Made by a program: the position numbers and the translations under genes. The notes beneath the pieces were generated by a model. It was not told where the DNA came from, did not search any database, and saw only the letters and a program-made list of their open reading frames with translations. Below are positions 1 to 64,000 of a stretch of 64,000 nt of DNA, piece after piece; the first letter of the stretch is position 1; every line of letters starts with the position of its first letter. Origin of the DNA: Lingula anatina (Eukaryota; Animalia; Brachiopoda); NCBI GenBank assembly GCA_051362555.1, contig CM120640.1:51996788-52060787 (forward strand), in the 5' to 3' direction.

Positions 1-1537
1 ATGACATTAGTCCGGCAGAGTAGGGGAAAATTTTTATTTTAAATTTGTTTGCTTTTATATACTGTAGATTTGTATTTAGCTGATAAATGTTTGGGGTATT
101 TTTGGCAGACAGATTTGTGGAAAGAAAGCTATTTTTCCAGTAGTCTCTGATTTTTTGCAGTTTTGAAGTTTCCAGTTCAATGAAACCCATTTTTGGTCAG
201 CAACTTGTTTATTAGATCTTGGTTGAAGTTACTTAGAATGTTTTGTATGTGTTAAAAAACAGTCTCAAGAAACTTAGAAATGATAAAAGATTTTACTCAA
301 GATGATTAGCTATTGATTGCCAATGCTAAAAAGATGACTTTGTGGAATATCTTCATGTGTAATTTTCAGGAACCAGCATTTTCAGGAGTTGAGAAGTTCA
401 TTTCAATCTCAGGCTGTAATGAAGTTAATATTTTCTTTGTTTCTCTTTACATTTTAAACTTTTTGTGTGCTATCATCTTCCATATGAAGTTATTTTTTCC
501 ATGAGGTTAGCTACATTCTTTAATTTATTTGTGGTAGTATTTTTTATTGCATCAAATTTAATTAAACTCTTTTTATTAGCTTTATGTGTGTGCATAAGCA
601 GGTTACAGAGAATCATTACTGATGAAAGTTTTAAAACAGTGTGTTCTTGTTTAGTTTGAATTAAGAGCTGTTTTTATATACATGTATTTTGGTTTAAAGT
701 ACTAGTGAAATTTATTAGAAAATTGTGCATGGCAGCAGCGGATAATTTTCCAAAAGTTATTGTTTATTTTGTGATATTTGAAGTTATTTATTATCATTCT
801 ACCCATATTTCTGTTTTGGAAATAACGAATTTGGTCTTTATTGTTAAATTAAGGGAGTAGATCTACTTTCTAAATGTGGGTTACATACTGGAAGTTACTC
901 TCTTGGTTAGATGCATATGGCTATACAGAGAAAAACTTCAGTTGTTCTGGAATTTTTAGATCAAATGTATTCAAATTATTTGAGCACATGTTTTGATGAC
1001 TAACCATTTGTTTGCACTGAATTAAATAGGTTAGCCTGTTTAATTGAGTACATTTAATGTTTTAGGTAACCTAAGGCCATTCCTGTTGCTGAAATTTTCA
1101 TGAAAACAATTTTTTTAACTCGCTAACCAACCACCTCTGGTAGACATCAGTTAAACTGTTTCTTAGGACTTGCTCATTACCAGTGAAACTGTCATTCTAC
1201 GTAGATCTTGCTGATTGCAATCAGATAGACATGCTTCCTTGTGGAGCAGAATACAGAAAAGCTGGTGATTTTACAAGGTGGAAATGAGGTTTGCTTATCT
1301 GTTAATCTGTCATTGCATTCAGCAAGAGTCCCCATAGAATTAGATCAATCTATGTAAAACGATAGCTTCATTGGGAGTGGGCCTTTAATAATAACTTTGG
1401 TGAGTGTGATATATATGAAGATTAGGTTTCCAAGCATTATGTAATAAAATGAGTTAAAGTGAAATGTATTTTCATATACAGACACTTAAAATGTATATTC
1501 TGATCACTGTCTGTCCTTGTCATCAGTGTTCACTCCA

Positions 1538-2101
1538 GGCCTACCCAACTACTAGACGCTGCACCGAATGATCCAGAATTCACAGTAGATCAGATCACGC
1601 TACTGGTTTTCAAGGTGTGTATCATTACAGACTTGAAGTAACAGAAGTGGCACCCTCTTGCCTGGTACACAATGTGATAGCAATGATTCTGCGCAGGGTT
1701 GGAAAGTAGTGCATTTCATCAAAATACATGCGCTGCTGCTATTTTCCCTGTTTTATGTAATAAATTGAACAATACCGTGATTTTTTAACATTAAGTTCAG
1801 GTTTGAACATAGCCAATGATGTTATGTAAATAAATAGGAGCAATCTTTTAATATTAATTTAGTATCGTAGATCTAATTCTGTCAGCAGAAGCATATCCTC
1901 TTTTTAAGAGAGTTAAATAAAGTTTTCATGGCTACAGGGATGGATGTGTTTGACGGGGCAAGTATATATGATGACAAAATTTGCCCTGGGGTATGATACT
2001 GTGAAATGCGCACTGATACACACCTTGAAAACCGGTAACGCAATCTGATCTAACGGTGAATTCATGATCCTTCAGTGCCATATCTGGTAGTTGGTTAGGG
2101 C
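1538..2101. mobile_element. Non-autonomous DNA transposon (MITE/foldback) with ~85-bp imperfect terminal inverted repeats
   Basis: 1539-1623 (gcctacccaactactagacg...ggttttcaaggtgtgtatca) is the imperfect reverse complement of 2014-2101 (tgatacacaccttgaaaacc...gtagttggttagggc). Flanked by CA/TA, compatible with a decayed TA target duplication. Confidence 0.75.
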
Positions 2102-2893
2102 TATACTCTATAACTTCCAATGATATTTTTGTTTTACTTAAAACTTTACTTTGTATGTATTCTGATCACTGTTTTTGTCCTTGTCATCAGTGTCATTGTT
2201 TACCCTATACCTTTTAATGATATATTTACCTAAAAATTACTGTTTTTATGTTAAAAATCCTGCATAGGGAGGCTAACTCTTCAGCAAACAAGAAGTGGAC
2301 TGTGTTAAATGTGCACGAAGAATGATACTGTTTATAAGCTGTCACAATCTGAAAATTTGATATTAGGTGGGTCACTTGAAAGTGAATAACCTTAGAGAAT
2401 GCATCTCATCCCAGTTAGGAGAATACAGGAAAAAGCAGTTTAGCCAACAAGTGATTTTATTGGCTACGAGTCTCAGAGTAACTGGCAACAGCATTTTCAT
2501 CAGCAAGGTTTATGGTTATGTAGCATTCTACAGTACACAAACAGTAAGAGATTGTGTTTTACTTTTGTGAACGTAAAATTTAAAAACAGATAATTTATCC
2601 CTTGGTGCAGGGACTATACCAGTAATTGTCTTTTTCTCTTTTATAGTTATCACCAATTAGTCTGTTGCATTTTGAGTGTCACTTAAATGTTACCTTTTTC
2701 TCTGCTTTACTAAAAAGATAATGAGTGTGAAAATTGCCCATCTTACTTAAAGCATCATTTATTATTTCTTTGAGTCTTATAAATGTCTATATACATGTGT
2801 GTGCCACCTTTGATCTACTCACTAAATATCTTTGATAGGAAGCACATTGTTATTGGCTTTCTTCTGGTTGTTTATCTGAAAGAGATCTCTCTT

Positions 2894-2924
<31 letters not shown>

Positions 2925-3428
2925 GTATTGAGGCCCTGACCACAAGTGCAATGAGTGTGACCTCTGCAATTTTAAGAGGTTGCCCAAAGTTTGGGGTTAA
3001 TTTCTTTAAGGGCACTGGCATGATTTAATAAGGATCCCTATGGACTGTGGTAATAAGCTACCAAAATTTAAAATCTATTTCTTCCTCATGTTGAAGGGTA
3101 AATTAAAAGTTTATTTTAAAAGGTTGGTCTTTATGTAGAACGAGTACTGAATTTCCATTCTTATTTAGTGGTTTCACAATTTTGTATTGCAAAGCATGTT
3201 GTGCAGCAATTGGAAGTGACAAGCAGTTCAAAACTTTTTCAGCTATTGATTGTAAATGTAAAACTGGGTGTGTGTAATATATTGATATTAGTTACAAATT
3301 ATTTAAATTGAATTTTCCTTTTTAATTATTTTTTATGTACAGACACTGTTAGTGTCTGTATATATTCTGATTGGTCTTTCCATCTGCGTAGTCACTGTCG
3401 CCATTGCTGTCTGACACATGAAGTTCAC

Positions 3429-3705
3429 CCCATAACTTCCAAACCGTATTTTTACTTCAAATTTACCAATTGGTTTTGTTTGGTAAAAAGGCAGGTTGCT
3501 TTCGAAAATCAGCATGATTGGTTTTCATTTATGGTAATTATTCTGGTTTTTTTTGCACAATTTTGGTGACGTTCGCCCCATAACTGCCAGACCGTATTTT
3601 TTTTTTTTTGTTTTACTTAAAATTTACAGTGTGGCTTTCTTTGGTAAAGAGGCAAGTTGCTTTAAAACTTAGCATTATCAGTTTACATTTATGGTTATCA
3701 TTCTC
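3429..3705. repeat. Diverged two-copy tandem duplication, period ~148 bp
   Basis: cccataact..ca.accgtattttt...ttggtaaa.aggca.gttgcttt...catttatggt occurs at ~3429 and again at ~3577. Confidence 0.75.
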
Positions 3706-4416
3706 ATTTTTCATTTTTCACACATTAGCATTTTCAGTCTCTGTTATATATCACATGGAATCGAATCACTTGCTAGTTTTTCAATATCCACGTTACCTGT
3801 AGTACATAATGTAAGAGGGTAAGAGTGATTATGCTGTTTTAAAGCATTATGTAACAGTGCATCAAAATTGTCCAAAACATTATTTAGTGCACTTTTTTCT
3901 GCATAATGTCTGAACATTTGACAGCTTTGCTGCTTTGTTTTCTGTATGGTGTCTGTATATTTGCCAGTTTTTTTTTTTAACTTTGAGGCTATAAAATGTG
4001 TCTTTAAGTATCTTCAGTGCCATTCAGTTTTATGTTGACTATGATAGTGGCAAATGAGTTGACATTAGCAATATAAGGCGTTAGCTGTTAATCTAGGATA
4101 TTGTGAACTTAAAGCAAAGTCATGTTATAGGAATCATTAATGTAGTATCAACTTCTTGTGGAGCATTTTGCAGTAGTGGCAGCAAGGTTACCCATTGCCA
4201 AATGAGATTTTTTGCCAGAATGGTGATATCTGATAAATAAACAACACTCTGCTTTTTAAAGATCACCTAAGAATGTTCTTGTTATACAGGCATTGTTTCA
4301 GCCCCAGCCATGTGGTCAGTAGCCATAATAAATAAAAGTTTAACATGACCCAAAGGCTTGTTATTGACATTTGGTTAACCATATGACTAGCTTCTAAATT
4401 TTCTTTGCATTTTAAG

Positions 4417-4418
<2 letters not shown>

Positions 4419-4456
<38 letters not shown>
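4419..4456. repeat. (AT)n microsatellite
   Basis: Direct reading. Confidence 0.95.
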
Positions 4457-4459
<3 letters not shown>

Positions 4460-6048
4460 TTTAGCAAAAATGTGCAAATTGAATTTCAACAGCAGCAAGA
4501 TTACAATACGAATTTTATGAAATGCATAAAAATAATCTTTAAAGACATTTTAACAAAACTAAATTATTTTTCCAGATTTGTTGTAATTACTGAATAATGG
4601 TTGACTTAGAGAAATGTGCTTTTGTAACTGACATTTTGGAAAAAAGGAAGAATGGAATATACTTTTGGATGAAACCAACCTATTGAGCCAGTATTTACCT
4701 TTGAGAAGAGAAAATTCTCGTATGAACAAAACACAGCTCAAGTGAGGTGGAGAATAAATTGCAAAAATGTAAAATTAAATCAAATTATGCCTAGTTTCCA
4801 ATGATATTTTTTCACAATAGGAAAATTAATGGTAACCTTACTTTTCAGTTATTGTGGTAACGCTTTGGCAATAGTTATGGAAAAATGTACAGACACGACA
4901 CTGTATCAATACCTAATTTTGTGAAGAAGATTCACACTATTGATGTAGATTGCTTTAGAGGTTTAAATTTGATATGGGGGCATCTAATGTTTTCAGTCAC
5001 TTGGTCCTCATTATTAATGATTTTTAACATGAAAAGGTCAATGAAAAATATGGTTACAATTTTGGGTTTATAATTTCAAACTCCAGAGAAATTTGCATCA
5101 AGACATTTTTTATTTGCTGTATTTAAGTATTAATTTTTAAGAACTTATGCATTAAAAAATGTATACAAAGTATCTCTTCAACATGGCTAAACTTAAACTT
5201 GATCTGGACAGGTTTCCATGGATGCTGAAACAAATATTATATTTCACAAATAAACTCACGCTGATTTCAATCATTGCTTCAAACACCTGTCATTAATCAA
5301 AGGTGTCACAGCTGCTTGACACATCAGCACACCTAAAAATCAATAATTTGGCATGATAATTAACACAGGATGTGCCACTCAAATGAGAAATTACGTATAC
5401 ATGTTTCTTTGGCACTTAATTATCTTACATAAAAATAGCCGTTTGGGTTTCATCGTACTCATGGCAACTCCTTTTGGAAAAAAAGGACAAATGCTGTTTA
5501 CAGCTCCTCAATTATCATGTCAGTGGTAAAATTACATTCATTTCCAAACACCCGTGACACAAAATTGAACAGGGCACAAGGCACTTGACTACAGGTACTG
5601 TTTGTATCTATAAATTATCATTCCTTAAATACAATCACTAACAGACATTATATATGTAAATGTGATAAAAGAAATTCGGCCATACCTTGAATATTTGGTG
5701 GGGTATATCCCACCAAATTCAGAATGAATTAAACTTTCTTTACAGTGGACGTGAAAAACAGTACAACATAACTCATTTCCAAAAACTATATAAAAGCTTA
5801 TTAAAGAAGGCATACATTCTGCATTAAATTGTAGGATGATAAAATACTTCCAATTCACCCCTTATACAACGTTATTACATGTAGGGTATTAGAAAGCATG
5901 AAAACGAATTATCTATAGATTTGAGTTAAGCACTGACAGCTGGAGTCAGGAAATTATATCAAAAGTTATTCATACATGCTCTATATCAAAAGTTAACTGT
6001 GCAAAATAATTTGACATTTGATTTCTTCCCTCAAAGGTGTCAATTAAA

Positions 6049-6935
6049 TTACTTTAAGTCAAAAATTTCCAGTAAAATTGGCTCTATCTCACTGGTATTA
6101 ACATGCAGAAGAATCTTGCCATGTTTTTCAGAATACTGCTTAATTTCGCTGAGTCTTTGAAGAAGTGTTGGATACAGGGACACGGCCTGAGAGTAGGAAT
6201 ATGTAGCTTCTATGTAATGCTTCATAAGTACACAGTAACGATCTTGGATGTTAGAAATAAGGGCTCTTCTTGCAACATTTGCATATTCTGGAGAGAAAAC
6301 TGACAGTACGTGCAGCAGTACAAAGAGATTGACATCATTTCCTGCAGCTTCTTTCAAGCGGCGGCAGATGTAGAGGTGGTCTTCATACAGTGGCATCATA
6401 GTATGGCTGGTGACATTTTTCAAAATGAGAGTGGGAATTTCTCCATGTGGTGTTATCCAGGCATCTTTGTCGACGTCATAATAAGCAGCAGAGCGGAGCA
6501 GGATGCAATTCATTGTGGCCCCTTTCAGAAGCACAATCTGCAAGTCCTGACTCAAAGACATAAAATCTTGCAATTTCTTGGCAAATTTGATAAGTTTGCG
6601 CACAATGTTCCCTGTCATGTTAACTAGGTTACTCAAGGAATTCCTCTGGGAAACAGCCTCATCTACAACATAGCCTAGTGTGGCACTATATAAATTCTGC
6701 AGACTGGTTATTAGGAGTAGCTCCTCATCTGTTAGGCGGCGGGTGGTGGGTGTGGCATCTTCTGGTGGCAAAGTGGGGTCCAGTAAAAAATGGGCTTGCA
6801 CATCTGAACATGGTAGGCCATCACAGGAGGCAGATTCCTCCTCATGTATAATGGCTTCATGAATAGTTTTTGTACTTTTTCTTTTTTCGCGGTTTTGCTG
6901 GACCTTTTCAATCCTCTTCTTTTTTTCAACTTCAT
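6049..6935 (-). CDS. Nuclear receptor NR1J/HR96-like: distal cassette B terminal exon (hinge + complete ligand-binding domain)
   Basis: Acceptor ttttgcag|AT at 6935 (phase 1). Open frame (D)EVEKKKRIEKVQQNREKR...FAKKLQDFMSLSQDLQIVLLKG (LBD signature)...SNIQDRY..LMKHY...IEPILLEIFDLK* (HR96-like AF-2 end). Extends ORF 6049..6801. Confidence 0.95.
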
Positions 6936-7207
6936 CTGCAAAATTGAACTTTTTAGTAGTGACAAAGGTAACATTTTGAATAGAAAATGCCTCAAGTCTT
7001 TAGTTCTATAATTATTCCCATTTTCAAATTCAGAAACTAAAAGACCTTCAGTTTAAAGCAGCTCTGGGACTGGCAGAAACTTTCAATGGTTAGCTTGATT
7101 ACATATCTTTGTTGCCTCTATTTCTTTCATTTGAAAAAAGCAGTTCATAGCCCAGGGAAAAAATTGGTATATCTAATTTGATAGCCCACATTTACGCTCA
7201 TATTTAC

Positions 7208-7325
7208 CTAAGATCATGTCTTTTTTCATCCCTGCTGCAAAGCACTTTTTTAGGCGACAGTGAGAACAGAACCGTCTTGTTGCCACATCTACCACACATT
7301 TCCCATGAAACATACAGGACATACC
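7208..7325 (-). CDS. Nuclear receptor NR1J/HR96-like: cassette B second zinc-finger exon
   Basis: ttcag|GGT...TTA G|gtaaat, 118 nt, phase 0 to 1. Encodes GMSCMFHGKCVVDVATRRFCSHCRLKKCFAAGMKKDMIL. Confidence 0.93.
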
Positions 7326-7836
7326 CTGAAGATTAAGTTGTGGAGAGTAGAAAATAAGCAACTCTACTGACAAATACAGACACAAATATAGCTTACTGAT
7401 CAAAACAAAAACCTAAGGCACCACTATAAAGAGGGAGAAAGTCTATTCTTCAACTGAACAAACTAATAATATTATCTTGAACTAGAAAAGCACTCAGAGA
7501 GCACAGACCTCTGCCAAGGCAAGTCAATTCTCTTTATTATTTGATACACTTGAACATCATCCAATTATTTGAGATACATAGTGAGAGGCAGTACTCACAC
7601 TTCACCAACCCCCCCCCCCCCCCAAAAAAAAAAAAAAAAAAAAAAACGAATAAAGCATATACCCCTCCAATTGATGCTGTAATAGATTGTCCTTGTAGCA
7701 GTTGCAACAGAAGTAGTCTAGTTATGAGAAGCCAGTTGTGGAGATCATGGCCCATGCATGACAGAATGAATAGAGATTATCACAAACGACACCTGCACAA
7801 TGCAGCATTTTACTGATGTAAATAGTTATGTATAGT

Positions 7837-7991
7837 AATCCAGATCACCTCCAAAATTTAATAATTTGTTTCTTGGCCCATTTCTGATCTATATTGAAAA
7901 TTTCATCAAATTCGTCCCATGTCTTTTTGCATAATGTTGCTTACAAACAAACAAACAGAACTGAAAATATAACCTCCTTGGTGGAGGTAAT
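7837..7991 (-). mobile_element. Fragment of a Helentron-associated (HINE/DINE-like) element end
   Basis: Minus strand reads attacctccaccaaggaggttat (terminal hairpin), then a (tgtt)n microsatellite and gaatttgatgaaatttt...ttaaattttggaggtgatctgga, the typical layout of such ends. Family assignment is from recognition, not a search. Confidence 0.6.
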
Positions 7992-10900
7992 GAATATATA
8001 TTTATCAGTTATATTTAACTTCTTATATACACAAATTAAGGCCATGGCTACAGCAAACACACATAATTTATGCAACAAATTATTATACTGGTATATCATT
8101 TATAAATTACAACTAATTTTTCTCCTTTACAAGTTGTGCTAAAATTTATTAGAAGCAATATTAATTCCATAATTTATAGTGGATTAAATATTTTAAAGAA
8201 TTAAAAATGAGTTACTGCACATGGATAAAAAACGTATCATTTACTTCCTTTAAAAGTTGAAACCTAAAATTCTATTATAATTAGACTGCTGCACAGTAAA
8301 AAATTTGGTCACAGTCAAGTAAAACTGCAAAATAGTGTTGTTTTTCACTACGTATGTGCAAAATTCCAGACAAGTGCTAGGTAATGAACACAATGGATAT
8401 GACCCAGGTTTCATATTAGTTAGCCTCATTGTCCTGCATAGATTTACAACTTCTCAAAGTAATATATTTCATGGAATGGGGATCACCTAAAATGACGTTG
8501 ACACTGCATTATGTCATATAAGACTGTAACTTTAACTCATATGCAAATTTATGTGCTGGGAAAGCCAACTCAGGAGGCAATGTAAAAGTGGCATTTGAAT
8601 TAAGGTGGATTCGCACTTAAGTGAAACGACTTCAATTTACAGAAAAAGCAACTAAGAAGTATCTGTGGATTCCATTCAGTTTTATTCTTTTTTGCAATAC
8701 TCCACTTTCCATCTTTGCACAAATGAATACTAGATTTGTCCATTTTTGCTTAAGGCCATCTGCAAGCTTAATTCAATGAGACCATCTCACACATCTTTTC
8801 CCATTATTTTTTTAATTTTATTTTTAAAAACAAATTACATAAAACTTTGTGAAAAATATACAGGCAAAAGCATGCCACATGTCAATGTGAACACTCTGAA
8901 GAGGTTAAAGGTATCAGTATTTATTTGATAACACAAACTTAGAGTGAACATATTTAATTTAGATAATAAATATGATTTTTCATATTAGTGTCACTTGAAA
9001 GCTAAAAATAATTGTTCACATTATACAGTGTACCAAGGTGATACATCAGTTACCAAATTGCATGGTACGTTTTTTTATTCTCAATAACTGTCATTATAAA
9101 ACACCTAACTATTGAATAGTCAGATGTATTCTGATCCATTAATGTTTAAAATGTACTGGGGCCACAAATTTACCAGGTAAGTTTGTACTACATAAAGTTA
9201 CAAGACGAGCCACCCATTGTATATGATATGCATGAGTGTAATGTTTAAGACAATGCCTACAATCAGCATACAGTGGGCTACAAGTGCTTGTAACTTACTT
9301 ATCTCATGGCTGGTGCTTCAAACAATAGGATAATTTAACTTGTATTAGCTTAAAAGTGGACAGAAAAGAGCACAGAAAGCACTGAAGCATATTAAAATTC
9401 AGGCAAGTGTAGGCCTGAATTACAAGTGCAATAATCCCTGGAAAAGAAATACTACAGATACCTAGGTTTTGGGTAATGGAGATAAAGGACTTTTCCATTA
9501 AGCCCTTGTCAATTAATGACCATTGGTGATGGGAATTATGCAATAAATATCTATTTCATATATATATTAACATGACTAACAGGTTTGCCTAAACAGCAAG
9601 TTCTGCCACCCCTTTTCCTACAATACCTTTCTATGTAATGACAAAAGCAAATATAAATCATTAAGAAACTCTGGAATCCTTTCATAACAATTATATATAT
9701 AATTTAATTCAATAATAATAATAGTAATATTTTGTTAAAGGGATACTTATTAACCCTAAAATATCTTACTCAACTTTTTGCATAAATGTTACTTGTATAT
9801 CCAAAATACTTATCATACTAAATTTTTTAACACCAAGTTGCATTCCTTTTTTATCACTTTCACAATAACATTGTTTTCAACCATTATTTAGGAAAATTCT
9901 AGTTTGCCTTTTCCTAAGCCTAATCTGGATATTGTTACCAAGAAAGTCATTCCCAGGAACTCCTAGTGGAAATCCACCTTCCTTATGATGTTAATGTGCT
10001 AGTTCAACACCTACTACTATTACACAAAGTCTGGTTTGTGGGCTTTATTATTACTTTCTGGCACCTCATCTGCTGATTGTGCCCCAAACTGCATTCATTT
10101 TTCTCTTCAAAACTGGAAGGTATACATTATAAACACTGCAGGTAACACAAGACTGTTCTGGAGTTATGTAACTATGTTACTTGATCACTTGAAGGGATTG
10201 CATTAAAATGAGGTATCAGATGACACTTCTTACAATGTGAAGTGCATTTTTTTTTTTTTGATTTTTTAGATTTACAAAAAAATCTTGTCATACAGAAAAT
10301 TCAAATTTAACTTATTTAAACTGAAGGAGCGATCAAAGTGCAAGTACAGCTAGTATGCCCAGAACTTTAGAGGAATGCAGAGCCTACATAGAGCAGTACT
10401 AAACATCTATATAATGATATAACTAATACAGAAGCATGTGCATACGTACTACATAGCGTGTTTAACATATTTACTCCAATTTCGTGATCAAGCAAAAAGG
10501 AAATTTAAATACATCCTTAAGTTATATACCCTGTTATTCAAAATTAAAACTAAAAGACAGAACTGGAGTTAAAATATTATCACATAATGTTCATGGATGT
10601 TTTTTGTCATCAGGAAAGTCTGGCCATTTTGTTGACGAGGTCACATCACTCGTTTTGGGGTGAAAGTGCTATTTTTGGTTTCTTGACATTCTCTACCAAC
10701 TTGAATTAGAAAAAGTTCAACGACAAATATAAGCTGTGCACAATTTCTTTAGGATGGTGCAATTAATTTTCCAAAAAATTACTTTGCTTAGATTTTATCA
10801 CTAATAACTTAAAATTACACCAATTTTCAATGGACCTTTGTTAACAAGACTGCCTAACATCAACTTAAAAGATGTTATCAAAAATCTGTGGCAGCAGATT

Positions 10901-12312
10901 GTTCTTCATACCTTTGCAATTGTCAGAAACTAAGGAAAGTGGCCTCTTTGCAACCCCACAACTGAAATTTGTGCAAAATTGTTGGTAAATAATAACTTTT
11001 GCTGACTCGTCGCATCATAATTTTTAGGATGATGAGTCTTATTGAATATTCGATATATAATTTTTATCCCTAAGGCCATAACATTTAATACAGGCAACAA
11101 TTTGCTACATTGTTATTATTGTTAAAACGATTAGGATAGAGGGGTTATATAATAATAGCGGCCTTGTTTGGCCAAATCACAAACAATCAATATTCCTTGT
11201 TGCCTTCTTTCTTGCTATGAATGAGACTATAAAAGTTTGTGGTACACTGAGATGGAGGAGACATAAATACCAATTTTGGCAATTCCATCTCTAGGGGTTG
11301 TGGTGGGAAAATACTACCAGATATTTCAACTCACAGGTACAAATGGCACCTTTGCACAATATGTTAATCAGCATACCTGCCAGATATGATAGCCTGACAC
11401 ATGATTGAAAAAATAAAATAAAATAAATAATTTGATATAAAGAAGGGTATATAACATTAAGGATGAATTTTCTGTTCCAAGTATATAGAATAACTATGCT
11501 TCTCAACAATGACACAGATTACCTACAGAGCAATACTTAGATTGGTATATGTCACACAATAAAAGATCTAAATTTTAAATCAAATGAAAATACAAAGTTA
11601 ACATGATTTAGCAAGGTTTTTGGACACACCTACATTTGGTTAAATGAACTAAGACCCAATTTGTTGAACTGTTAAAATTAAAAATAAAAATATGACTTTA
11701 AGCTTTATTATGCCAATCAATTACAAAATTTCCACACCATACCATACATATCACAGTTGGGAGCACTAAATATCACCTAAAAGCTAATCATGCTACAACA
11801 ATATTTACAATATAATACACCAAGAAGAAGTATAAAGCATCCTGTACTAATTTCCCATTTTTTTTCTCAAATTTTCAAAATGTATCTCCTTGACTGTTCT
11901 ATTGCCGAGATGAGCAAGTTTAATGTGTTGCCCATTCTTACCAGCCTGCACATAGACATATGGGTACAGAATTAACAATGCCGATAATCAAATAAAATAG
12001 CACTGTTACCTGTATGTGATCTGCATAGCACTTCTTGTTGATTTTACCAGAAATTAGGGACCGCATGTGGTGCAAAAACAATATTCAGTGACAATAATAA
12101 ATAATAACATTATTAACCTAATGTAACACAAGTGCTATAAATAAGAAATAAAGATTTTCAGTTCTCACATAAAAAATTTGAATTACTCTCACAATATAAT
12201 AAGATGAAGAATTATGATCAAACTCACAGGAAAGTGTTGTTTAAACACACTTTAACTGTTAGCTTCAGTTTCTAGCATTAAGATAAAACAATAATTGCTA
12301 TATAAATTCAAC

Positions 12313-12318
12313 TTTATT
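12313..12318 (-). terminator. Candidate poly(A) signal for nuclear receptor isoform A
   Basis: AATAAA on the minus strand followed by a U/GU-rich tract (ttattgttttatctt). It lies ~1.7 kb downstream of the cassette A stop and upstream of cassette B. Confidence 0.4.
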
Positions 12319-12342
12319 TGTGGTATGTGACAACATTGAGAG

Positions 12343-12547
12343 CATTCAGACTAACTGGATCAATCCAACTCTGCAGGAGATTCTAATTAAGTGCAATCAC
12401 TGTAATGGGCCTCCTGGGGTTGCTATGGGGGTTATTAACCAATTAACTAGCTGCTCTAAGAGGCGTGTCAGACAATTATACCGATTACCCTGAATGCACT
12501 TTAGCGAGAATCTCCAGCAGAGTTGGATCGATTCAGTTGGTACGATG
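12343..12547. mobile_element. Palindromic MITE (~200 bp)
   Basis: aactggatcaatccaactctgcaggagattct pairs with gaatctccagcagagttggatcgattcagtt. Its GATCGATC-type arms resemble the MITEs at 34.3, 44.5 and 45.8 kb. Confidence 0.65.
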
Positions 12548-14041
12548 TTTTAATTTGAACATGGTCATAAATATCCCACTACAAGTCAGGTCAGTGTGTA
12601 TACTCCTACTAACAGAATCTTCTTCACCCAGCATATCTGTCATCTCTGCCTCATCACTGAACTACACTGAACCACAGCAAAATAGATAAATACTCCTGTG
12701 CCTCTGTGACTTGGAAATGTTTCCCTATTGTAAAGCTTGATATATACTGAGCAAAATTATAAGCGACCCATGTCAAGTACTTACGTAGCATGAAATAGGG
12801 CATCCTAAATGAGCTAATATCGTTTTATAACTGTGCAAAATTTTTAATTCTCATCAATTAATAATAACACCAAAATTTGTGTCTGCCTCTGCCAGAGAGC
12901 ACTAACATGCACACATGGATGCAGTAACTCAACCATACTACAGCCACGGCCTGTCCAACCCTTCTTAAACAATTAAAGGCCAAGCTAACCCCAAAATGTC
13001 AAACTTCATCAAAACCTATCATGTCACACATACATAGCAAATCATGCCACTGGTATGAACTCATTCCAGTACTTGACTGGCCTGTAAATTCATCTGGGTT
13101 GTTCTCCAAAGACTTGTCCCCAGTCATGTTCCAGATAGCATCCCTAAGCTCCATAAAGACTACAGAAGTAGATTAACATTTTCACGGGGCATGCCTGACA
13201 CCAAATGTTGGACATGCAAGACATCTCGTCAAGATCTGTTTCTACGTGATCACCCCCCCCTACCCCCCTACCCAATTTTTCTAATGGACAGTAATTTTTC
13301 ACAGAATGATCAACAGAAGGGATTTAGTCTTATTTGAAATAGGTGCAATCCTAAATTTGAAGAAATCAAAGGGCATTTATATTTTTGTTCAGTATACATC
13401 TTGGTAAGTGAACTAAATGGTTTCACTTCCATCACATTTCACTTGACCTTTCTTTCATATATATAAATTTAATATAATTTTCGACCGTGTACGTTTGGCA
13501 GGTTATACCTGTACACAATTCTTCAGGGGTCACAATGAATTATATCCTCATTTCACAACTTAAAGTGGACCACAGATGCATAACATGCCTGGTCTATACC
13601 ATATCTTTTAGAAGATCAATAACAGATTATTTTACCATCCAAACAGATAGTGCATTTGTTTTGTTACAAGAGTCTTATTTAACTAATTCGGTTGGTGAGT
13701 AATGTAAACCATATATCTTAAACTATCTCTAAATATATTTAGATTTGCAAGCACACATGCGCACACACACACACACACACACACTGTATTAATGAATCAT
13801 TCATATTGACTACTTCTCCTTATATGGATTAATTAATAATATTTAAGATATTACTAAACAATTATATCACTAATCCAAGCTCATGAAATATTGGCAATAT
13901 TTTTGCCATAAATATTTTGCGTATCATGATCCTGCAATATTTAAACCTCCACATAACTAATAAGGAACCTGAGGAAAATCCAACTGTGATCAAAACATGA
14001 AAATGTCTTTGGTCTCCTCCGTGTTAGGACAACAGGCATGC

Positions 14042-14919
14042 TTAACGAATGTCAAATATCTCCAGCAATATTGGCTCTATCTCATCCACATTAACATGCA
14101 GCAGAACCCTGCCGTGTTCTTCTGTGAACATCTTCATCTCGTCTAGAATCGACAGCACAGCAGGGTACATGCGTCTTGCTTCTCTGTACGAGAACTTGGC
14201 CTCAAAGTAATGCTTGAGCAGGGTCAGATACCTGTCCTGAATGTTGGAAATGATAGCTCTATTAGTCAGGCTGACATACTCTGGGGAGAACAGGGAAATG
14301 ACCTGCAGAATCACCAATACTGTGGAATCATTGCCCAGCAACTTCTTGAACTTCCTGCAAATCTTCACATGGTCCTCCTGGAACCTATTAAGTATCTGGC
14401 CTGCTGTTCTCTTCAAGATCGATGTCGATACCACACCTCTGGGGGAAACCCAGGCATCTTTTACTGCATCATACAGGGTGGCTGAACGGATGTATATAGA
14501 ATTGATGGACGTGCCTTTGAGAAGGACAATTTGTGTTTCCTGGCTCAGTGTCATAAAATCAACAATCTTTTTGGCAAACGTGATCAGTCTGCGGATGATT
14601 CGCCCAGTGGAGTTGACTAGATTGTCCAGGGTTTTATACTCTTCTTCTAAGGGCTCGTCTGCCACTATGCCCAGAGACATATCATAGTTGGCCTGAAGTG
14701 TGGTCAAGAAAGCCAATTCATCATCAGAAAGGCACCTTGTATTGCTGGTCTGGTCCTGTGCAAAGGATGATGGGGGTGGAATAGATAATAACCTGCATGT
14801 TGAGGTGGAGGAAGGCTCTTCCATCTTGATCTGCGTCACAGGAATATCAGTCTTTGGCACCTTTTTCTTATCTCTTGTCTGTACTAGCTTTTCCATCCGT
14901 CTCTTCTTTTCTCCTTCAT
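14042..14919 (-). CDS. Nuclear receptor NR1J/HR96-like: proximal cassette A terminal exon (hinge + complete ligand-binding domain)
   Basis: Acceptor aattaacag|AT at 14919 (phase 1). (D)EGEKKRRMEKLVQTRDKKK...FAKKIVDFMTLSQETQIVLLKG...SNIQDRYLTLLKHY...IEPILLEIFDIR*. Matches ORF 14042..14944. Confidence 0.95.
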
Positions 14920-16764
14920 CTGTTAATTTGAAAAAATAAATCAAATTAATTATAGAAGTATTATAAACAGTATTTTGTTACTCAGAAAATTCCAATAGTT
15001 ACTTATGTTCTTAACAAAGGTTCCCGGCTGAAAGTCAGACAGGTTTGTATAGATTTAAAACATGAGAAAAAGAATCAATTAACAAAGTCATATGTGGGAA
15101 ATAATTAAATATAAAAGGAATGACAAATCTTCATTTTGGCACGAAAAGTACCATAAAACACATTTTTTCTTTGGGTAAATGACAACTTTCTCATATTTTT
15201 CAATGGCAAATGAATCCATTCAGACATTCAAAAATTGCGATTATGTATTATTTTTTTAAAGTGTAGTTTTTGTAATAATCTCTCAATGTGTTGATTAAAT
15301 GTATTTATTGTGGAATTTTGAATCTCATAAGAAGGGTTGTTATCCCTTAGTTTTATAAAAACTAACTAGTAGAGGTGCAGGATCAACTGGTTTTTTTAAA
15401 CATGAATATTCATTTCTTCATTCATTGTTTTGCAGTATAAGTGAAACCATATTTTGTACAAGCTATGTGCACAGTAAAGCATTAAAGCATTAATTATGGC
15501 AAAGCAGGCATAAAAATCTCAAATGCTTACCACCAAATAAATAATGCTGGCATTTGCTAAGCACGCATTTTTATGGTTTTAATATTTTAGCATGCTGTTC
15601 TGTACTTTAATGCTTTCTTTTTTAACCTTTATTTTTGTTCCTCTGGGTTTCACTTCTGTTATACAAGCAGTAAATGTTGCCCAAGTCTGATTATATCCAT
15701 TAGAAGACCACAATCAAACTGTGGAAACTGATGGGCCTATATACCCCTCCCTCGAAAAACCACTTTACCTGGGTTACTGTTTATAACTTGCAATAAATGA
15801 CTCAATCTCTACTGTCATTTTCACCGTAATCATAAAACACTGGGTTATATTTGACAGTATTAGACAATATTTGTGTAGTTGTTGTTTTTTCTGTGTTGTA
15901 ATTGCCAGATAGTTCACTGACCTTTGATATCTGATTTTTGACAAACCATCCCCCCTCCCTTTGCAGCATTCGTGGGCTTCACTACTGCAAAATAAAATCG
16001 CAATGAATTGTTATTGCATTTTCAATCATCCCATTTTTAATCAAAAGCTTTCAGGAGCATCACTGCTACAAAAAAATCTATAATGATATTCCATGACTTA
16101 ATAAACACATAATAAAACATTTCATGATTTGCACTTTATACCCACTAAATTTCAGCCTGTTCTGCTTCACCCGTCTAATATCCCCATGTTTCAATGCATC
16201 AGTAAACATAATTGAATATTTTGGACCGTGCATGACTGGTCTGCATGACAAAATATGGAATGGCATGTGGCACAGTTTTAGCCATTGGCAATGAGAGTGC
16301 ACAAATTTACAATGAGGTATAATATTCTAAAATGTATGTAATTATAAAGCTGGACAGGCATCTTTGAGCCATTTTTCTTTGTTTTTAGGAAACTCACTAT
16401 ATGAAAATATGAACCACATTCTACAAGCTGTGCAAATGAACAGAGAATTTCTGGAAATTGTTGACCTACAATTTTTGTGACCTGCACTATATACTGGACA
16501 TGCACACATCCATTTCCACTGAGGTGATCAATTTCAATTTCTAAAAACAAATATTTCCTCCAGTGATCAACATCAATTATTTTCAACACTTCTAACATGC
16601 GATGTGGTGGGAATTATGATGGGTACTCTTTCCTTACAATCAGCCAACCATATTCGCATATCACAAAGGACGTCAAATACTAATGACATCCATCTTTTCA
16701 TGTATTTGGGTAATTTCTCAAGAACATTCTAGTCATGCAGTCATCAACAGGGCTATTTACTTAC

Positions 16765-16882
16765 CCAGGATCATGTCCTTCCTCATTCCAATGGCAAAAC
16801 ATTTCTGAAGCCGACAGTAGGAACAGAACCGCCTGGTGTTCACATCAATCTTGCATTTCATTTCAAAAACACATTTCAACTC
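16765..16882 (-). CDS. Nuclear receptor NR1J/HR96-like: cassette A second zinc-finger exon
   Basis: ttttccag|GAG...CTG G|gtaagt, 118 nt, phase 0 to 1. Encodes ELKCVFEMKCKIDVNTRRFCSYCRLQKCFAIGMRKDMIL. Not in the ORF track; translated by hand. Confidence 0.93.
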
Positions 16883-18401
16883 CTGGAAAATATTAAAAGC
16901 ATCACCTTTTTATTTAGATGTTTTCCTAAAAGTCCCAACCGTAAGTCTTCAAAAAGGAATTAAGAGTATATATCATTACAGAGTTAGTAAAAACATAGTC
17001 TACTGAAAATGGTTAATGCCAACAGGAAAGCTCCCCAGCTATATCACATTAAAAGCAAAGTTGATGGCTTGGCATGATGGGGAGCAGGGGCAGGGAGGGA
17101 GAGCTCGAGGGAAGCTGCAAGCGCAATAATTGCAATTGTTAGCTTCGTGTTAAATTCTATTTTAAATCAATTTTTGTCTGTGCAGCATATCAGACTTATG
17201 TTTTCACCTTATCAAATCTTTTCATTTATACACCATACATTCGCGAATGTGGAGCACAAAGATCAAGACAGGGTGTACCTCAAATATGGATCTTTTGCTC
17301 TCCATATCCGCGACAGTATCAGACACACACACCACATCATCTGCAAGGTGAATGTGACACCAACTAGTGTATATCACATAGACCTCTACTGCTGTATATA
17401 ACTTCCTTCAGAACAAAGCAATAATCACAAAAGCCTGTGACAGAGAAAAGGGATTTCCAGGTATGAGAATATCATATTTTCTTGGTGTCTTCTTGTTATT
17501 TTGATCAAGTAATATCTGTTTATCTTTGAAATCATTTACTCGGACGTCTTATTGTTATATTCATCAAGTAATATCTGTTTATCTTTGAAATATCTACCTT
17601 ATCACTCCAAAGTGGGCAATATAATCAATAGTGAAGAGTTTATTTGTAGTGATTATTGGTGTCAATGTATTTTTCATATAAATGTATATGTCAAAAGGCA
17701 GAGGAGATCAACATACACTCTCATGACAATTAGGTTTTGATGATGGTATGTGAACCCTCCAATATCTGAGTGTGTGCAAACTGAATTTCTAAAATATAGT
17801 TTAACAATAAGAAATGGAATGCATGACGTTTAAAATGTATTAGGAGAGACAAAACTTGAAGGTGTCTTAAAATAAAAAAAAACATATCTTACACGTTCAG
17901 AAATGGTGTTCTTTTGTACATAACTAGCAGATTATTAATTGGTGGTATTAACAATTGATCAAAATTAGCAGCATATGTTTTGAACATTGTTTTAATAAAA
18001 ATATAAGGAATCACATATTAAGTTACTCAAGTTACTGTAGTTTGTAGTAATCAATATACCATTTGAAGATCATTATCCATTAGCACAAATATTACAAGAA
18101 ATGGCAAACAAAGAAATGAAATATTCTATAAATGACAAGCATTGCATTTTTCCAGAGGACTAGGTATCCCATCCACAACCAGGGAAAAGACGAGACATTC
18201 CCTTCCCTGAGGTGTTGTGTCATAAACACCCATAAGAATGTGTAAATAATTAATAACATAAGTAATTTATTAATAAGGTGTATACTTCAATCAAATGGTT
18301 TCTGTTAGGCAACTTAACCACCACCTTTTTTTGTATTCTACTTAACACAACGTCAAGGAGGTGAGGTGTCACTCAGTTAAGCTGATTGACTGACAGCTTA
18401 A

Positions 18402-19484
18402 AGTCATACTGTGTTCTAAAAACAGAAAATGTTAAATGATTTATTAACAATATAAATACTATAAATTAATTAAATTCGTTTTACCTTTGGAGACAGCTAG
18501 CAATACATCGAATTTGGATCAATGCATAGAAGTTCAAAAATCCAATCATATTGTCAAAATGTGCTACAATCAGCAGCGATCACTTTGCGCCCAAATGCTG
18601 CTTGCATGACCTGTGATCTGAATTGTGTGGTGAAAAAGGCAAGGAGAAAACTCAGAAATGATACTGTTAACAGTATATTTGACTTTTTGGAGCACAAAAA
18701 TGCAACAGTAAATGCCAGAGCACGGCCAACAGGAGTCGTCCCTTGTGGAAATGCACATGATGAGGAAGAGGAAAGCAACTGCTACAGCTCAAAAACAGTC
18801 TACAGCAAGAAGAATATTGTTGAATTATCAGGTGTATTTGTGAAAACTTGAATGTTTACATCTTACTGGTTTCAAAATTTGTGTTACTGCACTGATCACG
18901 TGTAACTCTATGAAAGAAGTACTGGGGTAAGTTGCATAGGTGTGAAAAAAATTTTGAGCTGATATATTTGCGTCTTTTTTTTTTTTTTTTTTACTTGCCT
19001 GGCTTACCTGGAAGGTGACGGTAAGCTCCAGAGGTGTGAAATACTATGCCAGCTGTCAAACCTTTATATCTAATGTTACTGTCTCGTTCTGTCAATTGAC
19101 AGAGCCGGCACGTGTGAAAAACTATGTCAGCTGCTCTGCTACCAAACCTTTACTGTAAACAAAAGAACTTTGGTGTTTGTTTTTGTTTGATTGTAAAAAA
19201 GTATCCAGTTTTTCTTGTCTATGGTGTGAAAATACTTATTGGAAGACAGGGTTGAAAGTAACTGTACCCAAAACTGAATCAACCTGAATGGTGTCACATG
19301 CTTCGATGCTGCTCACGTCACTCAATAGCCTACTTCCTCGCAGCGCCACCACGCTGGCGTTTCTTAAACTAGATTTACACCTGTACAAAATCTGTGTAGA
19401 AACTAATAAAATGTAATCAGTCTCTTTAACTGACCAAAAATTACTTTTGGGCACATAAACCCATTTTTTCAACACAGTATTCCT
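18402..19484. mobile_element. Decayed TTAA-target DNA transposon, Kolobok-like ends
   Basis: Left TTAA|AGTCATACTGTGTT and right AACACAGTATTCCT|TTAA (12/14 inverted match, TTAA on both sides). Contains ORF 18522..18851 of unknown identity. Confidence 0.55.
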
Positions 19485-21451
19485 TTAATATCTAGCATGA
19501 AAGAGAACCATCCAATCCCCCCATCACCATCACCACAATCTCCAACGTGACATGACCAATTAGCTTTGACTGAAGCATATTTCTGTGTTAAAGAGCGCAT
19601 GTCCTAGGAATAATTTTTGCCCAAACATTAGGAAGTGAACTTGTAAATTATGTAAGCTAAGACTCCTGTATCTTAATTATATGACAGAATCTCTCAAAAC
19701 ACATTTACTGATTAAACTAAAGCTAGGTTATAACAATCAATGTGACAAGGGCACAAACAAGACCATCCCCATTCTCAGGCAGGTAGGAAAGCTATGTACA
19801 GAGAGAGAATCACAAAATAGAAAAAATCATTCTACAAATGTCTGTTCAATCGAGCAATATTTTGTCAATGGTCTGAAATTTTAACCCATTCTAATATTTC
19901 TACCCAATGAATACATCTTTATATGATAAAGTGAATCAATTAGCAAAGAGGAAAATTGTGATTTTGTCAAGGTAGCACTAAAAGCAGCTTTCATTGGAAA
20001 AGCAAAATTTGGATAAATAATCACAAGACCTAGGGATACAATTTCACTTTTTATATTGGAAAAAGAACAATCACAAAATATGCACATCAGCTAATGTGTT
20101 TCTTTGACTGATAGTTGGATTTTTATTATCAGTATTCTGCAACATTTACTCAACCTGGATCATTGCAAAACACTCCAAGATGTGTGCTCAGCAAACATTA
20201 ATTCCATACTAGTAGGTTGATGTAATTCATTCTATGACTTTTTCCTTTTGCTTGTATTGAGCTTTCAGTTGTACGCTATATAATAACCATACTATCCACT
20301 GTGGAACCAACAGTGATGCAATGACCACTCAAGAGTTTCAAAAATAACTTTACTACATATTTCACATACCAAAAAATAGAGAGAAATTCAATGCTCCATT
20401 ATTTTGAAATTCCCTTTTTCTTTGATTTTTAACTATTTCCAAATTTTGCCTCAAAGCTTTAAAAAGATTCCACCAAATTTAAGTTCAAGTTTAGAAATGG
20501 ACATAAAGTCATTGGTCTGAGGTCAAACAGACAGGAGTGTTTTGCCTAAGCACAGAAATGTTTGTATCCCAGTGTCTTGCTTTAGACAGGTGTGCATACT
20601 TCTACCCAACCCCTCTCTGTCCCAGTAGCTGCAATTAGTGCTTACCTCTCAAGCAAGAATGAAGCTTCCATCCAGACAACTGCTCCTCAAAAATCACGCG
20701 CACTGCTTACTGCAGGGTCTCCCAAAACAACACATAACATGCAGCACTGGACAAGTAACTTTGCAATAGAAATCTTTTAAGATTTGAGTTCTTAAAAGAA
20801 CACATACATCCATAAGCATATTAGAAATGAGTTAGAAACAAATAATTTGAAATACAGTTGGACAGTATTAGTAATGACTGCTGTTTTAGTAATGAACAGG
20901 ATGTAATGAGTATAATATTATAATAAGCATGTATTTAAACTTGTATCTGGCAATTCAAGGTCAGATAAAACAATATTGATTGATGATACCATCACCGGAC
21001 ATAACATTGACTGATGATACAATAGCCAATTTTTTATCAAAGGCAACACATTAACAATCAGACAGCAACAATGCCAATATTTTTGTTGCAACTTTTGATG
21101 TTAACTTGGATGGCAAATATTCAGGCATTAAATAATAAAATAAAACAAATATTGACTTTTGTTTTCTGTCAATATGTTTTACAGACCTCACAAAAAGTGA
21201 TATCGACCTTGGGACAGCCAAGGCCAATATCACTTTCCAGAGGTCTGCAAGACAATGTATTGACCTCAGCTACAACTAATACTTTGTTGGAATAAAACAA
21301 AACAAAGGGAAATGTTCAGGACAGTGTTAAAGAAATGCAAGCAACATAGATACATGTCATGCTGATTATTGATTCAACTTTGCATCTTAAAAGCTGCAAA
21401 GTTACAGACTATCACAATTTTGAAAATGAATTACTTAAGTACTAAAAATAC

Positions 21452-21625
21452 CTTTTCCTTGAAGGCATTTCTGCGAAAGAAAGCTTTGCAGGACTCGCAA
21501 GTTATAGCATCAAAATTGTATCCCAGGGCACTATCTCCACACACTCCACAGACTTTATCCTCTTTGTTCTTGATTTTCCTTTTGCTTCCCACTCTCTGGG
21601 GTCTCACATCATCAGGTGAAGATGC
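21452..21625 (-). CDS. Nuclear receptor NR1J/HR96-like: shared first zinc-finger exon (P-box ESCKA)
   Basis: ttttattaag|GCA...GAA AAG|gtattt, 174 nt, phase 0 to 0. Encodes ...[50 protein letters not shown] is diagnostic of the HR96/DAF-12 (NR1J) group. Confidence 0.95.
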
Positions 21626-22156
21626 CTTAATAAAAGAAAAGTAGTAAGATATGACAGTCAAACAAAATTGCCTGCAGGCACAGGACTAAAATCTTCTCCC
21701 TTTTTGCAGGGCATATAATAAAATACAATGTTAATTGCTTCTAATAATATAATATAATGATAATAATTCAAGAAAACACAAAACATGACAAATATAAAAA
21801 AAGACAGCAACAGTTCAATTTAGCCCACCAGGGGGTACTTCAAAAGATCAGTGACCTTGACAGGTAGGCCAAAGTAACCCATTCCTGGAGCATCGTAATG
21901 AATACAAAGACTGGAAGAAATAATCTACTAGTACTACACACTTAAAACTTAGGTGCCACACACATAATCAACAGATCAAAGAAAATATGCTTTAATAAAT
22001 CATTCCACATCAATTAGTAAAGACAAAAATAAAATAATGTCTATGAATAAAATTACGTTAAAATACTTACTTTCTTAATTTTTTTACAAGCAAACATTAT
22101 TATGATGAACTTGAAAATGTAACATAGTACTAGTACCCCAACTGTGTATCACTTAC

Positions 22157-22234
22157 CGACATATTCATCATGCTTTCTGTTTCTGAAGATGGAGGTGTTG
22201 GTATGCTACTGCATGGCAGGTCATCAAATGTTGA
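22157..22234 (-). CDS. Nuclear receptor: N-terminal (A/B region) exon 2
   Basis: Strong polypyrimidine acceptor ttttttcag|TCA and donor TCG|gtaagt. 78 nt, phase 0 to 0, STFDDLPCSSIPTPPSSETESMMNMS, in frame with the zinc-finger exon. Confidence 0.75.
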
Positions 22235-25200
22235 CTGAAAAAATCAAAAAAAAATTCTTGGAAAAATGAACAGGTATTGCCATGTAGCGAGTATTTCCTG
22301 CATAGATTAATCCCTGGAAAAGAAGTCTCAATCCTCTTGCAGCTAATACACAAAATACACAGTAGTGTTAATAACAAAGCTAGTTACGTGTATTGTTCTA
22401 TTGCTCTACCATACTTTGCTAGTCCCTTCAATTTACAGTTGCACGTCATAACCTGAAATGATAGATTAGATATTTTGAGCTGGATCCAAATTCCATATCA
22501 AGTAGTACACTAAGTGCAACTGCCACAGGGGCATGCACCATACTGATCTTAAAAACTCAACTTAGCTTTAGACCAGAGACACTAAAGCAATTTTCTCTGA
22601 ATTATATAAGGATAACACCACAGGACAATATGACTGTTGCCTACAATGTTGATAACCAACTAAATTATCTTATCATTTTAGAAAATAACAGCAGCATTCT
22701 GTATGAAGTGTACAAAGATCATAGCCATGAACAAGCTGTTCCATTGGTACTGATATTTAACCACTTATAGCTGAGAGACAGGTTGAAAACTTAAAAATTT
22801 AGAAATGAAATATAATGTAATGAAATATTCAAAACAGATTTTGGTGAGGTAAGCAGATGTGTATTACAGATGTTGACCCAACAGATAAGATACCAGCAGC
22901 GTATAGTGTTCTGAAGTAATTTGTAGTCTTTAAAAATTTTATCATCTCACTAAGAATAATAATGCACGTTTGCAATATTTTCACACAACCTACACATTGT
23001 GATCCTTTACAACTTGACTTGTAACATAAGTATAACCAAGAGAAACATAACAATAACAACGTCATTTTTAAAATCAAATAAACATCCTAGAATGGAATGC
23101 ACGCTGTTCCCTTTTTAGTCAGCATTTTTTACTAATAAGAAAAAGATGAAAAAAGTGATTTCCTGTAGAGTTATAAATGTGATAACATGATAGACACTAA
23201 AATGGTATTAAAGGAACTATGAGGTTTCAGGAAATATGTTGTTTAAGAAAGGGTGGATGAATAGTAACAGCTTTTGACCTAATTAAAAATGAAAGGTAAT
23301 ATTTAATGAAATTATCATCTCATACATCTAATGAAGAAAAGATAATGTTTAAGTAAAGCAACATCTGCTGATGATCAAAGCAACTTTTTTTATAAAAGGG
23401 AAAATGGTAGACTTAAAAATCCTTACAATGTATTAAAAGAATCCTTTTTACCTAACACATTTACTTAATCAAATACTGAAACAAAACAAAATGTGTTGAT
23501 GAAAAAGACAACCTTTAAGGCTTTTTATATGGGAAATGGTAGTCTTGGCTTTTACAAAATAAATGTCACAAAATGCAGACTTTTTACAAAGTAAATAAAA
23601 TCTAATATGGTAGTATTTCATGTACTAGTAGATCAAAGTAAAAAGAATAAATCCACTTTTAAAACCTATTTCAACATTTTCCTTTGTGCAAAACATGGGT
23701 CTGTTAGAGTACATAAATTTAAAGCATCTCTGATGACAAGAAGTAGCAGGATAAAATGAGGTTCGATATTAATATTACTACTTTTGAGAACAAACGGCAT
23801 TCCAAGTTTAAGTAGGCTGAATATGGGATATGGTTTTATAAGAAGTGGTTTTTATTACTGGATATATGCAGAGCTATTCAACAGGTTCATTTCATGCCAT
23901 ATAACACACATCCATTGCAGATAGCAATGTTGTGCAGGACTGCTGAAGTGATCATACACCAATATTTTAGCTCATTCAGTCCATCATTATCTCCATGCCA
24001 ATGATGAACAAATATATACGTAGCTACAGTTAACCTCACTTGGTCTGATTCAACAAGTTTCCAATTCCATTTCCAATGAAACATACTGCAGTGATTATTT
24101 AATTGAATGATAAGGAAAAACGCACTAATTCATGTAGTACAAAATGAGTATTCTTTAACAGCTGACATTATCACTTGCCAACAAAAGGTCACCAAGGCAA
24201 ATTAGAAGACTTAAGGTAGAAAGTTAAAATGTGCATTTTTACAATTGTTTGACTTACAAAAAAATTCTAGGCAACAAACTTTGACACTGTTGGGCTATAG
24301 TTTAGTATTCACATTTTATACCTTTATACTTTCAATGCCACAAAAGTACAATGTCTTAGACTGCAGATGAACTGTGACGTCCATAAGTAAATATTAAATA
24401 AAAGTATATAGTAAATTAAGTAGTATAATTTCAAGCCTTCTGACATTCTGAATAAACTACAATTATCATACATATCACATGCAGTAACCATAACCTGTAT
24501 TCTATTACAATTTATTTTTATTATGTCAAATGTTATAAGAGCATTTTCACATGTGCTGTATATGGCAGCTGTAGACCTACACAAGTTTTACAAAATCATT
24601 CTATTTTCCTCCTTACCAAAAAGTTTGTGCAATGAACATCCTCTTCAATATATTAATCTTACCTTTTAGCAAAGAAACACTGTAGTTATCATCCAGATCA
24701 GGAGCATAACTTAACAAATTGTAATTCATTCGTCAGTTCTTCTTTAAATGATAAGGAAACCATGTTGTGAATACAAACAATCATATTACCAGTATCATCT
24801 CTGTGGCTTGTAATGGAGGACACCCATACTAAGTCAATGAATTGCTTTTGTCAGACTGGTCAGGTAGTGTTAAACTGGTCAGGATTGAATGAGATAGCCA
24901 GAGCAGATATTACATGTAGAAGGGAGAAACAGGGATCAATTCTCCTGACTACTTGGTATACATACATTGTAAAAACTATATATACAAAATGTAAAGATAA
25001 ACATACAGACACAGTGTTTGTTCATGATAGAAATGACCTCCAAAAGTGAACAAGATAAACTATGTTTTACAAAAGCATGTATGTGAGTGAGGGAGATTTT
25101 GCATATATGCATGTTGGTCAAGCACCAGAAGATTTCTACAAGGTACTAGTAATTGAAATGTTGATAAATATAACCCTCACCTCTCTGCTCTCAAAATAAA

Positions 25201-25586
25201 ATTCTGTCTACTCTATTATCCTTTCCAAAATGACTATATTAACAGTAAAAGAAAAGCTCACGTTAACAATCCATTTGGGTGAGGGTGGCACGCAACATCT
25301 GATTTTAGTAACTTCCATGCATGCAAGACCTTCCACAAATAGAGTTACCTGTCAGAATGGCCTGAGAGTGCCAAGCCACTGGTTATGTGGCTTGCTAAAA
25401 ATATCCAATCTTGTTCCCACTATTGAAAAGTTTGTAGCATTCATCATTTACCTAAATTTTTGAGAAAACTGTTAGCATGATTGACTAATTTTTTAATCTG
25501 AAAGTTACTATTTTTTTTACAGAAAAATGACCCTCAAGTTGTCAAGCATACATAGCATAGATTTACAGCACAATGAAGCATAACTC

Positions 25587-25759
25587 AAAGATATCCTCAC
25601 ATATACTTTAAATTGGTTGGCAAAGTACTAGTAAAGACACCCCCACAGATCGTACTTTAAAATGGTTGGCAAAGTAAGGACATCCTCACAGAATCAGATA
25701 CTTTAAACTGGTTGGCAACGTAAACATATCCTCACAGATACTTTAAATTAGTTGGCAAA
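25587..25759. repeat. Minisatellite, ~4 copies of a ~40-50 bp unit
   Basis: atcctcacagatactttaaattggttggcaaagtaa repeated with small indels. Confidence 0.8.
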
Positions 25760-27637
25760 TACAATCATTTATTAACTGTCAAAATGAGCAATATTAAATT
25801 ATATTGGCATTTTCATCTAATTTTTCTTTAGGATAATGCCATAGGAAGAAAGTTTTCCAACCAGCTTCTTCACTGTAATTAAAAAAAAAAAAATTAAAGC
25901 TTTTCTCATTTCACTCTCAATGTGGATTATACACTTTTTCAACAATGGATGCTTCACTTCTCTAGTGTGTCACAGCATAACATCATTGGTTTATTTCACA
26001 TCCACTAATAATAGCATGCATTTGAGGTACTTCAATATATCCAATATGTTGCTTCAGGTTAAAGAGAAAATGTTGATTGTTTTACCTCAGTATATGACAA
26101 GAATATCATGATGAGGATATAGTTAAAAATTTAACACTGCTTGAAGAATAAGAATTAGTTTGTTACATAATTCGAGGTATGTTGGGTATTAAATATAGAT
26201 TAAGTCATAATAAAATGACATTAATCATTAAACTATAGTGACAGGAAGAAGGCGTAAAGCCCTGGGACTGCATCAATGATCTTTTTTATGAGATGGTTGT
26301 AAACAAAGACTAAATTGCAGTTGTTTGGAGAAAAACAAGTGTTACTTCATCTAAATTAACAACAAACAAGCTTTAATATTTTTTCAAGCTTTTTTCAATG
26401 ATCTACTCCAAACTTTAAAGTTAAGAAAACAGTTTATTTGTCCAATGGGCAAGTATCTGCTTGAAATATTACATAAAACAGATATGCCAAAAAAAAAAAA
26501 AAAAATCAGATCATCTTTTTTATTTCATTCGGCAAAATAAATCTACCATCATTTTTCAAGTGAGAAAGTTTCCTCTGACCTCTGTTTTTTATTACCAACT
26601 AAGTTATGTAAAGATGTATTGATGATAACATATTATTAGATATATTCAACTTTTACATTAGTTATAAATTACAAATGAAAAAAAAAATTAATAACAGATA
26701 TAAATCTATATAAGAAATTAACCCCAGAGTATTTAACAGATGAAACAACCTTCCAGGCTGTGCCACATTCAGGACTGAAGTAAAACAGAAAGAAAAAAAT
26801 ATTTTTAAACATATACATTGTAGGAGACACTACTGCCAGCACCACAAGAGTCAATTCCTATCAGCAAACTTCCTATTTCTCTGTAGGTCACCATGATTGA
26901 ACCCAGTAGGAATCATGTGATATAGCTTAATCAAAAGCCATTCTGATAACATCCATCTCCTCCCCCTGTGCTATCACTACTTTGCCAATATCAATTCTAG
27001 GACAGTGAGGAGGCCCACACTTAAAAAGCGTGTTCATTAACTGCATTAATTTGAAATAAAGAAAATGAAAGAAAAACATTCATCATTGTCATTTATTTAT
27101 CTTTGAAAGGTAATATATTTAGAAGCCCCAGGGTCTTTCAATTGATCTTCGTCTAGCAATCATTGCATCATCTCATTCAACTAGGAATGGTTTGGTTAGA
27201 TCATCTGCTTGCACGTGAATTCTAGTCTAGTTATTGTGTAAATTAACAAAAATTTCACACCCTAATTAATGGAAAATGGAAATTCTTGAAAACCCTCCAT
27301 CAAAGTGACGGGAGTTAATTAAAAGTCTGTACAAGTAATTGTCCTGATAGGCCCTTCTGTTACATTTGACATTTTTGCCTTACTCAAATGAATTTCTATT
27401 CTTTATTTTAAAAATAGGGTAATAATTATATCAATATTGACAATTTAAATGTCAAATGCTATACATTCATTCCTGATATTTCTAAATTCCTGGAATTTCA
27501 TAATGAATTTCAAATTAGCTAGACCCTTCATATGCGTCATAGAAATAATCACTTAAGTTTTTATACAAGTAACTTTAATAGCACTCTATACGGGTTTGAA
27601 AACACAGACTCTAAAGATTATAAAACTCTTGAATAAA

Positions 27638-29841
27638 AACTAGAGGATCAGAGAGGCGATACCGCCTCCGAATATTGTACCACCAGCTGGAGCAAGCGCA
27701 TTCATATAGACCCCCACATATACAAAATAAGGAACACAGCCACCAGTCTTGTGCTTGACAAGCTGTAAAAATGCAATCAACAAGAATTTTCAAAATATGC
27801 AAAAAATATATATATTACTAAAAATGGTACAATCAAAGTTAAGTTCATCGCAAGGTAGGTCAAAGGTCAATTCCAAGGTCACAGTAAATTGCCAGTATAT
27901 GACTTCCTATTCAACTTCAATAGTAACTATGGGCCTATCTCTGCCAGGTTTGGAGTTAAAAGAGAAAGAAATTAGCAGAGTTCAGTTCATGATAATAAGT
28001 AGGTCAAAGGTCAATTTCAAGGTCACACTTAGATTGCCAGTATATGACTTCCTATTCACGTTCAATAGTAACTATGGACCTATCTCTGCCAGTTTTGGAG
28101 ATAAAGGGGAAGCAAACTATGCAAAGTTCAGTTCATGGTGAAAAGTAGGTCAAAGGTCAATTTTAAGGTCACATTTAGATTGCCAGTATATGACTTCCTA
28201 TTCAACTTCAACAGTAACTATGGACCTATCTCTGCCAGTTTTGGAGATAAAAGGGAAGCAAAATTTGCAAAGTTCAGTTCATGGTGAAAAGTAGGTCAAA
28301 GGTCAATTTTAAGGTCACATTTAGATTGCCAGTATATGACTTCCTATTCAAGTTCAATAGAAACTATGGACCTATCTCTGCCAGTTTTGGAGATAAACGG
28401 AAGCAAAATTTGCAAAGTTCAGTTCATGGTGAAAAGTAGGTCAAAGGTCAATTTTAAGGTCACATTTAGATTGCCAGTATATGACTTCCTATTCAACTTC
28501 AATAGTAACTATGGACCTATCTCTGCCAGTTTTGGAGATAAAAGGGAAGCAAAATTTGCAAAGTTCAGTTCATGGTGAAAAGTAGGTCAAAGGTCAATTT
28601 TAAGGTCACATTTAGATTGCCAGTATATGACTTCCTATTCAAGTTCAATAGAAACTATGGACCTATCTCTGCCAGTTTTGGAGATAAAAAGGAAGCAAAA
28701 TTTGCAAAGTTCAGTTCATGGTGAAAAGTAGGTCAAAGGTCAATTTTAAGGTCACATTTAGATTGCCAGTGTATGACTTCCTATTCAAGTTCAATAGTAA
28801 CTATGGACCTATCTCTGCCAGTTTTGGAGATATAAGGGACTAAAAGTTATAATTTTGGAGTTACCATAATGTGCCATAAATTTCCTACAAAAAAAATTAA
28901 TTAAAATAAAGAAAAGGTCATTTTGGTCAAAATTCTTGAAATGGGAGGTGCTCTGAAATTCCAGATGTTCAAATTTGATGAAATAATGTCATTTTTGACC
29001 ACAAGTTGTCTGCTTTGCCAAGCCTTATGTTTTATTTTTCCGGAGTTCAAAATTTATTATCCATTACCGTACTGCACATTTTGCTTTCACCACCAATATG
29101 TACTTTTTGATACAGCGTAACTCGAAAACCGTATGGAATACAAAAAAACGGAGACCACCTCCAGTGTTGGGCTTTACATGCTCTACAAAATGCAAAAAAG
29201 AATGGGTGTCTAGCATTAACGGTTCCCGAATTAGAGACAGTTTTCAGTTTCGATATCTTATGGCCGCTACTCCCATGAAAATGCACCGATTGACCCCAAA
29301 TTCACGGAGATGAAAGATGACCTGAAGGGTAACACTTTTCATTAATATTATTAGTTAAGTCTGTGTGGTGTCTGAATAAGACCGCAAATAATTTTTTTTT
29401 CGGCAAAAATTTTGTTTTTTTGAAAATTTTGGCCCGTTTGACCTTAAAATAAAGGTCAAAGGTCAAATCCAAGGGCATATTTGAAATCTACACATATGAC
29501 TTTTGGAAAGCTGTCTGTAGAAATTTTTCCCATAATTCCTTCTGTAGGGGAGATAATTAGCATTTAATTTTGCCATTTTTGGACAAGGGTGCATTGCAAT
29601 GAGTGCCACACCTAGACCCCAATACCGACAAAGCCCAAATTTTACGTGGAACGAGTTGAGATTATAGGTGACCTAAATCCAAGAGATGGGTATGGAGGCC
29701 CTTACCATCTAGGAGGAGAAGCGGTAACGGTGACTTGGCGGCGGAGCCGCAGGAGCCGCAGGAGCCGCAGGAGCCGGCGGAACATACGGGTCGGGACTAA
29801 AACCATGTGTACCGCCAGCGCCTACGCTGGTGGTACAATTA
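27638..29841 (-). mobile_element. Helentron-associated non-autonomous element (HINE-like), copy 1, in intron 1 of the nuclear receptor gene
   Basis: Subterminal inverted repeats attgtaccaccagc / gctggtggtacaat; end hairpins gtaccgccagcg-ccta-cgctggtggtac and gaggcg-atac-cgcctc; (gcaggagcc)n microsatellite; internal 146-bp array. A highly similar inverted copy lies at 47591-49606. Confidence 0.85.
27840..28840. repeat. Tandem array of ~7 x 146-bp units inside HINE copy 1
   Basis: AGGTCAAAGGTCA starts at 27857, 28001, 28147, 28293, 28438, 28584 and 28730 (spacing 144-146). Confidence 0.95.
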
Positions 29842-31118
29842 ACTGAAGCATTCTTTGTATTGTTATTACTTTTTCAGTCTTCTGTGGTAGCTATTTCAGC
29901 TTGCAACTTCTGTATTATACAAGGACAGGTCAGAGATATAAAACAATGGCCATGCTTGATGAAAGTCAGGCAAGCAGATGTATTCTAAATGACTGGCTAG
30001 TCATTTAGAACTAAATTATTGAATTAAAAATTAAATTTAATTTCTAACCCAAGTGCAGGGACAGGTCGAGCAATAGAGTAGGAGAAAATTGTTTTTCCCA
30101 TAAGGAAAATCCATTCTGGCCGGAAAATCCTGCATAGAGTGAACTTAAATTATATGACCAAAAGGTCTGTTGAGAACATCTGCATATGTACATATATACT
30201 GTGTTAATCTTTGTTTATCAAACAAAAATCTATCCATTAAACATCACTTTGCTTAGACCTTGTATGATTCTCTATCTGAAACAAAACCATAAAAAACATA
30301 TCCCACAGAAGATATGAGTGACAATCAACATGAGAAAGAGGAAATTTTTCAGCATGTGCTTTACAATTTTCATCTATGATAAAAATTACAATTTTGATGC
30401 TTGCTTCAGTTAAAAGATAATAAAATTTTCAATTTTTAATCTACTTGCATAAAATATTCACTGCATTTTGCCTGAAGCCAATTCTACATTATCAACCCCT
30501 AGCATTAGTATCTATTTTATTTCATACTCACTATGGTGTCAAAATTTGATGAAATTAAAAAAGATAAACAAGAGATGAACTTCAATTATTATTGTTACCA
30601 CTACTTTTCCAGCTGTAAACTTCTCCATTTTCCCTTGCCTCTCAACTTTTGAAGTAACATACAGCAGAATAGCCAAAAATGTTGCTGCTGACAACCTATT
30701 CACTCACATTACCATTTCACTTTACTACAAAACCATCACATCCATCAATCCCACCACTGTCGCTGATATAGCAGCTTTCAGTATATATAGTTTTCATCTC
30801 ATCTTAATGATTTTGCTGTAACCATGGCACACTTAGCACATATGCAGAAAACACAGTGCTTTAGACAGAAAATGTGTACTACCTGAGCCCAATATAGGCA
30901 ACAAAACAAAAGGGAATATAATCAATCAGGTAAACATGCAACCCAACAAAATAATGTATTCTAAAATCCATGGCCACGTAGCCTCATAAGAATAAAAGGG
31001 ATTATAATATTAAAATTTTACATTTTCGCTAAAACAACATAATCTTTGTCAATGCAACAGACAAGTACCCGCTCATTACTATAGTGACAGGGGGACCTCA
31101 GAGCGGACGACATTTCAT

Positions 31119-31126
31119 TGACGTCA
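31119..31126. promoter_or_regulatory. Palindromic CRE motif TGACGTCA ~200 bp into intron 1 of the nuclear receptor gene
   Basis: Exact consensus in a locally CpG-richer patch near the predicted first exon. Function untested. Confidence 0.35.
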
Positions 31127-31323
31127 ACTTGCCCTTGGCCTCTTTCTAGGCCACTGGGTGCTTGGCATTTACGGCTGTACATTTTTACCATGAGTAGTCA
31201 AACTAACACTTATACACACTTCACATGTTCAACAATTAACAAGTTATCAAATCAAAATAATATAATGGCAAAAAGTCATATTCTGAAGATTATTAAAAAG
31301 TTTTCTGCCAATCTCCACCTTAC

Positions 31324-31332
31324 CTCCGCCAT
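31324..31332 (-). CDS. Nuclear receptor: predicted first coding exon (Met-Ala-Glu)
   Basis: Minus strand ggaagtaagtaaacagtATGGCGGAG|gtaagg. Strong donor, phase 0, joins in frame to exon 22157-22234, giving 418-aa (A) and 421-aa (B) proteins. Confidence 0.6.
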
Positions 31333-31540
31333 ACTGTTTACTTACTTCCTATACTCTTAATCACTTATGTTTGGCACATTAAAAATAAAAAAAATATATT
31401 TAAAAAACTTATCTCTACATTTTTTACAACTATAAGTGTTGATAACTAAAAAGCCGCATTTTCAATGAAAATTTGATGATTTCCTTTTCGATGTCTATCT
31501 AAAACAACCTCATTAAACAGATTTAGTTTAAGAGTAATTA

Positions 31541-31555
31541 TCAAGGTCAAGGTCA
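31541..31555 (+). promoter_or_regulatory. TCAAGGTCAAGGTCA: two overlapping extended nuclear-receptor half-sites (DR0) ~210 bp upstream of the predicted start codon
   Basis: Exact TCAAGGTCA (ERR/FTZ-F1-type monomer site) twice. Function inferred only. Confidence 0.35.
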
Positions 31556-31741
31556 TTATGGTATGCTAGCAGGTTAGTCGGCATTTTTATCTCTTAGAAG
31601 GTACACGTGAAAAACTGGTGAATGACAGCCAACTAGTGTGTTCACCACAGTGCGGAAGCTCACATATCGCTCGCTTACTGAAGTCGAACACTGCTGTCAT
31701 TGAACAGTTATGTGCACCTATATCTTTCATCTGTTAGCAAA

Positions 31742-32755
31742 TGCACTAAATATCGGAGACCGTGTTAAACACCCAAACCCAATGTAGAGGTGCAATTGAT
31801 GTCACAAGCATGTTATTAAAAATATTTACTGCACAGATTGCTAACTGTGTTTGATAATTTTAGGGTCCCACATGAAGAAGCTTGTATAAAAGTTTCACTC
31901 TCCTGGAACCATGAATAATTAAAAATAATTCATCGTTTAACCCCAAAAAGGAACATACGTTACTGTCACAAACACAAAACGTCCAACTGTGAAACGTTCT
32001 ACTGACTTTGAAAATTCAGTCATCACTGGTTTTGTTCATTGATTTATCTCCTACAAGTATAACGTTGCTAAAAATTATAATAATCTTCTATATAGACCAG
32101 TTAATTGTATTTGAGCGACTTTAGTTTGCTTGTCACAGGATATTAAAAAATGGGGAAAATACACCCTACCAACAGTAAAATAAGCATCAAATAAACATGT
32201 TTCCCTTCATGATCCAAAGATTATAGTAGAAATGTCAAACTATCATGGAACCACAATATATAGTTCGGTCAGCAAAAGAAAACATTGTATCTCTTGCACA
32301 CAAGTACTTGAACAAAATGAAACATTTAGACACTATTTCTAGGGAACATACCTTACCTAGCATAAGCCATGACGCAAAGCCCCTTGAGAAACAGTTAAAA
32401 TATTTATAAAAACGTCCTTACGTCATGTCTAATTTACCATGACTGAACCACTAAAAAACATATCGGAACGCGGCATATTTATGAAAATTAAATGGCAAGA
32501 ACATACGTTACCGTACGTTTTTTGGAACATACGTTACCATATAGGGCTCTTTGCGTAATGTTAAAGATATGGTAAAAATTCAAAATTGAATATCAGTTGA
32601 GACAGTCGTGGATTTTTGTTCTATACACATATATGTTTTGAAATATTGAATACAATTTTGAATTCAGTCATATTTATTTTTGGACACTTCAGCATGTGAA
32701 ATGCACCTCTATATTGGGTTTGGGTGTAAAGCATAGTCTATGAAATATTTGTGCA
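31742..32755. mobile_element. Decayed DNA-transposon-like segment bounded by ~60-bp inverted repeats
   Basis: acacccaaacccaatgtagaggtgca (~31769) versus tgcacctctatattgggtttgggtgt (~32702). Four internal GAACATAC(G/C)TTAC motifs at ~31951, 32344, 32499 and 32525. Confidence 0.55.
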
Positions 32756-32894
32756 ATATATAGCTCTATAATCACTTATGGATCTTATACGAGAAACTCG
32801 ATGTTTTCAATGGGAAAAATTGTGAAATTTACAAATAATTTAAATCTGTTATAATAAAAATTTAAACTAAAAACATTCCTTTGATTGAGTTGTT

Positions 32895-32896
<2 letters not shown>

Positions 32897-32943
<47 letters not shown>
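32897..32943. repeat. Poly(A) run (~47 nt)
   Basis: Direct reading. Confidence 0.9.
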
Positions 32944-32945
<2 letters not shown>

Positions 32946-34292
32946 AAAAGCAGGCTACCCTACAGTTCTGTTTTACCTTTGAAGTGAAAGCATCAAATAA
33001 AACAGGCTGTTTTTTTTTTTTTTAATTCAAGCTGCTTTATTAGTCCTAAGAATTTTTCTTGTAAGTTTGAGGATCATCTGTACTAGTAAACTCCTAGCGT
33101 TAAACTTAAAGACAAACAAGGTGTGTTAGATCATTATGTAGGGACAGATTTGAAGCAAAACGTTATAAGTATTTCTGTGGCAGGAGATTTATTATTATTA
33201 TTATTTATATGTATTCTCACCGAGCTGTTTCAACATTCTGAATAAAATATTAGGAAGCAAACAATCTTATGGCTCTTTTCACAACTAATTGAGCTGCGGA
33301 TCAAATGTGGCATAACCCGACTTGAAAGCTTGGCCGTTGGGAAACAATTACTAGTAGGAAATTATGTAGCAAGCTTTGATATGCAGTTCAGTTTGTTAGC
33401 AGATCAACCACAAGCAGTGATGATTGACATGCTGTAGAAGATATTTAATTTACTCATAAAAATATTATCATAAGAAAAACATGACATGTGATAGTACTGT
33501 GAAATATGATAAATTGCCAATTTGTACACATGCATTCCCTATGCAAACATTCAGCATAGAAGGTAATTTAGAGTTAACCAAGATGGAGACTAAAGCCCAA
33601 GTTCAGATCTGGGTTTATGTGAAGTGCAGTCAGGGCTATGTTAGAAAATTTCACCACTGTGAAACCGTTGTCAGGCATAAACTGAGGTTGAAATTCAGTC
33701 TGAATGGCCAACATGGAATATCAATTTAAATCCAGTTTTTACTCAGAAAATGCAATAATATTCAGCCTCTTGATACAATGTAAATTAATGTGTTGATGAC
33801 TTGAAGCAAAATACATGTGGTGCCTTTTACTGAGAGAATATACCGGTATGTCCCCAAAATACATCTTGTTTGTCATCTGTAATACCAGAATTCTTTAAGT
33901 CCAAATTTTTAGAAAAATCCTAAAAAGGTTCCTATAATTGAAGAAGGTTCATATAATCAAATATTATCCAACAATTGGAAGCTGTTTTTTTTTAATATTA
34001 GTATATATTAGTAAAATATAATATTACCTTTTTTGAGACTGACAAATTTGTACCAAAAGAGCACCATACTCTAGTTTTGCTTCCTGTCAGTAGATAAAAC
34101 ATTTGGAATTTTGTCAGGGAAAGATTTTTTATATCCTTTTTTTTTTTTTTGGTAATATAAAAGTTTTTTTTTAATTGCCTTGACCTATAAATGTAGTGGC
34201 CAAAATTAAAAGCAGGACAAACAGGAACCTTTTTGAATAGCTTGTGATGTTAGATGCAGTTAAATTCATAATTCCTTTTCTGTTTCATTATA

Positions 34293-34503
34293 GACTGGGT
34301 TCCCACAGATTTAGATCAACCCATCTGGATCGACCTAACTCCCTGGGGGTTCACGCTAAATTGTTGTCAGCTTCCGGGAGCTGAGCGCGCACAAAAGTTT
34401 ATTACCCCCTTACAGCTTTTAGTAGGTGGGGCAGACATTTAAGCCGGTTTTAAAAGCTGACAGCAATCTAGTGAGACTCCCCAGGGGGATAGATTGATCT
34501 AAA
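34293..34503. mobile_element. MITE, PIF/Harbinger-like family copy
   Basis: Shares ttccca.agatttagatc...attacccccttacagcttttagtag...gctgacag.aatctagtgagactcccc with 44536-44750. Internally palindromic. Confidence 0.75.
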
Positions 34504-37500
34504 AAGGAAAACCTCATATCATAGATGGAGCCGAGATTTAATGACTGTACCCCCGCAGGGATGACGCGTGGGGAGGCGTGTGAGAGGCAGAGAGACTATT
34601 AAAAGATTAGGCAGTTTTCCTTTCATGTATGTCCACCATATTTAGGTCGCAGCTTTGTAGAGCTTTGTAGCTCAACTCAATGTGAATGCGGCCTTAGACT
34701 ACAGATTTCTCAAGTCAGTCAGAAGTGATCACTGGATACTTGGCATTAACTGGTATCAGAATAATTTAGTTTAATATCTTTTTTTGAAACACAATTGAAA
34801 TGATGGTAATTAATTAAATAAAGATGCTCAACAACTTGCCTCTACAGGAAATGCCACATATGCAACCTCATATCATAGATGATTTATTAAACAAGAGTTC
34901 ATACATGTGCCGAACTGAAGAAAAGAAGGCCAGAGTTTGTGCTGATTACTTGAATGTTACACTGCTTACATTGGCATTTCTTCTCAAGAACTATTAAGTG
35001 ATGGGTGTGGACAAAATAATGTTTTATGTTTTAAATAGGAACGTAGCAATACACTGCAATACAGATGTAGAAGATATTTTTTGTTGTCTCAACTAAAACC
35101 ATAAGTGTAAATGTTGGATAGTGAACTCTACATTGTGGTTGTTGAGATTTATTCTTAGGTGTAACAGAATGGTCTCAACCTAGTCGCTCGGAATTACAAT
35201 GTGTTTCTCAGGAGATTTATTTGACAGGCAATGATGAAAGAGGGAAAAAAAAGAATACCTATGAAACGGTCTGTTTCACAGAAAGTCTGAAGTCACTTTT
35301 GGGAAGAGTTGGATCGCTCCAGCTAGTGCAGTGGGTTTATCTGAATGCTCCCTAAGTCTCTTATGACATCTGTCAGTGTCATTTTAGTCTATTTTGGATG
35401 ATCCCCATTTGTGATGCATTTTTAAAGAAAACATGAATGTATGTATATATATGTATGTTATTTCCCTTTGTTTTCAGAATTTCTAGATTATTTGTTCCGT
35501 TGGACAATTATTGTTGCTCAGTATTCAGTTATGAGTAAAAGTAAAGCCATTGGTAATTTTCAAATATCAGCATGAATTTCTGACTAAAACTATTTCTGTT
35601 TTTTCACTTTTTGTTTTAATCATTTGTTTTTTAGGTGCACTTTAATGGTTAATTTTCTGATACTTAAAAAATATATATTTTACAAATTGAAAGTGACGGA
35701 ATATCAAGGTTAGTAGTGATTGCAGGAAAAGGCTTCAGAATCAGGAAGTGTCAAATTAATAGATATTGTCATGAACATTCAATCTGAATTTTTGGATTTA
35801 ATTGAGAAATAATAGGTTTCTTTTATTAGAAATGATAGCTTGACGGCAGGTTGTTCAAGTATGTACATTTCAAATTCATGTACAAAATGGAACGCTTATA
35901 AAATAGAGGGAGACTCAAATCTGACATTGTATCCTGAAATTAATATTAATAGCGAGATCAATTTGATTAAAGGCATACATAGACAGTTTACAAGTCATAT
36001 CAAATATTGTAACTGAGTGATTTCCACCAAGGATGATTCTTGTTTTCACTTAGTTGAAAAAAGATTAAAAGTAATACTAATAGTTATGTTCAAGTCATTT
36101 GTTTCATGATAATTTTGGAGACATTCTCGGGTGTGTTTGACCCCCCCTTTTTTACATCATTGACTGAGTTCCTCTAATATTTTAGAGTCTGGTCATGTAG
36201 CCGTCACCTTGCATCTGTTGCCATTAGTGTGGCTGTTTTTCATCAACTATTTTTTTTTTTTTTTTTTGAAAATAATATTTTCAAAATTGTTGAAGCAGTC
36301 GTTAATCTTTTTTAGAGTGTTTTAATGTCTGCTCCTATCAATTTTGTCATTTTTAATTACATGTGTTTCCTATAAATTATTCTGTCTGTGTGACAGCTTA
36401 AGCTCCTTGTTTGATTAAAAAAAAAAAAAAACGGAGAAAATTGGAAAAGGAAATTAAAGATGAAAGTAAGATGTGAGACTGGAAATGTATAAGTATATTA
36501 AATTATGAAACTGTTTAGCTGTTGATGAAAAAATCCCATATTCAGATTCTGATTATACAGTATATACTCAGTAATTACCATGCATGATATTTGAACATAA
36601 CTTATTAAAAAAAGGAACTGTCTTAATACAATATTGAGATTTGAAGCAAAAAAATGTCTTGTGAGCAGAGGCAAGGAGAGATTGTGCAATGTTCCCTTTA
36701 CATTACCTTTTCTTTGAAGCCTTTGGCAAACAATTTGAATTGGTTGAATTGAAAGTTGATGTGCTATAAACTGAGTATTGTGCTGCCCTCAATAGGGAAG
36801 CACTCTCTCTAAAATTTCTGTCCACATAATTGAAAAGGTTGAAATATTTTGACTGATAATTTCTAAACTTGCAAAAAACAAAATCAGTATGTAGGACTCT
36901 TAGAAAGTAGGGACCTTTGTACTCAATAAATAAGTCAATAGAATGCAAACAAGAATGAATGTGTCAGCAATTGTTAAGTTGTTGAATATTGACAGTGAAA
37001 TTATCTGACACAGTTTTATCTATGGCAATTAAGCCAGCTTGGGCAAAATCAATACCTGGATATTGATTCCTAGGGCATTATGGGAAGTTTTAGCTGGTAT
37101 GCGAGTATATATGATGAAAGTGTAGGTTAATCAATAAAAGGGCCATAGGCTTTTGAATAATGCAGAAGTGGTGATACTGACAAGATCCCTGGCAAGTTGC
37201 ACAGGTAAAGTGCTTCATGTGAGTTTTTCTCTTATTTGTTGTAGGTGTGTCCCCTGAGAGCAGGTGGGTGGAAGGACCATGTAGTATATATATAAGGGAA
37301 ATGCTGGTAAGTGTATATGGGGCATGACACTGTGAGAAGACTGAGCGTTGTAAGCATGCAAAGATCAATACACTGTTACAGTGTTTAAATGTGAAAGCTG
37401 TTTGCAAATGAAAATGGTCAGCCATGATGGTAAATTCTCTATATGGAAGTTCCCATAAGAGTTGCTTTCTTCTGCAGAAGTTATTGTAATACAGGATGTC

Positions 37501-38119
37501 TAACAGGCCTTTAATTTAAACAAATACAATGCAGTGGATTCAAACTCCTTTGCTTTTATCACTGTTGTGATCTGTGGTCCCAGTGGTATACAAACTCGTC
37601 TATCTTATTACAGCCCAGCAATCAGTGTCAAAAAAATGAGTAACGCTGAATTTCCTTTGCTATCAAACAGAAAATACATGCAGTAGTTACTCAAAGTAGA
37701 TGGGTTTTTTTTGTTTAATGTTTACATAATATAAATTTCCAGAGAAAAATATTCATTGAGCTTATAGCATTAATGGTCATAAGACAATGCCATTAGTGCT
37801 TATATTATCATGGTGAGTATATGCAAGATAAGAGCACACGAACAGAATTTGTTACAGAAATAAAACTCTTGATTGATTGGTTAGTCAACCATGTCAGAGT
37901 AAAGATATCTTTCCAGGTCTTTCTCTAAAAACCACAGTTGTTTTGCAGTTAGAGTATTTAATTGTGAGTACTTGAATTTCATTGCCAGCTGAATACATTG
38001 GATTTAGTAACAAACAGCACAGAATACTCATTTAATCATATATTTGTCTATGCCTTTATTGCGTCCTATCTATATCATAATATTTTTGTTGATTTATATA
38101 TCTGTTTCACTATTTCCAG

Positions 38120-38202
38120 CTTTGACAGTCTTCAGACCTATAGAAGAGGATAGTCATACAACCAAACTAAAGGCAGCATTTTCTTCAATTTGAGCTTATC
38201 TG
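38120..38202 (+). other. Candidate 5'-UTR exon of complexin
   Basis: ttcactatttccag| ... CTG|gtaagt canonical splice pair upstream of the ATG-containing exon (acceptor at 39714). Confidence 0.4.
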
Positions 38203-38613
38203 GTAAGTGAGCTTTGTGTGCTTATATTTAGTCTGTAAAATGACAGCTACTTAGGACATCCGTCAAATAGTCAGATTTGTTTAGGAATAACATAGTAATC
38301 ATTGAATGCTCATTAATTTGACAGATGAATTAAAATGTATTGGAGGTTGTTTTGTCATTATTTATGTTTACAAAAACAGGGATTTGAAGTATTAGAATCA
38401 GTAGAGTGGTTATGTAACTTTACCTCTGAAGAGATGCCTGTGTGTTGTATTTTGTGGTTTCTGGCAATTGTTGTTTAAAAGGTTTCCATTAGATTTGATT
38501 CAAATAACAAGTGTATGATATACTATAGCTAGATTCCTTTCAATATAGACATGTTATATGTTTAGTTATTTTACAAGTACAAGAGGCCATTTATTTGGTA
38601 ACAGTGATCTCTT

Positions 38614-38666
<53 letters not shown>
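38614..38666. repeat. (CT)n(CA)n compound microsatellite
   Basis: Direct reading. Confidence 0.9.
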
Positions 38667-38672
<6 letters not shown>

Positions 38673-39838
38673 TGTACAGTTTGTGCAGGCTGTGATAGTG
38701 TAATAAGTGTGCAAGATGGATATTTGGGTCTAAATTTTTGGTGATATTTTGTCTCTGTGATTATATACAGACATTATTTGTCTGTATATTTGCTGTTCAC
38801 TGTATCTGCCCTGGGAAAAAAATGAAAGTTCCTTTAGAATATCAATATGACCAGTGTTTTTTAAGGCAGTTACTGAATATTTTTATTTATTTATTTATTC
38901 ATTTATTTATTTATTTTCTTTTATCTGTATTTTGGTGACATTCACCCTATATCTGCCAAAGCATGTTTTTGTTTTACTTCAAATCTTTTGAGTATCTATG
39001 TTAAGTAAAAAGACTTGATCCTTTTTATAATTGCCATGATTGGATAATTTTCATGAAAGTTGTTTTCATTTTGTATTTTAGTAACAATTGCCCCATAAGT
39101 GCCAAACTGTATTTGTTACTTTATTTCAGATTTCGTAAGTGGCTTTGTTAATAAAATTGTTGGTTTATTTAATTTTTGCTTTATTAACACATTTTGTGGT
39201 CTTTCGCAATCCTGTTTTCCAGTTTTTTAAAACACACATGTAACTTCTGAGAATTTTACCAGTGGGTAGTGTCATGTGAGAATTGTATCAGAATTGAATC
39301 TTGTTTTAAGTTACTGAAAGTAACCTATTCCAGTTCTTTTACTCATTTCAATATTTCAGTTGTTTCATTTTGTGTAAAATTTGTGAATTGCAATTTCAGT
39401 TGAAGAACTAAGCCTGTACACTCGTTTTAGGTTGATAACTTTTGTAAAATAGTATGTTCAGTACAAAAGAAGCTGTCATGTTTTGGAAAGCATGAAGTTG
39501 CTCACTGTAAACATTGAAAACTTAACATTTTTTATTCAGTATTTACTGGAATATGCCTGTTTATGTTAAAATGAAGCAATGGGAATGACTTTTTCAGTAA
39601 AGTGTCTGTATATTTGCCAGCTTCGCTGTCTAATTTATGTTTTGAGTTTTAGCATCCATAATTTTAAAGATTTTTTTTTCTCATTTTACTTCTATTTCTT
39701 TATTTTTGCACAGATTATGATGCTGTAATGTGAAGTAGTGAGAGCTGGCACACATCATCCACCAGTATATATCTCTAATCAACTTGAGTGCAATATACAT
39801 ATTGATAATACATCAGGGAAATAAAGTGGCTGATCAAG

Positions 39839-39893
39839 ATGGCTGCATTCATAGCCAAACAACTTGTTGGTAATAAGCTGGAGTCCGTAAAGG
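39839..39893 (+). CDS. cpx: Complexin (synaphin) coding exon 1
   Basis: MAAFIAKQLVGNKLESVK(G), the classic invertebrate complexin N-terminus. Donor G|gtaagc; exon acceptor ttttgcacag at 39713. Confidence 0.95.
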
Positions 39894-42800
39894 GTAAGCT
39901 GCGAACTGTCAAACTTAATTGTGTAGAGATGTTATATTTAATTATGTTTTGTTTTTGTTATCTTTTGTTTGTATTTGGATATTTTATGAGTGTGTGCTGG
40001 ATACTACATTCTGCCTGGCTGTGATATATTGATAATGCTATCTTGGTACTCATGTAGCACATGCATTTTTTCCTGATATATTGGTTAATTTTAGAGTATC
40101 TGAATTAATTTAGAAAAATGACAACAGTGCATTGAATGTTGGTCTTTTGTATATCTAACACATCGATTGTTGAATATACAACCATTTGTAGTTTTAGAGA
40201 TGTTTGGCCTTCTTGAATGGGATATTTTGAAAATTAATGCTGCAATAAAACTAAAAATTTATGATGATGTAATTGTGAAAATTTGCATTTGCTTTAAAAG
40301 TTGTGCATGGGACAAGTCTGGGAACACTGGCCTTGCTATTGATTGCTGCCACAAATTTAATACATCAGGTTGTCTGGGGCATTAAAACCTAATTGCCTAG
40401 TACAAGAATCAATACCCGTAATTGTCAGTGGATGAATGAGAGGCATATATGTGAAAAGGAGAATTTTCTGAATGTGCAGTCTGTGAAATAATGGTGTATG
40501 TTTAGCAGTAAGAGTTAGATAAGAACAGTCGCTTTCCTTTTAATTCTCATTTTGATAGCGACATATATACAGTAGTCATGTAGTTCAATTGATTACATGT
40601 GTCACTTATCTCCCCTGTAAGACATATAGTTTTGTATCTATGTATTAAGTAAAGAGAAATTACAGGGATATCATATAATGAATGTTTTATAGCTATAGAA
40701 GTTACAGGTATGGAGATTATCAGGCAGAGTGTTTCTCTGAATATACCAACATGACTAATGACTGATGTATGCGGGAGAGCAATTGATTTTGTTTTAGTAA
40801 TTAGGACAACTTATTGATTAAAAAACCATCAGGGTTACAGGGTAGACCTACTGGGTATAGACAACATGATATGAAATTTGATGACATTATTAGCATAGCT
40901 GAGGGAAATGGGACAGGGATAATGATAACACTTGAGGCAGATTTTATTAGCGTTGTTAGTTGCAAACAAAGTGCAGACACGAAATAACGAGATATGACAC
41001 GTAAAATATTTGTTTAAATTTCAAATTTTGTCAGTGTAGCTTTGAAGATAGAGGAATGGTTGAAGCACTGATTGGCTTGCCATCGTGAAAAGATTGAATA
41101 ATCATGATCTACAGAACATGATGTGTGGCCTGGCATGAACTGCAATTGATAGTTATTGTTAAGGGGTAGACACCTGTTCTACTGTAGTTGTTCAACTATA
41201 GAGCTGGTTTTGTTCTGTTGTTAATAACCATGATATCACTTTGAACAGTTTGATAAATAATTCTCATTCATATCCTGTACTAATGATGAAAAATTATAAT
41301 AATAATAATACATAGAGTATATCACTCGCATTAATCTACAAATAATACAACTACCAAGCACATAGAAAAAGGCCTTAGTGGAGAAAGTATGAATTCAATA
41401 ACATTCTTGATTGAAGGAGGCAACATTGTTTCTTTTCTCAGATGTAAGACTGAAATATTTTGCCAAAGTTTTCATAGCTTTCAAAGCTTTTACTGCCTCA
41501 CTTCAATTGTTTATTATAAAATGTGAATTTGTGACTTTTGCTTGCTTAGATATGTAAACACATAAGTTACCACATTGCATGCATTGCTAAATCAGTGTAA
41601 AATTAAGAAGTGATCTTTTTCCTCTTGAAATCGGGTGGGCAGTTTTGGCATTTTCTTGTTTCATTTGGTGTTGGTTTGCCTATGATATTGAAACCTTTTT
41701 CAATATGCAGATTGTGACTGCTGATTCAAAATCTTTCACAATTTTTATATTTCCTCTATCTAAAGTAAAGTCAAGGTATTTTTCTGTTTCAAAATTATTT
41801 AAAGCATATCACTTTAAATGCACTATAATGCAATAGTTAACTGTTGCAATGTGGATGATAGGGGTACTTCCAAGGGAATATTATAAGAAAAGGATTTTTG
41901 CTTAGAAATATATCCATTATTGGTTTTTATTGAAAACCTCATTGTAAAAAAGAAGTTGTTACATAATGTATTATTACAATGTAGGAATAAATGTACCCTA
42001 CCCATACCAGTGTGTTAGTGGAAATTATACAGTGACCGTGTATATATACCATTTGGTGGTGGAGAGTAAAATGTATTATAGCCATATATTCATAATACCA
42101 GGGCAATATGGTATATTTATGATCACTAATGACACATCTTATATTGCAGTCCTAATCTTCTTCAGCATGCTATCTCATGTATATGATTACAGCATTCATC
42201 TTCTTCAGTTTGGCTACCAAGAGGGCTGAGCGCCTTAACAACAGTGCCCAATGGATCTGTTTGCTGGTAAAAAGCATGCACAAGTGATCAGCCAGGCAGA
42301 ATGTTTGAGTGCACTTTTGTTTTTGGTTCCGTTTTTTTCTTGTAATAAAAGGCTTGCTTTCAGGTTATTGTTACTGACTCCTTTTTCACTCAGACATTTA
42401 AACACTTAGTTTTTGAAGTATATGCAAATGCCCCATTCCTAAATCAATGTAATGGAAATCCTGAAGGTGTTTATCTGCCCATTCCAGTGTGCCATACTCT
42501 CCATGATATGCATCGGTGCCAGGCAGTGTGTTTGTCTACAGAACATGAATTGATTGTGGTCAACCACTGAGGCAAATCTGGGGAAATTGGATAGAAAAAT
42601 AAAAACAACAAACAAAAACTGACACTTTACACACAAACATTTTGAAAACAAAAATGTGCAAGTTTGAGCAAACAGATAATTGCTACTTTCATATCAGAAT
42701 GTTTAGACACCAATTAAAAATGGCTTCAAAAATTAAAAAAGAAGGGAAAAAAAGCTTTTAAACATGCTGAGATAACCTTTGGAATAGATGTATATTATTA

Positions 42801-43865
42801 TTTTGGTTAGTCTGCCATAAATGTTGAATATACAGGGGATACACTGTATCACTCCATTTGGTCCTAGGTAGTTTTCTGCTAAAACCCTGCCCTTTGAAGG
42901 CATTTATCACATAAAAATGGTATAAATTTGATACTGGCCTCCTTACTTCTGTGACCTTTCCATAACCAGGCTTCTATAATTTCACAAATGTCATAAGCCC
43001 AGTAACCCTTTCATTTGTGTGGTTATCTGTTTTTCTTTTTTTATATGTCATAAGTTTATATACTGATAGTTATGAAATATTTCTGATTGTAAAATTTTGA
43101 TATTCTTGAGAAGATGTGCCAAAGATGAGCACGATGCCATTGTAATTTCATCTGGATACACATATCATATATTTGAGTGTTGACTTTCTGCTTTTGAAAT
43201 TTACAGTTATGAAATATTATCATGCAAGTAGGTTTTAAAGTTAATACTTTGTACTCTGACAAGTAACTGGAAAAGTGTGTGTTTTGTGAACAGCTTTTAC
43301 AATTTTGTATTTTTCTTATTAGTGCATGGGATTAATGTATAACATATTTTAATATATTAAAATGCACAGATATTCAGTTTTGAAAATTGTTTATACATAT
43401 CTGTTGCAGGCCAGATTTAAATCCAGACAGAAATTACATCTGCCAATTCAAAAACATATTTTTGCTTTCCTAGTTCTTTCTGGCTTTATTAAGGATGTTA
43501 AAAATCTATGCATAATCTGAAATTGACTGACTTGATTTTCAATCTGGCCAAGCTGATTATCTGCCTGGATATAACTGAAATATCAATCTGGCCTTGGCAG
43601 ATTTAAAATCTGCCTGTATTTCAGGCCAGCCTGTGACTATATATATATTTTTTAAATTCATTTTTTGTTGCAAATGTACAATGATAATTTCACAATGAGG
43701 ACATTTAGATTCTGATCTGCCTTAAATTATTATTTTAAATATCAGAATTCTCTTAGTAGTTTCAGTCAAATAGTTATTGTACAAAATAATTGACTGCTTT
43801 ATGATCAGATCAGTATTTGCCACACATACAGGTTGTGACTTATTTGTTTCTCCAATGAATACCAG

Positions 43866-44029
43866 GTGCTGTTGGGGGTGGTGATGATGAATCAAAGGGA
43901 GAAGAGGGTGAAGCAGGGGAAGACCCAGAAGTTGCAGAAGCCAGGAGAGAGGCAGAGGAAAAACGCATTGAGAAACATCGAAAAATGGAAGAGGAAAGAG
44001 AAGAGCTGAGGCAGGGCATAAGAGACAAG
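43866..44029 (+). CDS. cpx: Complexin coding exon 2 (accessory and central helix)
   Basis: ccag|GT...AAG|gtaaca. Encodes GAVGGGDDESKGEEGEAGEDPEVAEARREAEEKRIEKHRKMEEEREELRQGIRDK. Confidence 0.95.
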
Positions 44030-44535
44030 GTAACAACCAATTTCTGACAAATAAACGAATCACAGTCCACAGATTTTGAATACTGTTGTGAAATTAATTA
44101 GATATTTTTAAACCTGCATGGCATGCTTCATACTTTCTTTTAATAAAACACAGGAAAATTGATATATGAAAAAAGAGGATTTCTTATACAAGTCCAGTTT
44201 CATATTTCATTTCTTTTGAATTCCGAACTAATCCAGGGATGCTGGGTTAGAATACAGTCTTGTGGCACTAATGAACAGCACACAAATGGATTTTGAAATG
44301 GTGACCTTTAAGTCTGTCACTGTAGCTAATTCTTTTGTATGTTTGTGCTTTTTGCACAAATAAAAAATGTCACATAGTCTCAATTTTCTTGGAAATAGGT
44401 TTTAACATGCAATTTTCTTCTTTTGAGCAAGGAAATGATTGCGTGTTTTTTTTGTTATGGCAAAAACTAATTTTATGCATACGTGCACTTGAGAAAATTT
44501 GATATTTCTGATAAAGGGGACGAAAGTGATACTAA

Positions 44536-44750
44536 GAATGCATTCCCATAGATTTAGATCGATCCATCTAGATCAACCTAACTCCCTTGGGGTTCATGCT
44601 AAATTGCTGTCAGCCGAGCGCGCACGGTAGTTAATTACCCCCTTACAGCTTTTAGTAGACGGGACAGACACTTAAGCCGGCTAAGCTGACAGTAATCTAG
44701 TGAGACTCCCCACAGGGATAGATCGATCTAAAATCTATGGAAATGAGGTC
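44536..44750. mobile_element. MITE, PIF/Harbinger-like, TAA target duplication
   Basis: TAA|gaatgcattcccatagatttagatcgatc ... gatcgatctaaaatctatggaaatgaggtc|TAA. Confidence 0.8.
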
Positions 44751-45026
44751 TAAGATTAAACAAAGTCTTTTTAGATTCTGATCTATGCCAAATGATTATT
44801 CTAATCTTCATGGCTCTCTGAAAGGTTCATTTCTATTGTGATTCCCGTTATTTGCCTGTATCAACATTGCTATCATGTATCTTGACCTTCATGCTGGTAC
44901 TTCCATAGAGTATTTCCATTACATATGTTGATTGGTCTGCAGAATGTGACTTGTGGAATAAAGCAATTCAGAGCATTGCATAATTGATGAATTTAACAAG
45001 GGCAACTTGAATACTGTTTTATAATG

Positions 45027-45027
<1 letters not shown>

Positions 45028-45100
<73 letters not shown>
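45028..45100. repeat. (AC)n microsatellite
   Basis: Direct reading. Confidence 0.95.
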
Positions 45101-45102
<2 letters not shown>

Positions 45103-45825
45103 GCTGTATGTTTGGACCTAGCCCTCTGACTCTGCAGACAGTTTCCTTCAAACATTGTTAGCATGCATTTAATGATTTATCCTGGCTGCCAACAAATAGC
45201 TTTGTGAAGCCATGACAAGCTTATTTCACACCATTATGGCCCCATTACTGCCACAATATTGCCTTTATTGCCAAAGCTTCCTTTCTATTATTGATGAACT
45301 CTCTTGTGAACTATTTTTAGTATTATTAAAACTAACGAGATCTAGTTGAGGTGAAAACAGAACTTTTAAAGTTTGAGAATAAAATAAATAGAGAGAGATG
45401 CAAGAGAGAAATCTTTTTTCTGGAAAAGAAAGAGACCAATGAACTGTTACACTGTTAAGAGATGGTTTGATGTAAGAAGAGGATGCCTTAATTGTTGCTG
45501 GTTGTATTGATATATGAAGAGCAAATGCATGTATGCATTTCAAATTATCTGCAGGAGTTGGACATCACCTGCATTTCATATTATTTACAATTAACTATAA
45601 TACCAGGAACATTGGCATCAAAAGCAGGCCTTTGAACCACTTTCAAATCTTTGATATCACAATGCATACACTTCAAAACAATCTTTCTATATTTTAGACA
45701 TGTTCAGAGCTGGTTCAGCAAGAACTGGAAGTAGTCTGGCTATATACCTGACAGTCATAACTGGATGTTCTATTTGCTTAACATGGGGATTGAAATTTAT
45801 ATGTCCCAGTGATGACATCAGTTAA

Positions 45826-46159
45826 ACTGGGTTCCCATAACTAGATTGATCTAACGAGATCGATCCATCTCTGAGGGGTTTCTCACTAAATTGCTTTCAG
45901 CTTAAGTGGGTTTGATGTCTGGCACGCCTACTGAAGCTGCTAAATGATAATCAATTACCCCCTAGCAGTTTCAGTAGGCATAACAGACATCTAAGTTGCT
46001 TAAGTTGATTGAAATTTAGTGAGAATCCCCTCAGAGATAGAGCGATCCACAGTTAGTACAATAGGGTCTGGTCCACAGTTAGTACAATAGGGTCTGGTCC
46101 ACAGTTAGTACAATAGGGTCTGGTCCACAGTTAGTACAATAGGGTCTGGGAATGGTCCC
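45826..46159. mobile_element. Related palindromic MITE with an internal 26-bp x4 tandem expansion (46046-46149)
   Basis: actgggttcccata...gatcgatccatctctgagggg.ttctcactaaatt pairs with aatttagtgagaatcccctcagagatagagcgatc. tccacagttagtacaatagggtctgg occurs four times. Confidence 0.7.
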
Positions 46160-46291
46160 TTAGACTGGATTGGATCTAAGCCAGGAATTGTGTACCCAAT
46201 GTCATATACCTCTACTGTTTTGTATTGTCTTATTAAGGTACAATATGTAAAATTGCATACATTTTTGTTTAATTTTGTTTTTAAATTTAAG

Positions 46292-46421
46292 TACGGCATC
46301 AAGAAGAAGGACCCCTTTGCTATAATGGAGGACCCAGATATGGAAGGACGTCTTGGAAGAAAAAGAAAAACCCCAGCCGAACTTGCAGCAGAGGCACAGG
46401 CAGCAGAAGAGGATGAAGGAA
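46292..46421 (+). CDS. cpx: Complexin coding exon 3
   Basis: tttaag|TAC; YGIKKKDPFAIMEDPDMEGRLGRKRKTPAELAAEAQAAEEDEG. The donor A|gtaatc (phase 1) is weak, so the 3' boundary is less certain. Confidence 0.9.
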
Positions 46422-47590
46422 GTAATCTCTTATGTTGTTGTATGGGCTTTGCATAATTAAGATGGGGATATGTATTAATTTTGCAAATGTACTTGACTTC
46501 CACACTCATAAGCAATTTCTTTGATATTGTAGTTATGTAGATCTTACTTATTACTTGTTAAATGTTCAGGTATATTCAGATATTGTTATGTTTACATTTT
46601 ATATGGATTGCCATGGTCACTGCATTTGGCAGTATTGATAAGGCAAAACCTATTTATTTCATGAGTGCAAAATTTGTAATGAGCATAATAATGTGCAGCT
46701 GGTGCTTTTGGATTTTGCATATTCACTAACCCATTTCTTTTGAATTTTTTAAGCCATTTATTTATGGAGCAGAAAAAATCTTAATATTTTGGTGCAGTAT
46801 CCATTTCTTCTTCTGTTTTGCCAGAACTAAACCACAATGACCGTGTTGTTTTGGGTTAAATGGACACAAAAGCCAGAAATAAACAGACTGTTTTTGACTG
46901 TTTGAGCTTACTAAATTCTCATGTAAAACAAAAGTTTGCATAAAAAGTACTCTATCTTTTGTGTGATTGATGGATAAATATTATCGAAAGCACATTTAAT
47001 ATTCCAAGCTGAGACACCCTGAGCTTGAAAGCAGATGTGTGCCAGCTTAATTCTTATAATTATCAAACTTTCATATGCCTTCATTTACCAGCTCCGACAT
47101 TCAGTGGCAAGTTTGATTATAGTTTACCAAATGCAAAATTGGTTATCAGGAATTCCAAGCTTCCACAGAAGGGCATGTGACATACTTACTTCCATCAAAT
47201 GTGACAAGCAGGCAAGCATTGAAATTTGATAATGAAGATGCTGGTCGGCATTGTCTCTGAAACTCTGGTTTAGTAAAGAGTATGCTTTATGGAAAATGTG
47301 GAAAAATGCAAGCAGGATTTTTGAATGGAAGTGATCTCTCAGTAATAAAGCAAAATAACTATGCCCAATAAATAAAGCACATGAATTTCCTCAAGCAGGA
47401 CACTACACTGAGTTTGAAATTAATAATAAATGCTGAAAGCTCAATGATTAAATGAATGGAATATATTTGAAGATCAAGTATATTCAAGTTTAAGTGTTAA
47501 CCCTTATGCCACATTTAGTTGCTTTTTTTACAGGTCGATAGTGGCATGATATATAATGGACAGTTGTGTATTTCATTATTTATTTGGGTA

Positions 47591-49606
47591 TAATTGTACC
47601 ACCAGCGTAGGCGCTGGCGGTACCCATGGTTTTAGTCCCGACCTGTATGTTCCGCCGGCTCCGCCGCCAAGTCACCATTACCGCTTCTCCTCCTAGACTC
47701 CTGTACCCATCTCTTGGATTTAGGTCACCTATAATCTCAACTGGTTCCACGTAAAATTTGGGCTTTGTCGGTATTGGGGTCTAGGTGTGGCACTCATTGC
47801 AATGCACCCTTGTCTAAAAATGGCAAAATTAAATGCTAATTATCTACCCTACGGAAGGAGTTATGGGAAAAATTTCTACAGACAGCTTTCCAAAAGTCAT
47901 ATGTGTAGATTTAAAATATGCCCTTGGATTTGACCTTTGACCTTTATTTCAAGGTCAAAAGGGCCAAAATTTAAAAAAAAATGAAATTTTTTATGAAAAA
48001 ATTTTTTTTTGCCCTGTTATTCAGACACCACACAGACTAATATTATTGGAAAGTGTTACCCTTCGGGTCATCTTTCATCTCCGTGAATTTGGGGTCAATC
48101 GGTGCATTTTCACGGGAGTAGCGGCCGTAAAGTACCGAAACTGATAACTGTCTCTAATTCGGAACCGTTAATGCTACAGACCCATTCTTTTTTGCATTTT
48201 GTAGAGCATGTAAAGGCCAACACTGTAGATGGTCTCCGTTTTTTTGTATTCCATATGGTTTTCAAATTACGCTGTATCAAAAAGTACATATTGGTGGTGA
48301 AAGCAAAATGTGCAGTACGGTAATGGATAATAAATTTTGAACTCTGGAAAAATAATACATAAGGCTTGGCAAAGCAGACAACTTGTGGTCAAAAATGACA
48401 TTATTTCATCAAATTTGAACTTCTGGAACTTCAGAGCACTTCCTATTTTAAGAATTTTGACCAAAATGATGTTTTCTTTATTTTAATTAATCTTTTCTGT
48501 AGGAAATTTATGGCACATTATGGTAACTCCAAAATTATAACATTTAGTCCCTTATATCTCCAAAACTGGCAGAGATAGGTCCATAGTTACTATTGAACTT
48601 GAATAGGAAGTCATATAGTGGCAATCTTACTGTGACCTTGAAATTGACCTTTGACCTACTTTTCACCATGAACTGAACTTTGCAAATTTTGATTCCCTTT
48701 TATCTCCAAAACTGGCAGAGATAGTTCCATAGTTACTATTGAAGTTGAATGGGAAGTCATATACTGGCAATCTAAATGTGACCTTAAAATTGACCTTTGA
48801 CCTACTTTTCACCATGAACTGAACTTTGCAAATTTTGCTTCCCTTATATCTCCAAAACTGGCAGAGATAGATCCATAGTTTCTATTGAACTTGAATGGGA
48901 AGTCATATACTGGCAATCTAATTGTGACCCTTAAATTGACCTTTGACCTACTTTTCACCATGAACTGAACTTTGCAAATTTTGCTTCCCTTTTATCTCCA
49001 AAACTGGCAGAGATAGGTCCATGGTTACTGTTGAACTTGAATATGAAGTCATATAATGGCAATCTAAATATGACCTTAAAATTGACCTTTGACCTACTTT
49101 TCACCATGAACTGAACTTTGCAAATTTTGCTTTCCTTATATCTCCAAAACTGGCAGAGATAGGTCCATAGTTACTATTGAAGTTGAATGGGAAGTCATAT
49201 ACTGGCAATCTAAATGTGACCTTGAAATTGACCTTTGACCTACTTTTCACCATGAACTGAACTTTGCAAATTTTGCTTCCCTTTTATCTCCAAAATTGGC
49301 AGAGATAGGTCCATAGTTACTATTGAACTTGAATAGGAAGTCATATACTGGCAATCTAAATGTGACCTTAAAATTGACCTTTGACCTACTTTTCACCATG
49401 AACTGAACTTTGATTGTACCATTTTTAGTTTCATATATTTTTTGCATATATTGAAAATTCTTGTTGATTGCATGTTTACAGCTTGTCAAGCACAAGACTG
49501 GTGGCTGTGTCCCTTATTTTGTGTATGTGGGGGTCTATACGAATGCGCTTGCTTCAGCTGGTGGTACAATATTCGGAGGCGGTATCGCCTCTCTGATCCT
49601 CTAGTT
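47591..49606 (+). mobile_element. Helentron-associated non-autonomous element (HINE-like), copy 2, in the last coding intron of complexin
   Basis: Reverse-complement homologue of 27638-29841: 5' taattgtaccaccagcgtaggcgctggcggtac ... 3' gctggtggtacaatattcggaggcggtatcgcctctctgatcctctagtt. Confidence 0.85.
48545..49412. repeat. Tandem array of ~6 x 146-bp units inside HINE copy 2
   Basis: TGACCTTTGACCT starts at 48645, 48791, 48937, 49083, 49229 and 49375 (exact 146 spacing). Confidence 0.95.
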
Positions 49607-50319
49607 AATTATCACTCTTAGTGCTGGGATATTAAATATTCTAAGGTAGTCAGTTGATGATTTGAAAAGAAAATGTAGTTATAGTCACCAAAAGCAAGTC
49701 TTACAAGCTTTGAATCTTTCTCAGCTCTTTTTGCCCTTCTTCTGTAAACAGTTTGAGGATATTGTCACCCTTCACCCAAAACTCCTTTTTTACTGCCTTC
49801 CATACATTCTTTTGGGTAATGAATAAATCTTCAGTGTTTAGTGACTCAATTAACATACATTTACACATAATCTAACGGATGATGTCATAATTGCGATTTT
49901 GAGATAAAATTAAAAAATACGTTTCTCAAATTTATCTTTTACCAGAGTGCCCATGATGACCATTTCAACGCCAATTTAATGACACTATTTAGTACTCCAA
50001 AACCAGGAGGATTGTAGCCTATACTCTGCTGGTGAACTCTGCCAATGTGATAAAGTCTTGATCAAGCATGAAGTTACACCCCATACTGATTGCTATCTCA
50101 CCTCCAAATAGAAAGGTGTTTGAGTTGCCTATACATTGCAATGAAAAAATATAAACACCGATATTTCATTTTTTCGAGGGTATTTTCATTGTTTTAAGCC
50201 AGCACATAGATATAGATGCATTATTGAATAATTAGATGCAGGAAAAACCTCATTTTCGGTGTCTGGATTATAATAAAGGTTTACAATATCCTTAAATTAC
50301 TATTTATTTATTTATTCAT

Positions 50320-50350
<31 letters not shown>

Positions 50351-52022
50351 TAGGGGTGAAAGTCAATTGAATATAGTATTTTTGTTTTACATAAATTGCA
50401 TTTTGTGTAGTTATAAGTTTAGTTTAGTTTTGATATTTAAATAACTTTGTCCTTGCAACACACATTAGTTATGTAGTGTAACTGCAGTAGAAGCATGGTT
50501 TGTTATCTTTTCACCACCATTCTGCCTGTAGCTATGAGTTCAATCCACTGTACACATTTCTGTTACTTTCTCTTGGTTCCCACCTTAATAGATTGGCGTG
50601 AGAGTGGAGTTACTAACAATTCCTGATTGTGTGTGCTTGCCATTATTATTATTATTTTTTTATACAAAAATGATTTAATCAGTTGATGCAAGAGAGGCAT
50701 ATTTCAGTTCTTGGTTCATTTCTACAATGTTTTGCTGATAAAGAAATATCTCAAAGTGCTGAAATGCTTTTTTCACTCAAAGCAATTAATCTGCATGAAG
50801 CTTCTTATTCTAGTTGAGCCCCCTTGATTTCTCAGGTGCAAAGTAAAATTAATCAATACTGGTGTCATGTTGCTGTTAGACCTAATGTTTACCCAAGCTA
50901 ACCTTATGTATGTAGTACCAAGCTTTGGGGATAGAACAGCACTAATGAAGATGAGAAAAAATTATTTAAATCTGCTCTTTCAGAATTGAATTTTGTTTGA
51001 TGAAAAACAAGCAAGTTAATTTGCTTTATTATACGTAATTAAAGGTCAAGCTCGCTGCCGCTGCTGCTAAAAGTGGAATGGTGAGATTTTAATGTTCAGC
51101 TGTTAATCAAATCGAGGATGCACATCTGCTAACTCTTTGGTCAAATGAAATGAGAAATGAGGAATGACGCAACGATGGCCTATCTGTTCCAATGGGGATT
51201 CCTGATGTCAAATGTGGCAGCCTAGCGGCCCAGCAGTGTGATTTAAAAAAAAAAAAGACTTGTGGGAAAGTCCTTTAGCATTTTTAAAAGTAGAAATTGT
51301 TTAAAAAGTTTAATGTTAAAAATTTTTCCTCAGCTTATCGGCATAATTTGGTTTGATTTTGATCAGTATGCTAGATCAGATATATCATATTGTTGTGTTT
51401 TAAATACAGTGCTATAAAATATATAGTATTTTTGTGAGAAAAGTACAACTACTTATTGAAAGATTGACCAAAATTACAAAAATTATCTTTTTTATACATT
51501 TCAAGTCATAGAAGTCATATATGAGTAGTTTAAAATTGGCTGAACTGCAGACAAATAATGTCCAAAATGCTAAGGAGTGTAATGGGGAATTACCCTCCGT
51601 CAATAAGTAAATTTTAATTTGAAAGATGGGTGATATAAATAATTTTATTACGTAAGTCAAATGTTGTACAAAAATCCTCAAGCTGGTAGGTAAGGGAAAG
51701 GAAAGAAAGCACTGCAATATTCAAAGTGTATACCCTATTGTCATCGATAGTGGCCTATTTTAACAGTTATGAGAATTGACTGTTATCTCTTCTAAAAAGT
51801 TAACATTGTGTTTGTTATCCTCATTATCCTAACCTGTACTTAAAGAACAAAACTGTTTGCATGAATGTGGTTGTAAGTTGTTTCCTCCTAGTTAAATATA
51901 CATATTGAGGGTTGGGCAGATGAACTTTACAACCAGCACATATATACTTAGGCCTTATGAACAAAATAGCGGTTCCTGATCTCAAGCCTCAAATTTGTGG
52001 TCATGAATGCCAAATTAATTAA

Positions 52023-52474
52023 GGGTTTGTTCACATGAAAAATCTATTTTCTAAAAATCTATTGGCAGTATCTTGTGATCACAGTCTGTGCCCTGAATAC
52101 CCCGCAGCGTAATTACTGGCAGCACGAGCAAGTTACTTCTAAAGCTGTAATTAATTCTCGGCTGCGCTCGGAGGAGATTCTGACACCTTGACGCATGCGT
52201 AGTAGGATCTCTAAGCTGTGGAGTTCATCAGTTTAGTTGTGACGACTCAAGCATACAGACCTGTATTATGGCTAATGGTAGTGCTTGTTGTTGCACAAAA
52301 TCGACAAACACATTTTTCAAAGCAACTACAACCGCCATTTACATAATTTCAGCTTTGGAAGTAACTCGCTCGTGCTGCCAGTAATTATGCCGCGGGGTAT
52401 TCAGGGCACAGACCGTGATCACAAGATACCGCCAATAGATTTTTAGAAAATAGATTTTTCATGTGAACGAACCC
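52023..52474. mobile_element. PIF/Harbinger-type MITE, 452 bp, ~130-bp terminal inverted repeats, perfect TAA target duplication
   Basis: TAA|GGGTTTGTTCACATGAAAAATCTATTTTCTAAAAATCTATTGGC... and ...GCCAATAGATTTTTAGAAAATAGATTTTTCATGTGAACGAACCC|TAA. Confidence 0.9.
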
Positions 52475-53108
52475 TAACTTCTCAAACCATGATTTCATGG
52501 CAATAGCCAAAAAATAGTGCATGCAAATGGGGAACTGTTACTCCCCTTACCTACAGTGTACCTGTCTAGAAAGTTCCATATGCCAGAGATTGAGAAAAAG
52601 AACCTGTATGTAACATTGAGAGACCTGGATTTTGGTTCACACTCTTTTATGTAATGCTCGCGACCTCTATTTTTACATTTGTGAAATCACAGTTTAAGTT
52701 GTTAATTCAGCCTTCATGATCACGATCCTTGACTCGAGATCACAAACCGTTATTATCATTCATGAGGCCTGATACTGGTCATAGGGCAGTACACGGCATC
52801 TCTGCAAGTCGTCTGATTAATCAATCGACATTGCCATCGGTAGTTAAAGCCCCTCAGTTCTCCCAGTTAACCTCTCTCCACTATTGGGCCTACACACAAC
52901 AACTGACCAGGAATAAATTGCATTGCAACCAATGGTGAACAAATCTTAATCACAAGGCCTGCAGATATTGCTGGTACTGATCATGAGTGAGGTTGACCTC
53001 ACTTGGCTATAAATGCCTCTTTATATACGTCTCCAGTGGCCCTTGGAACCTAGCGTGAGATTGGGTGATTGTTTTGTTTCATATGGTGTCTCCGTCTTGT
53101 CTTTCTAG

Positions 53109-53209
53109 GCCTCCCACTTCCTGGGAATTTGGGGGAACTAACATCTAAAGCTTCTGAACTGAAAGGAGAACTCACAGCTAAAGTAACAGAAAAGTGTACA
53201 GTGCAGTGA
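53109..53209 (+). CDS. cpx: Complexin terminal coding exon with CAAX prenylation motif
   Basis: tcttgtctttctag|GC; (S)LPLPGNLGELTSKASELKGELTAKVTEKCTVQ*. Phase 1 matches exon 3; total protein 149 aa. Translated by hand. Confidence 0.9.
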
Positions 53210-55161
53210 TGTGGTGGTGGTGGTGGTGGTGGTCGTTTTAGCATCATTTTGGATTTTGTTTACAAATGTGACTAACTGCTTCAGGAACCAGGTTCTACAT
53301 TTAATATCAAGACTGTAGAAGTAAAACACATAACTCATTTACCTACACTAACAAGAACACCATTGCGTATAAAGGAAATATCTGATTTGCATGTCTTTCA
53401 GCTAGGCACAGAGCTGAAAAAGTTATATGTAAGTCTATGCACTTGGGGTTTGGGTATATAACTTTCCCTCCCAAGTATTGTTTATCCAGATAACAAGTAC
53501 ACTTACAAGACTAAGAAAATGAATGTTGGACGTATGTTTTGTTCTTCTTGTCGTTGTTGTCTTCTTTAGCATTAAAGCGAATCTGGAATTGCCAATCAGA
53601 TTGCTTTTTAGCCCTGTCTAGAGACTGAGGCATGCTGTATGTAGAAGTGTTTAAATTTTTTCCTTTGTCATTGCATGACTATTGGCATAATCTTATAGAT
53701 TTGGCAAGATACTAGTAATGCTATGGTTTCATGTTACATATCCAAACCTCAAAATTATGTGTTCATTTCATAGTGATGAGAATAATATAATGTAAATGCA
53801 ATAATGTCATATTGTTACGAATTAATATATAAATCTGCTTTCATAACTTGGATTTCAAAGTCACCTTGACAGTATTTTGATTATTTAACCTATGTGAGTA
53901 TTATGGGGAATTGCATTTCTACACCAGGGTTTGAAATTGACTTTTTAAGTCCAAGTTTCTTTCTGCTTGAATAAATCAAAACCACATAGATAAATGGACC
54001 AAATGCTTTAGGCGTTGTGTAACATAGCGAGGCATTGAGTATTTGTATAGTTAAGACTGTATGTGTTGGATGTCCTTAAATGTATTAATGGATTTGTAAT
54101 CAGTAAATATTAAATGTGAGGCAGAGCACTGAAAATGTTAGAGTGCAGATGGATGGCAGTGCCATGGATGGATCTCCCAGGTACTCGGTGGTTACATGTC
54201 ATGTACATGTTAATTAATGGCCAAGTATGCTGTAGACCTGTTGATGTTCTTCAGAAAAACATGTACAGATGACTCCGAAGAGATCTGAGATATACTTTTA
54301 ACTTGGTTGAATTAGTTTTTTTTTTTTTTTTGTTTGTTTGTTTGTTTGTTTGACATGAGAAATCTTTATTTTTGTATTATTTTATGAATTTTTAAAAATA
54401 CATTCTGTTGTATATATCATATTACAACTAATATTTCAGTTATGTTTGCTTATATTGTTTAATGTTATTCCCTCACTGCTGCATATTGTATCTGTATATC
54501 AAGAAAATATCTCAAGACCTTAATTGCTTGTGTCAGTGAAATAGTTTTATGGATATGATATTGGACATCTGCATGTGTTTTGCAGTAATAACATACTGCA
54601 CTTAATTAGTTTCAAAACAAATATAAAACTGTACAGGATAATGGCTTTTATGAAATGTCACACTAAATTAATATTTATCGATTAAGTGAAACTTTAAAAA
54701 AAGGTTCTAAGTTTTGTTTGGTATATAATTTTTTGTTTATGTTTTGGTATGTTGGGGTAGGGTTTAGAGTTGCAAATAGACACATCAGACACCAGTGGTT
54801 TGTAACAAAATTGATCCGGTAGCAAGTTATGTGAATGTTCAAGCAAATAAGAGTGACACATGCTTTTCTCTTGGGGTGTACAATATACAAAACACTTGTA
54901 ACAGATGTGTGTAATTTATTATTTGAATTAAGTTATTACTTTGGTCATTTACATCAAGCTTTATTTTAATAAATTTTATTTTAAAAAAGTAGTAGATATA
55001 CGTATGAATAGCCAGTGACAACCAAGTGTAGGCTAGCATAATTCAAGGTTGTGTTCCAGCGTATGATGTTAGAACAGTCTTGTCAGTAAGCTGTGTAAGC
55101 ACCTTATGGCAGTGCGTATCCTACGTGGAAATTGTTGTATGTAGAATCATAAAGAACAAAA

Positions 55162-55199
55162 AATAAATTATCAAACAGAATGTCATTCTCAGTTTTATT
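55162..55199. terminator. Facing candidate poly(A) signals: AATAAA (+, 55162-55167) and AATAAA (-, 55194-55199)
   Basis: The motifs sit where the plus strand switches from T-rich to A-rich, between the two convergent genes. Confidence 0.4.
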
Positions 55200-57784
55200 A
55201 TCAGAATAAATTCATGTGGTGTTGTAAAATCTGCTCATTATTTGATTGTGTTAGGGAAGAATCACAACAATTCTTATCAATCACATTTGGTAAGCTTGAA
55301 CAATCTGATATTTATCACAGATGATGCACAATAATGTTTATACAAAAATATGCAATCGTTAAACAAAACACCAAATAATTTGAAAAATTAAACCTTTGAA
55401 ATGCTAAAAAAAAAAAGCATTTGGCATCAAAAATATAATATTTAATATTTAACTATTTTAAAAATTTAATTTTACAATATATGCAGAGAGAAAGTAAGAA
55501 GTAGCTTAAATATGTATATTTATCTATGCTAATATGTATGTGTTATATCAAATAATTCTTAATCAACAATGAAAACATTGGTAAACAGATCACCTTGATT
55601 AGATAGGCCTTTTTTTTCAAATGATTTTTTTTAACCTAGCTACACAGGGCAAAGTTTGTTCCTAGAGAAATTCAAGTGGACTTAGATCAAAATGGGACCA
55701 ATTTTAACAATGCACTGTGGTCTTTTATTCGATAAATCTACTATTTAAGTTAACCCTATTCCATCATGCTTTAATATGACTTATGAGAGAAAAAAAAATC
55801 ATTCTTCTCTTTTCTAAGTGTGTTCGTAATGATAACACAAAGATAATACCAGCAGTACTTTCTTAAACTTGCATAAATAAAAAAAGTCAAAATGTGAGAA
55901 ATTCAGTATGTTAAAACAATGGATCATTACAACTTATACAATTTCACCTCTGCTTCACTTAAGTTGGGGAAAGTAAAACAATACAGAAAACAACAGTGAA
56001 TGGCAAGAACAAAATGAAAAGAATTAGGGGATTAGGTAAAGTTAAAGACAAAAAGCGTCTTAACTTAAAAAATGGTATTTGAGAAAATATTACCCTTCTG
56101 AAATCTTGAATGGCTATTAACTTGGAGACTTCCTTTATAACATCCTTACTTGATGTGGTGCCACTTTCAAATAGGAACAGGTTCACTGATTGTTTTTCTA
56201 ATGTATACCACATGGTTGTATAAGTCCACAGATTACGGCTTACAGGCCACTTATGTAGCAGGTATTAAGTTTATTTGGCAAGTAAAAAACTGATAAATGT
56301 GCAACTTTTGCTCATTATCTTCAACAAAAATTTCAGACTTAAAAAAAAAATCTTACCCAAGTAAATCTGCTGACCTGAAATCTTCAGTGCAAGTTCTCTA
56401 ATAAAACATTCCTGACACGCTTAATGTAGTTTTCACGCATCAGTCGTGTACTTCGACTCTGCTTGATATCATGCACTCACCCCGAGAGTTCACATTGAAT
56501 CGCTCAGATAACTTGTACACCCAAAGGTCAAGTCTGACATTGACATACTGAAATTAATGGCTTCCTTTTAACATGAGTTTTGGGAATTTTTGCAACCTTT
56601 GGGCAATGCCACCACTGATATGGTCACTGTTCTTTCTTTAGGTTAATGCTGTGCTTCTGTTAGTGTCTGTTTTATTATCTTCCATTATTCATATCTCACT
56701 CGGGTTTCTGCCATTAGGAATATTCTAGATCACCTCAAGAACAAATGTGGTTCTACTTTAAAATTCCATTTAGCACCAATTAATATCAAACATATGTTAT
56801 GAGCTCATATGTAAATGTGAAGTGTGTTGGAATCATTTCAAAACGCAAACCCAAAAGAAAGACATCTAAAACATAAGAAATTTAACAGAAATAAAGATTG
56901 TTAGGACTTATTTTCAAAAAAATTGATTCCTATCATTACCTCTACACATAAAAAAGAGCGCAGTTTGTCTTTCTGAAGCAAAATCTGCAAGTTGCCTCAA
57001 TAAAAATGTTATTAAGTCTCACTATCACACAACTTCATGTGCAGAACTATGACTGATGCAATCAAAACATCTTAATCATAATCAGGCAACATGGTGTACC
57101 ATAAATCTCAGGCCTTGTGAACAAAATTGCCATTCGTGACTTCAAGCCACTGGATTATGATTGTGAAAGCTAAATTATGGACTTAATCCACAATTTCATA
57201 GCAAAAATGTAAAAAATTGCAAGCACTGCAAAACAAATATCCAACTGCAAGTTCACTCACCCTCCTATTAAACAGGTTCTGTACATTCCAGAGACTGTCA
57301 AGAGTGCATGACTACCATATTACTTATACACTATATGATTAACAGATTATAGAAAAACATTACAGTTTGATTTGTTTTGAAGCTTTTTTATAGAGAATAG
57401 ATAGTTGTGAGTTGTGGAAAGTTTCAGTGAATTAATTTTTACTTGTATTCTATTTTGTCAATGCAGTTTCTTGAATCTTCTGTCACACTGAAAATAGTTT
57501 GGGGTAAATATAAAGAGCCCATATATAAAACAACATGAGTTTTGGATAAGAGTTAGCCAAAACATATGTGACCTTTACTGGAGTTATTGCAACAAGTATT
57601 TTTATGTTTGTGCCATAAAATCATAAGTTGTAAACCACAAACCCTTGGCTCAGGTTCACAAATGACAGCTACTGTTTATGAGGCCCAAACCCAGGACTCA
57701 CTTTGATAACCTTCTAAAATCACTCTAAAATTATTCTTAAGTTAAATGACTTTTAAAAAATATTAAATCTGGAGTTACTGTTAA

Positions 57785-58096
57785 TCATGAAGGCAGAGAG
57801 ATGCAAGCTCCCACTACTCTTCCAATACACAATCCACTTTGTTGGTATGCTTTCAGGAGTCCCAAGGCATTATTAGCTGCTTTAATATCTCCAAAAATCT
57901 CATAAATATCTTCATACACAACCAAAATTTCTTCAGCAATATCTATTACAAACTTTGTGCAACTTCCCTCTGTGCATTCCACCAAGTCCTTGATGAACTT
58001 TCCAAGGCGTTCTGCAATGGTCGTCTCTTCACACTGTACCAGTGTCACCTGCACATCTTTCAGTGCTTTTCCAAATAACTGCAATCCTTTGATAAT
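57785..58096 (-). CDS. Secreted PLL-like propeller/SKICH-like protein, exon 8 (terminal; helical Cys-containing domain)
   Basis: cattttag|ATT; IIKGLQLFGKALKDVQVTLVQC...GLCIGRVVGACISLPS*. Confidence 0.85.
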   Translation of the reverse strand: MIKGLQLFGKALKDVQVTLVQCEETTIAERLGKFIKDLVECTEGSCTKFVIDIAEEILVVYEDIYEIFGDIKAANNALGLLKAYQQSGLCIGRVVGACISLPS

Positions 58097-58366
58097 CTAA
58101 AATGACAGGAAAATAATTAAAAATTAATATCAAATGCAGATATCAAACAAATCAAATGAATGCAATGCCATATTAAACACTAGTTAAACACTAGTCATAC
58201 ATCTTGTTTTTTTTCACATTTGCTTAAAATGCAGGTGTTTCCTGCTTAATAAAGGTATGTTGGAATTATGCACTTAAAAAAATCATTTTCTAATCTTAAT
58301 ACTGCACACTTTGATTACCTTGTTTTATTTCTGACTCACACCCTCTTTTTCTCATTTATCTTTTAC

Positions 58367-58533
58367 CTCTCTATTTTCAAAAGCATCAAAGGCCAACTTA
58401 AATGTCTGCACAGTTGCATTTCCATCCTGAACACAAGCGGATAAGTTGGCCCCTTCCTTCCCCAAACCGACCTCTAAGCCATTGTATAGCTGCACCCATT
58501 CTTTATCATGGGTCATATTGTGGGTCTGCATGC
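58367..58533 (-). CDS. Secreted PLL-like propeller/SKICH-like protein, exon 7
   Basis: ccacag|GC ... GAG|gtaaaa, phase 1 to 0. Encodes MQTHNMTHDKEWVQLYNGLEVGLG...FENRE. Confidence 0.85.
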
Positions 58534-59022
58534 CTGTGGCAATAAACAACTGATATCATGTATTACTAATATTTCGGTCAAGGGATCACATGTTTATCTG
58601 AACTTCATTGTGTCATCAGTTTTATCTATGCACTGTTCTTTGGACTTTACTTGAAATATGGTCCAGAAAACACTTCAATTTACAGATCAGCTTTTAGGGA
58701 AGAACTAATTGAAGGAACTCATATTTGTCTCAAAACACAGTGTGGTTCAATACATTTGATGTACATGTATACGGTTAAAATATACCAAATCAAAGCTGTT
58801 TTTTACTTTACAAGTTATAAAATTAATTTAAATACCAAATCATACTCAGGTGCTCATAATGATAATGGATATAGTATAGACAGTGCAATGTCTCAAATAA
58901 AAAAAAGGAATCTGGTAAAGTAGCTATAGATGTGGTGGAAAGGTCAAAATTCATATTACCTGAGTATTTTACACTAAGACATCCCCCCATGCCTTTACAG
59001 TCAATAGTGAAACAAAACTTAC

Positions 59023-59159
59023 TTGTCTGCATGACACTGATGTATTTTCTGTTCACCATGTAGCGCACATCATACACGCCATCAGGTAAAAAGCTACGAA
59101 AGGTAACTTTACCTACAGGTACTGGATCTTTTCTGGGATTCTGGGTTCCCTGAACATAC
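59023..59159 (-). CDS. Secreted PLL-like propeller/SKICH-like protein, exon 6
   Basis: ccatacag|G ... A|gtaagt, phase 2 to 1. Encodes YVQGTQNPRKDPVPVGKVTFRSFLPDGVYDVRYMVNRKYISVMQT. Confidence 0.85.
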
Positions 59160-59629
59160 CTGTATGGAATAAAATAAATAACTCACTATGAAATTTACAA
59201 ACTAGACCACAAGTTTTTTTTTAAGAAAACATTGTGAAATTAAAGTTTTGCAGTTAAAATACCAGGACATAATAATGTAAACTTGCCAGGGAACTCCAAA
59301 TACCCAGAGGGATAATAGCTCTCTGATACCTCACCACAAATGTCCTGTGGTTAACCCCAAATGTAAGTATCTTAATGGAAGAATGTCGATTAATTTCATT
59401 TTGTCATCAGGACTTACCTTTATTATCATTCAACAAAAAATTATACATATCCATGACAATTACATTAAGCCAGGCATGGAACCCAATCCATATAGTGTTT
59501 AACAGCAGATGAAATTTAGAACTATTCAAACATAAAACTACAGGAGGCAACTCTTCTCTGAAATAGCTAAAGTGGAGCTGAACTAATTCAATGTTTTGTT
59601 AAGATTCTTGTTTGACCAGAACCATTTAC

Positions 59630-59799
59630 CTAAAGTCCACATAACTGTCATCACTGGTTGCAGAAGGAAACACCCCTATCCAGTCCTTGTTTGTAGCCTC
59701 ATCTACTGGGACAGTCCAGACAGCAGTCCAGTTCTTTCCAAAATTGACCATTGCTGACTGGTTTACATAAATACTGTGGTTTTGGGTAACAGATACAAT
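59630..59799 (-). CDS. Secreted PLL-like propeller/SKICH-like protein, exon 5
   Basis: cctttcag|ATT ... AG|gtaaat, phase 0 to 2. ...WTVPVDEATNKDWIGVFP...YVDF carries the DWIG motif of SKICH-like beta-sandwiches. Confidence 0.85.
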
Positions 59800-60068
59800 C
59801 TGAAAGGAAGGTGCTTGCTGCACTGAAATTAAATTTTGTTGTGGACAAAATGACTGACATTATATATAATTTTATATCTCTTTCATTTAATGAGGTTTAT
59901 TCATCTTTCAGTTACATGGTATGCTTACCAGTATACTATGAAACCCAGATAAATATACTTTCATCGCAGAAGAAGAGATACATGAAAATACAATATATCA
60001 AAAATCATGGAAATGTTGTTTCAGCTAGATATATAAATACACTGTTATTAGCCTTTTACTTAACTCAC

Positions 60069-60222
60069 TTTATTATCTGCAGTTACGAAGAAAGAAGTCC
60101 ACCACCCTCCATCCATATTTACAATTAAGGGTAAACTGGCCATTTTCCCTGCAGATGATGATCCCACCAAGTCCCAGCCATTCCATTTGCCACTGATTTC
60201 AAGCTGCCAAAGGTGCCACAGT
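60069..60222 (-). CDS. Secreted PLL-like propeller/SKICH-like protein, exon 4
   Basis: tttttag|A ... AAA|gtgagt, phase 2 to 0. Encodes LWHLWQLEISGKWNGWDLVG...WWTSFFVTADNK. Confidence 0.85.
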
Positions 60223-60447
60223 CTAAAAACAATCCAAAAATTATTATTTGTCACAGGCTGTAGGCCAAAGACTTATAGGGATACAAGTTTTTTTTTCTGG
60301 TAATATCTTGAAGTTTTAGACCTTCTGTACAAGATTCGTATGTGTTATGTTTACCTACTTCATCTGTAAAAACACTGCGAGTATTGGAAAATTTGTGCAT
60401 TTTAAACCCTCTACATATCAGTAAATATAAGTTACAAAGTCAACTAC

Positions 60448-60539
60448 CTGCTGTAACTGTCAAGTAAAAACACTTCATTTCCCAAGTGGATATTGTTGCT
60501 TATGGCCAGTGCATTGACTTGTGTCCCCAGGGATGGAAC
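60448..60539 (-). CDS. Secreted PLL-like propeller/SKICH-like protein, exon 3
   Basis: tttcacag|GTT ... AG|gtagtt, phase 0 to 2. Encodes VPSLGTQVNALAISNNIHLGNEVFLLDSYS. Confidence 0.8.
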
Positions 60540-61014
60540 CTGTGAAAACAGCATGCTAGATTTACCATCAGTGATATATTTTTATTGTCATAATTGACAA
60601 TGAATTGTGTTAATCAAAACTAACACAATTCATAGATATAAGACTAATAAAAGCAGGCTTTTTTGTTATAAATATAAAATTTATTCCATGCTCACATTGT
60701 GTCACTCTTCAAAGTCTTGTATTTATTCATGCACAGGAAATTCTGGCAAATTGCTGAGTACAAAATCACATGTAATATAAAAAACTGCTATTCAGGCAAA
60801 GGAAGTCTTTTTCCATACTTTGAATGACAAACCCTTATCAAACTAACTTTAAAAACCTTCCATTATCCATAATGACAAACAATGATTTCATTTATAAAAT
60901 ATTACCCCAAAAATTACTTCAAACAATATAAAGACCAATAATTATATATATTGACCAGATACCTACATTTTTTAATAAAGTATGAACCCAAGATCTTTCT
61001 GTCTGAATTTTTAC

Positions 61015-61214
61015 CTTGCTGTGAATCTTTTCCCATACACCCCAGGTGCAATATCCCCAGGGATTTTTGACTTTATCACATGTTGTCTGCCATATGTGAT
61101 GTACCAAACCATCTGTACCCAGAGCAAACACCTCTACCATTCCATTGAAAACTGTCTGGCTCATTAAATGGGCAACAGGTCGAGTAGTGGAAATCACATC
61201 AGGTTGACCATCAC
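61015..61214 (-). CDS. Secreted PLL-like propeller/SKICH-like protein, exon 2
   Basis: cattttcag|GT ... AAG|gtaaaa, phase 1 to 0. Encodes ...NGMVEVFALGTDGLVHHIWQTTC...WGVWEKIHSK. Confidence 0.88.
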
Positions 61215-61496
61215 CTGAAAATGAGATGATGACTACTAGCTAGTAGACTTGAAATACATCAGAGTTTGAAAACTGTAAAAAAGGAAGTTTACTCAAATGG
61301 AAATCACTTATGAAATAGCTCTTTAGCAGACATGTATAAAATATGCGACCCTGGATAATAAGAAACATTCTTACTTTCTGGAAAAGTTGTCCATTTCTTG
61401 TGCTTGTAAACAAAACACCAAACACATTTATAAGCATAATGCCTTTGATCCAGCTTGTATTTTTAACTGGAGGGAGGGGTAGAGGCTCATACCCAC

Positions 61497-62229
61497 CATG
61501 AACTCTCCACTTTGCCCAGTCTGTCCCCTCATACTGCCAGGTACGGTATAACTTCCCATCTTTGAAAGATGCATAGCATTCTAGATAACCAGAGAAAGTG
61601 TTGAAGATCACAGTTGCATCACTCAGTAAATCCCCGCCAAGATTTGTCCAGTTTGAAAAATTAATGCCATCTCGTGTTTCGCTGACATACAACTCTGAAC
61701 GATTAGATGGGGTTCTGTAGAAAACATAGAGTGAGTCTTTCTTTCCTTTAACAACACTCACACTATCCATGCCAGTAAGTGTCTCTGTTGTGGATGGACT
61801 TACATTTGTTGACACTATTTTGTAAGATGGCGAGAAAGCACGACAGCCGCCTACTTCACCTAGGTTCTGAACTGTAAAATGGAGCTTCCCATTAGAGCCT
61901 AACAGGTACACAGCAGTAGCATTACTCGGTGTGTATGAAGCTGCTGGGTTCGATATAAACTTCACACCACTGGGTGACCCCAAGTTAAGCCAATTTCCCC
62001 ATTTCCAGCTGTAATCGCTGCTGCGTTGACCCTCTGCACACTCCAATGCACCATTAGTGTCAGTAGCAAAAGCAAGTAAAATATTGCTTGTGGTCAAGCG
62101 ATCTTCAATCACACTTAACCTTCTCTCGTTCACGGACAAAGACACAATTGAAAAAAGAGAAATAAACAAAACGCACGCCGTTAGATTCATTTTCATTTCC
62201 GTGATCTTCTCAATGTTTTTCATTATCAC
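61497..62229 (-). CDS. Secreted PLL-like propeller/SKICH-like protein, exon 1 (signal peptide + first propeller blades)
   Basis: Hydrophobic MNLTACVLFISLFSIVSLS signal-like segment and repeated WxxWxxLG motifs. Donor CAT G|gtgggt gives the phase 1 needed for exon 2. The eight exons total 1,965 nt (654 aa from the first Met; the true start may be Met12 or Met14). Confidence 0.85.
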
Positions 62230-62469
62230 GTGGAGTAGCTCAGGGTGAAAGGTTGACCTTGCTTAACCTAGATTCTGTCCAATCAGCTTTGTCTATTTTT
62301 TAACTGCATCGTATTTTCTCGGCTGCTAACAAAAAATATAAAAAACTATTCGGTTTAAATATGAGAATTGTGTGCTTCTGAAAATTTTAGTATTAATTAT
62401 ATTACAAACAATTTTTTCCTGTCATCAACAAAGTAAATGTGATCACTTGTATGTTCTTAAATTTATCCA

Positions 62470-62588
62470 ACCGGCGAGCTCGGCCTTACCCTCTTGACAT
62501 ATGGCGCTAGGGGCAAGTGCCTGTAGGTGTTTCTCCTAGAACATTTGGGTTTTTTGTGGATTCCAGTGGTCTTGTTGCATCAAGCACG
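62470..62588 (+). other. Possible first (non-coding) exon of a divergent plus-strand gene leaving the window
   Basis: CpG-richer patch, ATGGCG motif and strong donor CACG|gtaagt at 62589; CCAAT at 62279. No downstream coding exon identified. Confidence 0.3.
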
Positions 62589-64000
62589 GTAAGTTTCACA
62601 CATTTGCTCATATTCTCTCATCATAAGTACGAAGAATGCCACAATCTGTGAGTTCAAGCAATTAAAGTCATTTTGACTTCATGACCCAGTTTTGCGTGGC
62701 CATGGGTCAATTTCACATTCCAGTTGTTGTGTACAAAACCTGCGTGATGTAGACTTCATTGATGCAGAGATATGTTTTCTTCTTGGATTACATTTGCTGC
62801 CTGTTTAAGTTATAGCGAGTGTACATTACTGTTAATACAGCTATTTATTTGGCGTCTTCACAACGGTTAAAGCAGATATTTAAAACAATAACTTGAAAAT
62901 GATTGTTTTTATACATTTCGGAAAAAAAACTAACATTGGAAGAAGTATAAACATACATATTACGTCTTCATGTCCTTTAAACTTCTCAGGATATATATCC
63001 TGTGAGAGACAAGAGGACGGTATTGATAAAATATTGCTTGGCTTTTATTTAAAACAGGTTTTTAATGGAGGTACATCGATTTAACCTCTGGTTTTTATAT
63101 TAATTAATGAAAGTTATAGTCATGTGTATGCTTCTCAAGACGCAAAAACAAAAGCCTGTGGGGATCTTAGCTATAAACCAAAGTCTTGTGGGTAAGCATA
63201 AAGTTAAGCAAGATTTTGTAGGATATGATTAACAGTGGGGTCATAAATAATGGACAGAGAGAGGTGCAGCAACAAATAAAAACTGCCAGATCATACACCG
63301 ATATTTTTCTGATTGTTTATCTCTGAATTTCAGTCTTATTACAGTCTGTTGCAGCACATTTGAAAAAGTTGTCAATTTTATATTGATGACATTCCCAGAA
63401 TGAGGTGTCTCACCCTTACGGCTTAAAAGATAACCCCAAAAATTATCGCATGGTTTCTTGTCTTGTATGATATCATGCAGTTTTAGGCTGTCTGAGATGA
63501 TCCCCATTCCAAGTGATAGAAATAAGTTTCTTATCATTTTTTTCATGCCACATCACAATATCTAGCTCCAGGACGAGAAGAATACAACTGTAAATAACTA
63601 ATTGTTTTAAAAGAAAGAGAGAAATTAGCTCATTTATCATAAGATTAATCACCTATACTGTAAAGTGAGATAACCGTCCTTAGGATTTTTCAGCTTCAAA
63701 CTAATTGTAACTTGTAACTTTGTGATGATTAATATCAGCAAGAAACCATGTTTCGTTTTAGCAAACTTATGAATCAGAATAATTATTGATATATTGATTC
63801 ATATTTACTTGAAAACAAAATCCCCTTCTTTGTCTTCTTAAGCATTTGTTGACAAAAACAGTTTTTACAGTAAAATTTTCATTCAGAATATGCATGCTCA
63901 ATTCCATTAACTAGATGAAAGTGTTGCCCCTTTCATTCTTATCTTATGTGATTCTTATCTATGATTAAATGGCTTGTATCTCTTGTCTCTTGTTAATGAA

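Follow-up and report, generated by a model that had tools for sequence, protein, structure and literature searches.

One first zinc finger and two tandem ligand-binding modules in an HR96/NR1J nuclear receptor locus of Lingula anatina

Nuclear receptors are thought to gain ligand pockets by duplication of whole genes, and their isoforms normally keep one ligand-binding domain (LBD). A locus in the brachiopod Lingula anatina raises the question of whether a single gene, with one finger to read the DNA half-site, can supply two. We analyzed a window of 64,000 nt from contig CM120640.1, which contains no N, and all scans of the DNA cover these 64 kb. On its minus strand lies one exon for the first zinc finger (finger 1), followed by two tandem modules of a second finger (finger 2) and an LBD, module A near and module B far. 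An earlier note on this DNA had proposed that finger 1 is spliced to either module in a mutually exclusive manner. The five exons on which the proposal was built were all found on that strand; each is flanked by AG/GT, and their coordinates, lengths, and phases hold.

The coding sequence opens with a short piece, ATG GCG GAG (MAE), at 31324..31332 (minus strand, as for all features below) with a GT donor next to it. A second coding exon of 78 nt, belonging to the A/B region, lies at 22157..22234, a correction of the position given before; it is connected to finger 1 by 31 reads across the joint 21624/22156, present in 4/4 sequencing runs. The finger-1 exon (21452..21625, 174 nt) carries the P-box ESCKAFFRR and ends with a phase-0 donor. 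Module A consists of a 118-nt finger-2 exon (16765..16882; D-box CVFEMKC), an in-frame cassette exon of 63 nt that the earlier inventory had missed (15922..15984; a 21-aa insert in the hinge), and a single exon of 878 nt from the hinge through the LBD to the stop (14042..14919). Module B has a finger-2 exon of the same 118 nt (7208..7325; D-box CMFHGKC), entered through a phase-0 acceptor, and a single hinge and LBD exon of 887 nt (6049..6935). Each of the two LBD exons stays open up to EPILLEIFD(I/L)(R/K) and the stop that follows it; no B-side counterpart of the 63-nt cassette was found by tblastn in the 272-nt intron of module B.

Joining these exons reproduced three RefSeq models letter for letter. 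After the common 5' exons (31324-31332 and 22157-22234) and finger 1, isoform X1 (XP_013392879.1) continues into module A with the cassette, X3 (XP_013392882.1) into module A without it, and X2 (XP_013392881.1) into module B. The LBD of module A is 100% identical to the entry "nuclear hormone receptor HR96 isoform X3 [Lingula anatina]," and the domains PF00105 (zf-C4) and PF00104 (Hormone_recep) score above the curated cut-offs in all three models. The motif ESCKAFFR carried by finger 1 is described as group-unique for NR1J (PMC4070562), and the phylogenetic trees, which hold HR96-named matches without an NR1I/NR1H outgroup, placed both modules with the HR96 proteins of nemerteans, annelids, and molluscs. 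Judged by its sequence, the gene is thus the HR96/NR1J receptor of Lingula, a predicted hormone or toxin sensor. The three models are automated and bear the same name, X2 being numbered between X1 and X3. Through X2, automated annotation already assigns module B to this gene as one of its isoforms.

The case for a single gene depends on finger 1 being present only once. With the finger-1 exon as the query, tblastn over the full window recovered only the exon itself (E 5e-38), the next match having an E-value of 0.36, and a profile built from 164 homologous finger-1 regions likewise found only 21452-21625 (iE 3e-24; next iE 3.1). A second finger 1, even a diverged one, was therefore found by neither method within the 64 kb, which bears out, for the entire window, the earlier observation that the interval 7,326-14,041 contains none. 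Probing the window with three further HR96-type proteins gave, for each of them, matches to one finger 1, two finger-2 exons, and two LBD exons. The 120 and 34 database matches listed included no further finger 1 of this receptor group from Lingula.

To study the transcripts, we drew on seven of nine same-species raw-read runs (all except X5 and X6), of which 6-30% each was read. The region 4500-24499 was mapped with runs X1, X4, X7, and X9 and the region 4800-7470, at 85% likeness, with runs X8, X9, X2, and X3; joints were listed from a threshold of three reads with two different starts. Splicing from finger 1 to module A (21452->16882) was seen in 35 reads distributed over 4/4 runs (1, 2, 15, and 17 reads). 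The 63-nt cassette was present in most of the module A junction reads, with 38 and 34 reads for inclusion and 10 for skipping. Downstream of the module A stop, read depth continued unbroken in 4/4 runs over a 3' UTR of ~5 kb (8810..14041). Joints into T-runs at 8807/8825 in run X1, together with the hexamers AATAAA/ATTAAA at 8925, 8822, and 8816, suggest that the distal poly(A) site of module A lies near 8807-8825. This end of the UTR is ~1.5 kb upstream of module B.

Transcription of module B is weak. In run X9 the depth was about 3-6 over its LBD exon and about one read over its finger-2 exon, and the reads extended to ~5340, giving an approximate 3' UTR of 5340..6048; by depth we estimate module B at about a fifth of module A in this run. 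The single X9 read on the finger-2 exon, at about 7233-7329, is ambiguous, and one further read appears unspliced at the acceptor of the LBD exon. The splice from B finger 2 to the B LBD was seen in two reads of run X7. Elsewhere the coverage of the module, its UTR included, was patchy (X8, X3), absent (X4), or confined to cross-mapped reads from module A (X2). A peak of depth at 6058-6091 was rejected as a module B signal, the loose ends of its reads being equal to the sequence of module A.

The joint from finger 1 to module B (21452->7325) was not listed in any of the seven runs, at their low depth and with the threshold of three reads, and no loose end was listed at 7325 in runs X8, X9, X2, and X3. 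Given the low depth of module B, this absence is unremarkable: in X9, 3-4 such junction reads are expected, and fewer than three would be drawn with a Poisson probability of about 0.3. In the databases, no protein other than RefSeq X2 spans finger 1 and B finger 2 (a cluster of one), and of the 34 short matches listed for this junction, none is above 75% identity. The splice from finger 1 to A is observed; the splice to B, and with it the mutually exclusive choice claimed earlier, would follow the join modeled in RefSeq X2.

We then asked whether module B behaves as a functional sequence. The two modules are identical at 26/39 positions of finger 2, 24/60 of the hinge, and 122/230 (53%) of the LBD, in agreement with the earlier estimate of about one half, and at 11/33 four-fold sites, which indicates that the silent sites are saturated. 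Despite this saturation, the finger-2 exon of module B retains its phase-0 acceptor at the homologous place. Substitutions in the reads provide a second view: of 42 rows, 40 were shown, 17 of them in the B LBD exon, and three (6067, 6073, and 6076) were dropped as cross-mapped module A reads. Among the 14 that we kept, 13/13 in sense codons were synonymous, and the remaining one changed TAA to TGA and so preserved the stop. In this exon 35% of transitions and 16% of transversions are silent, which gives 13 synonymous changes out of 13 a chance probability of about 6e-7. We conclude that module B is under purifying selection, and the idea of an old duplication kept by selection was upheld by both the silent sites and the reads.

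Module A appears to have changed the more of the two, with a branch length of 0.71 against 0.30 for B. At 28 conserved columns where the modules differ, the outgroup consensus was found in B 14 times and in A three times, a count that may be biased because B served as the query by which the outgroup set was collected. The position of B nearer the outgroup consensus argues that it is not decaying and that, as far as the alignment tells, the conservative module is the weakly expressed one. The age of the duplication relative to other species was addressed with two trees. In a tree of the LBD core, A, B, and the Logan proteins P0002 and P0053 formed one clade (100/99), to which the first tree added a long-branched bryozoan. 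We considered B and P0002 as cross-species orthologs, a grouping that received 95/87 in the first tree but was left unresolved by the LBD-core tree and was not retained. The latter tree was compatible both with a pairing of A and B (p-AU 0.40) and with one of B and P0002 (0.22), so that it gives the duplication no date relative to other species.

Models of both LBD cores fold with helix 12 in place (pLDDT 91.7 for B and 94.0 for A), and the B LBD, the one submitted to Foldseek, resembles the LBDs of VDR and EcR (TM 0.80-0.83). We took the ligand-contact residues of VDR as described in PMC13370873 and mapped 14 of them by hand via alignments, excluding Tyr143, Val300, His305, and Met338, which do not align securely. 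The equivalents of ten (Leu227, Ala231, Val234, Ser237, Ile271, Arg274, Trp286, His397, Tyr401, and Val418) have identical residues in the two modules. The modules differ at the other four, given here as B/A: Leu233 (Met/Ser), Met272 (Leu/Tyr), Ser278 (Tyr/Leu), and Cys288 (Thr/Ser). Three of the four differences are non-conservative, while the equivalents of Arg274, Trp286, and His397 and helix 12 are kept. With 4/14 ligand-facing positions differing, the two modules are predicted to differ in ligand preference.

The switch also reaches into the DNA-binding domain (DBD), since the D-boxes CVFEMKC and CMFHGKC differ. The gene would accordingly encode two predicted receptors with a common P-box and a different D-box, hinge, and ligand pocket. 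What they have in common is half-site recognition and not full DNA specificity; the "one DNA specificity" of the earlier note was too strong, as finger 2 with its D-box, the hinge, and the dimer surface all switch with the LBD. The switch point does lie between the fingers, as stated there, but it marks nothing special. An intron between the P-box and the D-box is reported as common in HR96 genes (PMC8363021), and a change in the middle of the DBD needs no special cause.

The reading that we consider probable is a gene with tandem 3' cassettes, resembling Drosophila PGRP-LC, in which A is the usual partner of the single finger 1 and B a likely, less frequent one. An old tandem duplication, extending from within the intron between finger 1 and finger 2 to past the stop, would have created the second terminal cassette. 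Most transcripts would then be spliced to A and end in its UTR, and a minority would use an intron of 14.1 kb that passes over module A, poly(A) sites included, and reaches the acceptor of B. In the long UTR of A, splicing and 3'-end formation may compete and so decide the choice, with A dominant through proximity, as in PGRP-LC. The acceptors are alike in their pyrimidine content (14/20 in B and 13/20 in A). Read depth gives each cassette its own stop and 3' end, the A UTR reaching ~8810 and the B UTR ~5340, at putative cleavage sites. A search for RNA pairing of the docking-site/selector type gave 186 inverted repeats, of which the 25 longest held only homopolymer or weak AT-rich matches and no convincing pair.

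The lack of a listed joint between finger 1 and B in the seven low-depth runs leaves room for module B being a transcription unit of its own, whose start could be a spliced leader added at the 7325 acceptor or, within 7326-8800, a promoter or a non-coding exon. The exon 7208-7325 opens with GGT ATG, and this in-frame ATG at codon 2 would allow a product without finger 1, a one-finger receptor acting by dimerization, much as insect E75B is a receptor form that lacks finger 1. The end of the module A transcript ~1.5 kb upstream would leave space for such a start. Yet Met is also the commonest residue at this place in full-length orthologues (10/30), so that the Met of B needs no special cause; B finger 2 retains all four cysteines, and RefSeq joins finger 1 to B. 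Almost no reads were found upstream of 7325, with a depth near 0 where B finger 2 itself has only about 1 (X9), and in the ~1.5 kb of 7326-8800 the depth was at most ~0.2 in the one repeat-free bin. A spliced leader is further opposed by the trans-splicing lineages listed in PMC12460157 (nematodes, tunicates, rotifers, flatworms, chaetognaths, and ctenophores), among which brachiopods do not appear. We regard an independent module B as unlikely. Separate NR1J paralogue genes are nevertheless the norm, with four in bivalves (PMC13467592), and the locus could represent two ordinary tandem genes, the 5' exons and finger 1 of B having been lost from the assembly by a collapse or misjoin and RefSeq having borrowed the finger 1 of A. 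This is quite improbable: the window has no N, the RNA depth, unbroken in 4/4 runs between the A stop and ~8800, would confine a misjoin to ~1.5 kb, and neither the window nor the 120 and 34 matches listed contained another finger 1 of this type from Lingula.

A route in cis has to pass the 14 AATAAA/ATTAAA hexamers in the A UTR between 14041 and 8800, which would favor joining finger 1 to B by trans-splicing of separate transcripts over skipping of A. Trans-splicing into variable 3' regions has reportedly been seen in chelicerate sDscam. It would demand a separate promoter for B, for which no reads were seen, and finger 1 and module B occupy the same strand in the proper order; we think this origin very improbable. 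The low expression of B, with no depth in X4 and next to none in X2, would also suit a functionless duplicate left over and read through at a low level, an explanation that is barely credible for an 887-nt exon still open after saturation of the silent sites, with only synonymous changes in its sense codons, a stop kept through TAA->TGA, and a sequence nearer the outgroup consensus than that of A.

Under the tandem-cassette reading, terminal splicing may switch the entire LBD together with finger 2, so that one promoter and one P-box serve two anciently diverged sensors that differ in ligand and in dimer partner, a derived pocket in the dominant A and an ancestral-like one in B as a regulated minor form. 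We put this fuller interpretation forward tentatively, as a possibility that we do not favor over its negation. If true, it would mean ligand diversification without whole-gene duplication. Two full LBDs under selection behind one DNA-reading helix would form a natural domain-swap experiment, in which the divergence of ligand specificity and of dimer choice can be followed while promoter and half-site recognition stay constant, and they raise the question of whether a xenobiotic sensor retunes itself by splice choice. Where annotation collapses isoforms, receptors of this kind will be overlooked in inventories.

The known isoforms of nuclear receptors, such as TR-alpha1/2, GR-alpha/beta, EcR-A/B, and E75A/B, resemble the Lingula gene in yielding several receptor proteins from one gene, but in them the N-terminus is changed or only the last helices are replaced. 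To our knowledge, none swaps a whole duplicated finger 2 and LBD. Of 301 proteins retrieved, 167 had a finger 1, and among these the Lingula pair was the only one combining a common finger 1 with a different finger 2 and LBD; the set was assembled from the top 120, 150, and 34 matches listed and from cluster representatives, behind which other cases may be hidden. A Macrostomum pair was rejected as a model with an internal deletion and isoforms of Liolophura and Octopus as having the whole DBD in common. No mention of this locus, or of a nuclear receptor with alternative duplicated LBDs, was found in the open-license texts of PMC and bioRxiv, although subscription papers and supplementary receptor inventories may hold one. 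The cassette architecture, known outside nuclear receptors and implicit in automated annotation, is apparently undescribed for a nuclear receptor.

Within the NR1J/HR96 group, which includes Drosophila DHR96, C. elegans DAF-12 and NHR-8, and the molluscan NR1J1 alpha-delta, the Lingula gene has the same ESCKAFFR and the combination of zf-C4 and Hormone_recep. The known diversity of the group consists of separate paralogous genes, the four of bivalves being reported to respond differently to ligands (PMC13467592), whereas Lingula has two LBDs at one locus behind one finger 1. The closest parallel is found in Drosophila PGRP-LC, CG42235, and Pip, where, as described in PMC6191721, multi-exon terminal cassettes are mutually exclusive and the proximal one dominates; the PGRP-LC cassette supplies the domain that recognizes the ligand, and its choice is coupled to polyadenylation. 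These genes differ from the Lingula locus in not encoding nuclear receptors, in the docking-site/selector pairing shown for them, and in having junction reads for each cassette where Lingula has them for A. What the two share is a set of common 5' exons followed by duplicated terminal cassettes, each with its own 3' end.

RNA junction reads revealed an in-frame cassette exon of 63 nt within module A of the receptor (15922-15984, minus strand), which adds 21 amino acids directly after finger 2, in the C-terminal extension/T-box region, and is included in most module A junction reads. No counterpart of this cassette was found in the 272-nt intron of module B. In their non-coding parts, the reads of study P3 (the same-species RNA runs X7-X9) differ from the reference by 5-10%, a divergence that marks them as coming from a distant population or cryptic species; the synonymous-change test rested on the differences of these reads from the reference.

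The 3' UTR of module A is unusually long at ~5 kb (8810-14041, minus strand). It contains numerous poly(A) hexamers, as well as an inverted pair (12350-12384/12507-12541) whose 35-nt arms are 89% complementary. The receptor's first intron holds one of two inverted copies of a repeat element (27638-29841 and 47591-49606), which share 92% identity over 1.9 kb and carry a 146-bp tandem array of 6-7 copies; the element is likely a non-autonomous transposon. Short dispersed-repeat stretches were recognized at 7478-7521, 15298-15348 and ~10941-11131 by the pile-up of many partly fitting RNA reads originating elsewhere; the first stretch precedes the B acceptor (7325, minus strand) by 150 nt.

Elsewhere in the window, one or more multi-exon genes at 57785-62262 (minus strand) encode a secreted-looking Trp-rich-repeat protein with no Pfam match; besides a 340-aa ORF (61240-62262), exons lie at 60919-61239, 59626-59859, 58823-59182 and 57785-58096. 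The plus strand carries exon-like stretches of a gene at ~43700-46460, with low-complexity sequence that is acidic/basic (e.g., 46109-46456).

Among database proteins, a 3384-aa gene model of Medioppia subpectinata (CAG2099968.1) strings together many HR96-like LBD repeats, and complete DNA-binding domains in it are few. The model is probably a fusion across a tandem array, but whether mites have a cassette layout similar to that of the Lingula receptor is worth checking in it.
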